Positions 1 through 64,000 of a stretch of 64,000 nucleotides of DNA are shown here, one piece after another. Under the pieces are notes generated by a model that did no database searches, was not told the DNA's origin, and saw only the letters and a program-made list of their open reading frames with translations. Each line of letters begins with the position of its first letter. Position 1 is the stretch's first letter. The translations under genes were made by a program, and so were the position numbers. This DNA comes from a virus: the IMG/VR virus record IMGVR_UViG_3300049427_000004, positions 64,001 through 128,000 of that record; one strand, given 5' to 3'.

Positions 1-42
1 TATCATATTTTCACTTTCTCCAATCCTGATAAATGGTTCGAT

Positions 43-204
43 TTATTGGCTTTGATTCGGAAAGAAACTATCTAACTTGCTATGTTCTTCGCAAGCTACC
101 ACTGGTATGAAGGTATCTTTAGCATTTTCGCTTTCGTAGTGTCCATAAGTACAACCGCTAACCGTTGCTTCATTTTGACACTTTCCATAATTGCATCTTT
201 CCAT
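43..204 (-). CDS. Hypothetical Cys-rich protein (53 aa, MERCNYGKCQ...)
   Basis: Hand-translated; AGGAGG RBS upstream. Confidence 0.5.
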   Translation of the reverse strand: MERCNYGKCQNEATVSGCTYGHYESENAKDTFIPVVACEEHSKLDSFFPNQSQ

Positions 205-265
205 TTTTAATTCCTCCTGTTTTTCCGATGAAAAGTTAGTTTTATGCTCTATAAAGTCTTTACAT

Positions 266-460
266 TTAAACTTTCTCTGTCTTCCTTTTCATAACATATT
301 TAACTACCATGTAAGCACCAAAGAATATAACTACGTAGGATATGGAACCAGACAATTCAATAACTGTATGAAGTAGCGGATGTGCGTCTGCCCACTTCCA
401 GAAATAAAAAGTCTCCATGTTACTTTCTTTACCGAGATCACCAATCAATTTTTCTAACAT
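266..460 (-). CDS. Small membrane protein
   Basis: ORF with RBS and one hydrophobic segment followed by a basic tail. Confidence 0.55.
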   Translation of the reverse strand: MLEKLIGDLGKESNMETFYFWKWADAHPLLHTVIELSGSISYVVIFFGAYMVVKYVMKRKTEKV

Positions 461-567
461 TTAATAATCCTCCTCATTATCTCTTGATAACAACTCAATG
501 AGGATATATTCTGTTGTGATTAAGAGAAAATGAGTACTGTAACTGAGTCGATCAATTCATATGTATT

Positions 568-885
568 TTATATTTTTACTTTTTTACGTTCTTCTAATGT
601 CTTCAAATAATAATCTTGATTCAAGCAGCCTCTACTTATCAACTCATCGACCATTGCTATGTATGTTGGTGCGTTATTCAAGTATTTAATACCTTTGTTA
701 CCCTCTCTACGTTCGCAGAGATGAATACAATTCAGTAAGTGACTGTCCTCCATATTATGTGGTTCATAAACCACTCCAGTTGATGTTGTCCATGTGGCTT
801 TTTTCTTTTGATTGAATTGATTAAACTTTGGATATTTACTACCATCAAGCATCCTATCTATGTAATGATCGGCTATTTCTCCCAT
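568..885 (-). CDS. Hypothetical phage protein
   Basis: 105-aa ORF in co-oriented cluster. Confidence 0.6.
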   Translation of the reverse strand: MGEIADHYIDRMLDGSKYPKFNQFNQKKKATWTTSTGVVYEPHNMEDSHLLNCIHLCERREGNKGIKYLNNAPTYIAMVDELISRGCLNQDYYLKTLEERKKVKI

Positions 886-939
886 GTGATTAAAGATCCC
901 TCCTTTCTATGGGTAATGAATGATGACTTTCAAGGACAG

Positions 940-1164
940 TTAATGACTCAAATGTTCATGCATTCCTTGACTAAAACAAGCAGCAGGATCATCGTCATAT
1001 CTTGGATGTTCATCTAGGAAATTAATTGCTGCATTCACACAATCATCAATTGTGAAACCTTGTAACAAATAATAAGATACATCACTTTCAATTGAGTCGA
1101 AATCCCTGTCATTAACTGAGTATGGATACTTTTCCGTTAAGACATCATATAACGTTTTCCTCAA
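940..1164 (-). CDS. Hypothetical protein
   Basis: 74-aa ORF in co-oriented cluster. Confidence 0.55.
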   Translation of the reverse strand: MRKTLYDVLTEKYPYSVNDRDFDSIESDVSYYLLQGFTIDDCVNAAINFLDEHPRYDDDPAACFSQGMHEHLSH

Positions 1165-1203
1165 TAACTCACCCCATAGTAAATAATTTTCATTGCCTAT
1201 GCA

Positions 1204-1437
1204 TTAGTCTCCAACTGGCTTAAATTCCTTTATGTAATCCACTTTAAGAGAATCACCCTCGCGAACACGATAGTGATTCATATGGCGTTCTAGAGCTTTA
1301 TGCGCTGCCTCAGAACTAACATCCTCGATAAACTTGTGAATGTTGATATTTTCTTCATCCACTTCTGTATGAATGATATTTGTTGTTACTTTTACATCTT
1401 TTATATCTTTATGTGTAATGGAAACTTCGTACTTCAT
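1204..1437 (-). CDS. Hypothetical protein
   Basis: AAGGAG RBS before ATG (MKYEVSI...). Confidence 0.55.
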   Translation of the reverse strand: MKYEVSITHKDIKDVKVTTNIIHTEVDEENINIHKFIEDVSSEAAHKALERHMNHYRVREGDSLKVDYIKEFKPVGD

Positions 1438-1624
1438 CTTCTCAACTCCTTTAGTAATCAATCATCTCTTCTCGGCCATTTTCAGTCAAAGCAAGATGTT
1501 CATCATATTTGAATTCTCTGGCTTTGTAGTCTTTCTTTGGCTTAGTGAATTTACCACTTGTGAATTTACGATCCTTCTGCATATATTGTTTCTTATTACG
1601 TTCGTCTTGTTTCATATTTCCTCC

Positions 1625-2152
1625 CTAGACTCCAAAAAAGTTAGCAATGTCATTCCAGTTTTTCACTCGCTTAAAACGATTTTCATCTTTATTATGAGAA
1701 GCATCAAAAAGAAGTTTATTATCTCCCTTAAAGGTCTCTAAGTTGTGAGGCGCATCATCGATTAGGCTATCAGCCAAACAAATGCTTTTATTAACTGCAT
1801 AGACTACATTCTCTCTTTTTATGAATGGAAAATGTGTTTTGATCCATTTTGCTTTTGCAGGAATAACAGAAGCATTCCTTGCTGCTGTGACAATAAAGAC
1901 GTCATATTTTTCAGTAAGTTTTTTTACAATTTCTTGTGAGCCGTGAATCACAGGTAGGTTTTCAAACATATCTGGAGTTAGCATCTGATAAATCTTCTTC
2001 CCACACTCAGGCCTTGTAAGTACATGCCAATCCCACATCGTAATATCAGACACGTTTAAAGTATCATTGTATGTATTGTTATATCTATCAACCCAAGGTG
2101 TAATTAAATCAGCTAAGACATGATCTTGATCAACACAAATTCTTTCTTTCAC
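1625..2152 (-). CDS. 5'(3')-deoxyribonucleotidase (HAD family)
   Basis: N-terminal VDQDHVLAD (DxDxV), VTAA and LIDDAPHN motifs. Confidence 0.85.
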   Translation of the reverse strand: MKERICVDQDHVLADLITPWVDRYNNTYNDTLNVSDITMWDWHVLTRPECGKKIYQMLTPDMFENLPVIHGSQEIVKKLTEKYDVFIVTAARNASVIPAKAKWIKTHFPFIKRENVVYAVNKSICLADSLIDDAPHNLETFKGDNKLLFDASHNKDENRFKRVKNWNDIANFFGV

Positions 2153-2154
2153 TT

Positions 2155-2694
2155 TTAACCTCCAATAATATCTCTGACATCCTCAACAGCATCCTCTAGA
2201 AATCCTAGTTTGTTTGTCACAACATAGTCATAGTACACAAGATTATTAACTTCATCGTCGTATGTTTTAAGACGTTTAGATATATCTTCTTCTGTATCTC
2301 CTCGTTGTCTCATATTGGACTCTACTGTTTCACGATCACAATAAATGAAAATTGACACGCAATTACTATGTATAGCTTTCATTTGACGCATTCCTTTGTT
2401 ATCACAGATGAAAAATGTATCGCCTTTTCCTAATTTGGATTCATATTCTTCACGAGTTACTCCATAAAAATTTCCACTATAATTTGTATGTTCAATCAGT
2501 CCATTATTATTGAGCAGTCTATCGAATTCAGATTGTTCTATGAAGATATAATCTACTCCATCAATTTCACCTTCGCGTGGCTTTCTGGTTGTGAAAGAAA
2601 CAATTTCTCGATCCATGATAGATCGTAGGACTGTTGTTTTGCCTGAACCAGATGCTCCTGAAACTAAGATTAGCTTATTCTGCAAGAAGTTCAC
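2155..2694 (-). CDS. gmk: Guanylate kinase-like protein
   Basis: GASGSGKT P-loop, SFTTRKPREGEIDGVDYIF signature. Confidence 0.85.
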   Translation of the reverse strand: MNFLQNKLILVSGASGSGKTTVLRSIMDREIVSFTTRKPREGEIDGVDYIFIEQSEFDRLLNNNGLIEHTNYSGNFYGVTREEYESKLGKGDTFFICDNKGMRQMKAIHSNCVSIFIYCDRETVESNMRQRGDTEEDISKRLKTYDDEVNNLVYYDYVVTNKLGFLEDAVEDVRDIIGG

Positions 2695-3446
2695 CCTTTC
2701 ATTTGTGAGATGATATTAGAAATGTCAACACTATCATCATAATTAACCTCATAATATCTGTTGTTTAAATTAATTTGCAGGACTAAGCTTCTCGATATTC
2801 TATATTGCCTTGCAATTACTTTTTGATAATAACCTAACTTAAGCAACTTCTTTATTTCTTTGACTTGAACATTGGTGAGAACAGCATCACTTCTCTTATT
2901 TTTTCTGTTATCGATATAAGGGATTTCGATGTCATCATCTGACATAACACTAGTCCAACTAATATTATTGTTGATTGAATTGATTGCACTTCTTGATACA
3001 TTAAAATGTTCAGCAATTTTATGTTGCTTGAAACCCTGTTTTAATAGCTTTCGTATCTTCTTGACCGATTCTTCATTCAATATTGACTGTGCGCACTCTC
3101 CCCCCACTGGAGTCAAACCAATTTGATGTTGATGTTGTGAATTTTCAGATAGAGACATACCTTCCAAATTGTTCATAAGATTATTTAACTTGTTACCATC
3201 AATATGGTTGACACTCTCATATTTTACTAATTCATTTACTCCAAAATAATAGGCGAACAATACTTGATGAAGATACACTTTTTTACTATTGATACTTAAT
3301 TGAACGTATCCATTCTTGCCAACATATCCTATTGAACGCCTTTTTTTGTTAACAAGTTTCCCATTTTCAACAATATATTGGCAGCTATCTATCAAGTCTA
3401 AATATAAATTAACTGTTTTTATCGTACTTTCTTTAATTCTTTTCAT
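2691..3446 (-). CDS. Free-standing HNH homing endonuclease with two C-terminal HTH repeats
   Basis: YLHQV...VNHIDGNKLNNLMNNLE motif; duplicated KxIxKLLKxG...SRS HTH. Confidence 0.85.
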   Translation of the reverse strand: MKRIKESTIKTVNLYLDLIDSCQYIVENGKLVNKKRRSIGYVGKNGYVQLSINSKKVYLHQVLFAYYFGVNELVKYESVNHIDGNKLNNLMNNLEGMSLSENSQHQHQIGLTPVGGECAQSILNEESVKKIRKLLKQGFKQHKIAEHFNVSRSAINSINNNISWTSVMSDDDIEIPYIDNRKNKRSDAVLTNVQVKEIKKLLKLGYYQKVIARQYRISRSLVLQINLNNRYYEVNYDDSVDISNIISQMKG

Positions 3447-3717
3447 TGGTTTCCTTTTTCAATTCAGTAAGCAATAGCATTGCATATCCACACAAGTCAA
3501 GACAGGTATCTTCTGAACTTTCTTTAACTTTTATTTCAGATCCTTTTATAATGTTCTTCAGACGTTTAATCTTATCGTCCATACGCATTACGCCAGAAAC
3601 GATGCCATACTCCTTGTATGATTCACTGAAAGAAGATCCATAATCATGATCTTTCTTAATCAATAATTCAATTACTTCTTGACCTACTTCGCGAATCCAT
3701 TCTTCTTGAGTTTTCAA
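3433..3717 (-). CDS. DUF1599-type (all-alpha NTP pyrophosphatase-like) protein
   Basis: KKDHDYGSSF...RMDDKIKRL...EDTCLDLCGYA pattern. Confidence 0.7.
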   Translation of the reverse strand: MKTQEEWIREVGQEVIELLIKKDHDYGSSFSESYKEYGIVSGVMRMDDKIKRLKNIIKGSEIKVKESSEDTCLDLCGYAMLLLTELKKETNEKN

Positions 3718-3725
3718 ATATACAC

Positions 3726-4295
3726 CTAGCTTTCATTTTTCTTTATTACTTTTACCACTAATTTTTTTCTACCAAACTCCAGCGCCTCTTCAACTGTTTC
3801 CATATAAATATCTAATTTACCAGCCTTAATTGCCCCTCCACGGTCTTCACAGACGAATGTGGTGTCAAAGTAAGGTACGAATAGCTCAGTGCCAAATGGC
3901 ATTGATTTTGGGCAAGCAGCTGTGTGCATTGCTTTGGTTTTAACTCCACTCGCAGTGATACCATAGCCCTTTTCACCTTTGCGCTTTTGTGTGCTCTCAT
4001 ATCCGTTTGTGTAAGCCGTTAAAACATATATTTCAAAGCCCTTTTCATCCTCAAACCTGAGAATTTTGACCTCTGATTTAACTTTTAAGTCTAATCTCTC
4101 TTTAAGAAAACCTCTTTTTATTGCATTATGTATTTTCACATTTCTTTTTTTAATACCCTCGATCAATTGAACAGTGAATATAGATGAATCTTTATATGTA
4201 TGTGTATTTGCCTCAATACTCACATTGCTGGTTTTAACATCTGAGAATGAAGTTAAGACAACCAACAGGAATATTGAAAGAATAACTCTTCCCAT
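3726..4295 (-). CDS. Secreted 3D-domain cell-wall protein
   Basis: Signal peptide; TAYT, GITASG, CEDRGGAIKAGKLDIY motifs. Confidence 0.85.
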   Translation of the reverse strand: MGRVILSIFLLVVLTSFSDVKTSNVSIEANTHTYKDSSIFTVQLIEGIKKRNVKIHNAIKRGFLKERLDLKVKSEVKILRFEDEKGFEIYVLTAYTNGYESTQKRKGEKGYGITASGVKTKAMHTAACPKSMPFGTELFVPYFDTTFVCEDRGGAIKAGKLDIYMETVEEALEFGRKKLVVKVIKKNES

Positions 4296-4392
4296 TCATA
4301 CCTCCTAGATATTCGTATTAATAAAGATACCTCCAGAGTATTGCTTATTATGACTTTCCTCTGGAGGTTGACTGTATAACTTATTAATTTAA

Positions 4393-4785
4393 TTATTCTT
4401 CCACTTCTACTGACCCTATCTCTTTAACAATAATTGTAACATTTTCAATTGAAAGATCGTTTGCAATAAGATATTTATGCGCAACTTCAAATTCTGCACT
4501 TTTTGCGTTTTTAGCAACAACCTTTTTGTCTACCAAAATTTCTCGTCTCTTACCTACTACAAGCACGTTATACAATGTTTCCATATTGTCTTCAGTCTCC
4601 TTTTTTAATTTACTTTCATACAAGCGTAAACGTAAATTTTTAATAAAGTTCTGTTCTCTGCTAAGTGGCATAGTATCACTTTCTTTCAAGTAACTTAAAC
4701 CTATTATCACTGTATTGACTGGTAGTGGTTTAGCTAAGCTATGTATATCAGTATTTTTACCTATGATCTCCATAAAATCCTCCAA
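4393..4785 (-). CDS. Hypothetical protein
   Basis: GGAGG RBS; possible internal start at MET LYN. Confidence 0.5.
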   Translation of the reverse strand: MEDFMEIIGKNTDIHSLAKPLPVNTVIIGLSYLKESDTMPLSREQNFIKNLRLRLYESKLKKETEDNMETLYNVLVVGKRREILVDKKVVAKNAKSAEFEVAHKYLIANDLSIENVTIIVKEIGSVEVEE

Positions 4786-4876
4786 TCATTAAAAAACTAG
4801 ACTCTGAAAAGTCAATGTTTATATAGGTTTTTCAGAGTCTGTAAGGCATTAAAATATCTCTTTCATGACCTATGTA

Positions 4877-6133
4877 TTAAACAGTTACTTTAGGTAGTTC
4901 TTTCACATAATTAAGCCCAACGGTTAATTTATCTACGTCTTCAACTTTTCGATAATCTCCCCCAAAGATCTCTTTGAATTTTGGCACAATAACTTTATTA
5001 ATAGTTACACCATCAAACAATTTAATCTCAGCAGTGATTGTTTCAATCAATTCTTTTGCAGTCTCAATCAATGCCTGTGCTTTTTCTTCTTCTTGCTCTT
5101 GCTCAATCTCTTTGATCACTTCTTCAGAAAACGCTTGAGCCTTTTCTTCACGTTGCTCAATCTCAACTTTACGCAATTCCTCAATGGATTCATTACCATC
5201 CAACTGACCTTCAACAGCTTCCTTAAACACATCTACAAACTCTTTGATGCCATAGGGAACTTTTTCAGGAAGATTTACAAAGCGACCACCAGCAATACTG
5301 ATGTAGTTTGACTCACGGAAATACATGAATGTTTGAGACTCATGGAAATTAGTTGCGATCTCTTTACCGCTTTTACTTTCAGCATTTTTCGTGAGCTCTT
5401 TCCCTGTTTTATCAGTAGCTTTAACTTCGTTATGCAAGCAGCAAATCAAGTCAGCCTGAGATTGAAAAACTTTACGACAAGTAGCATTCATCATAAGCTC
5501 GATTGAGTTGTATTTTACTCCATCAATCAATTCAGTAGTTTTCTCTTTAGTCCATGCCAAGTTAATAATACCGTAGCCTGAACCTCGAAGATTATCTACA
5601 GGACGCTTCAACTCATCATAAAGGTTGTTCCAAACGTTCTCCTTGTAGATCTTTGATTCTGATAGCTCTTGAATAGAAGTAAACCCATTGTTTGGATACT
5701 TGATATTCGCTTCGTTTACAATATAAGCTGAAGCACAATCGATTAGTCTATCTACTGTATCGAATCCAATAACTTTTGATGTTCTACCTTCTTTAGATTC
5801 CTGAACCAAACCACCAACAATATCCTTTTTGAAATAAACCCATTTGTCTGCGTCCATCTCGATTTCTGTCTTAACTTTTACCTTTCCGTTTCTACCGATC
5901 TCATCAGGTGCTCTATACTCAGCCATATCGATGAATGATTTCAACTTCCATGATTTATAACCTGTTTCAAAAGCAATTAGCAATCCAGCATCAGGTTCAT
6001 CAGGATACATGTATTCGAGCAGCTCTTTCCAAAGTCGTGTTTTACCAGCTTTATAAGTACCTGCGATAAGAAGAATATACGATTGTAAATCTACACGCGG
6101 AATATTTTGTTTAACATTTTTACGAAATGACAT
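4877..6133 (-). CDS. AAA-family ATPase (Sak4/AAA_24-like recombination protein)
   Basis: AGTYKAGKT Walker A, GFDTVDRL Walker B-like; next to an SSB-like gene. Confidence 0.75.
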   Translation of the reverse strand: MSFRKNVKQNIPRVDLQSYILLIAGTYKAGKTRLWKELLEYMYPDEPDAGLLIAFETGYKSWKLKSFIDMAEYRAPDEIGRNGKVKVKTEIEMDADKWVYFKKDIVGGLVQESKEGRTSKVIGFDTVDRLIDCASAYIVNEANIKYPNNGFTSIQELSESKIYKENVWNNLYDELKRPVDNLRGSGYGIINLAWTKEKTTELIDGVKYNSIELMMNATCRKVFQSQADLICCLHNEVKATDKTGKELTKNAESKSGKEIATNFHESQTFMYFRESNYISIAGGRFVNLPEKVPYGIKEFVDVFKEAVEGQLDGNESIEELRKVEIEQREEKAQAFSEEVIKEIEQEQEEEKAQALIETAKELIETITAEIKLFDGVTINKVIVPKFKEIFGGDYRKVEDVDKLTVGLNYVKELPKVTV

Positions 6134-6237
6134 TTTTATTAAATCTCTCCCTTAAGTTAAGTTTTTTTGTCTGCACCTATTTCTAGATGCAGAACGTATT
6201 ATATGTATTTCATTTTTTATTAATATGTATTTAATTA

Positions 6238-7347
6238 TTAAAAAGGAAGGCTATCTTCTGCAAATGGATCTGAGGAATCAGAAGCAAATGGATCAGAACT
6301 CTCATTTACAAACGGACTATCTTCTTTAGGATTAGACATTTCTTCATCCTTTAGATACTCGATTAGTTTTGTCTTTTGCACATAGCTAACAATTTCAAGA
6401 CCTTTCTTTTCTCCAGTCACAACTTTTTCTTGGCGAATTGTTTTATCGCCTTCTTCAATGTCTGCGAATGGATCATCACTTTCGAAACTATCAACTACAT
6501 CAACATAACTAATAATTGCACGATTGTTATCTGCTCCGATTACTTCAATAAAGTCACGATATTCAAGTGTTGCGAATGCATCTGCAAGTGATTTTTTACC
6601 TTCTGCCACTTCTTTCTGATATACAACAAGTTCAGCGTCTTCGACCTTACTACGTTCTTTTCCATAAGAAAGCACTACTGCTTTCACTGTTGTATTACCA
6701 GTGTTCTCATTCTGTGTTGCACTTTTAACTCCAATTTGCAAATTAAAATAATTTACTTCTTTGAAATCAGGTGAATTGAAGTCACAGACATAGTTAACCT
6801 TAGTATCTTTATCAATTTTAATTTCTTGACCGTCTTCTACAGCATTGAGACTCTTAATCATGCGCTTAGTGATGATCATTGGAGTGCCATCATCTGTGGT
6901 GAAGCTGCTGAATTCATAGAACCCTTTTACTTCAACCCATTTGTCTGTATCAACGAGTTTTCCATACTCTTCTGTATTATCCCAATCCGTACCACCCAAA
7001 ACGTTATATGTATTGTCAGGAAACTTTTCTTTGTCAAAGCGGTCAGCCCAAGGCACTTCAACTGATTTACCAGTTGCACTACTATAAGGATATACAGACT
7101 TCATTTCCATTCCGTTTAGTTCAAGCTTCAGATCGTTACTATAAGCTGTCTCTAGGCTGAATGTTAGAACTCGACGAGGTTTCTTGGTTTGTGTAAGGCT
7201 TTCTTTAAAGTAAGGAACATCTTGCCACTCTTTATTCTCATCTTGCTTACGAACTGGTTTTACTTTACCTACAAAATGAAAATAATTTTTAAACTCTTTG
7301 CCACCATGTTTCTTATTCAACTTCACCAACGGTTTTTCTTTAGCCAT
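6238..7347 (-). CDS. Putative ssDNA-binding replication protein
   Basis: Beta-rich sequence with an acidic C-tail ending ...DSLPF, typical of SSBs; inference. Confidence 0.55.
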   Translation of the reverse strand: MAKEKPLVKLNKKHGGKEFKNYFHFVGKVKPVRKQDENKEWQDVPYFKESLTQTKKPRRVLTFSLETAYSNDLKLELNGMEMKSVYPYSSATGKSVEVPWADRFDKEKFPDNTYNVLGGTDWDNTEEYGKLVDTDKWVEVKGFYEFSSFTTDDGTPMIITKRMIKSLNAVEDGQEIKIDKDTKVNYVCDFNSPDFKEVNYFNLQIGVKSATQNENTGNTTVKAVVLSYGKERSKVEDAELVVYQKEVAEGKKSLADAFATLEYRDFIEVIGADNNRAIISYVDVVDSFESDDPFADIEEGDKTIRQEKVVTGEKKGLEIVSYVQKTKLIEYLKDEEMSNPKEDSPFVNESSDPFASDSSDPFAEDSLPF

Positions 7348-7511
7348 TATTATTATCTACTCCCTTATTTTTGTTTCTAATTTTTTATGTATAACACTAT
7401 TATGAGGTAAGGGAGTAACAAGGTGGATCTCGACCATAATCTATGGTTCATCACATCCTTTCAATATTGCGTTTCTATGTCATCACTCAGTTTCAAGTGT
7501 TGATTTATTAA

Positions 7512-7589
7512 TGGTGGACTCTGTGGGGCACGATCCCACAACCTACCGCTTATGAGACGGTTGCTGCTAACCAGTTGAGCTAAGAGTCC
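7512..7589 (-). tRNA. tRNA with CAT anticodon, probably tRNA-Ile2 (lysidine type); encoded CCA
   Basis: Acceptor GGACTCT/AGAGTCC+ACCA, anticodon loop CTCATAA, T-stem GTGGG/CCCAC; resembles Bacillus tRNA-Ile2 more than tRNA-Met. Confidence 0.85.
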
Positions 7590-7596
7590 TTAATTT

Positions 7597-7689
7597 GAGG
7601 ACGGAAGGGATTGAACCTTCCCAACGCACCAGCGTCAATACAGGATTCGAACCTGAGTGATCCGTCGATCTTGGCCTTCCAGCATCCTC
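7597..7689 (-). ncRNA. tRNA-like element with acceptor stem and two T-arms, no anticodon arm
   Basis: GAGGATG/CGTCCTC 7-bp stem; GAAGG-TTCAATC-CCTTC and CAGG-TTCGAAT-CCTG hairpins. Confidence 0.5.
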
Positions 7690-8083
7690 ATGAAATGTAC
7701 GATTTATTATCTTTTGCTTTATAAGATGCAGCTACATCTCAATCAGCTCCTTTCGGTAGGATCAATTTATCACTTTGAATTAATAATTGTCAACGTTTTT
7801 ATTTTTTCTTTTTATTATCTATACTTCAACCTTTTACACTCAGATGCTTCTAGATAATAATGACACGAAACACTCCTTCAATCAGTTCCACTTCTTTTTT
7901 CTCAATATCAGAAACGAAAGTAATCCAACTCCTATATGCCTCTGATTCAAACACTTCACCATACTGCTTCAGAGTTTCAATATCTATGGTATATACTCTG
8001 TAACGATGACTCATGCGTGAATCCTCCATTCTCTTAAGGCTTCCTACCTATGCAGAGAAGCCTTGTAATTGAAATAAAATTGT

Positions 8084-8308
8084 TTAGCTTTTAACTGACA
8101 TGTATTCATTTGTAGTCGATTCAATTGCATCTATATCACCTCTGAAAACAGTGATCCATTTCGATAATTCATGCATATTTATTACATTTTCTTTTAAAAC
8201 TGAGTATGTATTTGAAGCTTTATCAATTCCACAGCAATGTTCAATCCACAACAGAAAGCTATCAGGATCATCTTCCCATTTCTCTAGTAAATCATCAATA
8301 TTAATCAA
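8084..8308 (-). CDS. Hypothetical acidic protein
   Basis: AGAGGGGG RBS before TTG (MINIDDLLEKW...). Confidence 0.45.
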   Translation of the reverse strand: MINIDDLLEKWEDDPDSFLLWIEHCCGIDKASNTYSVLKENVINMHELSKWITVFRGDIDAIESTTNEYMSVKS

Positions 8309-8438
8309 AATTGCTTCCCCCTCTGAATTCACTAGACAATATTTCCTATATATGTAGTATATAAGATCTATATATGGAAATGAATGATCAATTGCTATTA
8401 AAATTATGTATTGACACATAAGCATTTTTTTGCTCTTG

Positions 8439-8508
8439 TGTCGACAAAAAAAGGATAAAGTGTCGAAAAAGACTCAATCCATTGTAATGAACAGAATACT
8501 TTGTCGAA
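8439..8508. promoter_or_regulatory. Three Spo0A-box-like sites
   Basis: TGTCGAC 8439, TGTCGAA 8461, TGTCGAA 8502 in an intergenic region. Confidence 0.5.
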
Positions 8509-8567
8509 TACTGTAGATTACTGATATTTTTCTTTTGTGATCACGCAAATCCAACGCAAAAACTAAA

Positions 8568-9086
8568 CTATCTGCTCCCTAATGGCGAATATTCAAATAC
8601 GTCTCTTACTGACTTATTGAGGTATAGATCTCTTTCTTTACCTAATTCAGATTTTAGTACACCTCTAATCGCAGCTCCAGATACAGGAATAGAATGCTCT
8701 TTTGTGAAGTAAACACGATGTAAATTAGAGTGATACCATTGAATCATTTTCATATTAACCAATAATCCATTATCTAATTTCTTAAACTTGAAATTATCTA
8801 CAAGATGATCCTGCATGAACTCTAGATTCACATTAGAAGTTATCACCTCTCCAGTAACGAGAAAGATATTCGTTACATTATTTTTAGGATTGATAGCGTA
8901 TAGAATGGCTTCTACATCTACATTTTTTGCTCTATCTATTTTAACGGGAATGGAAATAAATTGTCCATTCTCCAGATTTTCCGAAATCCAATCACCTAAC
9001 TCCGCAAACTCATACTGCATAAAATTCTGCTCGTTGATTGTTTCTTTAATAAAATCTCTTCTAGTTTTCATTAAAGTACACCTCAT
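8568..9086 (-). CDS. LytTR DNA-binding domain protein lacking a receiver domain
   Basis: VEAILY...NLEFMQDHL...FKKLDNGLLVNMKMI...SIPVS matches the LytTR pattern; N-terminus too short for REC. Confidence 0.7.
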   Translation of the reverse strand: MRCTLMKTRRDFIKETINEQNFMQYEFAELGDWISENLENGQFISIPVKIDRAKNVDVEAILYAINPKNNVTNIFLVTGEVITSNVNLEFMQDHLVDNFKFKKLDNGLLVNMKMIQWYHSNLHRVYFTKEHSIPVSGAAIRGVLKSELGKERDLYLNKSVRDVFEYSPLGSR

Positions 9087-9181
9087 TTCGTTTAATTGAT
9101 GTTAATCGGGTTGTGATTTGCTTGAGTGTACCCCATAAGGCACACCCAAGCATAGTTATGTATTGTTATAAAAATTATGTA

Positions 9182-9286
9182 TTACTTACGCGGATCTAAA
9201 AACCAAACAATTTTTGATGTTGTGATGACAGTTGGGATTGCTAGAATGAGCGCTAACAAAGCTGTTGCGACAGATGACTTTTTAAT
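9182..9286 (-). CDS. AgrD-like propeptide (34 aa, probable ATT start)
   Basis: MKKSSVATALLALILAIPTVITTSKIVWFLDPRK; GGAGG RBS 8 nt before ATT; lies in the AgrB operon. Confidence 0.55.
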   Translation of the reverse strand: MKKSSVATALLALILAIPTVITTSKIVWFLDPRK

Positions 9287-9308
9287 ATTTCTCACCTCCA
9301 TTATAAAA

Positions 9309-9977
9309 TTAACGATACTCATAGTTATCTCTTCTAAAAGAAAGATATAGCAGAATGAGAGTTGAAACAATTAATACGAAAACAAAGATAAGTATTAAGT
9401 GAACATTATTATCATGATGCATACAAATATAGAGAACTCCACTTATAATTAAGATCAATGATACAGTAGCTGTTAGAAATTTTGTGTGTCCACCTTTATC
9501 CAAAGTAAAAGAAAAACCACTTTTACTCCAAATAATGTACAAAGATATTGTTGTTATAAGTGCAGCGTTAATGCTTTGTGTGAAGTAAGCTTTAGTTGAA
9601 AAGGAAGACATTAAATCATTTTCCGTTAGAACTCCGTAATGTAAAAATAATAATACAAGTACTGTTTGAATTAATGTAACTATAACTATTCCTACAGAAG
9701 AAGTGATAAGCATATGTAACTTCTTTTTCTTTGTGATTATAAACAAGAGAATCCAAATTATAAGAAGGTTTATGATTATTGGAGAGACAAAATCGTAAAC
9801 ATTAAATACTACTAGAAGGTATGTGAGAAATGTTGAACCGAGTGTGAGTATTACTAGTTCTTTTTTATAATAAGCAGGATACATATTAAAAAACGCTAAG
9901 ATAAAGAGAAACAAACTAAAATACTCTAGAGAGCTAAAAAACATATACCCTGCAAAATTCACAAAATGATCAACCAT
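9309..9977 (-). CDS. Multi-pass membrane protein resembling an AgrC-type sensor domain, without kinase domain
   Basis: About 7 hydrophobic segments over 222 aa, ends right after the last TM segment; between agrB and the peptide gene. Confidence 0.7.
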   Translation of the reverse strand: MVDHFVNFAGYMFFSSLEYFSLFLFILAFFNMYPAYYKKELVILTLGSTFLTYLLVVFNVYDFVSPIIINLLIIWILLFIITKKKKLHMLITSSVGIVIVTLIQTVLVLLFLHYGVLTENDLMSSFSTKAYFTQSINAALITTISLYIIWSKSGFSFTLDKGGHTKFLTATVSLILIISGVLYICMHHDNNVHLILIFVFVLIVSTLILLYLSFRRDNYEYR

Positions 9978-9983
9978 CTTCTT

Positions 9984-10508
9984 CTACCGCCTCTTCACTC
10001 TTATTAAATCAAACCCTAAAACTAACCACATTGAAAGAAGGATTTCATTAACATAAAACGACATAACACAAAGTAATAAAGATATTATTTTCTTTGTGTA
10101 GAAGTGTTTTGATTCGTCATTGAAAGGTGCAAATATACTGTGCAAAACAATTGCAGTTATGAATGAAATAGTTGGATAATCTTGAACTATGTAGGATAAT
10201 GGAATCACTCCTAGTATAACTCCTATAGTTAAAAAGTAACAGATATCAACTGAAAAATGATGCCCACCATTCCACCATCTAATAAATGCAAATGAGATAA
10301 ATGACAAGAAAAGCTCTAACCATAATCCTGTTATCCACCCAAAGATTAAAAGTGTTAATGTAACTGCTATGTATAGAAGAATAATTTTCAATCTGTTTTG
10401 AATTTCCGTTAAGTCATTATTTTGTTTTTTTATATTTTCTTTTGTTTCATTTTCTAATTGATTCCAGATCCAACTTCCTATGTGTAAAGCTGCTCTTTTT
10501 AGTAGCAA
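9984..10508 (-). CDS. agrB: AgrB-family peptide-processing membrane protein
   Basis: IRWWNGGHHFSVDIC keeps the R-GG-H-x6-C catalytic motif; FAP motif; hydrophobic. Confidence 0.85.
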   Translation of the reverse strand: MLLKRAALHIGSWIWNQLENETKENIKKQNNDLTEIQNRLKIILLYIAVTLTLLIFGWITGLWLELFLSFISFAFIRWWNGGHHFSVDICYFLTIGVILGVIPLSYIVQDYPTISFITAIVLHSIFAPFNDESKHFYTKKIISLLLCVMSFYVNEILLSMWLVLGFDLIRVKRR

Positions 10509-10533
10509 TTTTGCATCCCCTTCCGATGTACCT

Positions 10534-10563
10534 AATATATCATGTATTTACTATTCAAGTCAA
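10534..10563 (-). promoter_or_regulatory. SigA-type promoter of the agr-like operon
   Basis: TTGACT-N18-TATATT with extended -10 TG. Confidence 0.55.
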
Positions 10564-10599
10564 CGTTTTTTATTTAAATATATCATATTTTGTTTATAT

Positions 10600-10631
10600 A
10601 AAAAAAGAAAACCCTAGATCAATATCTAGGG
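10600..10631 (-). terminator. Intrinsic terminator after the mrpR-like gene
   Basis: CCCTAGAT/ATCTAGGG stem plus T-tract on the minus strand. Confidence 0.7.
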
Positions 10632-11600
10632 CAATTGATAAACACTTTTCAGAACTTCTTCATTTAAAACGTCCTGTTTTAGACGATATAAATCACCCTC
10701 GGTCTTGTCGTTAAATCGATCCATAATCATGTCATAGTGCTCATCCACTATTTGATTATTATTGGACACGTATAGCTCTTTTAAATAATAGAGCATACCG
10801 CTCTTCGCAATATTAGCTGGTGTGAATGCAGGTTCGTCGATGCTTTTTGCAATTCTAGCCAGTGCGCTATATACAATGCTTACTCTGGCTTCATTGAAGC
10901 TTTTTACGCGAGTTTTTGCTGTACGAATTATATAATTATTTTCAACTAAAGTTGTGAATTCTGACTTTATATCAGCTGCTGGATCTCCATTTGCTTTGTG
11001 ATACCGTTCTTCATTGTAAGCGTTCATACAGATATCAATAGTTTCTTCTGGAACAGGTATGGTTCTACTAAGAGTGTTATCATCATGTAGATGAAGTCTG
11101 TGATTCGCAATATCTATGCTTTCTCTTTGTAAATTTAGTAATTCAGAACCACCTGTGCCCATCACGCCCTGAAAAATCAATTCAATTATCGCTTTATCTC
11201 GATGATTTACTCTGCCTCTGATTATTTTATTGATTTCGTCTCTAGTCCAAAACCTTTTCAGTACTTTGTTCGCGAACATTTGCTTCCACTCAGTATCAAC
11301 GAAGTCTAAAGGGTTAGTTCCAGTCTTATATCCAAGTTCTAAATTCCAATCAATATATTTCGATACATATGCTACGTTTGCCCCACTGGAAGCTTTTGTG
11401 GCTGGTCTAAAGAGATAAAATAGCTTCAATAGATCATCACGATTGAAATCAGCTAAGTCCTTATCGAGTTGTTCTTCAAGAGGTTGAGACACTTTAAAGA
11501 TTCTTGCGTTAATTTCTCTCGTTCCCTTGCTTTTAGTTGCCAGATATTCAAATTTGCGGTCTTGATTATATAGTCGGTCTTCATAGACAACATTAGACAT
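10626..11600 (-). CDS. MrpR (YopR)-like lytic-cycle repressor, degenerate tyrosine-recombinase fold
   Basis: 324 aa; integrase-like layout with catalytic R and HxxR replaced (GTGGSELL, NIAKSG); follows a YopQ-like gene as in SPbeta; recognised by eye. Confidence 0.72.
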   Translation of the reverse strand: MSNVVYEDRLYNQDRKFEYLATKSKGTREINARIFKVSQPLEEQLDKDLADFNRDDLLKLFYLFRPATKASSGANVAYVSKYIDWNLELGYKTGTNPLDFVDTEWKQMFANKVLKRFWTRDEINKIIRGRVNHRDKAIIELIFQGVMGTGGSELLNLQRESIDIANHRLHLHDDNTLSRTIPVPEETIDICMNAYNEERYHKANGDPAADIKSEFTTLVENNYIIRTAKTRVKSFNEARVSIVYSALARIAKSIDEPAFTPANIAKSGMLYYLKELYVSNNNQIVDEHYDMIMDRFNDKTEGDLYRLKQDVLNEEVLKSVYQLP

Positions 11601-11621
11601 TTAAATTTCTCCTCACGAAAT

Positions 11622-12968
11622 TTATTCAAACATGCTTCTTAATTCTTCTTGAAAATACTTTCTAATCAATTCTTTACTTTGGTTGGAATTTCTATTTCCT
11701 TGCTCTAGCATAATTTTGTCTAGTTTATTACCAGTTCCTTTTGTATAGTCAATCGTTTCAATTCCTTGAGTAATTAGACTAACAGGAAATTCTAATGATC
11801 CATTATATTTGTCGTAAATCAATTTTGCTAAAATCATAAATCCGCAGTGCATATTGTGATGATTAAACCAGCTTACAGAACGTCTTTTTTTCATGTCTGT
11901 TTTAAAATCTTCTGGGTATGCAGACAAGAAATATCCATAAAACTTTTTCAAGAAATCAGAAATCTCATACATCTCTTTTGTGCTTTCTGGTTTAAAGGTA
12001 ATATTTATTGAGTCAGCAAGTATTGAGTAGTTTGTGATCATATTCAAAGTCTTGCTTACAGTAGTCTTATCTGTTTCTACTCTATCTCTTAGTTCTGGAA
12101 TTTGAATCAAGTTTTTGGTTACTAGACCACCGAAAGAGTCATCTGTATTAAATCTTACTAAGTTCTTATCAAAGCGATTGACAGTATTCAATAATCCGAT
12201 ATGGTAACGAGCCATATTTAAATCATAATTACGAATCGAAACTTCAAATGATCCTTCTAAATCAGGATTCTCTTCCAAAGCTGCCATGGTTCCCATCAAA
12301 CGGTGCATGCCGTCTACAATGTTGAGGTTCGTTCCCTCTTCAATAATCAAATCCCCATCTTCGTATTCATAATTGTCATTTCCATCTGCAAGTATGTTGA
12401 AAGTTAATGTTGACTTAAGAAATTTACCTTCAAGCATTAATCTTGCGATATTATTCACGCTCTTTTTTATTACTGTAGGAGTTTTTTTGATGTTTCCTTT
12501 TGCCATTAACTTTTTCTTAGGTGCTCTTTGTGTTTCATAGTTATACGTCAAAAGACCTGCGTTCCATATCTTTTTAAGTTCTTGGTAAGTGATTAATGTT
12601 AAAAATTCATTGTGAGATGCTCTCAGTACACCTTCAATGACATAGGGAAATTCAAACCTGTCCTCTTGTTTCAGTTTAAGTTTTAATCCTTTTTGAATTT
12701 CTTTCTCGCTAAAAAATAATGTTGGAGCAATTCTTTCGTCTTTAGCAATCACATGCATTGCATGAATAATACAAATTAATTCTTCTTGGGTCAAGAAATT
12801 CAGTTTTTCATTATCATTCATGACTTGATCAAAAGTACCAAAAGTCATTTTGTGCTTCTGTGCGAGATATTCATCGATTTCTCTCAATTTGTCCTTATCT
12901 TTTGTCAAATCTGCAAACACTTCATTTATTGATTCTAAGATGTCTTTCTCTTGTGCTACTTCGCTCAT
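11622..12968 (-). CDS. YopQ-like DndB/DGQHR (ParB-like) domain protein
   Basis: IVDGMHRL motif; size and position next to the MrpR-like gene. Confidence 0.65.
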   Translation of the reverse strand: MSEVAQEKDILESINEVFADLTKDKDKLREIDEYLAQKHKMTFGTFDQVMNDNEKLNFLTQEELICIIHAMHVIAKDERIAPTLFFSEKEIQKGLKLKLKQEDRFEFPYVIEGVLRASHNEFLTLITYQELKKIWNAGLLTYNYETQRAPKKKLMAKGNIKKTPTVIKKSVNNIARLMLEGKFLKSTLTFNILADGNDNYEYEDGDLIIEEGTNLNIVDGMHRLMGTMAALEENPDLEGSFEVSIRNYDLNMARYHIGLLNTVNRFDKNLVRFNTDDSFGGLVTKNLIQIPELRDRVETDKTTVSKTLNMITNYSILADSINITFKPESTKEMYEISDFLKKFYGYFLSAYPEDFKTDMKKRRSVSWFNHHNMHCGFMILAKLIYDKYNGSLEFPVSLITQGIETIDYTKGTGNKLDKIMLEQGNRNSNQSKELIRKYFQEELRSMFE

Positions 12969-13217
12969 TTAAACATCTCCTCTGGTTTCACATTTATACG
13001 TTCATTAAACTGCGCAAACATTCTTACTTTAAATATTAACATATTAAGTGCAAAAAATACATAGCTGTTGCTTTGATTAAAAGCAAAAACTACATATTCT
13101 CTAACCACACATTCATTTTTGAGTCTTATACATAAAGTCCTAAAAAGTAACTCTGATAAAGTCAATGTTTATTAAGGGTTTTACGAAGACAAAAAGACGA
13201 TGAATTTCCTCTTTCAT

Positions 13218-14072
13218 CTACTCAAGAAACTCCACAAACACTGGAGTCATCATATTCCCACTTCTCAAAAATCCTCTATGCTTTACTCTACACTTTATCA
13301 CTGGTTGAATCCAAACACTATTTTCGTTCTCACCAGTTTTCAATGTTTCAGCTAAAGGATAAAACTCCTTTTTCTGTTTTGGCGAAATTCCAAACTCAAC
13401 AAAACCTTTTCCTTCATCATTTTTTAGATACCAACCTACACTATCTTTCCTATAACCAGTTATTACACAGTCTGAGTAATACCAGTTAATAATCTTGTAG
13501 AAAACGTCTTTTGGTCTTTTACCAGCCTGATATCGTGAATCTAGACGTTTGGCTACCATACCCTCCAGTTCATGCTGTTTGATTATCTCAAAAAGTATTT
13601 TCCCTTTCTCTGCTACATAAACAACTTTAGTCATATGTGGTTGATTCTCAACAACTTTATCTAAAATTTGTTTGCGCTCCAATAAAGGTAAATTCAAAAT
13701 AGACTTATTTTTATTAAATAGAATATCAAAAACAATAAATGTCGTTGGAAACTTTTTTACTGCAAATTCAACACTGATACTCTTCTTACTTGTTATTCGA
13801 CTCATTACAGCTTCGAAATCCTCTTTTAATGGGTTTTCTGGATCATAACAGACTAATTCTCCATCCAAAATAATACCCTTATCAACCTTAAGAGAAGTGA
13901 TTTCAGGTAAACTTGAAGTTATGTCATTACCATGACGAGTAAAGAGTTTAATTCCATTTTCAGAACTAATCAATTCCAGTCTAACTCCATTTGCTTTGGG
14001 TTCAAAAATAAATTTACTTGAATCAAAAGGAGTTTCACGACTATCAAGTAGCATAGGTTCAATGAACTTCAT
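13218..14072 (-). CDS. ATP-dependent DNA ligase (LigD ligase-domain type)
   Basis: EPKANGVR motif I, LDGELV, FDIL, EGMVAKRLDSRY. Confidence 0.9.
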   Translation of the reverse strand: MKFIEPMLLDSRETPFDSSKFIFEPKANGVRLELISSENGIKLFTRHGNDITSSLPEITSLKVDKGIILDGELVCYDPENPLKEDFEAVMSRITSKKSISVEFAVKKFPTTFIVFDILFNKNKSILNLPLLERKQILDKVVENQPHMTKVVYVAEKGKILFEIIKQHELEGMVAKRLDSRYQAGKRPKDVFYKIINWYYSDCVITGYRKDSVGWYLKNDEGKGFVEFGISPKQKKEFYPLAETLKTGENENSVWIQPVIKCRVKHRGFLRSGNMMTPVFVEFLE

Positions 14073-14908
14073 ATAGTTGCTTTCCTTTGTGTTAATTTCT
14101 TCTTAGTTCTTGGCGCTGTTTCTTCAGAAGGGACTATGAGAGGTTTCTTTGTTTTTTCAATTGAAGCCTGAAGCATATCCATTAAATTCGAACCTTCAGA
14201 CTCATTAGAACCAATTTTATCGACTTGATCATCTTCAATTTTTGCATTAATCAAAGTCATCAAATCTGACCTATATTCATTTTGATATTTTGTTGGATCA
14301 AATGAAACTGTCAGCTGCTCTATTAATAACTTTGCTACACTAAGTTCTCTTTCATCAACAGCTTCCTCGGAAATGTTAGGTACATTCTCTACTGGTCTTA
14401 CTTCATCTGGAAAATGAATGGTTTCTAGAATGATTGATTTTTTATATGTCCGTATAACGGCTAGTTGCTGATTTGAGCGCATTGTAATCTTGGCTATACC
14501 AACCTTGTTTGTGTCAGTTAAAACTCTCCTCAAGAGCGAATAGGCACGTTTATGACCATCTTCTGGTGATAGGTAATAACTGTTGTTGAAGTATATAGGA
14601 TCGATCTCTTCAATTTTAATAAAATCAACAACTTCTACATTCTTAGCCTCATATTTATTTTTAAGTTCTTGAATCTCACTATCATCAATAACAACATACT
14701 TATCTTTTGCATATTCATATCCTTTAACTACATTTCCGTCAGCAATAATTATATCTTTTTCAGATGTGGTTTTTACTTGTTTTATTGGTTCGAGCGTGTC
14801 CTTTTGGAGATTTTTAAATTTTATGTCCTTGTCCTCAACAGCACTATGTAACTTCACACTTATGTTTAGAAGACCAAAAGAAATATTCCCTTTCCAAAAT
14901 GTGTGCAT
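14069..14908 (-). CDS. ku: Ku NHEJ DNA end-binding protein
   Basis: WKGNISFGLLNISVKL, KGYEY, IDPIYFNNSYYL, TIHFPDEVR motifs. Confidence 0.92.
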   Translation of the reverse strand: MHTFWKGNISFGLLNISVKLHSAVEDKDIKFKNLQKDTLEPIKQVKTTSEKDIIIADGNVVKGYEYAKDKYVVIDDSEIQELKNKYEAKNVEVVDFIKIEEIDPIYFNNSYYLSPEDGHKRAYSLLRRVLTDTNKVGIAKITMRSNQQLAVIRTYKKSIILETIHFPDEVRPVENVPNISEEAVDERELSVAKLLIEQLTVSFDPTKYQNEYRSDLMTLINAKIEDDQVDKIGSNESEGSNLMDMLQASIEKTKKPLIVPSEETAPRTKKKLTQRKATI

Positions 14909-14935
14909 AAAAATACCACCCTTCAGTTTTACATT

Positions 14936-14965
14936 TAGGATGGTCTGGTTTTTTATCAAATATTC
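14936..14965 (-). promoter_or_regulatory. SigG-type forespore promoter of ku-ligase
   Basis: GAATA-N18-CATCCTA fits GHATR-N17/18-CATHHTA. Confidence 0.6.
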
Positions 14966-15020
14966 AATTACGCCTTTATTAATTCTTAATACATTTCTTT
15001 ATTTCAAAGTTACTCAAATA

Positions 15021-15857
15021 TCAATTACTTTGGAAAAAAGTAAAAGAATAATCTGGCTTATTCTTAAAGTTCTTTTTATCGTTCTTCTTTAAGTGTTCCC
15101 AATCCTCGTTCGGATAGAGAAAATTCAAAACTTTGAAAGGGCTGCCTCGGAAAAAATAATGATAAAATTGACTAAGGCCATTTTCTTCAAACACTCTTTT
15201 GGTTGTTCCTGTTTTAATTTGGTCATCTGTCCAAATTAACTTTTCCTTAAATAGCCAGTGAAGTGCCGACTTAATATCTTCTTCACTCCAGTGTTCCATT
15301 GTACCACCAGTGAATTCCCAAATTTTTAGATGGTACTCGGGAAAACAGTATATGAGTAATGAAAATGCACTTGAGCGCATTCTGCCAGTTGCTTTATAGA
15401 GTTCCTGTTTTCTAAATTGAACCATTGCCTCATTGTAGCGTGTTTCTTTTATCATTCCACTATTGAAATTTTCAACTAAATCCTCTCGACTCCACTTCAA
15501 TTCCTCAACAATAAAAAACCTAATAGCTTCTTTAATTGTATTCTCATCCCAGTAAGTTGGGGGAACAGCTCTCAATTCCCAAGCCTTAATTTCCCACTCT
15601 GGAAAAACATCATTTACAATATTTAATGTGTGGTAATTGTAAAATATTTGAGCAGGAGTTGCCAGCCTCCACTTTTTTAAAAATTGGAAGCTCATTTCAT
15701 TAACAAATTCATTTCTGTCATATTTCAACTTCTCAAAAACAAGATATCGTAAACATCTATGAAAATTATCAAGCCCCCCATTTTCCCAAGTTCCCTGAGT
15801 AAATTTAATTCGCTCTTTGTTTATTATTTGCTCGTACATATCAATTAAAGTTAACAT
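15021..15857 (-). CDS. DUF4046-like repeat protein
   Basis: Repeated W-x-E-x-x-IK-x-A-x-x-W/F units, ending SPFKVLNFLYP. Confidence 0.6.
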   Translation of the reverse strand: MLTLIDMYEQIINKERIKFTQGTWENGGLDNFHRCLRYLVFEKLKYDRNEFVNEMSFQFLKKWRLATPAQIFYNYHTLNIVNDVFPEWEIKAWELRAVPPTYWDENTIKEAIRFFIVEELKWSREDLVENFNSGMIKETRYNEAMVQFRKQELYKATGRMRSSAFSLLIYCFPEYHLKIWEFTGGTMEHWSEEDIKSALHWLFKEKLIWTDDQIKTGTTKRVFEENGLSQFYHYFFRGSPFKVLNFLYPNEDWEHLKKNDKKNFKNKPDYSFTFFQSN

Positions 15858-15892
15858 ACATATTCGCTCCCAACACGAACTACTTCGTCATT

Positions 15893-16222
15893 TTATTCAA
15901 AGTAATCATCTAGAGCATTTTTGATTACATTCATAGCCTCTTTTATAGACCTCTGTACGAGAAGATTTGATTTCATTTCTTCATAATCTTCTCCGCAATA
16001 TTCAACTTGAATTTGCCCCTTATCATTTCGAACTACTCCTGATACTGTCGCGACAACTTCCCAATTTTCATTAAATCTCGTCCAGTTTTCATGCTCTATA
16101 TCACATTCTTCATCATATATTTCCCATGCCTGTATCGCAATAGAACATTTGAATTCAAACTCATCTGATTCACTATAGTAGTCTAGTGAATCAGATATTT
16201 CAACTTTAGTCCATACTTTCAA
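15893..16222 (-). CDS. Hypothetical acidic protein
   Basis: AGGAGG RBS before TTG. Confidence 0.6.
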   Translation of the reverse strand: MKVWTKVEISDSLDYYSESDEFEFKCSIAIQAWEIYDEECDIEHENWTRFNENWEVVATVSGVVRNDKGQIQVEYCGEDYEEMKSNLLVQRSIKEAMNVIKNALDDYFE

Positions 16223-16249
16223 ATTATTTCCTCCTACGAAATCATCGTT

Positions 16250-16486
16250 TCAACAACTTCTAATTGAGTCTAGAATTATCATACTCCCTCCAAAAGCATC
16301 CATATCATCGTCCCAATAGATAGCACCAATTTTTGTTTCATTTTCCCAAGCCTCAATGCTAAAATTACATTCTTTTTCTAAAACACTCATTTTCATTGAT
16401 AGAGCCTTTGAGATATCTTTTGTCACTAGTTCAATAAAAGTCTCATCTGCTCCGTCCGCTCTTACTAAGTAAATCAATATTATCAC
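16250..16486 (-). CDS. Hypothetical protein
   Basis: ORF between two junction palindromes. Confidence 0.55.
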   Translation of the reverse strand: MIILIYLVRADGADETFIELVTKDISKALSMKMSVLEKECNFSIEAWENETKIGAIYWDDDMDAFGGSMIILDSIRSC

Positions 16487-16500
16487 ATCCTATAAATCCG

Positions 16501-16806
16501 TTATTTAATTGCCTGTATGTTTGTGACTGACAAAATAAAAGCAGCATAATTAAATATTCGATTCTTCTGTTCAGGGCTGATAGATTTTCCTTTATAGGAA
16601 AAATTAATATGAGTTACAGGTGTAGATAATTCACTATGACCCTGTGCTTCCACAACTTTAAAATCATCAAGTGATTCAATAAATCTGTATCCATTGTCAT
16701 ATAGTTTGTCAAATGATTCTAACAACAGGTCATCACTCATATGATCACTCCTTCTTCTTTCTTGGTTTCTTAAATAATGTTTTAGATAAGTCATACGGAT
16801 CGACAT
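16501..16806 (-). CDS. Hypothetical protein (true start may be internal, MSDDLL)
   Basis: ORF track; internal AGGAG RBS. Confidence 0.45.
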   Translation of the reverse strand: MSIRMTYLKHYLRNQERRRSDHMSDDLLLESFDKLYDNGYRFIESLDDFKVVEAQGHSELSTPVTHINFSYKGKSISPEQKNRIFNYAAFILSVTNIQAIK

Positions 16807-17041
16807 CTCTTCTCGTTGTCTTGTGATCTTTTGTATAAATCAAAAGTTTCATCTCACAGTTAATTACTTTCACTTGAAATTCACTCATATACTTCTTACA
16901 CCAAATAAGCCCTGATTCTTCCCTTGGGTTATAGTGTGTTGTAATTTTAAAGTCATTGACGTAAATTTCAAATCTCAAGTTGTAATTAAAACTCAAATTA
17001 CTATTTCCTCCTTGGAGCTTCGTCGCGAATTTATTATGCAA
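16745..17041 (-). CDS. Hypothetical basic protein
   Basis: ORF track; AAGGAGG RBS suggests a start at MSFNYN. Confidence 0.45.
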   Translation of the reverse strand: MHNKFATKLQGGNSNLSFNYNLRFEIYVNDFKITTHYNPREESGLIWCKKYMSEFQVKVINCEMKLLIYTKDHKTTRRDVDPYDLSKTLFKKPRKKKE

Positions 17042-17089
17042 TCCTTGATTCTATTTGATTAAATTACGCAATTGATTTATACTACTATA

Positions 17090-17210
17090 CGCCACTCTCG
17101 TCTGAGAGCCGCCAAAAGATTTTTCCATACTACCATAAGCCATGGTTATGGTTTTTATCCTTTTGGAAAGTTAGCTGGGTTGCAGATAAGTTGCAATCTG
17201 GCTTTCTTTT
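17090..17210 (+). ncRNA. Candidate small RNA
   Basis: TTGATT-N17-TATACT (17055-17083) upstream, terminator hairpin 17174-17202 plus T-tract, no RBS-led ORF. Confidence 0.4.
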
Positions 17211-17236
17211 ATTATTGGAAGTTCTATCTTAAAGCT

Positions 17237-17731
17237 TTACAATTTTTTAAGTAGATAATTTTGCTGACTAACTGGCATATTCTTAAATAATGTAACCAGA
17301 AGTTTTTTCATTTCTTCTGTGTCCATTTTTTCTACGTTTTTAGTAAACAGATTATGATTAATCTCTCTTTGTTTAGAATTTGGTGCTATCTCTCCTAAAT
17401 CGAAATAATTTAAAATGTGGTTAATGATTAATGTCTGTGCTCCTTCTCCTATTGATCTAAGACGCACCAAATCAAAAAATCTAAGGTTTAATAATCCTTC
17501 TAGAGTTTTAACAGGTTGGACATCATTGACTCCAGACATGAGTGAACCTAGTGCTCGATTTTCATTTGGTGTTCTATTTTCACCAAACAAGTCAACCAGA
17601 GTAATATGTGAATATTCTCCTTGTATATCCAATAGCTCTTTAAATGTTTTATTATCGTAGTTCTTATAAAAATAATTAAAAGTGTAATTGCCCAATGTTG
17701 TCATTCTCCTTTGAATAAAATTCATAATCAT
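17237..17731 (-). CDS. Protein with an RNA polymerase alpha-CTD-like HhH region
   Basis: RALGSL...KTLEGLLNLRFFDLVRLRSIGEGAQTLI resembles RSYNCL...TVQEL...EDMMKVRNLGRKS. Confidence 0.5.
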   Translation of the reverse strand: MIMNFIQRRMTTLGNYTFNYFYKNYDNKTFKELLDIQGEYSHITLVDLFGENRTPNENRALGSLMSGVNDVQPVKTLEGLLNLRFFDLVRLRSIGEGAQTLIINHILNYFDLGEIAPNSKQREINHNLFTKNVEKMDTEEMKKLLVTLFKNMPVSQQNYLLKKL

Positions 17732-17987
17732 TTAATTTTTCAAGAACATCATCAAGATTTTTCGAATCATTCATAGCTGCTTTCATTGAAAGTCAGTTAT
17801 TAATGCACATTACGTTGAGATCCCTGCAAATTCTTAATCTCAAGATTCAGTTGTTTTACACGTTCGTTGATCAATCGTTCGATATATATGTTATCATGCT
17901 TGAAATTAATTAGTGAGTCCAATTCTCTTAGGCATTCATTTAATTTAACTTGCGTATAATTTATGCTCATTCTGTCACCTCGTAAAT

Positions 17988-18431
17988 TCAGGTTTTCTTT
18001 TGTTTAGACAATTCAAGTAGAATATTGTCATATATATTTCTTAGTCTTACCGAGTTGTAAGCTGGATAAGATTCAAAGTCATTTTTACTCTTATTTTGTA
18101 TTGCTATAGCATCATACCAATTCCTACGTTTGGTTATTACGACTTCTTCATTTACATCTGGAAATTGATCGGCAGTCAAATCTATAATAATATCATGATA
18201 CTCAAGCCATGCATGCGACTGTTCTCCTTTAAATCCCCAGACATAAATCACTTCAATTCCCTTTGAATTTAGATATTTAGAAAATAAATCACTTGTGTCA
18301 CCGCAGCACCCACGAGGATAATTATTGAACCAAGATGAATTGATAAACTTCTCTGATGGAATAGAAAGAATTGCTCTACGGAATGATATCCCTAACTCTC
18401 TTAAAGATTGAATTGTTACTTCATTGTTCAA
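17988..18431 (-). CDS. Papain/transglutaminase-fold protein with a Cys-His-Asp triad
   Basis: RGCCGDTS...SHAWLE...IIDLTADQF. Confidence 0.6.
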   Translation of the reverse strand: MNNEVTIQSLRELGISFRRAILSIPSEKFINSSWFNNYPRGCCGDTSDLFSKYLNSKGIEVIYVWGFKGEQSHAWLEYHDIIIDLTADQFPDVNEEVVITKRRNWYDAIAIQNKSKNDFESYPAYNSVRLRNIYDNILLELSKQKKT

Positions 18432-18467
18432 TATTGATCAGTCCTCTTTTTGTACTGATAAAACAAC

Positions 18468-18695
18468 TCATTTATTGTAACTTTTTAATTGCTCGATAAT
18501 TCCAGCTATCTCATTTTGTAATGACAGGAAGTCATTCAAATCCCCAGTCAGAGACACTGTACCATCTTCCAAGATTTTAAGTTCAGCAGCATTGATATCG
18601 AGATAGTTGTCAGTATTAACATTCAAATATGTAATATCATAATCTGCATGATTCAGTTCAACTTTTACTTTCATTTTTCCATCCTCCTTCCTCAT
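18468..18695 (-). CDS. Hypothetical protein
   Basis: AGGAGG RBS before MKVKVE. Confidence 0.55.
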   Translation of the reverse strand: MRKEDGKMKVKVELNHADYDITYLNVNTDNYLDINAAELKILEDGTVSLTGDLNDFLSLQNEIAGIIEQLKSYNK

Positions 18696-18707
18696 GGAAC
18701 TAGTATT

Positions 18708-19010
18708 TCATTCAGATTCCTCATTGTTGGAATCGATATCAATCTTTACTTGTCGTTTCAACCAATCCAAAACTTTTCTGCCATCAGATGCTTTGTAGAA
18801 ATCTAGAAAATCATCAATTTGAACATGGAAAAAATGATCATTAAGATACTCTTCCAGTTTGGAAGCTGTAATATAAAAATAGAAGTCACTAAATTGATTG
18901 TTCGCTATTAACTGGATCTTATCTGACTTATTTCTGCCCATGTTGTTATGTATCTCCCTGTTGTCAGTAATGAAACCTTTTTTATGTACTTCCATTATTA
19001 TTACGAACAT
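18708..19010 (-). CDS. Hypothetical protein
   Basis: ORF track; overlaps the upstream ORF by 29 nt. Confidence 0.45.
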   Translation of the reverse strand: MFVIIMEVHKKGFITDNREIHNNMGRNKSDKIQLIANNQFSDFYFYITASKLEEYLNDHFFHVQIDDFLDFYKASDGRKVLDWLKRQVKIDIDSNNEESE

Positions 19011-19413
19011 AATTGTATAATATTTGAGTCTGCCTTTTAGTTAATTTTCTAATACCACACATCAACTGCTCTTGATTGCATAATTCCATGTAATTAATCA
19101 TTTCTTCGTAAGACGCAGGTAGTAGTTCTTCTTTCTTAAATGTAATATGTTTAGATAACTTTGAATAAACTGAATCTCTTTTACTAGTAAGTATTGCATA
19201 GACTCTTCCACTACTAAGATTACAGATCCTTGATATCTCATCAACCGATTTGCATTCAATATAATATAGCCTAAGAATTCCTCTTTGCTCTTCGCTTAAA
19301 TAATCGTTGAAATAGAACAAGTTAATTTGCATTTCATCCCAGTAACGATTGATTAAATTTTGAACCGATCCTAACATCCTACCTTTAGTCTTTCTTCTCA
19401 TGTCTGGGTTCAT
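18982..19413 (-). CDS. Sigma-70 region-4-like HTH protein
   Basis: LSEEQRGILRLYYIECKSVDEISRICNLSSGRV. Confidence 0.6.
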   Translation of the reverse strand: MNPDMRRKTKGRMLGSVQNLINRYWDEMQINLFYFNDYLSEEQRGILRLYYIECKSVDEISRICNLSSGRVYAILTSKRDSVYSKLSKHITFKKEELLPASYEEMINYMELCNQEQLMCGIRKLTKRQTQILYNYVRNNNGST

Positions 19414-19665
19414 GTTGACTTCTCCTTAAATAATCATTTCCTACCTTTGAAATCCGTGTTTTATCGTATTTTAAATTCTCTATAAAAAGGCCTGCTTGTT
19501 CGCCAGAAACCTTCCATTCCAGAACAAGTGATGAATAGTCCTTCAGTCCGCTTCTCCATTGAAATTCCGAAAATGTAAAAAATAATATTGAACATTTTAA
19601 TCATATCTTTATCACACCTTTTAATCAGATAAATTCAGACTTTTAACCACTCATCTAATGAGTCT

Positions 19666-19947
19666 TTAACTCCCACTATATAAAGCTGTATCACTTCTTA
19701 AATCAATATCGAGTTCAACTTCACCTTTGTAAAAATCCTTCTTGGTCTTCTTATCCGTCAAATACATTTTAATTGTGCTTCCCTCTCTTACTATGAATAG
19801 ATCATAACCACGCTCACTGAAGCCATCTTCTAACTCATCTAAATCTTTTCCTTTATGCAAAACTCCTAGATTATTTGCCCATCTCCTCAAGTTCTTCATC
19901 ATTTCTTTTTCTAGCTTCTTTAAACTGCTTTCCATTCTTGTTGTCAT
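19666..19947 (-). CDS. Hypothetical protein
   Basis: GAGGAG RBS. Confidence 0.6.
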   Translation of the reverse strand: MTTRMESSLKKLEKEMMKNLRRWANNLGVLHKGKDLDELEDGFSERGYDLFIVREGSTIKMYLTDKKTKKDFYKGEVELDIDLRSDTALYSGS

Positions 19948-19996
19948 ATAAACATCTCCTCAAATTTAAGTGCATGAAATTAGGTTTTCATTATCC

Positions 19997-20248
19997 TTAA
20001 TTCTCATTAATTTCTGGTGGTGCTTCTGGATGTGCTTTGATAAAAGCAATGTAACGCTCGATCTTATCTTCAGCCATCGGTGCCTTTGACCGTTCGTACA
20101 TATTTATTAGGTTATATGTGCAGCCAACGTATTTGTTAAGATCCCCTCTTAATGGAATTTCCTTTTCTCTTCTTATTTTTCTCCAATAAACATTATCGTA
20201 CTTTGGTGTTTCGCTCATGTCGTTTACTCCTATTTCTAATATCCTCAT
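19997..20248 (-). CDS. XRE-family HTH protein
   Basis: WRKIRREKEIPL...YVGCTYNLINMYER. Confidence 0.6.
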   Translation of the reverse strand: MRILEIGVNDMSETPKYDNVYWRKIRREKEIPLRGDLNKYVGCTYNLINMYERSKAPMAEDKIERYIAFIKAHPEAPPEINEN

Positions 20249-20346
20249 ATTACCACTTTATACATATAAAACGCAAGAAAAAGATTGCGAATTTTTTAAA
20301 GATTTTTATATTTTATTTTAATATTCGACAACCGCTTTATAAAAAG

Positions 20347-20388
20347 CGAACATGCGTTCTTGATATTTAAAATACCCTATGCTATACT
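20347..20388 (+). promoter_or_regulatory. LexA (SOS) box overlapping a SigA promoter
   Basis: CGAACATGCGTTCT (20347-20360), then TTGATA-N17-TATACT with extended TG. Confidence 0.7.
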
Positions 20389-20443
20389 CTGTACATCGCT
20401 AGTCCTTCACAAAACACATACGTCATTGGGAGATGATACTGGA

Positions 20444-20653
20444 ATGGAAAGAAAAATGTATACAGTAAAAGGAACACTTTCGCTGCCTCTTGAATTTATG
20501 GTAAAAGCAGATTCTCAACAAGCAGCGAATGAATACGCAGAAACAATTTTTAACGATGAATCAATTGCAAAAATGGAAGCAGATTTATATGATAAGAGAG
20601 ATAAAGTACATTATCTACTAGCCGATTCTTGTAAATTCTCTTGGTTTAAATAA
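20444..20653 (+). CDS. Small SOS-regulated hypothetical protein (69 aa)
   Basis: GGGAG RBS, own promoter, terminator hairpin at about 20666-20700. Confidence 0.65.
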   Translation: MERKMYTVKGTLSLPLEFMVKADSQQAANEYAETIFNDESIAKMEADLYDKRDKVHYLLADSCKFSWFK

Positions 20654-20699
20654 TCCATCTCCCCAACCTGTTATGAGTCGCCCTACTCTGACAGGTTTT

Positions 20700-20888
20700 T
20701 TATCGTTTATAGACTACTTCACCCGTTTCCCTGTTAAAAACCCTTTGGTTTCTCGCGCATATTATTTTTAACGCTTCTAGGTCATTACTACACCTTTTTG
20801 TATTTATCCAAATGTCTAATCGAGCTTTTTCATCTTTCTCCAATCTCTGAATGCAATACTTCAATTGCTTATTCATCTTCTCGCCCAC
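20700..20888 (-). CDS. Hypothetical protein
   Basis: ORF track. Confidence 0.45.
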   Translation of the reverse strand: MGEKMNKQLKYCIQRLEKDEKARLDIWINTKRCSNDLEALKIICARNQRVFNRETGEVVYKR

Positions 20889-20975
20889 TTTCTTTAGTCT
20901 TATCTAGGCTGACTGTTGTTATGTATAAAGTAGGTAATTTAATGGAATTAATTTTAATATTTCATTTAATTGTGA

Positions 20976-21437
20976 TTAAAAAATGACAGCTTTAAACACT
21001 TCTAATACTACGTTTGTCATTCCGTCAGCGAATGTTTTAATGTACTTTAAGGCTTCCTGTGGGTCAATATAGCGACCAATAGTATTAATCACACTAAGAT
21101 GCAAATGACTTCCAAAACTTCTGCCACTAGCCCCACAAAGCCCAATAATATCACCTTTATCAACAACTTCTCCAACCTTGACAGTAATCTTAATCAAATG
21201 ACCATATATAAATTGATAACCCTGATCTGTTTTAATGAAGATTCCATTACCAAGGCCGACACCTTTAGGGGTGTTTACTATCTTATCAACAATTCCATTA
21301 GTAAGAGAATGGATCGGATTTCCTGTTTTGCAAGCAAAATCTATTCCTTTATGCCCATAAGGATGATACTTATCTATTGAACCCCATTCCGAGGTAACTG
21401 TGCCAGTTGGTGATAAAATAAACTTCATCTCAGTCAC
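20976..21437 (-). CDS. M23 family peptidase
   Basis: HKGIDF, YGHL, HLH zinc motifs. Confidence 0.88.
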   Translation of the reverse strand: MTEMKFILSPTGTVTSEWGSIDKYHPYGHKGIDFACKTGNPIHSLTNGIVDKIVNTPKGVGLGNGIFIKTDQGYQFIYGHLIKITVKVGEVVDKGDIIGLCGASGRSFGSHLHLSVINTIGRYIDPQEALKYIKTFADGMTNVVLEVFKAVIF

Positions 21438-21681
21438 CTCTTATTCTAATTTTTCCGTTATGATAATTCATTTTTAATATTTTCACTTGATGGAAAGTAT
21501 ACCTGTAACTACACAAGCCGTAATTAGAAACCCAAAATTCTTCGCCCAAATCATCAATAATTGCAAATTCATACTCATCATCAAAGAAATCAAAATCCAC
21601 AACTCGATAAATTCTATCATTAGAAATAAACTTTTCTTTTGATCCATTGTAAACATCTCTAAAAGCTTTAAAGAAAGGCAT
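21430..21681 (-). CDS. Hypothetical protein
   Basis: ORF with RBS. Confidence 0.55.
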   Translation of the reverse strand: MPFFKAFRDVYNGSKEKFISNDRIYRVVDFDFFDDEYEFAIIDDLGEEFWVSNYGLCSYRYTFHQVKILKMNYHNGKIRIRGD

Positions 21682-21766
21682 ACTATTGTCACCCTTTCCC
21701 TATTAAATGTGTCATTTATTTGGTTAGAGGAATACCTTTTTCTATTTTCATTTGAATAATTTTATT

Positions 21767-21925
21767 TTAAATTTCTTTATACCCCTTTGCTCTCCACCTA
21801 ACAACTTCAGAATTCCCATCGGTGTCCTCTGCTTCTGCAAGTGCTTCACAGGTGTGCTGAATATCATCCAAGATATCTGCATATGACTGCAATTCTTCGT
21901 AAGTTTCCTGTACTTTTTCTGGCAT
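21767..21925 (-). CDS. Hypothetical acidic protein (52 aa, MPEKVQETY...)
   Basis: Hand-translated; GAGGAG RBS; preferred to the overlapping track ORF 21748..21954. Confidence 0.55.
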   Translation of the reverse strand: MPEKVQETYEELQSYADILDDIQHTCEALAEAEDTDGNSEVVRWRAKGYKEI

Positions 21926-21957
21926 ATTTTCTCCTCTCGAAATGCGGATTTCATTTG

Positions 21958-22179
21958 CTAATCTGCCGCGACATGTGCCGAAAGTTTGTAGTCGAATGCC
22001 TGAATGACTAAATTAGAACCATCCTTAAAACTTATAACTATTGATCGTTTCTCAATATTAATGTTATCGATAGTTGCATTTGTTAAATGGTCAATGATTT
22101 CTTGGTTATCTTCAATTCTGAACATAGTTTCCTCCCTATTAAATACCGATTTTAACACCTTATTTTTCAGAATGGGCAA
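21958..22179 (-). CDS. Hypothetical protein
   Basis: ORF track; GGGAGG RBS before MFRIED. Confidence 0.5.
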   Translation of the reverse strand: MPILKNKVLKSVFNREETMFRIEDNQEIIDHLTNATIDNINIEKRSIVISFKDGSNLVIQAFDYKLSAHVAAD

Positions 22180-22411
22180 TCAGTTTGCCAAGAATACCGC
22201 CAGCCCAATGTATGTTGCTTTTCAATTGTTCGTTATGCATGTCATCAATTACCTTCAGACGATCTTGCAACCTTCTATTTTCTCTTCGCAGTCTAACATT
22301 TTCCTCAATCATACTTACAGTTGCAGTTGCATTAATATACAGCTGCTCTTCATCTGGTGTTAACTCCATAGAATCAATAATATCGTAACGGTTTAATTTG
22401 AACATTTTCAT
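22160..22411 (-). CDS. Hypothetical coiled-coil protein
   Basis: AAGGAG RBS. Confidence 0.55.
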   Translation of the reverse strand: MKMFKLNRYDIIDSMELTPDEEQLYINATATVSMIEENVRLRRENRRLQDRLKVIDDMHNEQLKSNIHWAGGILGKLIAHSEK

Positions 22412-22632
22412 TTCTCCTTTTTTATAAATTATTGTTGTATGATTCGATTAGTCCATTAACAATTTCTCGTTCTTTAATCCAATTTCTTATCTCTTGACCA
22501 GTGTGCTCACACAGATCACAGGTTTCTTCATCTTCTGGGATTCCTCCGTATGAACATGCTTGACAATTCCAAGTTTGAGGTAATTTAAATCTTATTCTCA
22601 TGTCAATTCTCCTTATAAAGTAGTGATTTCAT

Positions 22633-22809
22633 CTAAACAGAATCTCTTGCCTTTTTCACTGCTGAGTATACATCAAATGCATAATCATCTTTCATATCTG
22701 AGTACCCCCACGTTCTCTCATCCAGCATATCTCTAGCCAGCTCAAGACATTTGCTAAGTTTTTCGCGTAATTCGTTTCTTCTTTCATCATAACTCGTTAC
22801 AACACCCAT
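22633..22809 (-). CDS. Hypothetical protein (58 aa, MGVVTSYDERR...)
   Basis: Hand-translated; AGGAG RBS. Confidence 0.5.
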   Translation of the reverse strand: MGVVTSYDERRNELREKLSKCLELARDMLDERTWGYSDMKDDYAFDVYSAVKKARDSV

Positions 22810-22865
22810 TTGCCTTATCTCCTTTTGTATATTAATTTAGTGAATAAAAGAACAATTTTAATACC

Positions 22866-23102
22866 TTATTCCGTTGCTTCCATTGATTCTTCTTCGATTA
22901 TTTCAAGACACAAACCAACGCACTCATTGCAAATATACACGTTGTTTCCTGCGACTAATTTCTTAACATCGTTCTGCGTTTTGCCGCAAAAAGAACATCT
23001 TAGTAAATCATCGGGAATAAGAAAAGTTAATTTATCATACTTCTTTGCTTTCTCAATTGATTCGTAAAATTGATCCAACATTTCTTTGCTCATCTTAGTC
23101 AT
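22866..23102 (-). CDS. Stand-alone ClpX C4-type zinc-binding domain protein
   Basis: [30 protein letters not shown]. Confidence 0.85.
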
Positions 23103-23114
23103 CTCCTCTCTCTT

Positions 23115-23384
23115 TTAACAAGCTACAGGGCTATTCTGACACTCTTTCCATTTCGTATAGATATCTAACACCATTTTGACTTCATGAGTCGCTGGTTTCA
23201 ATTTAGGATGCCATGCGTCTGAATCATTCTCAAGAAGCACTAGCAAATCAAGTTGAAAGTTAGAAATGGATACTTTTAATTCAGTTTCAGCAAATTTGAT
23301 AATATTCATTTTTATTAATTCCCCATTCGTTTTATGATAATTAGTTTTAATGTAGTGTTTGGTATTTGCCAGTGTTGTTATCAT
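23115..23384 (-). CDS. Hypothetical protein
   Basis: ORF track. Confidence 0.45.
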   Translation of the reverse strand: MITTLANTKHYIKTNYHKTNGELIKMNIIKFAETELKVSISNFQLDLLVLLENDSDAWHPKLKPATHEVKMVLDIYTKWKECQNSPVAC

Positions 23385-23781
23385 AATTCATATCGTACAA
23401 TTTATCCTTGATCTTTTTGATACATGCAGCCACTCGCTCATCTATGCTTTGTTCTTTTTCAAGTTCCTTTCGGGCTTTTTCTTGTGATACTGAAATCAAT
23501 GTCGCTTGGCTGATGTAGAAATCAAAAGCAAATGTATTGAGATCATCTACTGTTATCTTAGTGTTTGTGATATTATCGAAAATTTGTGTCGCAAAACCTT
23601 TACCAAATGGATAGAAAACAAATGACACATCGCATAATTCATTTTGTTCAGCAAGGATTAAATCAATTTCTACTTCGGTTATGTATTTGTTTTCTGCTTT
23701 GATTTTGTTCCGTAAGAAGTCCTCTTCAATAAATCTTACACGCATTCCGAAATCACTAACTTTCATTGTTATCATCTCCAT
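23347..23781 (-). CDS. Hypothetical protein
   Basis: 144-aa ORF. Confidence 0.6.
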   Translation of the reverse strand: MEMITMKVSDFGMRVRFIEEDFLRNKIKAENKYITEVEIDLILAEQNELCDVSFVFYPFGKGFATQIFDNITNTKITVDDLNTFAFDFYISQATLISVSQEKARKELEKEQSIDERVAACIKKIKDKLYDMNYDNNTGKYQTLH

Positions 23782-23812
23782 TTTTATTTTTAAAGTACTT
23801 GAAAATCACTAT

Positions 23813-24061
23813 TTATTGCTCTTCTCGTTGCATCTCAAGCCATTTACTATATCGGATACATCTCGTTTCTGCGTTTGAACCAATAAAAACTAAGTCACCC
23901 CAATTTTTAGACAATGGCTCAATCCCTTTAGGAACTTGCTCTGTGAACACTTGCCATTTGCCATCAATCAAAGCTTCATTGACTGCTTCATCTTCCCAAC
24001 TTTCAACCTTTAAAAACTGAAAAGCATTATTTGAATAATAGAAATTCTTTTCTTTAGTCAC
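23813..24061 (-). CDS. Hypothetical protein
   Basis: ORF with RBS. Confidence 0.55.
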   Translation of the reverse strand: MTKEKNFYYSNNAFQFLKVESWEDEAVNEALIDGKWQVFTEQVPKGIEPLSKNWGDLVFIGSNAETRCIRYSKWLEMQREEQ

Positions 24062-24095
24062 TGTAAACTCATCTCCTTTTAATTCTGCTTTTCAT

Positions 24096-24365
24096 TTACT
24101 GCTTCAAGATTGCTCTTGCATGTAGGACTTCATAAAATTTTACCTCAGTAATTTCTTCAATCTCAATTAATTCATTTTTATAATTCCAAAATCCATCAAC
24201 TTTATCGTGCCAGATGCAGCAAATAGCTCTGTTGAATTCGTCCTTTGAATCAAGAAAATAGGTAAGTCCATTATCAGAACTTAACTTGAATCCCCTACAT
24301 TCTTTTTCAAGATAACGCTTTTGATTGTGTGTTTGATTTAGATCCCCTTTTATATAATAATTCAT
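24096..24365 (-). CDS. Hypothetical protein
   Basis: GAGGAGG RBS. Confidence 0.55.
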   Translation of the reverse strand: MNYYIKGDLNQTHNQKRYLEKECRGFKLSSDNGLTYFLDSKDEFNRAICCIWHDKVDGFWNYKNELIEIEEITEVKFYEVLHARAILKQ

Positions 24366-24985
24366 GTTTATTCCTCCTCTTACAATCGCTCTTTCATAGT
24401 CTGTTATTCATATCTGCTTTGGATCTTCCATCCAGTTAATTGACCTTCCCTATACAAAGGTAACGCCTCATTGTAATTATGTGGTAACTTTTGAACATTT
24501 AGTTTAAAATCGTCTTCTTCACTTCTGTTATATTCTCTTTTGATAATCACTACTTATCTACCCCCTTATCCGATAAATGACTTATTTCATCAGGATTGCA
24601 TCAATAATTTTCTGACAAGAATTATTGTAATGCGCCTGAGCCAGTTCCATACTTTTCTCTAAAGTATACACATCTCTCGCAATATCATTACCATCAAACC
24701 AAATCATATATGTATCATTATTTCCTTTTGAAATGAGATAATGACTTCTCTTAATTCAAAAGTCAACCCATGTCTCGTATTTATGTAACAAGGTTGGCTT
24801 AAGCTCCAATTTCTTAAACATATTATTTTCTCCTTTTCACTTTAAAATAAAATACTTCTTTTATCACCCTACACATATTCATTTTCAATTACCTTCACGA
24901 TAACTATCTTCCCATCTACTCCTACTGCTTTGAATCCGAGTGTTTTCATTTTTCTCATCTCCTATTATATGAATCCTTTCATTAC

Positions 24986-25585
24986 CTAACAAGCAAACTT
25001 ATTTTTCCATCTTTCTGTAAATATTACAGCCATATGATGAATAGACCCAATACTATTCAGACCGCTCAAGCACTGTCCGATTATATAACCAGCGAAATTT
25101 CCCTTGTCTTCTTCATTGAAATTTTCTTTGGTGTTCATGTTAGCTTCGTACCCATGCTGTTCAAAACCATTAATTACTGCTTCTCTATCAAATAATACAC
25201 CAATTCGATCAGACAAAGGCTGTAATTTAACCAGCCACTCAAGAACACAATTCAGATCCGAAAAGTCTAAGGAGTTAATACTTTCTACATGATGCTGTGC
25301 CTCGATACTCATTTTTTTAACTTCTTCTTCACGCTTACGCTCTCTTTCTTTGTATTCTGGGGAGTTAACCCATGCTTCTCGACGCTGCTCACACTGATTA
25401 TCATAATCTTTCAAAATTTCTTCAACAGTTGTTTGTGTAGTGACTTTCATGACAACTTCATTAAATTCGCCTTCAATGTCATGATTTTTATTTTTCCGAA
25501 TTTCAACCAACCGATTCGCAAAATCGGAAATGTGATCTCCAATCATACCACTAAATCTAACGTTTTTCATATTTATCATTATCAT
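24986..25585 (-). CDS. Hypothetical protein
   Basis: 199-aa ORF with AAGGTG RBS. Confidence 0.65.
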   Translation of the reverse strand: MIMINMKNVRFSGMIGDHISDFANRLVEIRKNKNHDIEGEFNEVVMKVTTQTTVEEILKDYDNQCEQRREAWVNSPEYKERERKREEEVKKMSIEAQHHVESINSLDFSDLNCVLEWLVKLQPLSDRIGVLFDREAVINGFEQHGYEANMNTKENFNEEDKGNFAGYIIGQCLSGLNSIGSIHHMAVIFTERWKNKFAC

Positions 25586-25623
25586 TTATCATTATCACCT
25601 TTCTGCTATTAGTTATAAAATAT

Positions 25624-25809
25624 TCATTTTATGTACTTAGTAAACTGCTCAGTCACTTCATTTCCTTTATCGAAAATCGCTCCATTCTCCTTCACCTCAA
25701 AACCAGATAATTTGAGCAATTCAATAATTTCATCCTTTGTTTTACTAAAGTAAAAATCATCAGTGTCTTTTTGGAACTTTTCTAATTTTGATGACACACT
25801 TACCACCAC
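25624..25809 (-). CDS. Hypothetical protein
   Basis: ORF between two junction palindromes. Confidence 0.5.
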   Translation of the reverse strand: MVVSVSSKLEKFQKDTDDFYFSKTKDEIIELLKLSGFEVKENGAIFDKGNEVTEQFTKYIK

Positions 25810-25829
25810 CTTATGAAAGGATCAATTTA

Positions 25830-26102
25830 TTAGCCGATAGCAACAATTTGTCTAACTAAGTTCATTCTATAATTCGGTTCGCTCCACATAATTTTTTTTC
25901 TTTCTTCTACCTCATATTCAGCAGCATCTTTTTCTTCTTTCAGTTTATCAATATTATCATTCAGTATCATGTAATTTCGTTGAATCTCCAGAAAGATTTC
26001 TTCCAACTCTGAGTTAGGATTTTTGAGTACAAACGATTCAAGTTTATCAATTGATTGTTCTAACTTCATCATATTCAACCCCCAATGAAAATATAGATTC
26101 AT
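25830..26102 (-). CDS. Hypothetical coiled-coil protein
   Basis: ORF track. Confidence 0.5.
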   Translation of the reverse strand: MNLYFHWGLNMMKLEQSIDKLESFVLKNPNSELEEIFLEIQRNYMILNDNIDKLKEEKDAAEYEVEERKKIMWSEPNYRMNLVRQIVAIG

Positions 26103-26274
26103 GTGCTTTCTTTATGTATTACTGCTTCTTTTTGATAAGTTCATCTTATCATTTATATATGTAAACTGCAACAACTATTTTACATTTTTTCGTTTTGTTA
26201 TTGATATATAAAAAAGTCCAACATGATCACTCGGATCATACTGGACTATGTGGGTTCATTCTTCAGAATGTTTC

Positions 26275-26448
26275 TCATATTTTAAAGAGCATAACTTTTT
26301 TATCACCGATCTTCACACTGGCCTTTCTTGTTCTTTCAGCTTCAGTAAGTATTGATATCACATTACCAAATCCCAAATTTTCAAAAAATTCCGCAATGCC
26401 TTCTTTGCTAAACATTGCATCACGAGTACCCCAAATTTTATAACTCAT
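26275..26448 (-). CDS. Hypothetical protein (57 aa, [11 protein letters not shown]...)
   Basis: Hand-translated; overlaps the mazF stop codon. Confidence 0.5.
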
Positions 26449-26870
26449 CTATATATCCCCTCTTTTATTAAATTTTTTATGTATTGTATTTTTTCTTCCG
26501 ATTTAAATATATCCAGTAACCCAGATGAGACTAAAAGCGCAAGATCTACTTTCATCATATCTTCATCATCTAATACTGTTATTTTATTTTCATAATCTAA
26601 ACGTTCTTTGTCTACAGTCCTCACTTGCTCCAGAAGGATAACTGAGTCACGTTCAATTTTGTATTTTTCAGTTTTTATTTCAACATGAGTTGGAAGTTTA
26701 GCTTTTTGTATCTGAGAAGTAATAGCTGCCACTGCTACAGTAGGACTAAATCGGTTTCCAACGTTATTTTGATACACGAGTACAGGTCGTAGCCCACCTT
26801 GCTCTGATCCCGTTACAGGAGATAAATCTGCTAAGTAAATATCCCCTCTTTTAATCCATGAAGACGACAT
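26445..26870 (-). CDS. mazF: MazF/PemK family endoribonuclease, close to Bacillus NdoA
   Basis: [54 protein letters not shown]. Confidence 0.92.
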
Positions 26871-27013
26871 CTCTCTCACTCCTCAAAATACTATTAATTT
26901 TAATTTTATATAATTCCCTTTATTGTTCACTATTTAAATTCAATGTAATTAGACCATTCGAACAAACTACTTTATTTGGCATTCGTATAATTCACTTTTT
27001 ATCTTATAAATGA

Positions 27014-27057
27014 ATTATAAGACTATGTACCTAATACTACAAGCGAACATACGTTTC
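27014..27057 (-). promoter_or_regulatory. SigA promoter with adjacent LexA box upstream of mazF
   Basis: TTGTAG-N17-TATAAT; CGAACATACGTTTC at 27044-27057 matches CGAACRNRYGTTYC. Confidence 0.68.
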
Positions 27058-27230
27058 ATTTCACAACTTTATTTAAATTACAAGCAATAATTTTTCAGCA
27101 AATCTTTACTTGACAGGCTGTTAATTTTGTGTTTAATTCGATTATTTGTTTTTATGTATATTGTCAGTATGCACGTCTTATTCTTATTTTATACAAAAAA
27201 ATAGAAAACGAAACAAAAAGAAGCCTATCT

Positions 27231-27440
27231 CTACTGAGAAGGCTCCTTTATCGTCCATATTTCGTACACAGTAACCCCTAGAGCCTCTGCAATCAAATAT
27301 GCCCTATATAATGATGGTTCACTATTGTTGTTCGCCAGCATCGTTATGGTCGTTCTACTGATCCCTGTGAGCTGTGCTAACGTCTTCTGATCCATCTTAT
27401 TGCGCCAAAGCAGTATCTTAAGATTGTTTTCAATTTCCAT
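27231..27440 (-). CDS. XRE-family HTH regulator
   Basis: MDQKTLAQLTGISRTTI...EPSLYRAYLIAEALG. Confidence 0.85.
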   Translation of the reverse strand: MEIENNLKILLWRNKMDQKTLAQLTGISRTTITMLANNNSEPSLYRAYLIAEALGVTVYEIWTIKEPSQ

Positions 27441-27502
27441 TGACTCACCTCATTCTAAGTTGTTAACAAAATTCAATTCAACTTTGCACAATTCAGGATG
27501 CT

Positions 27503-27733
27503 TTGCATATGTTATGGTATGAGACACGAAGAAAGGATATGACAAACAAAATGAAGAAATGTGACTATTGCAATGAAGTGAAAGTTGTAAATTTAACCGA
27601 CGAGGAACATGACTTATGTTTAAACTGCTTAGAGGGATTACAAATTAATTGGCTGGAGGTGATTGAGATTGATGCACATACATTGGAGATTAGCGGAGTT
27701 GTGGACAATACAATTAAAAAGAGAATTATCTGA
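27503..27733 (+). CDS. Hypothetical zinc-binding protein
   Basis: CDYC...CLNC; divergent from the HTH gene. Confidence 0.45.
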   Translation: MHMLWYETRRKDMTNKMKKCDYCNEVKVVNLTDEEHDLCLNCLEGLQINWLEVIEIDAHTLEISGVVDNTIKKRII

Positions 27734-27926
27734 AAATGAATTAGAGGAAATGAAACTGTGTATGCAATTGAATGCTTCTTTTGCTTACAAAATGGCTGAT
27801 CTCTACAATTTAGCGCTAATTGCTAATATGACTGATGACATAGATTATTTACATGAGGTTTGCAGCTCAATAGATAAACTGGAGATTGAATACAAATTAA
27901 AGAAGCCAACGCTTAAGGAACGTTGA
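27663..27926 (+). CDS. Hypothetical protein
   Basis: GGAGGTG RBS; followed by a terminator at about 27963-27992. Confidence 0.55.
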   Translation: MRLMHIHWRLAELWTIQLKRELSENELEEMKLCMQLNASFAYKMADLYNLALIANMTDDIDYLHEVCSSIDKLEIEYKLKKPTLKER

Positions 27927-28019
27927 CTTCGTGAGAAAAGGATAAGTCGAATATAATATATGCGCCTTCATTGAAATTGATGAAGGTTTTTTGTAATTGA
28001 AATCAACATTTCAATGACC

Positions 28020-28235
28020 TTATTCGTATCCTAGCTCAATGATTCCAACAACACTTCCTAAAGTGTCGCCTGCGACATCTAAAGCGGTTCGTATGTCAAC
28101 AGCCTCCACTTCATCCTCTTCAAAAATAATTGCGTTTTCCAATGTTCCATCTTGGTTAAGTGGTACTTTGAAATAAGTAATCTTGAATTTTTTCATATTT
28201 AATTTCACCTCCTTTAATTTGCAAACAACAGTCAT
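28020..28235 (-). CDS. Hypothetical protein
   Basis: GGAGGTG RBS before MKKFKI. Confidence 0.5.
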   Translation of the reverse strand: MTVVCKLKEVKLNMKKFKITYFKVPLNQDGTLENAIIFEEDEVEAVDIRTALDVAGDTLGSVVGIIELGYE

Positions 28236-28510
28236 TTTATTATCTCATCAATTTCATCAGCCTCTATATACTCCCATTCATATAAATCTCTAGGATTGCA
28301 GTTAAGAGCATCTGAAAGGCAAACTGCTACAGATAATGTCATATTATCTCTTCGACCAGTACAATAAAATGATATTATTCTGAAATCAATTCCTGATTTA
28401 TGAGCCAACATAGTCTGGTTCATGCTTCTTGATTTGATTACTTCTTTGAGGAGACACTTGCCTTGAACCAATTTCTTCATAATTGTCACCTCATAAATTA
28501 CTTGATTCAT
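28232..28510 (-). CDS. XRE/Cro-like HTH protein
   Basis: GKCLLKEVIKSRSMNQTMLAHKSGI...LNCNPRDLYEW. Confidence 0.75.
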   Translation of the reverse strand: MNQVIYEVTIMKKLVQGKCLLKEVIKSRSMNQTMLAHKSGIDFRIISFYCTGRRDNMTLSVAVCLSDALNCNPRDLYEWEYIEADEIDEIIK

Positions 28511-28728
28511 TAGCTCTTTGAATGTGATATTAATTCTACTTTGTTAAATCCCGATCTTTTTAGTTCACTTAGATCTATAAATTTATGATTCGTTGTAGGT
28601 TTAGGACATTCTTCTGTTGGCATTAATTCAACTGGGATATAATTAAAATATTGTTTAACCTTTGTCTCAAAACCAAGTTCGCACCGATCACCATCGTAAG
28701 CCCTACATCCATTACATGATTTTTTCAT
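28510..28728 (-). CDS. Hypothetical Cys-rich protein
   Basis: CNGC...C...C; overlaps neighbouring genes. Confidence 0.55.
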   Translation of the reverse strand: MKKSCNGCRAYDGDRCELGFETKVKQYFNYIPVELMPTEECPKPTTNHKFIDLSELKRSGFNKVELISHSKS

Positions 28729-28985
28729 TGGCTTTTTATTCTCTTTCGATGTTCTCTGCGTTTCTTTAGACTGTATGAGTGGACTATATTATGCTTTGTC
28801 TCCCATTCCTTTTCAAACATTTCAGCACCTGCTTTAGTACAGTAATGTGATTCAACCTCATTTCCTTCATCAGTCATTAATTGAGCCACATACATACGTT
28901 CACTTCTGTTGTACCAGATTTCAACCCATGTAGGAGTGTTATCGACTGTTGTATAAGGTAATTGAAATTTGAACAATTGAAACAC
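28725..28985 (-). CDS. Hypothetical protein
   Basis: GGAGGTG RBS. Confidence 0.55.
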   Translation of the reverse strand: MFQLFKFQLPYTTVDNTPTWVEIWYNRSERMYVAQLMTDEGNEVESHYCTKAGAEMFEKEWETKHNIVHSYSLKKRREHRKRIKSQ

Positions 28986-29005
28986 CTCCTCTTGAAAGAC
29001 TGGTT

Positions 29006-29452
29006 TTAACGTCTTAGAAAATTATATGCCTTGGATCGAATTGTACTATAATCTTTTTCATTACACACTGCACTTGAATTGACACAATCATTAAGTATTT
29101 CTTTAGCCAGCTTTAATTCATCTAGAAGAGTATTAATGTGCTCGATATACTCTCTTTGAGTTAAAAGTACATTACTTCCTAACCCTTTTTCATCTAATTT
29201 TTCAACATGATCCTGACTGATTTTAGCTATGCGCTCAATCTCACTGATTGCAGTCATCTCTTCATCTCCCTTTAACTTTCCGAATATATTCTCCATACCT
29301 TCTCGTGTAACTGCCCAACTTGTTCCGATTTTACGTATGCTGCCTTCTGGAAAATCATCTTTCCGTTTACGTAGCGTTGAATCATCAATACCCCATTTTG
29401 TGACAGCTTCTTTTGAGTCCATGATGTCAGGATCGTTTAAGTTGATTCTCAT
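29006..29452 (-). CDS. Excisionase-like HTH protein with an extra C-terminal segment
   Basis: MDSKEAVTKWGIDDSTLRKR...RKIGTSWAVTREGM. Confidence 0.65.
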   Translation of the reverse strand: MRINLNDPDIMDSKEAVTKWGIDDSTLRKRKDDFPEGSIRKIGTSWAVTREGMENIFGKLKGDEEMTAISEIERIAKISQDHVEKLDEKGLGSNVLLTQREYIEHINTLLDELKLAKEILNDCVNSSAVCNEKDYSTIRSKAYNFLRR

Positions 29453-29486
29453 TTAAGTCACCTCGTAATGTTTATCTCTTGATCTC

Positions 29487-29516
29487 ATTATAGCATTCAC
29501 GCCAGCGTGATGTCAA
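29487..29516 (-). promoter_or_regulatory. Consensus SigA promoter containing a palindromic operator
   Basis: TTGACA-N18-TATAAT with TCACGC-CA-GCGTGA in the spacer. Confidence 0.7.
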
Positions 29517-29901
29517 TACATAAAAAATTAAAAATCATCCTATAGACTTACAATAAAGCAAGGCTATAACATAATCATTTTAACTTACTCTTCATCAATC
29601 CTTAGGGTGCTCATATCTGCTTCTCTAACATTCAAAGTCTTAAGAACACCTTTTACCAGCTCAACTTCTGTTGATGCATACGTGCCATGATTTACTCCAT
29701 CAATGTAAAGAACAGCCCCACCATCTTTCTTGATTAGCAACTGAACTTGTTTCATAAACTTACACCTCCCTCTTTAATTCTATAATTGTATTATACCACA
29801 ATTTTCAATTTTTCTCAACTGAACACAATCATAATGATTATTTGGTTTTAAAGTAACGGTGATGAAACGGCTCTTTAATTGGGTAAAAGAAAAGCCCTGA
29901 G

Positions 29902-30057
29902 TTAAGCCCTCAGAGCCGCTCTAACACGGTAAACCAGTGTTCTCCATACTTTACGCATAGAGCGTTTCTTCTCCGTTCTAAAGACTACTACAACCTTCGT
30001 AGGGCACGAAATAACGACTGGCTTACCTTTTTGCATTTCAATTATGACTCTCTTCAA
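29902..30057 (-). CDS. Small highly basic protein (51 aa, MKRVIIEMQKGK...)
   Basis: Hand-translated; GAGGAG RBS; own terminator at about 29884-29917. Confidence 0.55.
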   Translation of the reverse strand: MKRVIIEMQKGKPVVISCPTKVVVVFRTEKKRSMRKVWRTLVYRVRAALRA

Positions 30058-30142
30058 ATCTATCAACTCCTCTTGTGTTATTGATAGATTATATGCTAGA
30101 GTTGATTTTATTATTCATCAAATTATATTTTTCATTTTTAAT

Positions 30143-30541
30143 TTACATTTGAAGCAACTTTATTAAAATATCTCGGCTAACTTTTGATGTGCAATTCTTG
30201 ATGTTTTCAGTTATCAAGAATGTTAAAAATGATTTAATGTGCGCTGCCTTATTTCCTTTTGTAACACTATTGTCATATGACGAAAGAAAAGTATCAATAT
30301 CTTCTCGTTTGCACATGGCAACATCTTTTCCTAAACCCTCTAGAAAATTGCTTATTGTACATTTATATTGGTAATAAGATGAACGTTGACTCTTATTGTT
30401 ATCGATATCTGGATACTTGGCAGTTTGGAAAGAATCTAAGTAAGATCGGTTAAGTTCAGAAATTTTGTAAACTTTCATTTTGCTTACTTTGCTATCCAGC
30501 GTTTCAACATCATCGATTGACATTTGAATCAACTCTCCCAC
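30143..30541 (-). CDS. Stand-alone integrase N-terminal (SAM-like core-binding) domain protein
   Basis: SYYQYKCTISNFLEGL...CKREDIDTFL...TKGNKAAHIKSFLTFL. Confidence 0.55.
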   Translation of the reverse strand: MGELIQMSIDDVETLDSKVSKMKVYKISELNRSYLDSFQTAKYPDIDNNKSQRSSYYQYKCTISNFLEGLGKDVAMCKREDIDTFLSSYDNSVTKGNKAAHIKSFLTFLITENIKNCTSKVSRDILIKLLQM

Positions 30542-30729
30542 AATATTACCTCCAATTCAACCTATGTATTTTTAATTTCGTTATAAAGTTCAATTGCTAA
30601 TTTGAAGTCAATCAAATTTCCATTACGAGTAATGATGTAAGGTTTTCCCTGAACAACACGAGCTTTCATCAATTTTACCTCCTTTATTAATGAATTAGTG
30701 TTTAAAACAATATTTTCATCGTGATAAAA

Positions 30730-31074
30730 CTAACAAGCTAAAGCTATTTGATTATTTCCTATAACAGAAATTGCTCCCTTGGTAACAGCGTGAACAGACT
30801 TTACATTGAATTGAGAGAAATCAAATATGAATCCTTCATGAATAAAAGTAGGTTTGATTTCTGATACTTGGCTCAATTTATTTAGAAGCTTGTAAAGATT
30901 TTTGAATGATACACAGCTAATCACACTCATTCCTTCTTCAAACTCTTGAGTTATTGGTTCTCCGATAATTGCAGAGGGATCAATATGAAGCAGCTTCAAT
31001 GTTATAGCTAGAGGACTTACAAGAATAGTTCCATGTCCGAAGATAATTTTGTTTCCTTCAATCATTTTTATCAC
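30730..31074 (-). CDS. Hypothetical protein
   Basis: GGAG RBS. Confidence 0.55.
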   Translation of the reverse strand: MIKMIEGNKIIFGHGTILVSPLAITLKLLHIDPSAIIGEPITQEFEEGMSVISCVSFKNLYKLLNKLSQVSEIKPTFIHEGFIFDFSQFNVKSVHAVTKGAISVIGNNQIALAC

Positions 31075-31110
31075 TCCATTATTTTATAATTTATTGATAA
31101 AATAGATATT

Positions 31111-31311
31111 TTACTGGCTGTATTTTATGAGATGTGCGTAGTATTCATAATCATTGTCAGTCGCACTCATAATGCAAGAATTAACTTTCATTCTTCTAAC
31201 TTTCCCATTGTCTACCCAACCTTCCTTACTTAAAGCTTCTACATGATTATCTCGTTCTTCAATGGTGCCATATGTGTATTCAACTACCTCATAATTATTT
31301 ATCTTTTTCAT
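31111..31311 (-). CDS. Hypothetical protein
   Basis: AAGGAG RBS. Confidence 0.55.
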   Translation of the reverse strand: MKKINNYEVVEYTYGTIEERDNHVEALSKEGWVDNGKVRRMKVNSCIMSATDNDYEYYAHLIKYSQ

Positions 31312-31350
31312 CTTATTAATCTCCTTTTAGGTATTGAAATGGTCATTTGA

Positions 31351-31596
31351 TTACCCTATAACTTGCTGCCACTCGTCAACACATTCAGAACATTCTTTAG
31401 TCTCTTCGATTACTTGACCTTTGCTATTTACAGTGTATTTAATTGTAGAGTGTACACCACAAATATAGCACTTTCCGAAACCTTCTTTTTGCTCATACTC
31501 TCCTGTAAATATGGAGACATCTGGTTCAATAATTATGATTGACACATACATCATCCTTCCATAGATATGTGTATTTAGACCGTAAACCTTTGTCAA
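31351..31596 (-). CDS. Hypothetical zinc-ribbon protein
   Basis: CYIC...CSEC. Confidence 0.45.
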   Translation of the reverse strand: MTKVYGLNTHIYGRMMYVSIIIIEPDVSIFTGEYEQKEGFGKCYICGVHSTIKYTVNSKGQVIEETKECSECVDEWQQVIG

Positions 31597-31929
31597 ATAT
31601 ACGGTCTTGTTCCCTTAAGCCATTTGAGCCTTAATGAATGTCCCTGTAATCATTCCAGCCTGTTCGGTAGCAGCTTCTTCTGTCATTTGCAGTCTAACCA
31701 TTAAATCATTTTTTAGTTTGTTGAACAGTTTATCAGCGTTCAATTTTTTAACCTCTGTTACAACGTTTTGATTTTTCATTCATCATCGCTCCGTTTCGGT
31801 CGTTTTGTATATCCTTATTCTAATACTTTACATATATAAAGTCAACTGAATTATTAAAATTTCTATTTTTATCTTTTACCCTATAAAGTCTTAGTTTCAA
31901 GGGCTATGAGGCCACGATATTTAAGTGCT

Positions 31930-32050
31930 GCTGTTATAGTGAAATCTTGAACACTCAAAAAAAGTCGCCGTGATTAAAAGTGTCGGCTGTTATAGTAAAG
32001 TAATCCGTTTTTTGAAAAGTTGCTGGTGATAATTAACACTGGCTGTTATA
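31930..32050. repeat. Three GCTGTTATA repeats with an exact 56-bp period
   Basis: Starts at 31930, 31986 and 32042. Confidence 0.7.
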
Positions 32051-32078
32051 TGATCTTTGCAAAAATCAAAAAGTGGAA

Positions 32079-32555
32079 TTATAGCACCTTTTGCTTTACC
32101 CCTATAATTAAGTTAAATGGTCGAGCTTCCCTATAACCGCTTTTTGTCTCTATTGTTAAGGTTTTTTTATTTACTCTTGCAACCTTTACTTCTCCATATG
32201 CTGAATCGATAACTAAATCACCAACTTGAGCGGATAGAACTTGATTCTTCATGATCTCTTTTAAATTGTCTTGTCTTACTTTTTTACCTGACACAATAAA
32301 TTCTATACGTTTTAATAGAAAGTCTTTTTCTTCAATCAATTTTGTATATATTTTTGCCTGTTCAATTGATTTATTTACACTTCTTTCGCGTCTTAGGTTA
32401 AGCTTGTTTAGGTTCTTCCGATTGCCAGAACCGCCAACCATCCCCAAATGAAAATGTTCTTTTACTTGATCCAAATAGGGATCACTATTGTTAAGTTTAT
32501 CTATTTTTTGTTGAATTTCAACTAATTTAAAATTTAATGTTTCTAATTCATCCAT
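32079..32555 (-). CDS. Hypothetical protein (coiled coil plus SH3/KOW-like end)
   Basis: GAGGTG RBS; 158 aa. Confidence 0.65.
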   Translation of the reverse strand: MDELETLNFKLVEIQQKIDKLNNSDPYLDQVKEHFHLGMVGGSGNRKNLNKLNLRRERSVNKSIEQAKIYTKLIEEKDFLLKRIEFIVSGKKVRQDNLKEIMKNQVLSAQVGDLVIDSAYGEVKVARVNKKTLTIETKSGYREARPFNLIIGVKQKVL

Positions 32556-32626
32556 AATAAAACACCTCTTCTGTTATATTGAGATATCAGACCGTCACCG
32601 TTACAATGTAACGGCCTGATATTGTT

Positions 32627-34933
32627 TTAAATAGCTTCCGCTGCCGTTTCTTCAAGTTTATCAATCACAACCATTACAGTATTTACATTCGTTCCAGACT
32701 CTTTAAATGCTCCTTCTGGAAGCTTTTCATAATATCCCCTACCATCTAGCCATTCACGGAAATTAACGCTTGCTGTGTCATTTGCAAAGGTGAAATGAGG
32801 TGACATAATAGCAACCAATCGACCACCATCCTTTAGACATTTATAAGCATGTTGCACATGTTGGATATCTTGGTTTTTTTCAAATGGTGGATTCATTATG
32901 ATTTTATCGTAATGATTATATTTTGCATATTCCATAAAATCATTTGAAACAAGATTATAATTCTTTAGTTCTAAAATTTCACGCAAACTATAGTTCCATT
33001 CTACGGCCTCAATTGTTGCTGTTATGCCGTTCGCTTGAATGTACGCTGTTATACTATCTAATATATTTCCGTTCCCTGCTGAAGGCTCTAGGATCTTTTC
33101 ACCTTCTCGAATATCTGCATGATTCAGCATTTGTTCAATTATATTTTTAGGAGTAGGGAAATACCCTGCAATTTTACGGAATTTTACATCAGACTCTAGT
33201 TTTTTAATCTTTTGCATTATTGGATTAACTGGTTTTTTAATCTCATCTTTAATTGCTTTATATTCTTCAACTGCTGCTGTTAATTGAGTTATATTATATA
33301 GTCCAGCCTTATGCAATCGCTTCTGCTTCTTTGGTACTTCGCTGTTATACCATCCCTTTAAATCATAACGAGTGTCAATTTCGGGATAAATAAAATCGTT
33401 TCTTGAAATTGAGTAATTATGAAGTTGATCCCGAAAAGCTCCAACTAATAAAGCCTGTTCTAATTTTGTCATGCTGTTATTGAATGCTTTATCCTTTAGG
33501 TATTCAAGAAGAGTAATATCAAAACGTAGTGATTCACGTTTCATTTCTCTACTTGCTTCCTCTTGTTGTCGTTTCCAAGTATTTGTTAAATGATTGCCCG
33601 ATAAAGATTCGAGTTTATTTTGTGCTGATTCGATTTGCTTATCAATCTTATCAATGAATTGTGTTTGATCCTGTTCTTTTTCTTGCTTGCTGTTATATGA
33701 TGTTTCTGTTTCTTGTGCCTTTTCTTTTACTTTTTCTGATTCACCGTTCAACATTGCTTTAATTTCATCAATGATGTTATTACCTGCTTTTGATTTAGTG
33801 ATTAATTCCGATGCTTTTTCCTTGCTTATAACTAGGTTAGTTGTGTTTAGTTTAGTTGCACAATGTAGCGCCCATAATTGGCGTTTAGTTGCTTGATCCT
33901 CATTTGCTGTATCATTGCTTGTTGTTTCCGTTTGTACTGCTTCTGTTGCCTGTTCTGGTTGTTCTGTTACAACTTCTTTAGTTTCAAGCTGTACAGCGTC
34001 TGAAGCCTTTACAGTGCGTTTGGTTTTCTTGAAAACTGTTTTTTCTACATACTCTGTTACCTCTTGCAATGTGTATACTTTAACTTTTCCTTCTGTCATT
34101 TCTTTTTCAAGTCTAGCCAATGGTTGATAATATCTCTTTGCATTATTTTTACGTTGATATCCTCTTTTTTCACTTCCTAGAAGTTCATATGTTACGCGCA
34201 CTTGTTCGCCTACAGTGTAAACCTTAGTAACGATCCAAAAATGTCCATGATACGAGAATGAAAGCAGATCACCTTCATTAATTGTGCTATTGTCTTTTTG
34301 TACTGGCTTGATAACTTGCTTAGCAACTTTTACAACTTCTGCTTTCAATGCATCCGAATCAGTCAAAATCTTTTCAATTTTATTGATAAACTTTTTCAAT
34401 TTTTCAGCTTTTTGATCTGCTGCACTTACTTCTTCATTCTCCCAATCATACGAGTTAACCGCAAAAGCTCCGCTACCTTTTGCAACAATTTGACCATCTT
34501 TCTCAATGTGCCAATTATTATGTTTTGGGTTTCCGTGTGCGAATGTGGGGTAAACTTCTTCAATTGTGTATGTTGGTGCAATTCCTTGCTTTTCTTTTTC
34601 TTTCTCAATCAATACAGCACAAGAAGCCTTTTCATTCTCTGTTGATGCTGCATCATTCATCATTGCCTCTAGTTTAGAGATACGGTCAGATGCTTTATAT
34701 GATGTTTTGTTGTAATTGTATTTTTTTACTTCATAACCAGAATAGCGAGTATTATTATTATCAATAACGAGTACATAACCGTTTTTAGTAGCGATTCCAT
34801 CCCAAGAAGCCGGATTCCAATAATCTGTCATCATATCGGATGTATCTGCTTTATATCCGAAAATAGTCCAACCATTGTCAACGAGTGCTCCAGCGATTTG
34901 AACAAGTGCTTCACGGTTTTGGTAGTAACTCAT
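32627..34933 (-). CDS. Large multidomain protein with a C-terminal N6-adenine DNA methyltransferase domain
   Basis: YFPTP, ILEPSAGNG (motif I), IIMNPPF (motif IV). Confidence 0.85.
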   Translation of the reverse strand: MSYYQNREALVQIAGALVDNGWTIFGYKADTSDMMTDYWNPASWDGIATKNGYVLVIDNNNTRYSGYEVKKYNYNKTSYKASDRISKLEAMMNDAASTENEKASCAVLIEKEKEKQGIAPTYTIEEVYPTFAHGNPKHNNWHIEKDGQIVAKGSGAFAVNSYDWENEEVSAADQKAEKLKKFINKIEKILTDSDALKAEVVKVAKQVIKPVQKDNSTINEGDLLSFSYHGHFWIVTKVYTVGEQVRVTYELLGSEKRGYQRKNNAKRYYQPLARLEKEMTEGKVKVYTLQEVTEYVEKTVFKKTKRTVKASDAVQLETKEVVTEQPEQATEAVQTETTSNDTANEDQATKRQLWALHCATKLNTTNLVISKEKASELITKSKAGNNIIDEIKAMLNGESEKVKEKAQETETSYNSKQEKEQDQTQFIDKIDKQIESAQNKLESLSGNHLTNTWKRQQEEASREMKRESLRFDITLLEYLKDKAFNNSMTKLEQALLVGAFRDQLHNYSISRNDFIYPEIDTRYDLKGWYNSEVPKKQKRLHKAGLYNITQLTAAVEEYKAIKDEIKKPVNPIMQKIKKLESDVKFRKIAGYFPTPKNIIEQMLNHADIREGEKILEPSAGNGNILDSITAYIQANGITATIEAVEWNYSLREILELKNYNLVSNDFMEYAKYNHYDKIIMNPPFEKNQDIQHVQHAYKCLKDGGRLVAIMSPHFTFANDTASVNFREWLDGRGYYEKLPEGAFKESGTNVNTVMVVIDKLEETAAEAI

Positions 34934-35145
34934 TATTGATTCGCTCCTTTGCGCTTAATGCGCTATGTATTATTGTCTTCCTCTTGTTTCTAATTATAAA
35001 GGTTTATATATGTAAAGTCAATTAAATCATTTCCTTTTTCAATATTTTGTTTTTAATGAGTTCTGCCCAATAAAGCAGCAAATTTAATACCCATAGACAG
35101 AGAAAAAAGCGGATCGGCTCCGCTCTGGTTTGTTTATTTAGTTCT

Positions 35146-35460
35146 CTATTCAAATTTAAAGCAAACCGTAGCACCTTTTAAATAAACTTCTAATGTTGCG
35201 CCCATGTCTGGATACACTTGCATCAACTCTTGATCATCTTCAAGCGCTTCCAGCTCGTTAACTAGCAATTCAAATTGTTGTTTATTTTCTTTATTCTTGA
35301 TGTAGATGTAAAACGAATCAGCCGACACCTGCCATTCATTAAGAGTGCAGTATGTTGCAAAACCTCCTGCATGAACACCAATTGTCATCTGTTTACTTTG
35401 ATTGTTTTCCAAAGTATTTACGATTTCTTTAACCATTTGTTCATGTGTAATTGTTTGCAT
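35146..35460 (-). CDS. Hypothetical protein
   Basis: AAGGAG RBS. Confidence 0.6.
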   Translation of the reverse strand: MQTITHEQMVKEIVNTLENNQSKQMTIGVHAGGFATYCTLNEWQVSADSFYIYIKNKENKQQFELLVNELEALEDDQELMQVYPDMGATLEVYLKGATVCFKFE

Positions 35461-35638
35461 AATAACCGCTCCTTATTGGATATGTATTTTCTTTCCTTAC
35501 CTTTATTATACACTTTATACATTTAAATACAAGTGTTATTTTTGATATTTCGCTTTTATTTTAAGGCTCATAAATGTTACATTTCATAACCTGCCACCTA
35601 GAGAAGTTTTACCCTCTCTAGGCTTCTCAGAATCATTT

Positions 35639-36724
35639 TTAAGCTGCTTTCTTTGCGTTTCTATACGGTAACACTAGATAATTATAGTCAATCATTGCAG
35701 GTGTGTATTCACCTGTCATTTTAAACACAATGTATTCATTCTTATTGTTTTTTAATCCATCAAGTAACAATTCAAGGTTGAAGCATATTGACAAGTCTTC
35801 ACCTATTTTTTTTACATCCAATTCACTTGTAAGTGTGTTTTTCGAATCTTTAGAACCAACTTTAATATATAGTTTATCATTTTTAACGTCTATGTTTATT
35901 GTCCCAGTTTTATCAGCAATTTCTTTCATGAGCTGCAATTCCTCAACCAGTTCTTTTTTATTGATTTTAACTTCACTTTTAAAGTGTTGCGGAATGATTT
36001 TCGTTGTATCTGGATACGTCCCCTCAATCAATCGTAAAAGCATAGTAACATTATCAAAAACTATTCTAACATGTCTATTGTGACTATCAACGGTGAAAGT
36101 AAACCCACCTTTGTATTGTTTATCAATGAACGAAGAAATTAGGTTTAGAGACGTTGAAGCGATGACCATATCATTGGTATTCTCATTGCTTTCAATAGTC
36201 GCTAGAGCTAATCTATGGCGGTCACACGCTGTCACAGCCTTACCTTTGAATAGTAAACCTTGCAACACTGGAGTTGATTCCGAAACAGCACAAGCATAAG
36301 TAATTGAAATTACTTCTAACATCTTTTCTTTTGAAATTGTAAACGCTGGTTGAGTGAATTCAGTTGACGGGATGTCTGGGTAGTTGACTGGATCTAGTCC
36401 TATGTATTTAATATTTCGTTTACCTGATTCGATTTTATCAGATGCGATAGTCATATATGTATCGTTTAATTTTTGGATAAGTTTCAATGTTTCTTTGGTG
36501 AGGACAATCGAACCAGATTCAATAACTTCAGCTTCTTTTAATTCAATGATAGTGGGCATTACTTCATGATTAACTGCAATCAATCTAACTGATTCTGTTG
36601 CGATAATTTTGATGCCATTTAACATTTCTAATTTTGATTTACTTGGTGTCACCTTTAAAAGATTTTTGATTGCAGTTTGGATTTCTTTAGTCATGACGTT
36701 AATTTTCATTATTACACTCTCCAT
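35639..36724 (-). CDS. dnaN: DNA polymerase III beta sliding clamp
   Basis: 361 aa; PVLQG, ACDRHRLA, RLIEGTYPD, FNLELLLDGL motifs. Confidence 0.85.
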   Translation of the reverse strand: MESVIMKINVMTKEIQTAIKNLLKVTPSKSKLEMLNGIKIIATESVRLIAVNHEVMPTIIELKEAEVIESGSIVLTKETLKLIQKLNDTYMTIASDKIESGKRNIKYIGLDPVNYPDIPSTEFTQPAFTISKEKMLEVISITYACAVSESTPVLQGLLFKGKAVTACDRHRLALATIESNENTNDMVIASTSLNLISSFIDKQYKGGFTFTVDSHNRHVRIVFDNVTMLLRLIEGTYPDTTKIIPQHFKSEVKINKKELVEELQLMKEIADKTGTINIDVKNDKLYIKVGSKDSKNTLTSELDVKKIGEDLSICFNLELLLDGLKNNKNEYIVFKMTGEYTPAMIDYNYLVLPYRNAKKAA

Positions 36725-36979
36725 TTATATTATTTGTTTTAATACAGTTTTGATAAAATTAAAATTTCGTAGGCTAATTTAGCTCAACATAGTATGGTTC
36801 ATTTGGATAATTTGGATCAATATCTCCGCTCACATAATCAACATTTTTTTTATTTAACATTTCGCAAAGTGTATTATATACTTCCTTATCAAAAGTTGTT
36901 ACTGTTTCTCCTGCTAAAACTCTTTTATAAAGTTTGTTTACCATTATATCCACTCTCCATTATCATATTTTTTATTATT

Positions 36980-37231
36980 TTAACGTCTTACATTGATTAA
37001 GCAATTTTCATGTCCAAAAGTTTGATTTATTTGTGCTAATCCTTTTGTTCCTTCTGGTCTATCGAATTCTTTACTTTTTGTTTGAATAAATACCTCAGAA
37101 ACATCTTTATTGCAAAGTTCACATTTTCCGTATTTGGCACTCGATCCACCAGTTGAACTCAATTTATATTGAAATATCATTACTATCACTCCAATTATCA
37201 TATTTAATTCATTAATTTCCCTTGAATTCAA
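36980..37231 (-). CDS. Hypothetical zinc-binding protein
   Basis: CELC...HENC. Confidence 0.45.
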   Translation of the reverse strand: MNSREINELNMIIGVIVMIFQYKLSSTGGSSAKYGKCELCNKDVSEVFIQTKSKEFDRPEGTKGLAQINQTFGHENCLINVRR

Positions 37232-37248
37232 TCTTTCAAGGGGAATGG

Positions 37249-37473
37249 CTAGTTCTCCTTTTGCTGCTCATCTTCAAGGAATAATTTATATGTGCGTTCA
37301 ATTGCATTTTTTGTATATTCATTTAAGTTGGAAAGTGATTCAACAAATTTTTTAGCTGTAGTCAATCGGATGTTTGCGCTTAGACATTCATCGAAGAATC
37401 TTTCTAAAGCTGTAACCGTGAAAGATTGAGGAGAATCAGCACAAACTTTGAATATCAATTCAATTTTTTTCAT
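37249..37473 (-). CDS. Hypothetical protein
   Basis: GGAG RBS; promoter upstream. Confidence 0.55.
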   Translation of the reverse strand: MKKIELIFKVCADSPQSFTVTALERFFDECLSANIRLTTAKKFVESLSNLNEYTKNAIERTYKLFLEDEQQKEN

Positions 37474-37593
37474 TTTAAGCGCTCCATTCGCGAATATGTA
37501 TTGTTTACTTCCTTAATTCAATAATACACTTTACATATATAAACTGTCAATAAAAACGTCACGTTTTCTATTTTTCATTTTAAACTATCCCTT

Positions 37594-37902
37594 TCATTGT
37601 ATAACCGTCTTCACAATCTCCTCTTCTCCATCAACCAATTCATAATAAATATCAATCTTATGACCAATTAAACGCTTTTGAAGCTGTGCCAGTGTTTCCC
37701 CTTTGCTTAGTTCAACATCTAACACCCAAAATGAACCGTCTGCTGCTTTTGCCGTATAAGCATATAGTTTGCCGTCATACTTATCATAGACAACGTTAGA
37801 GACGATCTGAGACGTTTTAAGAGTAGTTGAAGCATGAGCAAATGAATTAAGAGTGAAGAAGATTGACAGAGCGATTAAAAGAGCAGATAAACGTTTTAAC
37901 AT
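37594..37902 (-). CDS. Secreted hypothetical protein
   Basis: Signal peptide ending AHA; GGAGG RBS. Confidence 0.65.
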   Translation of the reverse strand: MLKRLSALLIALSIFFTLNSFAHASTTLKTSQIVSNVVYDKYDGKLYAYTAKAADGSFWVLDVELSKGETLAQLQKRLIGHKIDIYYELVDGEEEIVKTVIQ

Positions 37903-38087
37903 GGTATGGCCTCCATTTGATTTTAGTTTGTTTTTATAGTTACATGCGAATGCTTCATAATTGATTCACCGTATACACGTTTGAATCGTTCAACAATAGC
38001 AGTTCTACGCTCAACAGATTCTTTGCGGTCAGATCCGAATTCATATTGCATCCAATAGGATAGTTCATTGAATGCTTTAATCATGAG

Positions 38088-38423
38088 TTACTTCATTTTG
38101 TTGTAGCTCCCTTCTATTTTTCTAATTGCAGATACTACGTACTTTGGAACTATTTTATCATTTTCATCATATTGAATGCCTAGCCCATTATAATTGCTTT
38201 CCAATATCCTACGATACGTTAGACGACCAGAAAGATATAATATAAATTCAAATGCTTTTCCATTCATATTTTCTACTGTTCCTTGTAAAGTATAATTTGA
38301 AGATTTTCCAGTTGAATCAAACCATACAAATATAGACCACTTTTCACCGATATATACATATGAAGGAATCCCCCATACATCAGTAGATTCCCCTTCATAC
38401 TTGAATGATTTGTCTTTACTCAT
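38088..38423 (-). CDS. Hypothetical protein
   Basis: ORF track. Confidence 0.55.
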   Translation of the reverse strand: MSKDKSFKYEGESTDVWGIPSYVYIGEKWSIFVWFDSTGKSSNYTLQGTVENMNGKAFEFILYLSGRLTYRRILESNYNGLGIQYDENDKIVPKYVVSAIRKIEGSYNKMK

Positions 38424-38598
38424 TTACTTTCACAATCTCCAGTTCATCACTCCAATAATATTCTAAGAGGATTTTTTCATCAACTAATCTAACGTGATTG
38501 TGCCACTTCCCATTATGACATTCACTACTTAGTACATTAGCTATGTTTCCTGATGGAGTTACAACTTGAGACATCTTTTCATATTTTACATTTTTCAT
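38416..38598 (-). CDS. Hypothetical protein
   Basis: GGAG RBS. Confidence 0.55.
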   Translation of the reverse strand: MKNVKYEKMSQVVTPSGNIANVLSSECHNGKWHNHVRLVDEKILLEYYWSDELEIVKVNE

Positions 38599-38749
38599 GT
38601 TTAATCTCTCCGTTTCATTGTTTGGTTTCTTTGATAAATCTAATATAACATGCTTTTAAATGCTTTGCAATAGGTGTTTTTGTATATTGCAAAATACTTT
38701 TAAATGCTTTAAAATACCTTTATAAAGTGTTCACAGGGAGATGTTAATA

Positions 38750-38914
38750 ATGGCAGGTAGACCATCTAAACTAGACAAAAAAATTCGTGAAGCTATCTAC
38801 TTCGAGCCTGATTTGTTAGATTGGATAAGGCAACAAGCAGAAGAAAAGAAAACTACAACATCAACAATTATCAATTTATTAGTTGAGAAAGAAATGAAAC
38901 AGTCATCTGTTTAA
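38750..38914 (+). CDS. Ribbon-helix-helix (CopG-like) regulator, 54 aa
   Basis: Hand-translated MAGRPSKLDKKIREAIYFEPDLLDWIRQQAEEKKTTTSTIINLLV; GGGAG RBS. Confidence 0.65.
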   Translation: MAGRPSKLDKKIREAIYFEPDLLDWIRQQAEEKKTTTSTIINLLVEKEMKQSSV

Positions 38915-39191
38915 TTTTCAGTTGAATCTGCAAATAACCTATATCAATGTATCCTTAGTCGTAACTTTGGCTAGGGATTTTTATTGTCTAACACAAAAGG
39001 ACTGTTGCTATTGGAACAATGAGCAGACGAAATCCTGAATTCATTCGGTGGTGAAATCTTGTTATAGATGAAGGTAAAATAAATAAACAAATTATCCAAA
39101 AAGATTAATAAATAAGTTGACTTGTATAAGTGAAATATGATATATTTACATTAGGTATTTCTATGTCCATACATATGAAAGGAGTAAGAAA

Positions 39192-39398
39192 ATGAATCAA
39201 AAACATTATTTTTACTGCTATGACATGAAGCTATTTAATCATTTAAATCAAAACGGGATGAGATTCATTACTAAAGCAAGACATCATAAAACTGGAGATC
39301 TATTCAGTCTATATGAGCATACAGACGAATTATCTGCATTATTATCCGAATGGCAATCATCCAGCCTTGAAAAAGTAGTCCAAAAACAGGATGGATAA
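39192..39398 (+). CDS. Small conserved phage protein (FYCY...HHKT type)
   Basis: AAGGAG RBS. Confidence 0.6.
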   Translation: MNQKHYFYCYDMKLFNHLNQNGMRFITKARHHKTGDLFSLYEHTDELSALLSEWQSSSLEKVVQKQDG

Positions 39399-39924
39399 AA
39401 GTTATATGATTGTTGAGTTTTCCTCTCTTCTACTGTAATAAATGTATGTTTGCATATAGCCGATATTGACCACACCTTGCATTTTATATGTCCTGCATAC
39501 ACTTTTTTATTATCATACCTTGAACTTTTGCATCAAAAACGGGATATACCAGAGATTCTATAAAGGAGGTGAAAAAGTCAATGTTTATATGTGAAATATG
39601 GCTATTGCACAAAAATTGATGCTTGCACAAATGGTATATTGCATATGCCTGTTTTTGTGAAAGCCTTGAAATTATAGTCAAAAAACGGGATATACTTAAC
39701 TAAGATAAGTATTTGAAAGAACTAAAGTTAATATCTCATAAACGGGAAAATAAATTTCCCATTTATCTAGTAAAATATTTCACTACTTTTAAAGATTAAA
39801 ATCAAAGGAAAAAGTTAAGTTCAAAAGATAAGAACACTTGAAACATAGGATATTTTTATTCTACTTTATATTCAATATTATTTATGATTATTAATTATGA
39901 GAGTACTCAATGGAAAGCTAGGAG

Positions 39925-40755
39925 ATGGTTTATTTGTTATTTAATTATACGATGAAAAATATTAAAGTTAAGCAGAATTGGTTTGATTTAGATTCAGATA
40001 ATAAGTATAAAAAATTAGGTTATAAAGGTTTCTACATATACATATCTATGTTCAAATTTAGATTATACAGTCAGGAACAAAATTATATGTTTGTTACCTC
40101 TATTGCACTATTGAGAAAAGAAACAGGATACAAAACAGAGGAAATATTCGAATTATTGAAACTGCTTAAAACTTTAGGAATATTAACGTTTGATGGCTTA
40201 TCTAGATGGAGTTTATTGATTGATGATAATGGAAAAATAAAGGATAAAGAATTGATTGTCTGCTATGGTTCTGATGTCCCAATAGTTGATATTGTACCAG
40301 ATCCAAATAGAGAAGGTAAAACAAAAGAAATGCCCAGAACGGAAAAAGATAAATATATAAATGTTAGCTTAGACATTTTTCAATATTACAAGGATATTGG
40401 ATTGAGTGAACGCTATTACGGTTTATATTGTTTATTGCGCTTCTTTGGTGACATTAACACAGAAAATAAATCCTATATGAGTATTGAGAAAATGTCTGAT
40501 ACTCTAGGATATAATAAAGACAGTTTAAATAAGATGATCCATGAAATGAATAGAAAATATGTTTTGTATAGCAATAAGCGGAAGAATGGAAAAGGTGATT
40601 TTTACTTTGAACATCATTTGTGCAACAATGTAAAGAATTTAGCAATATTTCAACAGGATTGGATTAAGGATGGAATAGATAAGAATATAAAACAATGGGA
40701 CAAAAAGAAAGACCGAGAAAACAAGAGTAGAAAAACGAAAAAGAAAACAGAATAG
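39925..40755 (+). CDS. Putative replication initiator / winged-helix protein
   Basis: Two wHTH-like segments (SIALLRKETGY..., SIEKMSDTLGY...); long repeat-containing upstream region; inference. Confidence 0.5.
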   Translation: MVYLLFNYTMKNIKVKQNWFDLDSDNKYKKLGYKGFYIYISMFKFRLYSQEQNYMFVTSIALLRKETGYKTEEIFELLKLLKTLGILTFDGLSRWSLLIDDNGKIKDKELIVCYGSDVPIVDIVPDPNREGKTKEMPRTEKDKYINVSLDIFQYYKDIGLSERYYGLYCLLRFFGDINTENKSYMSIEKMSDTLGYNKDSLNKMIHEMNRKYVLYSNKRKNGKGDFYFEHHLCNNVKNLAIFQQDWIKDGIDKNIKQWDKKKDRENKSRKTKKKTE

Positions 40756-41182
40756 GATTATATGAGGATTGGCTTAATGCTGATCCTTTTTTTGTTTTGG
40801 CTGCTCAAAATGGATTGTAAGAGGTTTTAATGTGAGTTGTGGGATAATGTGAGGAATGAGGAGAAAAGGAAAAGAGAAGCCTTATGAGCTTCCCTCTGCT
40901 CTTATTATTTTGATTGCAGCTTAATATTTGTATAGATGTTTAAACGTCTTAGATCATTAATGTGACCGTCTAATCATGATTGAGTAAGTAAATCCAACAA
41001 TACTAATTATACTCACTGTAATGGCTGTTATTCGCATGTATGATGGATCACTGTCGGTAATCATGAATAGATATATGATGGATAATATTAAGGTGACAAG
41101 TGAGATATATCGAAGAGCTTTCATTTTTGCCAACTCCCTTCATTCCTTATGTAATAAAAATAGGAAGCTTATTAAGCTTCCC

Positions 41183-41614
41183 TTATTCATTCTCAATATA
41201 GAATTTACTATCCTTTTGAGTGATCCGATTAAATGAGAATACATTCTGTACAGGTTCATCTATAGCGTTAGCAATTTTATACATGGTTTTGACATCTAGG
41301 TTATCATCTTTAAATATTTGATTGATGCGCTGTTTAGTAACTCCAATCATATTTCCTAACTCCTCCTGAGTTATCCCTTTTGACTTTACAACCTCTTTAG
41401 ATCGATTCTCAAACCCTTCAGCTTTGAATATCGCTATTTGTTTATCAATGTATTTATCAGCTTCATTATCATAGTGTATCTCGTTACAATCGTTGCATTT
41501 TGTTGCAGGTATGTTTGGGATAACTAAAGCTTTATTATCGATGATTTTTTCTAAAGTATCTGTATATGAAATTAGATTTGAAGATCCACAGTATGAGCAG
41601 AATGGAATTTTCAT
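41183..41614 (-). CDS. YgiT/MqsA-type zinc-finger plus XRE HTH antitoxin
   Basis: CSYCGS...IPNIPATKCNDCNEIHY, then GITQEELGNMIGVTKQRI. Confidence 0.85.
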   Translation of the reverse strand: MKIPFCSYCGSSNLISYTDTLEKIIDNKALVIPNIPATKCNDCNEIHYDNEADKYIDKQIAIFKAEGFENRSKEVVKSKGITQEELGNMIGVTKQRINQIFKDDNLDVKTMYKIANAIDEPVQNVFSFNRITQKDSKFYIENE

Positions 41615-41659
41615 TTGTTAACACTCCTTTAATTTTAGTTTTGCGAGAAGCTATGGACA

Positions 41660-41947
41660 TTATTCCTTGTCCATAGCTGTAATGATTGAAATCCATTTAT
41701 CGGTATGTAGTATTTTGATGGCTAATCTATGATTGTTTGAGCCTCCTTCAATTTTGTATGATGTTATTCCATCTGGATTATCATCGTTTGTTCTTAGGAT
41801 TGTATGAGCGTTAACCAGTATGTCATGAACATCTTCACCTGTCAGGTTACGGTCAATCATTTGGTCTTTAGCGTGTTTGGTACGTGAGTACTTGTTTTCA
41901 GTTGCTAATCGATGTATTAGCGAAAGTATTTCTGACTGTGTAGCCAT
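41660..41947 (-). CDS. DUF4258 (RelE/MqsR-like) toxin
   Basis: YSRTKHAKDQMIDRNL...Y.IEG...IITAM; upstream of the antitoxin. Confidence 0.75.
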   Translation of the reverse strand: MATQSEILSLIHRLATENKYSRTKHAKDQMIDRNLTGEDVHDILVNAHTILRTNDDNPDGITSYKIEGGSNNHRLAIKILHTDKWISIITAMDKE

Positions 41948-42033
41948 TATAAATCATCTCCTCTCTATAAGTCAATTATACACTTTACTTTATGGAGATA
42001 CAAGAAAAAATTATTGATTAATATATTTTATTT

Positions 42034-43011
42034 TTAAGAGCCTATTTTGTAATAGGCTCTGTCTGTCTGTTTATTTTGGTTAGATATAATTGATTGATAC
42101 CACTCCTTGTTAATGTATTGGCTTATTGGTTTGTTGACATATGAAAATGTAAGACTAATTAATATTTGATTATCCTTTTTATATGGTGTCTCGTTTATTA
42201 CTTTAATCCAGAATGAATAATCAGAATCAATGAGTTCGCCTATTATAGTTTCGCTTATCGTGTTGCCATTCTTTAGTTTATTGTAAGCACCCATATGTTT
42301 ATTAACATCTCGTTGCCATTCGTTGTGTGACATGTCAAGATCGTAGTTTGTATTGTAGTATAGGAATGTATAACCTTCACTATTAACGCTTATTTCAGGC
42401 TGATTGGATTCTGAAGCAAATAGTTGTAAGTCTAATTGTAAGGAGTGTTGAGAAGCCTCTGAAGGCTCCTCAGTGACTATGTAAGCTAGATCTAGGTCTG
42501 ATTGTTCACAATAGTTATATGCTTCATTATAGGATAAGAATGAACGGTTATAGGCTATGTATGATTGTTCGGTTTGTACTGATTGTACTGGTTTTTCTTG
42601 AGTTTCTTGTTCATTTTCATTATTTACTTCATTGATTACTTCAACTGTTTGTGCTACTTGAATTTCTTCTACTTTAGTTTCATCAATAATATTGAAATGA
42701 GCTTTTAAACGTTGAATATAGTTCATTACTTTTTCTGCATCTTCATGAGTCTTAAGCATTCTATAAGCTACCTTCAACTGTTGTAGACCGTTTTGCTTAT
42801 TTACTTCTGATTGAACGGATTTAGTAGTGGATTCAAAAGTAATAGTGGATACAATCGTTTCACCTGCTTTGATAGCTGCTTGACGGTTATCGGCATAGAT
42901 TAGGAATTCTTCGATTTTACCGAACATGTCAACATTTAATTCATATGTGTAACCCATTTCAATAAAGTTGTAACCTTTACGTCCTTTTTTGGAAATAGTG
43001 AAGTATCTCAT
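42034..43011 (-). CDS. Hypothetical multidomain protein
   Basis: 325 aa with a low-complexity linker and an internal LQLDLQLFAS motif. Confidence 0.7.
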   Translation of the reverse strand: MRYFTISKKGRKGYNFIEMGYTYELNVDMFGKIEEFLIYADNRQAAIKAGETIVSTITFESTTKSVQSEVNKQNGLQQLKVAYRMLKTHEDAEKVMNYIQRLKAHFNIIDETKVEEIQVAQTVEVINEVNNENEQETQEKPVQSVQTEQSYIAYNRSFLSYNEAYNYCEQSDLDLAYIVTEEPSEASQHSLQLDLQLFASESNQPEISVNSEGYTFLYYNTNYDLDMSHNEWQRDVNKHMGAYNKLKNGNTISETIIGELIDSDYSFWIKVINETPYKKDNQILISLTFSYVNKPISQYINKEWYQSIISNQNKQTDRAYYKIGS

Positions 43012-43019
43012 AGTGAAAA

Positions 43020-44590
43020 CCTCTTCTCAATGTTTTATTTTATAATTCATTATAGCATGGATGGATTGAGTAAGTAAAGTGATTAGTTTACTTTAATTGA
43101 ATGAAATATTGATATGGATATGTGTGATTGATATGATGCTATAGTGTTCTATTGTGATAGGATATAAGGCTATTGTATGACCGTGTAAGACGTTGTGAGA
43201 CATTATGAGATAATGAGAATAGATATAGTGTAATGTGATGTATGATTGATTAGAGTTGATTGTGGGTAGTGTGAAGCGTTATAGAGTGTATGTAGAGAGA
43301 TCGTGAAAAGATAGATAATAATATGGATGTGATAAGTTATATTAATAAGATATAGATAGTGATAGATAATAGTTATAAGTTGTGTTGAGCATTGTTAATG
43401 GGACATTATACGTCCCGATTATAGAGTTATATGGATATGATAAGTTATTCTTATTGATATGACATATTGATAGATAAAACTTATCTGTTGTCATGTAGTT
43501 GATGGTTAGATAATTATGTGATATCTATTTGATGTGGTAGTATAGGGTTAATAATACAGTATAGCAGAATGATACAGATTTTTGTTAACCTAATATAGAT
43601 TGTTTCAGTTAACATATATAGATGATTGTTAACTAACATTGAATATACAAGGTTAACATATATAGATATGACTAAATGACCAAATTAGAATTCTAGTCAC
43701 TTAACAATTCGGTGCTATGTTACTATAGCGATTTGGAGCTAAGAAGAAAACTTTTATTTTTTTTACTGGTCAATGCTGTTTCATCTGTCCTCCCTCTGAC
43801 CTCACTGGATCGTGGATATCAGTGGCAGACTATACCCTAATCAGTATGTCATTAATAAAGATAGGGTGATGAAATCGGAGTTTTAATTGATGAATATTAG
43901 GCTCATTTCCTCTATTCCGTACGAATGTATATTCGTTGGGAGTGAAAATGTATAGTAATGACAAGGGATGGACGGTCATGGAGTGAGTACCATGCATAGG
44001 TGGGGGGGATGGTTTACATCCAAAAATTGTAAAATATTGAGCAATGGGCGGCTATCTGTTCATCTTCCACACTCAACTTATAATCTCATTCGATATCCAT
44101 TTCATTTCTATTTTTACCTCCATCCACTCTATTCCTATCCATCTACTCAACTTTTCATCCCCACTCAAATCCCACTCAATTTCACCTCTCTCACACCCTC
44201 CTGCTATCGTATTTGCTATCGATCACCTATCGTTAAAACTCAATGTTTATCTACATTTTCACTTTCACCTTATCTCCTCTAATCATCACATTTTCACCAA
44301 TTCCTACCTACATTCACCCATTATCCACCTATCCAATCACCTCTACTCTCAATTTTCCCTTATTTTATCTACCTTTTCACGATACACTCTACTCTTCAGC
44401 AAATCACCTACCATATACAATATCTCCTAATCGCTCTCAATCCCATATAAACTCTACACTTTCCATCTATTCACAGCTCCCAATTCAAACTCTACCGATA
44501 GCACAATTTTCCCTCATCGATAACATATCCTATATATCACCTTTACAGGGGAGGGGGATACTTTAACATCAAAAAATAAAGCAGCTACCC
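43020..44590. other. 1.5-kb non-coding region with a G-rich left arm and a C-rich right arm
   Basis: 43081-43140 G13/C2; 43201-43260 G15/C1; 44101-44160 C21/G0; 44281-44340 C23/G0. Confidence 0.8.
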
Positions 44591-44595
44591 ATATA

Positions 44596-45525
44596 CTAGG
44601 TAACTGCCAATTTTTCATTTATATATTTCTCTTCGTATCTCTCAAACATCCCATCATATGTATAGCTATCCTTTTTCTTTTTTATAATAGCCTCACATTT
44701 AACAATAAACTTAGGAAACAAATAATGATCCTTGCACATTTTATAGATATTATAATCATATTGCTCAATTTCACTAAACATGTTAATTGCCTCTTCTATA
44801 TTCCCCCATGCATTACACTCAACTTTTTCTCTAATTTCTAGTACTGTAAATTCACCTTCAACTGTACTGATAACATCATTATCTCCATATACAGAAGAGT
44901 AATCATTTACCTCTTGTATATATCTGTTCAATTTATCATGATAATAAAACTTACCAGAGTCTATTTTAATTCTGCCATCAGACTCCATCCTCTTTAGCAA
45001 CTTCTCTACTCCCTGTGATTTATATCCCATTTGATTTGCCCACTCAGAAATAGATATCCTATGCTCAGAATTTTTCCATTTTGCTATATATGAGAATATA
45101 AAAAACTCCTTAGCATTAACTGATCTATCAAACATCCAATGCTCTATTACAGTAAATCGTTTAGGAGTTGTTTTCAGTAGATATATCTTCATAGGCTGCA
45201 TAAATTTATTAGTAACCTTTTCATCTAATACTTTCATATGTATAAAGCCTTTATCTTGCAAACCAATCAATGCATTATAAACACTAACAAAATTCTTGCT
45301 GGACACCTTCTGTAATTGTGCAGATATGGATAGCATATGAACATTAGTAAACACAATACTCTTATGTATATCATGATTCAATCTGCTGATACAATATAGA
45401 ACATATAACTCATCAATTTTATTCTTATCCTCTAACCAATCCTCAAAAAATGAATTATCAACTTTTATATTATACTCATATAGATTATACATACACTCCA
45501 AATCCAACTGTCGAATCAAATCCAA
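44596..45525 (-). CDS. Putative replication initiator / winged-helix protein
   Basis: ISISEWANQMGYKSQGVEKLLKRMESDGRI wHTH; iterons directly upstream. Confidence 0.55.
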   Translation of the reverse strand: MDLIRQLDLECMYNLYEYNIKVDNSFFEDWLEDKNKIDELYVLYCISRLNHDIHKSIVFTNVHMLSISAQLQKVSSKNFVSVYNALIGLQDKGFIHMKVLDEKVTNKFMQPMKIYLLKTTPKRFTVIEHWMFDRSVNAKEFFIFSYIAKWKNSEHRISISEWANQMGYKSQGVEKLLKRMESDGRIKIDSGKFYYHDKLNRYIQEVNDYSSVYGDNDVISTVEGEFTVLEIREKVECNAWGNIEEAINMFSEIEQYDYNIYKMCKDHYLFPKFIVKCEAIIKKKKDSYTYDGMFERYEEKYINEKLAVT

Positions 45526-45617
45526 AAAATCTCACTCCCTTCCCTTTCGTTCTTGAATTTTAAAGTTTTTTATTTTTAAGTTCTTTCTTTTAAAGACATT
45601 TATATCTCCCCACTTTT

Positions 45618-45747
45618 GGTAAAAATTTTTACCTGAAATCAGTACTTTTTATTACTTTAGGTAAGATTTTTTACCTAAAATATTTCTTTCTGGTGAATTT
45701 TCTTACCTAAAATATAATCTTTATTATTTGAGGTAAAAATTTTCACC
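45618..45747. repeat. Four 16-bp palindromic iterons
   Basis: GGTAAAAATTTTTACC 45618, GGTAAGATTTTTTACC 45660, GGTGAATTTTCTTACC 45692, GGTAAAAATTTTCACC 45732. Confidence 0.85.
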
Positions 45748-45758
45748 AGAAATATATC

Positions 45759-47999
45759 CTACTCATTCTTCAACATGCTCTCCAAAAATGTCTGTCTTCT
45801 CAAATTATCCACCTTACGCATAGCATAATTCAATGTCTCAGCTTGAGTTAAAATGATACAATAGTCAACAGCTCTCGTGATCGCAGTATAGATTAAGTTG
45901 CAGCTTAACTGGAATTTATGAGATCTGTCTGCAATAATCAAAACAGCCTTACTACTACTCCCTTGACTCTTGTGACAGGTTATACTCCAAGCATGGATCA
46001 ACTGGTTCATCTCATCTAATGACAATTTAACTGTATCATCATCAAATTCAATGATAGTTCCTCTAGGGTCAACCATTATCTCATCTTCATTTCCTTCTTC
46101 ATCTTGAACATACTTTATGTATTTTTCACCTTCTAGGACAATGTTCTGTATTGTTCCACTATCTCCATTTACAATCGTGACTGCTTCGCCTTCATCATTT
46201 TCAATTCCATATGTATTTTTTACATTCATAACATAATCATCTTGTCTAAAGGTCATATAGTCACCGTACTGATATTCAACCTTGGCTTCTGTTTTAGGAT
46301 TAACAAGTTCTTGAACGTACTTGTTAATTTCCACCGTACCGATTTCCCCTTTTTTCGTGGGAGTTAATACCATGATATCCATAGGGTCAAATTTATTGAG
46401 ATATTTTTTGTAATAATGTTTGTATCCATCTTGCATATGATTTTGATCAACACAATGAATGATTAGATTTTCGCCAAACTTCTTCACACCTGAGAAATTG
46501 TCGTCAATGAATTTCTGCTTCATTCGCACACGGCTTGCTATATCAAGAATGCCACCTTCACTTTGGCGAAACACAATATCCAACATAGTCGCTGGAATCA
46601 CTTTGCTTTCAATTGCATCGTGCAATATATTTCCGCCCATGACCGCAGCAAGCTGAGCAGAGTCACCGCAAAATAATATCCTTGCTTTTGGATTAGTTAT
46701 TTTAGATAATAGCATCTGCATTATGAAGATATCAGTCATCGACATCTCGTCTACCACAATTACATCAGCGTCAACTTATATCAATTGTCTTTGCTCTTTG
46801 TCTTTTCCATATCCAATAGCTCTATGTATAGTTTGTGCTTGCCTTCCTGTATAACTTGACAATAGTTTGGCAGCTTTACCTGTAGGAGATAGTAAAACAT
46901 AACTCATTCCTAACTCCTCTAATAATTCAACAAGCAATCTTTGCATCTGAGTTTTCCCTGTACCAGCATATCCTACTAATAGTGAGGCAGAATGCTTTTT
47001 AACATTATGAAAAAATTCCTTCTGTTGCTCAGACAAACCATGTTTTAAGGTATCTTTATATTTGACTTCCATGCGATGTATAAATTCATTTGGGTCAAAA
47101 TTTAATTCCATAGAATTATGAAGCATTTGTTTTAGTTTTGTTGCTATGTGTTTTTCAGCTTGATAAGTTTTCAATAAGGCAATCTTATCACCAATAACAA
47201 TAATTCCTTCTGTATTTTTAATTTGTTCGTTTATTAAATTTTCATTGATATCTAAGTTGTCGATAGCTGCTTTAACCATTTTGTCAATTATCATATATGT
47301 ATGACCTTCTTGCTGATTGTTCTCTAGTGTATATTTGATTCCAGATTGAATTCTGAATGGATGATCGAAAACAAACCCCATCTTACGTGCAATGATATCT
47401 GCTTTCTTGAATCCTATTCCACTCACTAGCTCACAAAGGCAGTAAGGATTGTCTTCAATCTTTTGAATAGCTAATTGCACACTTTCAAACTTCTCTGCAA
47501 TTTTCATAACTACATTGTATGTAATTCCATATCGACCAAGTTTAGATAGTAAGTCTCTATGTTCGATATTTTCTAAAACTTTTTTACGTATCTGTTTATA
47601 TGTCTTTTCACCTATACCCTTAACCAATTTAGAATTGAACTTGTCATCCACAATCATTTGGATAATATCCTCGTTTAGATACACTTTAAATAATTCTTCA
47701 ACCTGTTTATCTGTTAAAAGATACCTAAAGAATGATTTTTGATCCTCACCTGAAGATGGCATATCTTGATATATGGAATGACACTCATAACTTGCACCGT
47801 ATTGTGGATGAACCTCGGTTAACTCTACATTGGCAACATACTCCACTCCTAAATCTAAACGCTGCATGACTCCCTTTATTGATGCATTACTGTATTTATT
47901 AAGTTGTATCGCATGGTCTTTGGTGGTACATGAATAAATGCGAAAATCACCTTTATTGAATATCATTTTAATTGGTGTTAATTTAGTTTCAATTATCAT
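45759..47999 (-). pseudogene. recD2: RecD2-like SF1B helicase interrupted by one in-frame TAA
   Basis: GYAGTGKT, then QLI*VDADVIVVDEMSM in the same frame (TAA at 46776-46778); CHKSQGS and YTAITRA motifs. Confidence 0.85.
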
Positions 48000-48059
48000 T
48001 TTTCATCTCCTTATTATGTTTATTAATTTTCACATAAACAAAATGTATATTTCCCTTTT

Positions 48060-48857
48060 TTATTTTTGATTTAACTTTCCTAAGTATTCATATTTGAATA
48101 TTATAGCATCTTTAACATCTTTAAATAATGCAATATCTTTTTGTTTTCCATTAATTCTAAAGCGAACAATCCATCGCTGTTCACTTTTACTCCAAATGAC
48201 ATTCTTTTCTCCAGATTGCTTTTCTGCTATTCGTTTTAATTTCGGAGCAATTATATCTTTACCTGTCACACCTTTTTTAAATCTATTAGTTATAATATGT
48301 ATTTCCACACCTGATTCATCTGACCACTGTGTTGCTGTTTTTGTAATGCCCTCAATCTCTATGTATAAATTGTTTCGTCTATTATTTTGTTGAATTTTCA
48401 TCGTTTCCCATCTGCAATTGCTTGGCTCGTAGTTACCGTTCACATCTTTTCGATCAATCGTCAGTTCATCTGTATAACCATTTTTCATCGACCACTCATA
48501 AAAATTTTGAAATCCATTTCTACCTAACCAATCGTCGCAAATCTTAATTCCTCTGCCCCCATAATTATGATAGTTTTCACAGTATTCTTTATAACACCTT
48601 TCTTTCATACCCTTCCATATCTTATACAGCCTTGTATTTTTCCTCCCATGCGTAGATACTATGTCTGCGTGTAAGCAGCCGCAACTTCTAGTGTTTCCGT
48701 TAATTAAACCACTACATCTAACGATTTTCTCATTTCCACAGTCGCAAATGCACATCCACATAATATGTGATTTTTCACTTTCGACGCGCTTAATGGCTGT
48801 TAGTCGACCGAATTTTTGTTTCGTTATATCTTTAGTTTTATTCAATATCATTACCAC
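48060..48857 (-). CDS. HNH homing endonuclease with AP2-like C-terminus
   Basis: FGRLT, CDCGN, YGGRGIKIC, LTIDRKDVNGNYEPSNCRW. Confidence 0.9.
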   Translation of the reverse strand: MVMILNKTKDITKQKFGRLTAIKRVESEKSHIMWMCICDCGNEKIVRCSGLINGNTRSCGCLHADIVSTHGRKNTRLYKIWKGMKERCYKEYCENYHNYGGRGIKICDDWLGRNGFQNFYEWSMKNGYTDELTIDRKDVNGNYEPSNCRWETMKIQQNNRRNNLYIEIEGITKTATQWSDESGVEIHIITNRFKKGVTGKDIIAPKLKRIAEKQSGEKNVIWSKSEQRWIVRFRINGKQKDIALFKDVKDAIIFKYEYLGKLNQK

Positions 48858-49029
48858 CTTTTATTTTTAAAAAATATGTCCATTTCCTGTAAATATGTTC
48901 AGGTATTCTTTGTTTTCCATTTTCCAACATAGATACATATGCCTTTGTAACATTTAAACTTTCAGATATTTCTTTCGCCATAATATCATTTTTGATTCTT
49001 TTAATTTTTAATTCTTTACCAGTTAGCAA
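48838..49029 (-). CDS. XRE HTH protein
   Basis: LKIKRIKNDIMAKEISESLNVTKAYVSMLENG. Confidence 0.8.
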   Translation of the reverse strand: MLTGKELKIKRIKNDIMAKEISESLNVTKAYVSMLENGKQRIPEHIYRKWTYFLKIKGGNDIE

Positions 49030-49155
49030 ATTTCACACCCCCATTAAATAGTTAATAAAAACAAAGCACTGCCGACATAAGTTAATCGACAATGCTAATA
49101 TATCAAACTACATATTAATAAGTCAATACTTTTATGAATTTACATATTTTTGTTT

Positions 49156-50217
49156 TTAAGCGTCAATCATGTCTTGTATGGTTAATCCTAGTTTCCGATA
49201 AGCATTAGGATCATGTTCTTTTAATAATTTAAGCAATTCATCTTTATCGACTAGACTGAATACTGCCTCATCAAAGCTTTTCATCATTCTTATTCCTGCT
49301 AGACGACCCTGATCCACATTCTTATCAGTGTAATGATCTACGAGAACCTGAATAGACCTATGTCCCGTTTGGCGAGCAGCCATATAAACATCTCCGCTAC
49401 TTTCTAATTCATAACATGCTCCAACTTTTCTCAAACTATGGGTTGTAATTCTATCCTCTTTAGGAATACCCATCTTCTCAGCGAGACGTTTAACACAATC
49501 ATTTACACTATCAACAGTAAGATTAACAAACACTTTATCAGTGTTTACTGTATTCTCAGTCTTAAGTTGAATCAATTTCTCGTAAAGGTCTTTTTCAAAT
49601 GGAGAAACTGAATACTCATCTCCTTTGTCTAATACTTTTACATTGTAGAAGTCAGTCTTCTTATTGAATTTAATATCTGCCCATGTTGCGGATAACAAAG
49701 CATCAACACGAACACTTGTGATAGCTGCTAAAAGTATGTACAAGTGTTTTTCGAATCCATGGAATTTTTCTTCCAATGCAAGTTCTGCCATAACCTTTAC
49801 TTGCTCTACGCTTAACACACCATAGCTTTTAAAATTAACCTTAAGCGGTTTAACTGCAAAGGCAATATGCTCAACATCATATCCGTAACCTTGAAGCTTC
49901 TTATATACAGTTTTTAGTCCTGCCATTTTCTTATTCACTGTTGCTGGTGCTTCAGGATGCTTCTTTTTAAGGTGATTTCTGTATTTTGTAGTGTGCTTGA
50001 GTGTGATTTTCTCTTTAATTGTACCGTCAGTGATAAATTCCACTTCGTCTTTTGTCATTTCGTTAATTTCTTTGCCATGATAAAACTTAAAAAACTCAGT
50101 CACACACCTGTAGTATTCTTTTTTAGTTTCATCTTTGTAGTCATTCAATACAGTCATAATATCCGTGTACACATTGTTTACTCCAATATTTTGTACTTCT
50201 GCTAACATTTCAACCAT
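49156..50217 (-). CDS. Tyrosine recombinase (YopP-like)
   Basis: SVRVDAL (R), DKG (K), HSLRK (HxxR), GH and HY catalytic residues all present. Confidence 0.88.
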   Translation of the reverse strand: MVEMLAEVQNIGVNNVYTDIMTVLNDYKDETKKEYYRCVTEFFKFYHGKEINEMTKDEVEFITDGTIKEKITLKHTTKYRNHLKKKHPEAPATVNKKMAGLKTVYKKLQGYGYDVEHIAFAVKPLKVNFKSYGVLSVEQVKVMAELALEEKFHGFEKHLYILLAAITSVRVDALLSATWADIKFNKKTDFYNVKVLDKGDEYSVSPFEKDLYEKLIQLKTENTVNTDKVFVNLTVDSVNDCVKRLAEKMGIPKEDRITTHSLRKVGACYELESSGDVYMAARQTGHRSIQVLVDHYTDKNVDQGRLAGIRMMKSFDEAVFSLVDKDELLKLLKEHDPNAYRKLGLTIQDMIDA

Positions 50218-50262
50218 CTCCCATTCCCAACGTTATATTTTCCAATTTCTTCTTGTGTCTTT

Positions 50263-50306
50263 ATTATATATTCGTCGGGAATAGATGTCAACACATTACC
50301 ATCTAT
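50263..50306 (-). promoter_or_regulatory. Consensus SigA promoter of the recombinase with an inverted-repeat operator
   Basis: TTGACA-N17-TATAAT; ATAGATG-N12-CATCTAT over the -35. Confidence 0.65.
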
Positions 50307-50458
50307 ATTTAAATATTTTATTTATATACCCACTCATACAAATTCCCTTCTCCATTTTCAGCTCTCCACTAATTCAACCTTACCCTGTTCCATCTAAATT
50401 TATATATCCACTTACACAAAATCAGACTCGAAATTGAAATTAGCCTCTTACTCAATCC

Positions 50459-50665
50459 TCACCAGAAATCCCTAATCCGAACATCATACCCTTTACCGCG
50501 AAGATAACTTATTACCCTCACGATGGTTTCTTCGTATGGCTCGTAATCATTGTCGCTACATAACCTTGTCGCTGTGTTTTTATTGATGGGCAGCTCACCC
50601 TGTTTGACACCATTCGAATTGCACCACTTACCAAATTTGGTTTGTTGTTTTCCTAATCCATACAT
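50459..50665 (-). CDS. Small HTH regulator
   Basis: MYGLGKQQTKFGKW...INKNTATRLC...DFW pattern. Confidence 0.65.
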   Translation of the reverse strand: MYGLGKQQTKFGKWCNSNGVKQGELPINKNTATRLCSDNDYEPYEETIVRVISYLRGKGYDVRIRDFW

Positions 50666-50689
50666 CTAATATCCACCCCTTCATACAAC

Positions 50690-50719
50690 TAGGATGGACA
50701 TTCTTTGAAAAATTTATAC
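50690..50719 (-). promoter_or_regulatory. SigG-type promoter
   Basis: GTATA-N18-CATCCTA. Confidence 0.6.
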
Positions 50720-50852
50720 GCTAATATAAAAAACCACAGGAATAATGACCAAGCATGTCGATATATGCTATATCATCAAGCGCAAACAACACGACACAAC
50801 ATCAAACAAGAGCATCCACTCAAAGAAAATATCTCAAAGGAGGATTGAATAT

Positions 50853-51137
50853 ATGCAAGACTATTTTCAACACGTTGCTAATTCATTGACTCATGACGAC
50901 ATGAAGGTTTTGGCTATTCTCATGGACAACGAAGCAAATGCTGGATTCAAAGCAATGAAGAACGCCGATGTCTTACCTGCCACGCAGTTATCGGAAGCAA
51001 CTTATCGTCGAATTATCTACCGTCTTAGTGCCAACAAATTTGTCGAAATTGTCACTCAACAAAAAATGCACATGCTTTACATTACTGAATTTGGAATGAA
51101 TGCAATTCGAACCACAGTGAATGGAGTTGGTGCTTAG
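50853..51137 (+). CDS. Winged-helix protein, TubR-like
   Basis: AAGGAGG RBS; wHTH pattern; stop codon overlaps the tubZ start. Confidence 0.6.
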   Translation: MQDYFQHVANSLTHDDMKVLAILMDNEANAGFKAMKNADVLPATQLSEATYRRIIYRLSANKFVEIVTQQKMHMLYITEFGMNAIRTTVNGVGA

Positions 51138-52234
51138 TGCTTGCTGTAATTGGCTTAGGTCAGGCAGGATCAAACATTTCCGAAGAGGTTGGTAAATACG
51201 GAATATTGAATGGAGCAATAAATTACAGTCAGAAGGATCTCGATGCAGTTGAGGTTAAGCACAAACTCAGACTACTCGGCTCTGAGGGCGTAGGAAAACA
51301 GAGGTTTGATGCAATTAGTCTATTTCAACACCAATGGGAAACTGCAATTAACTTCATTCGTGACAACTTCAGTAATTCAAAGGTCATTGCATTCGCATTC
51401 TCTTCATCAGGAGGATCTGGTTCAGGAATTAGCCCAATACTGCTCGACATGGCTATCCAGATGTTCCCTGATAAAGTGTTCATTTCTCTAGTGGTTATCC
51501 CTGAGATAAAAGAAGCAGAGTCTAGCCAAGTAAATTGTGTTTCGACATTTGAGGAGTTATCTGCTTTAGATGTCGCGGTCTTTCCTGTCGACAACCAACA
51601 AATCCGTAATCAAAATCCTACTGTTGGAAAAAATCGACTTTATGAAATCTCAAATCAAGAAGCTGCTTCCCTCATTTGTAAATTGGCTGAATATACAAGT
51701 AAACATTCTAAAAACGGGAATTTCGATGAAAAGGATCTCTTAACTGTACTAAGAACACGAGGATTAGCAACAATTTCTGAAACACAACTATCATCATCTC
51801 TCCAAAGTATCAATCTCACATCTGAGGGTGTAGCAGATAAAGTCATCCAATCATGGGATAATTCAGTTTTTGCCCCACTTTCATCAGACAGTGTTCAAAA
51901 AGCAGCTGTCATATTTGACGGATCAGAATCTCTTATGGATTTCATTCGAGTAGAGACCTTATTTGAATCCTTTCAAAATCAACCAGTAGATATTTTCGAG
52001 GGATATTATCACGAAGGTAAAGGAAAGATACTGACGGTCTTAACAGGGCTTAAATGGTCATTTAAGAGGTTAGATGATATTGAAAAATCACTTATTAACA
52101 AGCAAAATCATGATGAAAGTGGGATTTCATCTGATATCGGTTACAAGGTTGATTCAAGCATTATTAGAGCATCTGCTAAGAAACAAGAAAAGAAAGTATC
52201 AGTAATGGATATTCTAAGCAAATACAATCGCTAA
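51137..52234 (+). CDS. tubZ: Tubulin/FtsZ-family GTPase (TubZ-like)
   Basis: GLGQAGSNI, EGVGK, SSGGSGSG signature, VDN. Confidence 0.85.
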   Translation: MLAVIGLGQAGSNISEEVGKYGILNGAINYSQKDLDAVEVKHKLRLLGSEGVGKQRFDAISLFQHQWETAINFIRDNFSNSKVIAFAFSSSGGSGSGISPILLDMAIQMFPDKVFISLVVIPEIKEAESSQVNCVSTFEELSALDVAVFPVDNQQIRNQNPTVGKNRLYEISNQEAASLICKLAEYTSKHSKNGNFDEKDLLTVLRTRGLATISETQLSSSLQSINLTSEGVADKVIQSWDNSVFAPLSSDSVQKAAVIFDGSESLMDFIRVETLFESFQNQPVDIFEGYYHEGKGKILTVLTGLKWSFKRLDDIEKSLINKQNHDESGISSDIGYKVDSSIIRASAKKQEKKVSVMDILSKYNR

Positions 52235-52260
52235 AACAAAATTAGAGGAGCGTGTTTATT

Positions 52261-52419
52261 ATGACAATGAAACAAACTATGAAAACTTTGATGGATCTTA
52301 AAAATAACGGAGTAGATATTTTCTTAACAGATGCTGGTTGGTCTTTATTAGTGAGGATTACTGCTGAACTGGAGAAGAACGAGGAAATTTCGGGAGAAGA
52401 TACAGATCAAGCGGTATAG
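52261..52419 (+). CDS. Hypothetical protein (52 aa)
   Basis: Hand-translated; GAGGAG RBS. Confidence 0.5.
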   Translation: MTMKQTMKTLMDLKNNGVDIFLTDAGWSLLVRITAELEKNEEISGEDTDQAV

Positions 52420-52431
52420 GACGGTGATAAC

Positions 52432-52602
52432 ATGAAAAAAAGAAATATATTGATCGCTGCAATCATGGTTGGTGTATATATTACTCTCCCTGCTTATCGC
52501 TATTATGCCATTGGAAGCTATATTGGTTATAAAATCTTAGCTGATAAACAAAATGGCTATAAAGTTGTTGCAAGAAAGCAAAAGAAACTCATTAAGGCTT
52601 AA
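52432..52602 (+). CDS. Small membrane protein (56 aa)
   Basis: Hand-translated MKKRNILIAAIMVGVYITLP... Confidence 0.5.
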   Translation: MKKRNILIAAIMVGVYITLPAYRYYAIGSYIGYKILADKQNGYKVVARKQKKLIKA

Positions 52603-52777
52603 TGATAAGTCATTTGAGGGTAGAAAACGACAAAAGGACATCCTTTCTACCCTCTAGAACTCAAGAGTAGACTGTGGGCTATGTTATTGGGTCATCTCTT
52701 CCCCCAATATATTCGCATCCGTCAAAAAAAATGCATGTCATGCTTGTAACATTAGAAATTATATAGGAGTGATAACA

Positions 52778-53176
52778 ATGGCTAGGATTGAGTCAATGAC
52801 AATCAGCCAATTTATGAACCCTAATTACAATACTGAAAAAATATTAGATCCTCTCATCCGATTTTTAGATAAACACAAAGTAGTCTTTAGAGTTGTGGGC
52901 GTTACATTGATAATCTTTTCATCTGGTCTATTGGATACATCAGTATTTGCAGCAACAGGTATTGATGAAGGAGCAACAAAAATATATGAGAAGCTTATTA
53001 ATGTTGGAAAATGGGTCATTATCATTAAAGGTGGATGGGAGACCATCAATAACACCATCAAAGGAGATTTTGATACTGCTAAAAAATCATTTCTCCAGTA
53101 TTTAATTATATATGTAATACTTCTTGCTTTTCCTTGGGCTATGTCAGAGGTTGATGTTCTATTTCGTGATATATAG
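52778..53176 (+). CDS. VirB2/TrbC pilin-like membrane protein
   Basis: Leader ending VFAA, then two hydrophobic helices. Confidence 0.55.
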   Translation: MARIESMTISQFMNPNYNTEKILDPLIRFLDKHKVVFRVVGVTLIIFSSGLLDTSVFAATGIDEGATKIYEKLINVGKWVIIIKGGWETINNTIKGDFDTAKKSFLQYLIIYVILLAFPWAMSEVDVLFRDI

Positions 53177-53187
53177 GGGGTATCCAA

Positions 53188-53484
53188 ATGATTATTAAAA
53201 TAAATCACATTCCCCTATCTGATATTGCAGATTCATTGTTCTTTCCTGAAGAAGCAAAAGAAACCGTTAAAGAATGGGCGAAAGAACAAGTGCAGGAAGC
53301 CATTATGGGAGCATTAGAAGCCATAAAAGAAGTTCTAGTCGATTTGAGTTTTAGCTTAGCATTAGTAGGAGGTGTATTATGTGTCCTGTTCTGGGTTGTA
53401 GGCTGGAAGGACGGTAAGAGGTGGGCAGCAATACTATTCCTTGCTAATGTGTTAATAAAATTACTTCTTGGTGGTGCTGCATAA
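53188..53484 (+). CDS. Small two-TM membrane protein
   Basis: Two C-terminal hydrophobic helices; coupled to the ATPase gene. Confidence 0.6.
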   Translation: MIIKINHIPLSDIADSLFFPEEAKETVKEWAKEQVQEAIMGALEAIKEVLVDLSFSLALVGGVLCVLFWVVGWKDGKRWAAILFLANVLIKLLLGGAA

Positions 53485-55883
53485 TGAAAAAATCAATAAA
53501 ATTGAGCGATTATATTCAAATTATTAGGCCAGAATACGTCTTTCTTAAGCTTAAACCTAATAATTCCATCAGAAATAATGGAACCCATAAGGTCGCAAGA
53601 GCCATTAGTGGATTGTATAGGAATGTTTTTGAAAGCATTAAGCGTGAAGAAGAGAAACTGGTAAAGTTGTTTGGCAAAGAATTTATATTACCTACCAAGA
53701 TCAGTATCCACCCAAATATAAAAGTAGGATACTTAATATACATGGAAAAGAAAAAAGTGGATTTTTATCTAATTGTGCCAAAAACTCAATTATCATTTAT
53801 CAAAGAAAAAATTAGTGATGTCTGGACTAATATTACTATTGATCAGATTGCAGTACTCCCCTGTTTTACTGACAATTCAACTAAGCACCAAATTATATAT
53901 AAAAAAGAAGACGGATTGAGTTTAGCAGTAGATAGAAGAAATAACGAATTATTGAACAGTAATCTGAATGTTGTTGAGATGCTGGAGGAAGGTGATCGAG
54001 TTGGCGTTTTTTACAACTTCCTCCCTTCAACTCAACATGGTTGGAAGTTTAAACACAAAGCAACAATTGATAAATATAAAAGTGGTAAACCTGTGGATCG
54101 CAATAAAGCTGGTTGGTCTTATATTCTTAGGTGGGGTGCAGCTACTATCGATGGAGTCTTAGCGTCTTTCGCGGAAGCAATATCAGGCAGTGATGGTAAA
54201 TCCAAAAGTAAAGATGAAGATGACGTAGGATTGTTAACAAAATTATTTGAGGGAATGAACGGACAAAAGAAACTAAGCGATTGGTCATTAAAAAAGGGGA
54301 ACTCTTCTACCCTTCCGCTACAAATTGTGACCATGACAGATAGCACAGACAAAATTCGCGAGAGAAATATTTCAAGAAGTCTAGCTCAAAGCTTTGATAC
54401 AATCAGTGAGGATAATGAATTAATTTATAAACCCTTTAAAAAAACATTTAACTATACAGATTATTCTATTGGCGCAGAACGTAACTGCATAGGTGATGAG
54501 GAAGCTCAAAATTTCCTGTCTTTGGCAGGAAGAGATGTGCTAGAGAGATATAATTTTATTGAAAAAGTAGAAACAAATGAAACAGAAGTTCCAGAAGATC
54601 TACAACAAGGAGTGATGTGTATTGGTGAAAATATATATCGAGGCAAAAAACAACGAGCCTTTTTAAGCAATGATATTGAATTTAGAAATCTCCTACTATT
54701 ACTCATTGGCCCCACTCGCGCAGGTAAAAGTAATTTAATTAGCCATTTAAGTATAGATGCAATTGAAAATGGCGAGTGCGTGATTATTTTCGACTTTATT
54801 GAAAACTGTGAATTAAGTGATAGTGTCGCAAAGCTTTTTCCAAAAGAAAAAGTATTGGAAATAAGGTGTGATGATTTTAACGCTATGCAAGGACTCGGAT
54901 ACAATGAAGTCGGTAAAAGCAATGACACTTTCAAGCAATATGAAAACGCTAAGCGTCAAACTACAAATGTGCTCACATTAGTCAATTCAATTAATGCGGA
55001 TGAAAGTCGATTAAGTCCTAAGATGGAACGATATTTAGAAAGTGCTAGTCTAATCGTTTTTATTAGCAATGGAAGCATAAAGGATGTATTTGGTGTTCTT
55101 ACTAATTTTAAAATCAGATATCAGTATCTTAAAAAAGTTCCCATGACTCAGTTTGAAAATTTAGAAGAATACATTGATAACTTGCATGAGCTTGATGAAA
55201 CTGATAAAGAGGGATTGGTTACTGGAACAAAAACAAATCTTATCGTAGGAATTATTGACCGACTAAACACACTTAAGCGAAATACCTATATGGAACTCAT
55301 GCTTAAAAAAGATACATCGAAGAACATTGACCTTAGCGAAGAAATGCAAAAAAATCAATTAATTGTTGTTCGGATGCCTCAATCGATGTTCACTGTTGAT
55401 AGCGAACGAGATGTCTACACTCTCTTCTGGTTAAGTAAACTCTGGCTTGCAGCTCAGGTTCGAGCGGAAAGAATCAAGGATAAGACTAAGAGAACAAAAA
55501 TTAATCTTGTTATTGATGAATTGTATCAAGTGTCGAATACCGAGAAATTTCTAACAACCAAACTATCTCAAATGGCTAAATTCATTGTGAAGCCAATAGT
55601 TAGTTGTCACTATATAAACCAGTTAAAACATATGAGAGATGAATTAAGAAGTGCTAATACTTCATACATGCTCTTAGCTGGATCAGATAAGAAAAATTAT
55701 GACGAATTAAAAAACGAACTATTTCCATTTACTGATGAAGATCTTAAAGATATGAAACGATATTACTCGATGAACTATGTAAAAAACAAAGACGGATACT
55801 CTCGGTTCATTACTGCTTTACCAGATAAAGTAGAAAAAAGAATCAAAAAAGGAACGGTGAAAACAGATGATATTAAAAATTAA
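53484..55883 (+). CDS. VirB4/HerA/FtsK-superfamily ATPase
   Basis: GPTRAGKS Walker A, LVIDE Walker B; 799 aa. Confidence 0.75.
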   Translation: MKKSIKLSDYIQIIRPEYVFLKLKPNNSIRNNGTHKVARAISGLYRNVFESIKREEEKLVKLFGKEFILPTKISIHPNIKVGYLIYMEKKKVDFYLIVPKTQLSFIKEKISDVWTNITIDQIAVLPCFTDNSTKHQIIYKKEDGLSLAVDRRNNELLNSNLNVVEMLEEGDRVGVFYNFLPSTQHGWKFKHKATIDKYKSGKPVDRNKAGWSYILRWGAATIDGVLASFAEAISGSDGKSKSKDEDDVGLLTKLFEGMNGQKKLSDWSLKKGNSSTLPLQIVTMTDSTDKIRERNISRSLAQSFDTISEDNELIYKPFKKTFNYTDYSIGAERNCIGDEEAQNFLSLAGRDVLERYNFIEKVETNETEVPEDLQQGVMCIGENIYRGKKQRAFLSNDIEFRNLLLLLIGPTRAGKSNLISHLSIDAIENGECVIIFDFIENCELSDSVAKLFPKEKVLEIRCDDFNAMQGLGYNEVGKSNDTFKQYENAKRQTTNVLTLVNSINADESRLSPKMERYLESASLIVFISNGSIKDVFGVLTNFKIRYQYLKKVPMTQFENLEEYIDNLHELDETDKEGLVTGTKTNLIVGIIDRLNTLKRNTYMELMLKKDTSKNIDLSEEMQKNQLIVVRMPQSMFTVDSERDVYTLFWLSKLWLAAQVRAERIKDKTKRTKINLVIDELYQVSNTEKFLTTKLSQMAKFIVKPIVSCHYINQLKHMRDELRSANTSYMLLAGSDKKNYDELKNELFPFTDEDLKDMKRYYSMNYVKNKDGYSRFITALPDKVEKRIKKGTVKTDDIKN

Positions 55884-56106
55884 CGGCTCACCAATTAGTG
55901 AATCTATCAGTGTATGTGAGGACGGTTTGAATTTCAACTTGGATCTTTGTGATTTGTATGATATTGTTCACACACCTGTTAATGTGGACATCTCTTATAA
56001 TGGTCATAATATTATCAATGGAGACATCAATACATTTAATTGGGCGCAGTCTGGAGTTGAAAAAATTGGTGACGGAATAGGATTAATAATCGATCATTTA
56101 TTCTGA
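55867..56106 (+). CDS. Hypothetical protein
   Basis: Overlaps the end of the ATPase; terminator follows. Confidence 0.5.
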   Translation: MILKINGSPISESISVCEDGLNFNLDLCDLYDIVHTPVNVDISYNGHNIINGDINTFNWAQSGVEKIGDGIGLIIDHLF

Positions 56107-56280
56107 GGAGTCCCAAAAGGACTTCTCTTCCCTTTTTAAAAGCGAAAAATTAAAATCATTGACAAATCTTTGGAAATGATGTTACATTGATCTTGCAAAC
56201 AAGAGATAAATATTCTTGATTTGCCGAATCTTATTAGAGAGGGTTGATTAAATAAAAAATATGAAAAAGGTGATTTTAAG

Positions 56281-56493
56281 ATGGGGAATCTATCAAGGTT
56301 GACGTGGCAGGACGCTTACTATGACGGTAATATTGACGAACGTTATGAAGTATTTTGCGAAGAGAATCAGAATACATATGCAAGAAAAGGGAATGACGGA
56401 TGGGACACACATACCAGCAGCGACAAGAGGTATGAAGATGATTTTTCATATGAACGAAAGTTGATGAGTGGAGAAATAAAACGGATTAGGTAG
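56281..56493 (+). CDS. Hypothetical protein
   Basis: AAGGTG RBS; TTGACA-N17-TACATT promoter upstream. Confidence 0.55.
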   Translation: MGNLSRLTWQDAYYDGNIDERYEVFCEENQNTYARKGNDGWDTHTSSDKRYEDDFSYERKLMSGEIKRIR

Positions 56494-56505
56494 GTGAAAC
56501 TATAG

Positions 56506-57795
56506 TTGGAAAGCAATTATGTTAAATTGTGGTTTGCATATGATATTAATAACCAAATAACCTACATATCAAGTATTAATGAATCTAACAAATACAATAC
56601 ATATAATTGTCCTATTTGCTCATCTACCGTCATACCAAAAGCGCTTAATTCATCAAAAGTTGCATCTCATTTCGCCCATGACGATTCGACTCAGTGTAAT
56701 TCAGAGACAATGATTCACTGGTGGTTTAAAAACAAATTTATTGAATGTGGCGATAGAATAATAATCCATGGACAAGATAAAACATACATCTGTTCTGAAG
56801 TAATTGTTGAACAATCAATACATACTTCTCATGGCATTTATCGCCCTGACATTACGATCAAAACAAAATGTAGCGAAATTATATATTTTGAAATGAATTA
56901 TCGAAATAAGAAGAAAACTGAAGATTATATAGATAAATGGTTAGAGTTAAAGAAAACAGTTGTAGAAGTAGACATTAAAGACTTGTTGTTAGGTAATGAA
57001 GCATCTAGCTTTACTCCCCTTTTCTCCAATGGAAAGATAATTAATTCTAAGAAGAATGATACATATTACAATACCATCGGTAAGTATAAAGAAATTGTTC
57101 TGTATGATTTTGTCACAGATGAGCAAAAGAAAAGAATTGAAAAATTGGATTGGTTATGGCGTGAAATAACAAATTATAAACTCGGAACCATTTCAATAGA
57201 TCGTATTTCCCTAATTATCGATTCCATTGATCAGGAAGGCAGAGGCGTTGTAGATGAGGTGCTAAAGTCAGCAAAATGCAGTAAACTTTATAAAGATTAT
57301 AAAAACTATAAAAAACAATTTGAAGAACTCCAACTAGATTTTACTCCAGAAGACCTAACTAATAAAGTATCATTTGTGAATGAAAATCAATGCATTAATC
57401 CTTACGAATTAAAATTAGTTAGTACCAAAAAATACAAATCAGAAAGTTATTATAATGGCAGCAGAAAGCATATGTATAAAACAAGACAATATTTTAGCCA
57501 CTACACTTTTTCAGTGGTACTGAAGTGTAAAGAAAAAATAATTAATCGTATTTCAGTATTAAATAAAGATTATGAGAAACTTGTTAATACAAATTTTCTC
57601 ACTGAATGGACTATTCAAATTACAAAAAACCATAAGATTGGTAACAGATGCGTAGAATGCAATAAGGTATTTAATATGGAGTTTAAAGAGTTGAAGTATT
57701 ATTCAGACAAAAATTTTAAAATTCCAAAACGTTGCCCTGTATGTAAAAGTAAAAGAAAAAACAATCAAGATCGGAGGACTTCTATTATTGAGTAA
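56506..57795 (+). CDS. CoiA-like PD-(D/E)xK nuclease domain protein with C-terminal zinc ribbon
   Basis: CPIC...HFAH; RPDI...FEMNY; CVEC...PKRCPVC. Confidence 0.55.
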   Translation: MESNYVKLWFAYDINNQITYISSINESNKYNTYNCPICSSTVIPKALNSSKVASHFAHDDSTQCNSETMIHWWFKNKFIECGDRIIIHGQDKTYICSEVIVEQSIHTSHGIYRPDITIKTKCSEIIYFEMNYRNKKKTEDYIDKWLELKKTVVEVDIKDLLLGNEASSFTPLFSNGKIINSKKNDTYYNTIGKYKEIVLYDFVTDEQKKRIEKLDWLWREITNYKLGTISIDRISLIIDSIDQEGRGVVDEVLKSAKCSKLYKDYKNYKKQFEELQLDFTPEDLTNKVSFVNENQCINPYELKLVSTKKYKSESYYNGSRKHMYKTRQYFSHYTFSVVLKCKEKIINRISVLNKDYEKLVNTNFLTEWTIQITKNHKIGNRCVECNKVFNMEFKELKYYSDKNFKIPKRCPVCKSKRKNNQDRRTSIIE

Positions 57796-60568
57796 ACAAA
57801 AATCCAGTTTAAAATACATATTTAAAATCAACTCGTCGCGAATAAGAAGTGCGAATTGGAATCTTAACCTATCCTCTTCTGAAGCATTTAAAAACGAGGA
57901 AATTGTTTCATTAGCTGATAGCACAACTCTTAGATTCATAAGGAATATCAAAGGTCTTAATGATGATGAAATTGAAAATCAAGTTAAAGTAACAAAAAAA
58001 CAAATTAAAATATTAAAATCATATCCTACAACACCTGAACATAGAAAGAATATCAGAAAACAGTACGATTTATTGTTCGATTTGACGTTTGTCAAGGATT
58101 ATATATGCATTGTTATGGACAGCAATAAAGACTTTGACAGGTTGAATAGCAAAAAAGGATTCTATATAAACGGCGTTAAATTTAAACGACTCTTGGCTAC
58201 AACAGGAGGAGCAAAAAATAGCACCGTTGTATACGTAAGTGATTTGATACATAGCGAGTTAAATATACGTCTAGAAAACGGTAGAGATGCAAGCAAACCT
58301 TTTGTTCCAGCTAAGCTTGAGGCCTACAAGTCTCTAGCATGCAGCGCAAGCGTCACAGTACCAAATCCAACAGGAATTTTAGTTGTGAATGACTGCGTAA
58401 CAAATTTCACTTCGGACATAGTCAAGATTGATGACACCTATGGTGAGTATCCTTCAATGACATATGAAAAAGACAGCATAGTAGAGTTAAATGATAGTGA
58501 TGGATATGGTTTGATCCTCCCTTCTCTCAGCAAGCATTGGGCCGAATTTTTAGGAGAAGATTACACCCCAAGTGGTTATTGTTTGAGGGGATCATTTACA
58601 AAGGGTATGGTTTTTAGTTTTGACTTTCTTGATTTTGCGAATAAAATATCTGGAACAACTAAAGTCATAGATGCTTGGGGAAATATGAAGGATTTAATTG
58701 ATGATCAGATTCAATTAATTCTAACAACTTCTATGTTAAAACTGTGGGACAGTTACAACAACATTGAACATTACCTGCGTTGTTGTGATGAAAACGGTTA
58801 TGAATGGAGTGTCACCAAGGTAATACCGAAGCAGCTTGAAAATGAAAGAAATTTAAACTACCAATTCATACAATCTTTAAATCTCAGTGACAATGATATT
58901 GATGAATTAATTGAGCCTACAATTACAGAAATCAAAGATGTTCTAAGTGAAGATTGGAGAAAAAGTCTGCTGTTCTTAAAAGGATCGCATTTACATGATA
59001 AGAGCTTTACACAATCGGATAGTGATTTCTCAAAAGCACTAATGGTAGACAAAGAAATGATAAAAGATCCATTTGTAAGAACAAGAATACATAATATGAC
59101 TAAAAAAAGAATAAACGATGCCAAAACAGGAGTTCTCAGAGTAAAAGGAAATTTTTCTATTGTTTCAGGAGACCCGTATAGCCTCTGTCAGTCGATTTTT
59201 GGTATGGAGGTTACGGGATTACTCAAGGCAGGAGAATTTTATTCGAATTACTGGAATGAAAAGAATATTGATAAGGTGGCATGCTTTAGAGCGCCAATGA
59301 CATGTCACAATAACATACGAATACTTAGATTTAAAAATACTGAAGTTATGAACTATTGGTATCAGTATATGAGCACTGTTACAATTTTTAACTCATGGGA
59401 TACGACAGCTCACGCCTTAAATGGTTTGGATAAAGATGGCGATTCAGTAATGACTACCCCATCCCCTGTCATCCTTAGGGCAATTAGAGAGTTAGAAGCA
59501 ATCTTATGTGTACAAAAAACAGCAAATAAAATCATTGCCACAGAAGATGATTTTATAAAAGCAAACAAGAACAGTTTTGGAGATGCCATAGGTTCTATAA
59601 CCAATCGAATCACATCTATGTTCGACGTTCAAGCAAAGTATGACAGAGCAAGTGAAGAGTACAAGGAATTAGAATACAGAATTATCTGTGGTCAGAATTA
59701 TCAGCAAAACGCAATAGACAAGTCTAAAGGAATCGTAAGTAAAGCGATGCCAAAAGATTGGTATGATTACAAATCAAATATGCCTTCTAATGATGAAGAA
59801 GAAGATATTAATGAGCAAAGGGATTTTAATATAAGCATCTTAGCTGATAAAAAACCGTATTTCTTCTCATACATATATCCACATTTGATGAAGCAGCATA
59901 GACTATACATAGCAAATACAACCAAGAATGCTTACAAACGATTCGATCTAAGTGTTGAAGAATTAATTGCAAAAGAAGGTAAAAATGAAGATGAAGAGAA
60001 TTTTCTAAAGTTTTATCATTATAAAACTCCTCTTTCAATGGCTGATTCAGTAATGAATAATATTTGTCGTAAAATTGAGGGTGAGTTTGATAACGTTAGA
60101 GTCACCCTCAAGAAAGTTGAATTTGATCATACAATACTTATGAGTAACGCTACTTATACTAAGGGTCGGTTTGCAGCTATAAAGGAACTTTATAAGCAAT
60201 ACCTCACTCAGGTTAGGGAATATGTAAAATCATCTAAGTCGATGAAAATTGATAAAGATGAGCGACAAAGTAAACGTGCTGAATTTGTGGAATCCTTTAA
60301 AAAAGAAGCATCAATGCTTTGTAATTGTATAGAGGAGCTAACCAATATTGTAGTTGAAGTTTGCTACAGCAACGGAAGCGATAATTCTAAGCAATTTGCT
60401 TGGGACATATGTGGAGAACAAATGATCAAAAATTTACTTAAGAGGAATAATAATACGATCCACTACCCCGTATTGGATTCACTTGGAGACATCGAATTTG
60501 GTGGAGAAAAATTTAAATTAGTTTCTAATGTATTGGAGGATTGCGATATTGAAAGTAGTTTTAAATGA
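57788..60568 (+). CDS. yonO: YonO-like single-subunit DNA-dependent RNA polymerase
   Basis: 926 aa; SDGYG, FRAPM and NGLDKDGD metal-binding motif; upstream of HU as in SPbeta. Confidence 0.85.
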   Translation: MSKQKSSLKYIFKINSSRIRSANWNLNLSSSEAFKNEEIVSLADSTTLRFIRNIKGLNDDEIENQVKVTKKQIKILKSYPTTPEHRKNIRKQYDLLFDLTFVKDYICIVMDSNKDFDRLNSKKGFYINGVKFKRLLATTGGAKNSTVVYVSDLIHSELNIRLENGRDASKPFVPAKLEAYKSLACSASVTVPNPTGILVVNDCVTNFTSDIVKIDDTYGEYPSMTYEKDSIVELNDSDGYGLILPSLSKHWAEFLGEDYTPSGYCLRGSFTKGMVFSFDFLDFANKISGTTKVIDAWGNMKDLIDDQIQLILTTSMLKLWDSYNNIEHYLRCCDENGYEWSVTKVIPKQLENERNLNYQFIQSLNLSDNDIDELIEPTITEIKDVLSEDWRKSLLFLKGSHLHDKSFTQSDSDFSKALMVDKEMIKDPFVRTRIHNMTKKRINDAKTGVLRVKGNFSIVSGDPYSLCQSIFGMEVTGLLKAGEFYSNYWNEKNIDKVACFRAPMTCHNNIRILRFKNTEVMNYWYQYMSTVTIFNSWDTTAHALNGLDKDGDSVMTTPSPVILRAIRELEAILCVQKTANKIIATEDDFIKANKNSFGDAIGSITNRITSMFDVQAKYDRASEEYKELEYRIICGQNYQQNAIDKSKGIVSKAMPKDWYDYKSNMPSNDEEEDINEQRDFNISILADKKPYFFSYIYPHLMKQHRLYIANTTKNAYKRFDLSVEELIAKEGKNEDEENFLKFYHYKTPLSMADSVMNNICRKIEGEFDNVRVTLKKVEFDHTILMSNATYTKGRFAAIKELYKQYLTQVREYVKSSKSMKIDKDERQSKRAEFVESFKKEASMLCNCIEELTNIVVEVCYSNGSDNSKQFAWDICGEQMIKNLLKRNNNTIHYPVLDSLGDIEFGGEKFKLVSNVLEDCDIESSFK

Positions 60569-61322
60569 ACAAGAGTTAATTGATCAGTCTCTTCTAAATA
60601 AGACATTCGATGAAAATAATTATGGGACTATTCTTAGAGTCCTAGCCAAACATTATTTCTCAATTGGCATGGATCAACAACAGGTCAAGGATACTTTGGT
60701 TTCTCATATAAGAGTTCGAGTAAAACAATACATACATAAGGAATGGAATAATCGTATTGATTATGCAGTAAAATCCGTAAAAAAATATGGCTATGAATTG
60801 GTTGATATTCGTGAGGTCATTATTACCATGAGTGAATTAACCACTCTTAAAAGCATCAATGACAATGATCTTGAGAAAATTGCATTTGTATATCTAATTT
60901 ATGGTAAGATATTTAATCAAATAAAAAAGACAAACGACAATTGGGTAAACATTAAAATTAAAGAAGTACTGGTTGATGCAAAAATAAATAAAGGCTATAA
61001 ATCAACAAGAGAACAACAAAGAGCCTTGCGAATATTAAATGAGCTAGGAATATTGAGAAGTTCAAGGAAAGTGGATAACACCAGTGAGCGAGTGTGTTTT
61101 ATTGATGAAGCAAGTGAGCCTGTAATCAAGATCAGTGATTTCAGGGATTACGTTCTAGAATATTTAAAATGGAAAGGTGAAAATGTAGGTAGTTGTGAAT
61201 CGTGTTTCAAGCTAATTCAAGTGCAAAGTAATCGGAAAAAATACTGTAACATTTGCTGGAAAGATAAGTGGAAACAGTATAATGCAGAAAAACAGAGAGA
61301 ATATAGAAACAAAAAATTGTAA
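60549..61322 (+). CDS. Conserved phage protein with C-terminal zinc ribbon
   Basis: GGAGGA RBS before TTG; CESC...CNIC. Confidence 0.7.
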   Translation: MKVVLNEQELIDQSLLNKTFDENNYGTILRVLAKHYFSIGMDQQQVKDTLVSHIRVRVKQYIHKEWNNRIDYAVKSVKKYGYELVDIREVIITMSELTTLKSINDNDLEKIAFVYLIYGKIFNQIKKTNDNWVNIKIKEVLVDAKINKGYKSTREQQRALRILNELGILRSSRKVDNTSERVCFIDEASEPVIKISDFRDYVLEYLKWKGENVGSCESCFKLIQVQSNRKKYCNICWKDKWKQYNAEKQREYRNKKL

Positions 61323-61479
61323 TTCGTGTATTTTTAGAAATAGCTATTAAACCATTGCAAACACTAGCTTTTGAACAATGTTCGGAATTTACTAGTATGA
61401 GGAGAAAAACGTTATTATATAAGACTTTTTCAAATCAAACCACAAACCAAAAACAAAATCAAAGGGAGAAAATAAAAAA

Positions 61480-61803
61480 ATGAATAAACAAGAACTAATA
61501 AATAAGGTTGTAGAACTATCCGAACTTACAAAGAAAGATTCCACTAAAGCAGTAGATGCAGTATTTGATGCAATTACTGAGGCACTAGCATCTGGCGACA
61601 ATGTGAAAATAATCGGTTTCGGAAACTTCGAAGTTCGTGAACGTGCTGCTCGTAAAGGACAGAATCCTAAGCTGTTGAAGCAACTTAAAGAGCAAGGTGT
61701 AGATGTAGAAACTGCCAAAGCACAAGCTGCTATTGATATCGCATCGAGTAAAGCTCCTGCATTCAAACCAGCTAAAAATCTAAAATCGCAAGTTAATGGT
61801 TAA
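61480..61803 (+). CDS. hup: HU-like DNA-binding protein with an arm-tip insertion
   Basis: MNKQELI...[17 protein letters not shown]...PAFKPAK. Confidence 0.92.
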
Positions 61804-61919
61804 TACATATAACTAAAATATAATTATCCTCATACATATATCAATAATTTTTTATAGTGGATTGAACTCTGATTAAGGGTCTCTCCACTCCCCTATTCTA
61901 CCTTAAATGAGAAAGGTAA

Positions 61920-63242
61920 TTGCCGATGAAAAAAATCTATGTGCTCGATACAAATGTCTTGCTTCACGATCCAAATGCCTTGTACTCATTCGGTGAAAAT
62001 GAAGTTATCATTCCTTCAGTAGTATTGGAGGAAATCGACTCAAAAAAGAAACTCATGGACGAACTCGGTAAGAATGCTCGATATGTGTCTCGTCAATTAG
62101 ATGGACTCAGAGAAAATGCAAAATTACATATTGGTGCTCCTCTTCAAAATGGAGGATCATTGAAAATCGTTAGACATAGCAAAGAATCAATTGTGTTTGA
62201 AGTTTTCAATGAAGTTAATAATGATAACGCAATAATTTCAGTAGCAGAAGCCTTGACAAATGAACTCCCCGAACAAAAAGTAGTACTTGTGTCCAAAGAT
62301 GTGAATGTTCGCATTAAAGCTGATACTGTCGGTGTTACTGCTGAAGATTATGAGTATGATAAATTGGTCACAACCGAAGATGATTTGTATAAAGGATATA
62401 CGGAAATTTTTGTTGAAGACAACTTAATTGATCGCTTCTATAAAGACAAGTGCATTGAAGTTGATGACAGATTTATTAACTACTACGACAATCACTTTAT
62501 TATTCTTAAATCCCATACTTTTGAAGGAAAAAGAGCTGTAACTAGGAAAGTCGGTAGTCAACTTGTTGAATTAGTATTCTATAAAAAAGATATGAAAGTG
62601 TTTGGTTTAACACATAACAATGTTGAACAACTAATGGCACTCGAATTATTGCTTGATGATAGTGTAGATTTAGTAACCTTATCAGGGAAAGCAGGTACAG
62701 GTAAAACACTGTTATCACTTGCAGCAGCGCTACATAAGAAGATGGACGAACAATTATACAATAAGGTTCTAGTAGCTCGACCAGTCGTTCCAATGGGTAA
62801 GGATATTGGTTATCTGCCTGGCGAAAAGGAAGAGAAACTCCGTCCGTGGATGCAACCAATCTATGATAATCTTGAACACTTGTTTGGATGTAAAAGTGAT
62901 ATTGAACTTAATGAAAAACTCCAAGGTTATGAGGATATTATTCAAGTTGAAGCTTTGACCTACATCCGTGGAAGATCGATTCCTAGACAATTCATGATTA
63001 TTGATGAGGCTCAAAACTTATCTCAACATGAAGTTAAAACCATTGTTACACGCATGGGGGTTGGAAGTAAGATTGTACTTGTAGGAGATCCGTATCAAAT
63101 AGACAATCCATACTTAGATATGTACTCCAATGGTCTCACTCATATCACGGAAGCTATGAAAGACCTCAAAAATGTTGGACATATTTCTCTCACGAAAAGT
63201 GAGCGTTCAAGATTGGCACAGCAAGCAGCTGACCGCCTATAA
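61920..63242 (+). CDS. phoH: PIN-PhoH family protein (YlaK-like)
   Basis: YVLDTNVLLHDP PIN domain; GKAGTGKT, YIRGRS, IIDEAQN. Confidence 0.92.
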   Translation: MPMKKIYVLDTNVLLHDPNALYSFGENEVIIPSVVLEEIDSKKKLMDELGKNARYVSRQLDGLRENAKLHIGAPLQNGGSLKIVRHSKESIVFEVFNEVNNDNAIISVAEALTNELPEQKVVLVSKDVNVRIKADTVGVTAEDYEYDKLVTTEDDLYKGYTEIFVEDNLIDRFYKDKCIEVDDRFINYYDNHFIILKSHTFEGKRAVTRKVGSQLVELVFYKKDMKVFGLTHNNVEQLMALELLLDDSVDLVTLSGKAGTGKTLLSLAAALHKKMDEQLYNKVLVARPVVPMGKDIGYLPGEKEEKLRPWMQPIYDNLEHLFGCKSDIELNEKLQGYEDIIQVEALTYIRGRSIPRQFMIIDEAQNLSQHEVKTIVTRMGVGSKIVLVGDPYQIDNPYLDMYSNGLTHITEAMKDLKNVGHISLTKSERSRLAQQAADRL

Positions 63243-63300
63243 TGAATTCTAAGCTCAAATACATATATCCTCTCATTGACAGGAGACCACTCCTGTCTTT

Positions 63301-63498
63301 TTGTTTGTCGTAATACCAAAAAATCTTAGGGAGATGTTTTATATGTCAGACAATAAGCAAAAGGAACTAAATAAAATCAAAGAGGATTTGTTTGCACTGT
63401 ATCCTAATGCAATTAGCATTTCCTTTACTGTTGAAGGTGATAAAATCACAGTCTCACCAAAAGAGAAGTATGTGGCAACACCTTCTGATGAGGAGTGA
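63301..63498 (+). CDS. Small hypothetical protein (true start probably MSDNKQ)
   Basis: GGGAG RBS. Confidence 0.5.
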   Translation: MFVVIPKNLREMFYMSDNKQKELNKIKEDLFALYPNAISISFTVEGDKITVSPKEKYVATPSDEE

Positions 63499-63502
63499 TT
63501 AG

Positions 63503-64000
63503 ATGACTCCTTCTGATCTTAAAAAAGTCGGTTCAGAAACAATTAAGGATTTTAAAATTCGCATCTGTTCTAATAAGGACATTTATTCTCTAACTTGGGA
63601 AGAAATTAAAGATCTCATTAATAAGCAAACTGGCGACAGCTATGGTGAATCAACATATCGTAAGTGGTGGGCTGCGTTTTCCGATGGATTGGAATTAGGC
63701 AAGTCATCCACTATTAATGATGATGAAATTTTAAGCGAATATGAACTCAAAAAGATTGAAGCAGAAACTGCTGTTAAGAAAGTTCAGGCAGTTAAAGTGG
63801 AATACAATAAACTGCTCCGTGAAGATGCTAGAACTAAAGTTATGTGGGATATGGTTAAGGATAGTATAGATAAATTTCCTACTCCTGATTTCCAATCAGA
63901 CAACTTCTTCTCTGTTCAGGATGATAAGGTTGGTATCCTTACATTTGCAGACATTCACTTCGGAAAGCACTTCCAAAGTATCAATAATTCATACAACGAA
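63503..64000 (+). CDS. YonJ-like metallophosphoesterase-domain protein (partial)
   Basis: GAGGAG RBS; GILTFADIHFG (DxH) motif at the window end. Confidence 0.55.
   Translation, partial: MTPSDLKKVGSETIKDFKIRICSNKDIYSLTWEEIKDLINKQTGDSYGESTYRKWWAAFSDGLELGKSSTINDDEILSEYELKKIEAETAVKKVQAVKVEYNKLLREDARTKVMWDMVKDSIDKFPTPDFQSDNFFSVQDDKVGILTFADIHFGKHFQSINNSYNE

Follow-up and report, generated by a model that had tools for sequence, protein, structure and literature searches.

The question raised by this locus is whether the 18-bp inverted repeat (hereafter the dyad) that recurs between its small genes marks joints at which genes are exchanged or serves gene expression. An initial annotation of the window (the whole 64,000-nucleotide stretch analyzed here, part of a 179-kb phage genome) had listed about 26 copies and proposed an integron-like array of shuffled cassettes, with roadblock operators for the repressor MrpR as the alternative. 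The repeat itself is real, its spacing is strict, and it is confined to gene junctions. In the window, the exact pattern WTRAAA-N6-TTTYAW occurs 15 times, whereas shuffled sequences would give 1.56. When the spacer was varied from 0 to 30, N6 gave these 15 matches in the window and 41 in the genome, and other spacers gave 0 to 5 and 1 to 8, respectively. With the relaxed consensus WTRAAW-N6-WTTYAW, 66 exact copies lie at junctions across the genome, compared with 1 to 6 at spacers N3 to N9 other than N6; within genes, N6 (8 copies) is not enriched over other spacers (7 to 15). No description of this dyad was found in the SPbeta literature that we searched.

All 26 positions listed initially lie at gene junctions, as defined by the gene calls of a purpose-written ORF, Shine-Dalgarno, and codon-usage script in place of a standard gene finder. 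Copies were scored with a core matrix, and those scoring at least 9 were taken as firm. Of the listed sites, 16 match the relaxed consensus exactly and the other 10 carry one mismatch, while by score 19 reach at least 9 and 7 fall between 7.3 and 8.4, a class of one-mismatch junction matches of which roughly half are expected to be background. It was also short by ten junction copies (flagged in Table 1), and the window contains 29 firm ones. The statement that 44 to 64 kb lacks a convincing copy was correct, the matches at 52113, 58852, and 60021 being within genes and at the background rate.

Table 1. Dyad copies and recombinase-fold proteins of the window; scores are from the core matrix
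Feature	Position	Strand	Setting	Match or score	Remarks
Dyad	29..46		between minus-strand genes	13.4	not listed initially
Dyad ATGAAA-AGTTAG-TTTTAT	228..245		junction	exact	
Dyad	916..933		junction	16.0	not listed initially
Dyad	4849..4866			exact	second repeat TATAAACATTGACTT ~25 nt downstream on gene strand
Dyad	7690..7707		long intergenic region	15.4	
MrpR (YopR) homologue, recombinase-fold repressor	10626..11600	-			Pfam MrpR_N_CB + MrpR_C_cat
Dyad	13200..13217		0 nt from ligase-like gene stop	16.8	followed by second repeat
Possible degenerate dyad, ACGAAA arm	16236..16253		junction	one mismatch, 7.7	
Dyad	16492..16509		junction	one mismatch, 9.4	
Dyad	18458..18475			15.0	
Dyad, ATGGAA arm	18694..18711		junction	one mismatch, 9.0	
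Dyad, center TCCGTG	19447..19464				center = G001 103537, syntenic interval; arms differ
Dyad	19629..19646			13.6	not listed initially
Dyad ATGAAA-TTAGGT-TTTCAT	19974..19991			exact	
Dyad	21702..21719		junction	one mismatch, 9.9	
Possible degenerate dyad	21937..21954		junction	7.7	
Dyad	22138..22155		junction	>=9	not listed initially
Possible degenerate dyad	22615..22632		junction	8.4	
Dyad	22844..22861			exact	not listed initially
Dyad	23799..23816		junction	9.1	
Dyad	24573..24590				center = G001 116003; first of adjacent conserved pair
Dyad	24847..24864				18/18 bases = G001 116215; second of adjacent conserved pair
Dyad	25615..25632			exact	
Dyad	25813..25830			15.8	
Dyad	26085..26102			13.9	not listed initially
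Dyad	27997..28014		convergent junction	exact	adjoins plus-strand terminator-like hairpin
Dyad	28493..28510			13.7	not listed initially
Dyad, center GACTGG	28992..29009				center = G001 130254, syntenic interval; no flanking homology within 2.5 kb
Dyad	29862..29879			one mismatch, 12.5	
Dyad	30702..30719			exact	
Possible degenerate dyad	31097..31114		junction	7.6	
Possible degenerate dyad	31334..31351		junction	7.7	
Possible degenerate dyad	35542..35559			7.3	better copy at 35570
Dyad	35570..35587			15.8	not listed initially
Possible degenerate dyad	36753..36770			8.0	
Dyad	37222..37239			14.1	not listed initially
Dyad	43869..43886		long intergenic region	exact	not listed initially
YopP-like tyrosine recombinase	49156..50208	-			candidate enzyme; putative link to dyads

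Dyads occupy about a third of the junctions between small early genes (64 of 198, versus 4 of 71 others) and are rare among late genes. They lie in short gaps between early genes that share a direction, with some at convergent junctions and before promoter-like repeats. Their placement after one gene and just before the next ribosome-binding site had been described accurately: with reference to transcription, 13 copies have the stop codon as the TRA of their first arm, a stop codon lies no more than about 12 nt from most copies, and the Shine-Dalgarno sequence stands directly 3' of the second arm, from which the start codon is mostly 13 to 34 nt away. Purine richness of the flanks is restricted to the sense strand, and inspection by eye revealed no readable sigma-A-type -35/-10 pair around the dyads in either orientation. 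The stop/Shine-Dalgarno placement and the early-gene bias would also suit a role in gene expression, which counts against the dyads as exchange joints.

Each copy combines conserved arms of 6 to 7 bp with its own 6-bp center, and all 74 centers in this genome are distinct. The half-sites vary independently; the arm pairs show no covariation (Fisher p=0.44), with A/C, which cannot pair, as the most frequent combination. Because the arms vary without covariation, a two-part protein reading duplex DNA is indicated rather than an RNA hairpin, and the pattern argues for the dyads as predicted double-stranded DNA sites of a two-fold symmetric phage protein. The earlier remark that spacers often begin with T captured one side of a symmetric preference at the seventh position, namely not-A after the first arm and not-T before the second. 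Inverted 6- to 7-bp arms, a strict 6-bp center, and independent half-sites make up the layout of a tyrosine-recombinase core site. Known sites of this kind have arms of 11 to 13 bp around a central region of 6 to 8 bp, and the shorter arms of the dyad are a point against reading it as a joint.

The same dyad is enriched in SPBc2 (34 copies), phi3T, Tsamsa-type phages, a staphylococcal SPbeta-like phage, and phage c-st, and identical centers are colinear across replaced flanks in three lineages. SPBc2 and phi3Ts share 21 colinear identical centers, of which 5 have both flanks unrelated and 4 to 6 have one flank 100% identical and the other at random level. The proposal that breakpoints in relatives should fall at the sites found partial support, in that sharp homology steps between SPBc2 and phi3T favor dyads (7 of 33, versus 4 of 132 other junctions; p=0.0013), but many breaks fall at dyad-less junctions (18 of 132 at a looser threshold). 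Tsamsa shares 19 identical centers with Izhevsk and 8 with Sophrita (controls, 0), and in one stretch of four consecutive sites in the Tsamsa-type comparison the order of centers is the same and the distances between sites differ. Sharing of centers across genera (this phage versus SPbeta, Tsamsa, c-st, and others) is near background.

The large SPbeta-like phage studied here is itself colinear with a 218-kb provirus, G001, with which it has 67 of 297 genes in common at 21 to 81% amino acid identity. Among 228 site pairs in syntenic intervals, 4 centers are identical and 7 differ by one mismatch, compared with 1 and 35 among the other 5084 pairs (P=3.7e-7 for the syntenic excess); in three of the four identical pairs the arms differ while the center is the same. 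The adjacent sites at 24573 and 24847 keep both center and order in G001. The DNA between and around them has no blastn or tblastx similarity to G001, and homologous genes lie about 1 to 2 kb to either side. A counter-case is provided by three site pairs of the phage and G001 that are anchored on orthologous genes and do not have their centers in common.

Three genomes of laboratory hybrids of phi3Ts and SPbeta were mapped on their parents, Hyb2 at the level of single differences. Each of the two crossover intervals of Hyb2 is a segment of identical sequence with dyads at its ends; ordinary homologous recombination accounts for them just as well. A 12-kb megablast against a phage collection returned no close relative for breakpoint mapping, the YopQ-like protein had no match in viral contigs, and the HTH_59 protein at 29006-29452 had no homologue in a large protein collection. 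Two candidates were set aside: a Paenibacillus prophage (L009) whose YopQ-like protein has 65% amino acid identity, with 21 kb lacking dyad enrichment under this phage's matrix, and the only other contig with the 199-aa protein, which is 100% identical over 20.6 kb. The stretch occurs only in its probable source run, a freshwater metagenome, whose contigs yielded no variant or joint.

Since relatives keep each center in order while neighboring genes are replaced, the copies would act as gene-swap joints, and from these sequence comparisons we consider it an even chance that the dyads are ordered crossover joints for cassette exchange. Dyads separate the stop codon of a small gene from the ribosome-binding site of the gene that follows. 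In the proposed mechanism, crossover would take place within the 6-bp center, between related phages residing in the same cell. The gene on one side would be replaced, carrying its own half-site, stop codon, or Shine-Dalgarno sequence. Matching centers, if identity is indeed needed, would keep exchanges in register as in heterospecific lox/FRT sites, and the catalyst may be a protein of the tyrosine-recombinase family, either the YopP-like protein or a second recombinase encoded outside the window.

Somewhat more tentatively, we suggest that SPbeta-like, Tsamsa-like, and related large temperate Firmicutes phages practice a natural form of recombinase-mediated cassette exchange. Dozens of heterospecific junction sites, with the 6-bp center as address, would allow co-resident relatives to swap single accessory genes, including anti-defense genes, with gene order kept, and the catalyst would be a conserved tyrosine-recombinase-family protein of the YopP or YomM type. 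The mosaicism of phage genomes is usually credited to selection acting on the products of rare illegitimate or short-homology recombination. An addressable joint at gene boundaries would, if true, be a mechanism for modular exchange and would account for rapid turnover of accessory genes within a preserved gene order.

As for known systems, the lox and FRT sites of Cre and FLP have 13-bp arms and 8-bp centers, and their heterospecific sets, used for recombinase-mediated cassette exchange, are man-made. The dyads are like them in their inverted arms and short centers, which here are distinct within a genome and ordered between relatives; only sites with the same center would exchange, so that DNA between two different sites is swapped in register. 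They differ as dozens of natural sites with 6- to 7-bp arms and a 6-bp center, for which recombination is proposed. Integrons require IntI, attI, and Pc, and attC is an imperfect inverted repeat of 57 to 141 bp with R''/L''-L'/R' boxes and a GTTRRRY core that acts as a folded single strand. An integron-like unit of ribosome-binding site, ORF, and 3' site, in arrays of small accessory genes, is present, but the dyads are 18 bp long with ATRAAW arms and without an attC-type fold, the GTTRRRY core, or arm covariation, and no attI/Pc platform was seen. What survives of the shuffled cassette array is that sites mark points of gene replacement at which center and order are kept; a strict likeness to integrons does not.

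The pdif sites of Acinetobacter plasmids likewise are numerous, short, recombinase-type sites with a 6-bp center that flank accessory genes, in modules found in varied contexts (PMC6449649). They differ in being 28 bp long, with two unlike 11-bp arms served by the host proteins XerC/XerD, and dif modules move between replicons (PMC6449649), whereas dyad-bounded genes would be replaced at a fixed address. By analogy, and as a finely balanced judgment, the dyads may resemble heterospecific lox or pdif sites rather than integrons. Large T4-type phages likewise have short repeats between genes, the promoter-early stem-loops (PeSL), in plastic genome regions where small genes are gained, lost, and exchanged, but these are promoter-plus-terminator cassettes that recombine by homology (PMC2839356), and the dyads have position-specific centers. 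The sigma-70-type early promoter and stable stem-loop of a PeSL are missing from the dyads, in which no -35/-10 was seen by eye and the arms are A:T-only and do not covary.

The recombinase that the initial annotation had called intact appears to be so. The protein at 49156-50208, a generic phage integrase, scores 45.8 bits for the Pfam domain Phage_integrase (PF00589; cut-off, 27.1), with SAM_4 also above cut-off, and alignment with XerA (5hxy) shows R, K, HxxR, H, and Y of the catalytic R-K-H-R-H/W-Y set kept. It has 28% identity to SPBc2 YopP (E 5e-33). At E 0.001, phmmer recovered no solved structure; weak matches to XerA and IntI4 appeared at about 0.008, the latter (2a3v; E 0.008) confined to the C-terminal box. 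The nearest dyad (43869) is over 5 kb away from the gene, and the dense array over 10 kb away. Tyrosine recombinases are present in every dyad-bearing phage examined, and the phyletic pattern of YopP is non-discriminating: c-st has dyads without a YopP-like match, and Lactococcus phage 949 has a YopP-like gene with dyad enrichment that is weak at most. At the position of the second catalytic arginine, SPbeta YopP reads lysine.

A serious rival to exchange joints, though on the whole an unlikely one, is that the dyads are stoperator-like sites. A dimeric phage DNA-binding protein, possibly an HTH protein (several are encoded within the array), would occupy the roughly 80 junction dyads and block or tune early transcription, recombination being a by-product of short shared sequence. 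Conserved arms, a free spacer, and independent half-sites are the anatomy of an operator, the location in short co-directional early intergenic regions and rarity among late genes would suit such a role, and there is a precedent in the 20 to 30 repressor sites across cluster A mycobacteriophage genomes that block elongation (PMC6550527). Like stoperators, the dyads would be tens of repressor-type sites spread over short intergenic regions of co-directional genes; stoperators, however, are 13 bp long and asymmetric, follow the direction of transcription, lack a variable center, and are recognized by a repressor that acts as a monomer (PMC6550527), and the dyad is symmetric. This regulatory reading leaves unexplained why junction-specific centers are identical and colinear where arms and flanking genes differ, and why no two centers of a genome are the same. 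If it were true, the dyads would give SPbeta-type phages another operator network spanning the genome, besides MrpR/SPBRE, and that too would be a novelty.

The earlier alternative, that the dyads are roadblock operators of the MrpR homologue at 10626-11600 (29% identity to SPBc2 yopR), is disfavored, and we regard it as very unlikely, since the element bound by SPbeta MrpR is another one, SPBRE. A recombinase fold would suit inverted arms around a spacer, and the MrpR family was found in seven of the eight genomes compared, the exception being Lactococcus phage 949, whose dyad enrichment is at most weak. However, all ten ChAP-seq peaks of SPbeta MrpR are on SPBRE, a 15-bp motif in promoter regions (PMC10516654). 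Like the dyad, SPBRE recurs between genes in this phage family, and the protein that binds it has a recombinase fold; it differs as a promoter-associated motif with ten bound sites and an unlike sequence (PMC10516654). We recovered it as AAAAATATGTATATA-like, distinct from the dyads of the same SPBc2 genome, with a AAAAATATGTATAT-like core from 9 of the 10 upstream regions named in that study (PMC10516654). The large SPbeta-like phage has its own second repeat, TATAAACATTGACTT, which is separate from the dyads and lies in longer intergenic regions, and the MrpR homologue probably binds an element other than the dyad.

An action of the dyad at the RNA level, as a small intercistronic hairpin or protein site for processing, stability, or translational coupling, would accord with its position on the mRNA between stop codon and Shine-Dalgarno sequence and with the sense-strand purine bias of its flanks, but it is highly improbable given the lack of covariation, the prevalence of the non-pairing A/C combination, the instability expected of an all-A:U six-pair stem, and the copies at convergent junctions and before promoter-like repeats. 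A compositional artifact of AT-rich junctions, in which an A-run at the stop codon and a T-run preceding the Shine-Dalgarno sequence would produce the pattern, as the frequent coincidence of TRA with the stop codon and the reverse complementarity of TTTCAT and ATGAAA might suggest, has a negligible chance of being correct and is refuted by the spacer scans, in which, with the junction context unchanged, only N6 is enriched, by a factor of ten or more, and by the enrichment in distant phages. The same complementarity accounts for a side peak in the spacer scan, TTTYAW-N17-WTRAAA, in which a second arm is followed by a Met-Lys (ATGAAA) start.

The 18-bp inverted repeat reported at gene ends in the initial annotation is borne out and can be extended. 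Its pattern, WTRAAA-N6-TTTYAW, has 15 exact matches in the window versus 1.56 expected, and spacing is the decisive control: in a scan of WTRAAA-Nk-TTTYAW, k = 6 gave 15 matches in the window and 41 in the genome, versus 0 to 5 and 1 to 8 for all remaining k values between 0 and 30, and no comparable k = 6 peak was found for other arm orders. A half-site matrix refined on the pattern matches located ~75 sites at N6 versus ~10 at other spacings, and a version with flanks added located 82 versus 0 to 4; the arms relax to ATRAAW plus a seventh-position preference. With the relaxed consensus (WTRAAW-N6-WTTYAW), gene junctions hold 66 exact copies of this dyad at N6 versus 1 to 6 at other spacings, and there is no excess inside genes (8 at N6 versus 7 to 15). 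All 26 sites originally listed do lie at junctions; 19 are firm, 7 are weak one-mismatch candidates, and 10 more junction copies had been overlooked.

The window belongs to a large SPbeta/Tsamsa-type phage (parent contig, an IMG/VR virus, 178,866 bp; window, bases 64001-128000), in which mostly small, minus-strand genes fill the window to ~39 kb and the 64 kb preceding it. The window's sequence was found only in a freshwater metagenome, its probable source. Of the 198 co-directional junctions in this minus-strand early block, 64 carry a dyad, versus 4 of 71 elsewhere. In the direction of transcription, most lie within ~12 nt of a stop codon, the first-arm TRA being the upstream gene's stop codon in 13 cases, and a GGAGG-type Shine-Dalgarno sequence stands directly 3′ of the second arm, with the start codon mostly 13 to 34 nt from the arm; a few dyads precede a different repeat (the TATAAACATTGACTT family) rather than a ribosome-binding site. 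Mirrored variable arm positions vary independently, and the nonpairing A/C is the commonest combination at positions 3 and 16 (23/65; Fisher p = 0.44), which argues that the dyad is read as duplex DNA rather than as a hairpin in RNA or DNA. The sequence pattern suggests that a two-fold symmetric protein reads the dyad half-site by half-site.

When the model phage SPBc2 was scanned de novo for overrepresented arm-spacer-arm combinations, TAAAA-N6-TTTTA occurred 34 times versus ~1.7 at other spacings, here too at stop codons and ahead of ribosome-binding sites. The dyad is likewise enriched in phi3Ts (30 copies), in Tsamsa, Izhevsk, and Sophrita (21 to 23), in a staphylococcal SPbeta-like phage (17 versus ~2.5), in Clostridium phage c-st (31 versus ~8), and, with TRAAA arms, in G001, a 218-kb provirus related to the window's phage (50 versus ~9); enrichment in Lactococcus phage 949 is weak at best. 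The SPBc2 record carries no annotation of the dyads, and no description was found in the SPbeta literature searched, which yielded only the MrpR operator element SPBRE and did not include the 1999 genome paper.

The initial annotation had proposed an integron-like cassette array, an idea that we tested in three lineages: SPBc2/phi3Ts, Tsamsa/Izhevsk (plus Sophrita), and the window's phage/G001. SPBc2 (33 sites) and phi3Ts (30 sites) share 21 identical centers, all colinear. For 5 of these, identity is at random level in the 60-nt flanks on both sides; 4 to 6 others have one flank 100% identical and the other unrelated. Dyads repeatedly coincide with the ends of blastn blocks, and the suggested comparison of related phages gave k-mer homology steps of >0.7 at 7/33 dyads versus 4/132 other junctions (Fisher p = 0.0013), with 18/132 non-dyad junctions also breaking at a looser threshold. 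Tsamsa and Izhevsk share 19 identical centers, 5 of them orphans (both flanks unrelated) and 5 with one unrelated flank; Tsamsa and Sophrita, from different genera, share 8 (control, 0), including 6 orphans. Four consecutive dyads in the Tsamsa-type comparison keep their center order at distances of 136, 210, and 274 versus 265, 1264, and 277 nt. The window's phage and G001 are colinear, yet only 67/297 genes are common (21 to 81% amino acid identity). Site pairs in syntenic intervals (n = 228) include 4 with identical centers and 7 differing by one base, versus 1 and 35 among 5084 nonsyntenic pairs (binomial P = 3.7e-7 for the syntenic excess). Dyads 24573 and 24847 match G001 116003 and 116215 in center and order; the site itself is the sole nucleotide similarity in 1.3 kb, tblastx found no common gene between or beside the sites, and homologous genes lie 1 to 2 kb away on either side. 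In 3 of the 4 identical-center pairs the arms differ, the outcome expected of exchange within the center, in which each arm would stay linked to its own gene.

The mechanism that we favor, with roughly even confidence, is that the dyads, with their position-specific centers, are ordered cassette-exchange sites. A neighboring gene would be replaced by exchange within the 6-bp center, each arm going with its own gene, with a protein of the tyrosine recombinase family as putative catalyst. Of the earlier proposal, gene exchange at the sites is supported by centers colinear across unrelated flanks in three lineages; its integron-like character is not, the proposed working being closer to heterospecific lox/FRT sites or pdif modules than to integrons. 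In the main rival, the dyads form a stoperator-like regulatory network and recombination is a by-product; this fits the dyad placement but not the conserved, ordered centers, and we consider it a serious but less likely reading. The other alternative raised initially, roadblock operators of MrpR, is made unlikely by the ten SPbeta MrpR ChAP-seq peaks, every one at SPBRE-bearing promoters (PMC10516654), and by the SPBRE core, recovered as AAAAATATGTATAT-like from 9/10 upstream regions named there and unrelated to the dyad.

Several observations limit the case for cassette exchange. Three dyad pairs anchored directly on orthologous genes of the window's phage and G001 have no common centers, and all 74 centers in the window's phage genome are distinct, which is only marginally unexpected. 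In Hyb2, a laboratory phi3Ts/SPbeta hybrid, crossover intervals at single-difference level are identical segments with dyads at their ends, which homologous recombination accounts for just as well. SPBc2 113663-115043 and 123203-128097 (locus L004; phi3Ts, L008) lack any SPBc2/phi3Ts diagnostic difference in a three-way alignment and are dyad bounded; hybrid crossovers fall inside these segments, mtbP has a dyad on either side, and dyad 128076 marks the end of the nrd block. The phyletic pattern is uninformative, since one or more canonical tyrosine recombinases are present in all the dyad-bearing phages examined; no YopP-like match was found in c-st, though dyads are present, and phage 949 has a YopP-like gene with little dyad enrichment. 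R, K, HxxR, H, and Y are all conserved in the YopP-like protein of the window, whereas SPbeta YopP has K in place of the second arginine. A dyad at genome 144497 overlaps the stop codon of the second tyrosine recombinase gene.

Features and TATAAACATTGACTT repeats of the window's phage (window positions unless marked genome)
Feature	Position	Strand	Remarks
MrpR (YopR) homologue	10626-11600	-	Pfam MrpR_N_CB + MrpR_C_cat; 29% identity to SPBc2 yopR
YopQ/DndB-like protein	11622-12968		
YopP-like tyrosine recombinase	49156-50208	-	
Weak tubulin PhuZ-like match	51137-52234	+	
926-aa protein	57788-60568	+	Part resembles SPbeta single-subunit RNA polymerase YonO, 26% identity
Second canonical tyrosine recombinase	genome 143430-144500 (window-relative 79430-80500)	+	Outside window; PF00589, 80 bits; at position of SPbeta YomM-like gene in G001
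TATAAACATTGACTT copies	4809-4823, 13159-13173, 39575-39589	-	
Weaker TATAAACATTGACTT copies	44237, 10557		
TATAAACATTGACTT copies outside window	genome 141473, 153591		

The TATAAACATTGACTT family lies in longer intergenic regions, often preceded by AAAACCYT. Its sequence includes a -35-like hexamer, TTGACT, and three of its copies follow a dyad, 20 to 30 nt downstream. We regard the family as a candidate promoter/operator, a possible counterpart of SPBRE, and a better candidate MrpR site than the dyad. Adjoining the MrpR-like repressor gene is an AgrB-family gene (9984-10508, minus; PF04647, E = 7e-13), which may mark a peptide-signaling module where SPbeta has arbitrium.

Other genes also stand out. 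ATP-dependent DNA ligase-like and Ku-like genes (PHROG matches) lie side by side at 13218-14959 (minus) as a phage-borne end-joining pair. A small protein of 143 aa that carries a Pfam sigma-70 region 4 domain (18982-19413, minus) may be a sigma-like or anti-sigma factor. Within the dyad-rich array, a PemK/MazF-type toxin domain protein has small HTH_3 proteins close by (26445-26870, minus, and 27231-28480; Pfam). Two adjacent minus-strand ORFs, 45759-47999 and 48060-48851, cover positions 8-409 and 426-740 of the PHROG 4412 exonuclease V/Dda-like helicase profile; with the neighboring HNH endonuclease gene, they may represent a split gene or a homing-endonuclease neighborhood. Finally, 32 bp upstream of a methyltransferase gene (34992-35023) are 94% identical to positions 8046-8077 of G001 locus L005, in a distant relative whose surrounding DNA is unalignable, and may be a conserved regulatory element.

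Follow-up and report, generated by a model that had tools for sequence, protein, structure and literature searches.

What is a set of Agr-like genes doing directly behind the master repressor gene of a phage, and could it serve as a means of communication? The window analysed here, a stretch of 64,000 nucleotides, carries on its minus strand, read 5' to 3', the terminator of an mrpR-like gene, a SigA-type promoter, an agrB-like gene, a gene for a 222-residue seven-helix (7-TM) membrane protein, a small peptide gene and a LytTR gene. The locus described in an initial annotation of this DNA is confirmed, every element lying at the place given, on the minus strand, and the four genes (agrB, multi-TM, small peptide and LytTR) following the promoter as had been proposed. 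Coordinates below are those of the window and all features given lie on its minus strand.

The upstream neighbours are those of the SPbeta-type lysogeny module, which consists of a DndB-like YopQ gene followed by the gene of the tyrosine-recombinase-like MrpR repressor. Both are present, in the same order as in phage Goe14. The yopQ-like DndB/DGQHR gene (11622..12968) matches PF14072 at 62.6 bits, and the mrpR (yopR)-like master repressor gene (10626..11600) matches PF22822 at 79.5 bits and PF22823 at 70.9 bits, its product being approximately 30% identical to YopR of SPbeta-type phages and to the Tsamsa group. A yopQ-like gene is also found upstream of mrpR in four related loci (L003, L005, L006 and L009). 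The same four possess a counterpart, hairpin plus T-run, of the intrinsic terminator of mrpR (10611..10632), which in the window comprises a 9-bp stem and then TTTCTTTTTT, the T-run. Directly behind gene and terminator, as initially annotated, stands the promoter of the module (10534..10563), recognised by its sequence motif: TTGACT, a spacer of 18 nt and TATATT, with an upstream TG. Its -35 box and TGATATATT element are kept in L003, L005 and L006. In the window, both the TTCGACA repeat and the 14-bp early-promoter palindrome, to which we return below, are absent from this promoter.

The first gene of the module (9984..10508, TTG start) encodes a 174-residue AgrB-like peptidase/cyclase matching PF04647 at 48.7 bits, against a cut-off of 23 bits. 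An Agr system (agrBDCA) requires a membrane peptidase of the AgrB family whose catalytic His and Cys are in place, and such a protein is present here: the His and Cys of its GGHH...C stretch are kept in seven of seven aligned homologues, which bears out the earlier claim that the catalytic pair is conserved. A search of the phage record shows this to be its only AgrB-type gene. A sequence search of the PDB with the protein gave no match.

The second gene (9309..9977) encodes the 222-residue membrane protein, which matched no Pfam family. When its family was compared by hhalign with a 463-residue HATPase_c_5 kinase belonging to a canonical agr locus, the two aligned over 203 columns with a probability of 99% and an E-value of 2.5e-18. 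By this profile comparison, the sensor domain of AgrC-type kinases and the 7-TM protein are homologous. The multi-TM protein of the initial annotation is thus present, with seven long helices in an AlphaFold2 model (pLDDT 95.3). AgrC of the Agr system is a multi-pass sensor fused to an HPK10-type histidine kinase, whereas the receptor-like protein of the module has no kinase part: its C-terminus lies 10 residues past the last helix, HATPase and HisKA domains being absent, and the C-terminal tail carries a conserved (K/R)(K/R)D..EY motif. This architecture is general in the family, whose 115 cluster representatives are nearly all of 205-240 residues and which is stand-alone in 113 of the 115 clusters. 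Structure searches with the confident model, using Foldseek and VIA-align, returned generic helical matches only, and a search of the ESM Atlas returned unnamed clusters only.

The last gene of the module (8568..9071) encodes a 167-residue LytTR-only DNA-binding protein. The presence of a LytTR gene, claimed previously, is upheld by PF04397 and by matches to AgrA structures, and its start is to be placed at 9071 rather than at 9086. Alone, the protein scores 23.2 bits against PF04397 (cut-off 22.6); within its family, 13 of 17 members match, with a best E-value of 1.6e-14. Comparison of the LytTR profile with known structures identifies the DNA-binding domain of AgrA (4XQQ/3BS1, E 5e-8) as the closest solved relative, followed by ComE (3e-5). 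The domain is preceded by an N-terminal helical extension of about 45 residues and the protein ends in a C-terminal EY(S/Y)P tail. AgrA of the Agr system combines a receiver with a LytTR DNA-binding domain, of which the module regulator has the LytTR part only: Response_reg was unmatched in the window protein and a receiver is absent from the members of its family. A PDB sequence search with a small LytTR alignment gave no match, and AlphaFold2, run on an alignment of three sequences, reached a pLDDT of 40. The pairing of a receptor that has no kinase with a regulator that has no receiver is the most unusual feature of the locus and was absent from the initial annotation.

A stable stem-loop (9119..9152; -24.9 kcal/mol, z -5.3) separates the peptide gene from the LytTR gene. 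Hairpins of differing sequence occupy the same place in L003, L005, L006, L008 and L013. Of these hairpins, that of L013 is accompanied by a U-tract, which the five loci of phage or phage-like character (window, L003, L005, L006 and L008) all lack.

The third gene (9182..9286) encodes the pre-peptide. Its ATT start codon lies 6 nt behind a GGAGGTG Shine-Dalgarno sequence and coincides in the alignment with the start codons, TTG or ATG, of L003, L005, L006, L008 and L009; with this start the initially annotated length of 34 residues holds, while an alternative ATG at 9301 would yield 39. The peptide is very hydrophobic, its signal-like leader being followed by a hydrophobic, Lys-containing core and a tail of 4-5 residues. 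In the phage clade the core is conserved as K-x-x-(W/F)-F, with the Lys invariant. AgrD peptides carry a Cys or Ser five positions ahead of the site of cleavage and an acidic Pro-x-Glu-Leu-type tail, a description which the window peptide does not fit, and it matched no Pfam or NCBIfam entry. Since the PxEL tail is absent, its processing by AgrB is an assumption. No Cys or Ser is conserved among the phage-clade peptides, in which Lys provides the sole invariant nucleophilic side chain, and L003 and L005 have Ala in place of the Ser of the core proposed in the initial annotation. This makes an ordinary ring through Cys or Ser unlikely; we also rejected a Ser/Thr lactone, given the same replacements and a Thr that is not invariant. 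Elsewhere in the module family, 10 of 22 distinct modules encode canonical AgrD peptides, with a Cys or Ser core and PxEL tail, and so does L013, a finding that ties the module to Agr chemistry. Approximately half of the family's peptides have Lys in place of the Cys or Ser ring residue, raising the chemical question of whether the product is a lactam or a linear peptide.

The region downstream of the operon contains candidate regulatory elements. Directly past the LytTR stop codon are two TTTGCG(T/G) repeats 11 bp apart (8540..8562), kept in L003 and L006. Further on, still ahead of the next phage operon, come three TTCGACA-type direct repeats (8438..8508; starts at 8508, 8467 and 8445), phased at 41 and 22 bp. 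The copies number three in L005, spaced exactly 21 bp apart, and two in L003, at a distance of 63 bp; in these two loci as in the window, the last copy lies exactly 29 nt before a conserved box. Known LytTR sites are composed of 9-bp repeats separated by 12 bp and located 4-11 bp ahead of the -35 element (PMC6193735), and the spacing of the TTCGACA copies, at multiples of 21-22 bp, is typical of such sites. The motif is local, showing no genome-wide enrichment, and three pairs were found in the genome against 2.5 expected, so that a pair alone is statistically not unusual; the weight of the repeats comes from their conservation, in three to four relatives only. We rejected TTCGACA as the operator of MrpR, since it is not enriched genome-wide and since a separate 14-bp palindrome, the putative MrpR operator, is found in six early promoters.

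The conserved box, GTGTCAATACATAAT (8403..8417), is a candidate -10 region or operator for the promoter of the next operon. L003 and L005 carry it, unchanged or nearly so, equally far from the repeats, and it contains the octamer AATACATA, which is common genome-wide. No clear -35/-10 pair was found for the downstream operon, which may thus be transcribed by read-through from the promoter of the module. The operon opens with a gene of approximately 76 codons (8084..8314, TTG start), with homologues in the same place in L003, and continues with a 59-aa gene, tRNA-Met, a 369-aa gene and an AAA_24 gene. The window's 369-aa protein matched no Pfam family; at this position L005 has a PF27337 YorF-family gene. 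An Rfam search found the tRNA only.

We favour the reading that the locus is a self-contained, phage-borne, Agr-derived peptide module that operates without a phosphorelay and feeds into phage early transcription; as judged from sequence, we consider its chances to be even. A constitutive SigA promoter behind the mrpR terminator would drive agrB, the receptor gene and the pre-peptide gene and then, past the stem-loop, the regulator gene, the gene order, promoter and hairpin being the observed parts of this step. AgrB would trim the short C-terminal tail and signal peptidase the leader, to give a very hydrophobic peptide of 5-7 residues that starts with the invariant Lys and may be linear or closed via the Lys amine. 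The peptide would build up outside phage-carrying cells and be sensed by the 7-TM protein, with its AgrC sensor domain and short conserved cytoplasmic tail; here the homology comes from the profile comparison and the ligand is presumed. As in LytTR regulatory systems (LRS), the 7-TM protein may hold or release the receiver-less LytTR protein by direct contact. Once freed, the latter would bind the phased TTCGACA repeats, candidate sites just downstream of its own gene, and set transcription of the adjacent phage operon, which leads into replication genes. The density of phage-carrying cells could in this way bias lysis versus lysogeny, or induction, much as in arbitrium. A wider and distinctly more doubtful proposition is that SPbeta-like and other temperate phages of spore-forming Bacillota share a phosphorylation-independent, Agr-based form of phage-phage communication, in which autoinducing peptides of a new, Lys-anchored chemical class (an AgrB-made macrolactam or a linear hexapeptide) act on a kinase-less AgrC that directly gates LytTR control of early transcription; such a system would stand beside arbitrium as a second one, unrelated to it in mechanism.

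How the module is distributed bears on whose interests it serves. At least six further prophages (L003, L005, L006/L015, L009/L010, L018 and G158) have the four genes behind mrpR, and since the gene string recurs in independent contigs at protein identities of 24-72%, the arrangement is not due to chance. The cultured phages Harrison and Davies have the module in the lysogeny region, between integrase and repressor genes, Davies gp44 and gp45 matching the 7-TM profile with an E-value of 1e-29. Placement after mrpR in the prophages, together with these lysogeny-region positions, argues for a role in phage regulation. In bacteria, the module was found in 35 of the 401 Bacilli genomes sampled (approximately 9% of the sampled Bacilli species). 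The AgrB gene adjoins the receptor gene at all 30 bacterial loci and the LytTR gene lies within 1.5 kb at 21 of them, the linkage of receptor and LytTR genes extending to all phage loci. Searches of 50,697 phage records with the module DNA gave no match, nor did tblastn of the LytTR protein against phages, and these records yielded no SPbeta-like phage that carries a module of this kind. Pattern scans for AgrB or LytTR in viral and genome contigs produced no confirmed case, and word-index protein searches found one or two relatives each. Among sequencing runs, one DNA data set containing the sequence was listed, a freshwater metagenome that is probably its source, and no RNA data set.

At 28 of the 30 bacterial-chromosome loci an adjacent MrpR gene is missing, and with most members chromosomal in this sense the module is a generic signalling cassette. 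The alternative that this evidence favours is a lysogenic-conversion cassette, or moron, whose signalling is real and whose LytTR output is directed at host genes or Agr-type circuits (for example antibiotic production, biofilm or sporulation), to the benefit of the lysogen rather than of the phage's choice between lysis and lysogeny. We rate this as unlikely. The location of the module in Harrison and Davies is one usual for morons, some hosts (G402 and G296) have further agrB genes, Agr peptides regulate antibiotic production in Paenibacillus (PMC12180512), and host-directed roles for phage agr genes have been proposed (Hargreaves 2014, PMC3901668); yet the post-mrpR placement is kept across phages with 24-56% protein identity and two different gene orders, and conserved repeats stand ahead of the next phage operon. 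Moreover, Paenibacillus xylaniclasticus NBRC 106381 offers no host agrB with which to interfere, the agrB of its MrpR-linked prophage being the only one in the genome. For the same reason, manipulation of host Agr signalling, suggested in the initial annotation, is unlikely as a general purpose.

The peptide might instead be an antimicrobial or exclusion factor that kills non-lysogens or blocks superinfection, with AgrB and the 7-TM protein acting in maturation, export or immunity and the LytTR protein as a bacteriocin-locus regulator. We consider this very improbable: class II bacteriocin loci are indeed typically controlled by LytTR regulators (PMC6193735), and the peptide is very hydrophobic with a signal-like leader, but no known bacteriocin type is as short as its conserved part, of only 5-7 residues, the homology of the 7-TM protein is to a receptor domain rather than to an immunity protein or transporter, and ABC transporter and immunity genes are absent from the module. 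Least credible of all is that a captured agrBDCA locus is decaying here and has ceased to signal, as the missing kinase and receiver domains and a peptide without the canonical Cys/Ser and PxEL tail might suggest, for all four genes are intact at each examined locus and look likely to be under purifying selection, the truncated architecture is the rule in the 115 clusters and the 35 of 401 genomes, the receptor model is very confident with a conserved tail motif, and the AgrB catalytic residues are kept.

The preferred reading, a phage communication module, also has to be set against arbitrium. The initial annotation saw no AimR-type receptor in the window, an observation that now extends to the whole 178,866-bp record: AimR (PF22871) gave no match there at E<=1, Goe14 (E 3.9e-110) and B. 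subtilis serving as positive controls, and tblastn with Goe14 AimR found nothing in the record. The further suggestion that the module acts instead of arbitrium is not specifically supported. AimR occurs in none of the 19 MrpR-positive genomes among the 401 Bacilli genomes sampled, so that the arbitrium-less state is the norm for MrpR-type elements, and mutual exclusivity with aimR is uninformative as an argument, AimR and MrpR never co-occurring in that sample. What stands of the original proposal of phage peptide communication is a complete Agr-like module beside MrpR/YopQ genes, with no arbitrium receptor.

To our knowledge, few phage-encoded communication systems are understood, chiefly arbitrium. 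The module would add one with cell-surface peptide sensing, no peptide import and no kinase, and may be a second, arbitrium-independent means of phage-phage talk. It defines a widespread, unnamed variant of Agr, composed of a stand-alone AgrC sensor domain and a LytTR-only regulator, and isolated phages that carry it, Harrison (Paenibacillus larvae) and Davies (Brevibacillus laterosporus), make it testable now. New here are the AgrC-sensor homology of the 7-TM protein, its receiver-less AgrA-like LytTR partner, the recurrence behind mrpR, the Lys-type peptides and the phased TTCGACA repeats. Already known, from a passing mention, are kinase-less AgrC-like genes in phages (Hargreaves 2014, PMC3901668).

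With agrBDCA of S. aureus the module shares an AgrB peptidase (His, Cys), an adjacent pre-peptide gene, a homologue of the AgrC sensor and an AgrA-like LytTR domain. It differs in that the receptor is without the DHp/ATPase kinase and the regulator without a receiver, and since these domains are absent no phosphotransfer is possible in the module. Other differences are the window peptide, which lacks a Cys or Ser where the ring would form and whose tail is only 4-5 residues long, the lack of autoregulatory repeats at the module's own promoter, and its being phage-borne.

Among temperate phages, phiCDHM1 of Clostridioides difficile and the Brevibacillus phages Davies, Emery and Abouo likewise have agrB, agrD and an AgrC-like gene. 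The agr3 locus of phiCDHM1 encodes a full-length AgrC kinase and no regulator, and membrane proteins without the ATPase domain were remarked upon in passing for the Brevibacillus phages (Hargreaves 2014, PMC3901668); for the cassettes of the latter, that account does not describe the LytTR-only partner, proof of homology, Lys-type peptides or a mechanism.

The LytTR regulatory systems HdrRM and BrsRM of Streptococcus mutans (PMC6193735) resemble the module in having a receiver-less LytTR regulator beside a membrane-protein gene; as gene order and domains show, the soluble regulator and the membrane protein share one operon here too. Control is presumed, by analogy, to operate via direct membrane sequestration and not phosphorylation, and direct repeats phased at approximately 21 bp before a target promoter are, as candidates, a further likeness. 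In contrast, the membrane partner in the module is a 7-TM AgrC-sensor homologue and not of the HdrM/BrsM type, and the repeats lie downstream of the operon rather than at its own promoter, where autoregulatory repeats of LRS type (a 9-bp pair, 11-13 bp apart, 4-11 bp before the -35 element) were found neither in the window nor in L003, L005 or L006. The module operon also includes a dedicated peptide and AgrB, so that its signal can be guessed.

Finally, arbitrium (AimR-AimP-AimX) of the SPbeta group differs from the module in its receptor, location and peptide maturation. AimR is a cytoplasmic TPR receptor whose peptide needs import by Opp, whereas the receptor of the module is membrane-bound and extracellular-facing; the module is located on the downstream and not the upstream side of the yopQ-mrpR pair; and maturation of its peptide would be carried out by AgrB. 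What the two would have in common is a phage-encoded, secreted short peptide, with a mature signal presumably of about six residues, accompanied by its own receptor and regulator in the MrpR/YopQ lysogeny region.

The initial annotation had described an Agr-like operon beside the lysogeny repressor, and both the composition of this module and the homologies of its products are now directly observed. Reading along the minus strand, a DndB/YopQ-like gene (11622-12968) is succeeded by the mrpR-like gene (10626-11600), whose product is around 30% identical to the MrpR proteins of SPbeta-type and Tsamsa-type Bacillus phages, and by a terminator (10611-10632). Behind this lie, as claimed, a SigA promoter close to consensus, its -10 extended (10563-10534), agrB (9984-10508; PF04647, 48.7 bits; catalytic His and Cys retained), the gene for a 222-residue membrane protein with seven transmembrane helices (7-TM; 9309-9977), a peptide gene ending at 9182 and a LytTR gene. 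The peptide gene has a perfect GGAGGTG 6 nt upstream of an ATT codon and, since relatives carry TTG or ATG at the aligned position, the 34-residue propeptide called previously is supported by homology; an alternative start, ATG at 9301, adds five residues. The LytTR gene starts at 9071, not 9086, with its own GAGGTG, and encodes 167 residues. Between the last two genes is a 15-bp stem-loop (9119-9152; -24.9 kcal/mol, z -5.3). Because equivalent hairpins of unrelated sequence share this position in five other loci, a processing, stabilising or attenuating element dividing the genes for signal production from that for the regulator is suggested.

A profile of the 7-TM protein, searched against 1.84 billion representatives, matched 115 clusters, nearly all of 205-240 residues and aligned end to end. 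One 463-residue match is a histidine kinase (HATPase_c and HATPase_c_5) in a classical agr locus, adjoining agrB and a 49-residue peptide gene. Since a 50-sequence 7-TM profile aligns with residues 2-211 of this kinase (probability 99%, E 2.5e-18), the 7-TM protein is, judged by sequence, an AgrC-type sensor domain cut off 10 residues past its last helix, where a conserved (K/R)(K/R)D..EY tail is found. The AlphaFold2 model (pLDDT 95.3) has seven long helices, and structure searches found no solved structure resembling it. Tandem receptor paralogues are present in some modules, namely gp44 and gp45 of Brevibacillus phage Davies (L046:2092-3496; each E 1e-29 against the profile) and another locus, L025; these may reflect two ligand specificities or a heterodimer.

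At the other end of the pathway, the LytTR protein by itself scores barely above the Pfam threshold. The previous identification nevertheless holds, its assignment being solid through a 17-member family alignment in which 13 members match PF04397 (best E 1.6e-14) and whose profile matches the AgrA DNA-binding domain (4XQQ, 3BS1; E 5e-8) and ComE (3e-5). Every family member lacks a receiver domain, and phosphotransfer is therefore excluded at both ends.

Several independent contigs repeat the gene order YopQ-MrpR-AgrB-7TM-peptide-LytTR. They comprise L003, a Logan contig that includes a host junction; L005, which is 261 kb long; L006/L014/L015, from Paenibacillus xylaniclasticus NBRC 106381; and L009/L010, from a further genome. 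At another locus (L018) the four module genes follow MrpR with the 7-TM gene ahead of agrB, and in one Bacilli genome (G158) a 7-TM match lies directly behind MrpR. The lysogeny regions of Paenibacillus phage Harrison and phage Davies contain 7TM-AgrB-peptide together with a LytTR-type protein; the module adjoins a serine recombinase and XRE regulators in Harrison and lies between integrase and repressor genes in Davies. The Davies protein, gp48, does not match our LytTR profile and its family likeness is by eye only. Precedent is partial, consisting of one remark by Hargreaves et al. in 2014 (PMC3901668) that AgrB, AgrD and membrane proteins devoid of the ATPase domain occur in Davies, Emery and Abouo, a remark that was not taken further. 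Among 401 Bacilli species genomes the receptor family is present in 35; agrB adjoins the receptor gene in 30/30 fetched loci, and 21 of these have a LytTR-type gene no more than 1.5 kb away. One chromosomal module (L013) has a canonical Cys-type AgrD, and a CRISPR-like array (L013:3100-3353; repeat ending ...CCACGCTCCTACGTAAGGAGCGAC) begins just behind its LytTR gene. The module is testable in cultured phages and a type strain.

The modules yield 22 distinct peptide cores, which fall into two classes. Ten have Ser (n=9) or Cys (n=1) at exactly 10 residues ahead of the Pro in a PxEL-type tail, the register of staphylococcal AgrD. The other 12 have neither and instead place Lys exactly 9 residues ahead of this Pro. 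In the phage clade linked to MrpR the PxEL tail has been lost entirely, leaving an invariant Lys and four to six hydrophobic residues (in the window KIVWF, then LDPRK). L003 and L005 have Ala in place of the window Ser beside the Lys. In most members the Lys is preceded by small residues, a pattern that fits leader removal by signal peptidase I. The amine of the Lys may stand in for the thiol or hydroxyl as ring-closing nucleophile; a natural autoinducing peptide of lactam type was not found described in the literature.

Three TTCGACA-type direct repeats, with successive starts 41 and 22 bp apart, occupy the ~250-bp gap from the LytTR stop to the next gene. The copies number three in L005, spaced by exactly 21 bp, and two in L003, separated by 63 bp; in the window, L005 and L003 alike, a conserved GTGTCAATACATA(A/T) box follows the last repeat at a distance of exactly 29 nt. 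Phasing of 21 bp is the hallmark of LytTR sites (PMC6193735), and the repeats are a possible target of the LytTR protein, although one repeat pair is, by count alone, not unusual. The motif is not spread across the genome by genome-wide count, no clean -35/-10 was found for the downstream promoter, and the box holds an octamer common throughout the genome. The only other TTCGACA/TACGACA pair with 20-bp spacing (record position 154002, outside the window at window coordinate 90002), intergenic among small genes, may be either a further site for LytTR or a coincidence. Separately, two TTTGCG(T/G) repeats 11 bp apart (8540-8562, minus strand), directly after or overlapping the LytTR stop codon, are kept in the window, L003 (9566-9590) and L006 (7433-7452) and absent from L005. 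The downstream operon comprises two small genes, tRNA-Met (CAT; 7512-7589, minus strand), a 369-residue gene without a Pfam match, in whose place L005 has a YorF-family gene, and an AAA_24 gene.

A 14-bp near-palindrome of type TTTAYATATRTAAA lies directly between -35 and -10 in six early promoters (20257, 26152, 31827, 35003, 35514 and 37530, minus strand), and is a likelier operator of the MrpR-like repressor than the TTCGACA motif. Neither the palindrome nor the TTCGACA repeats occur at the promoter of the module itself, which is therefore probably constitutive, in lysogens too. A copy of the octamer AATACATA follows ~20-30 nt downstream in four of the six. This octamer occurs 84 times in the record against ~16 expected (in the window at 8405, 9157, 9176 and elsewhere), 52 times within genes; 74 copies are co-oriented with transcription, on the minus strand left of ~48 kb and the plus strand right of ~56 kb of the window, and it may be an oriented signal, e.g. 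Chi-like, packaging or transcription-related.

The record (178,866 bp; CheckV completeness 93%; G+C 34%), whose DNA was found in only one sequencing run, a freshwater metagenome, encodes functions typical of large temperate phages in the window: Ku, ATP-dependent ligase, DNA polymerase III beta clamp, RecD2-like helicase, a tubulin/FtsZ-like protein, integrase and PhoH. The helicase (45759-47999, minus strand) is divided by an 18-nt gap into ORFs 46776-47999 (HHH_RecD2 and the first part of AAA_30) and 45759-46757 (the remainder of AAA_30, SH3_13, UvrD_C_2), which could represent a split gene, frameshift or read-through.

The reported lack of the arbitrium receptor AimR (PF22871) extends to the whole record, in a search that recovered its positive controls. 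AimR is likewise missing from both searched genomes with related prophages. However, the 19 MrpR-positive genomes (by MrpR_N) of the 401 show no overlap with the 13 AimR-positive ones; absence is therefore normal for MrpR-type elements and by itself does not show that the peptide stands in place of arbitrium, as had been proposed. The module adjoins MrpR in 3 of the 19. SPbeta has both MrpR and AimR; judging by the zero overlap, few MrpR-type elements outside the B. subtilis group seem to carry arbitrium. As for the suggestion that the phage manipulates host Agr signalling, the P. xylaniclasticus genome has no agrB but that of the prophage, so that the module is self-sufficient there; other hosts have additional agrB genes.

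From these comparisons we infer the nature of the peptide, contact between receptor and regulator, the DNA target and the biological output. The best-supported reading is of a complete, phosphorelay-free Agr-type peptide switch, wired into lysogeny-control regions by several temperate phage lineages and mechanistically closest to the LytTR regulatory systems of HdrRM and BrsRM type, in which a receiver-less LytTR regulator is paired with a membrane protein.
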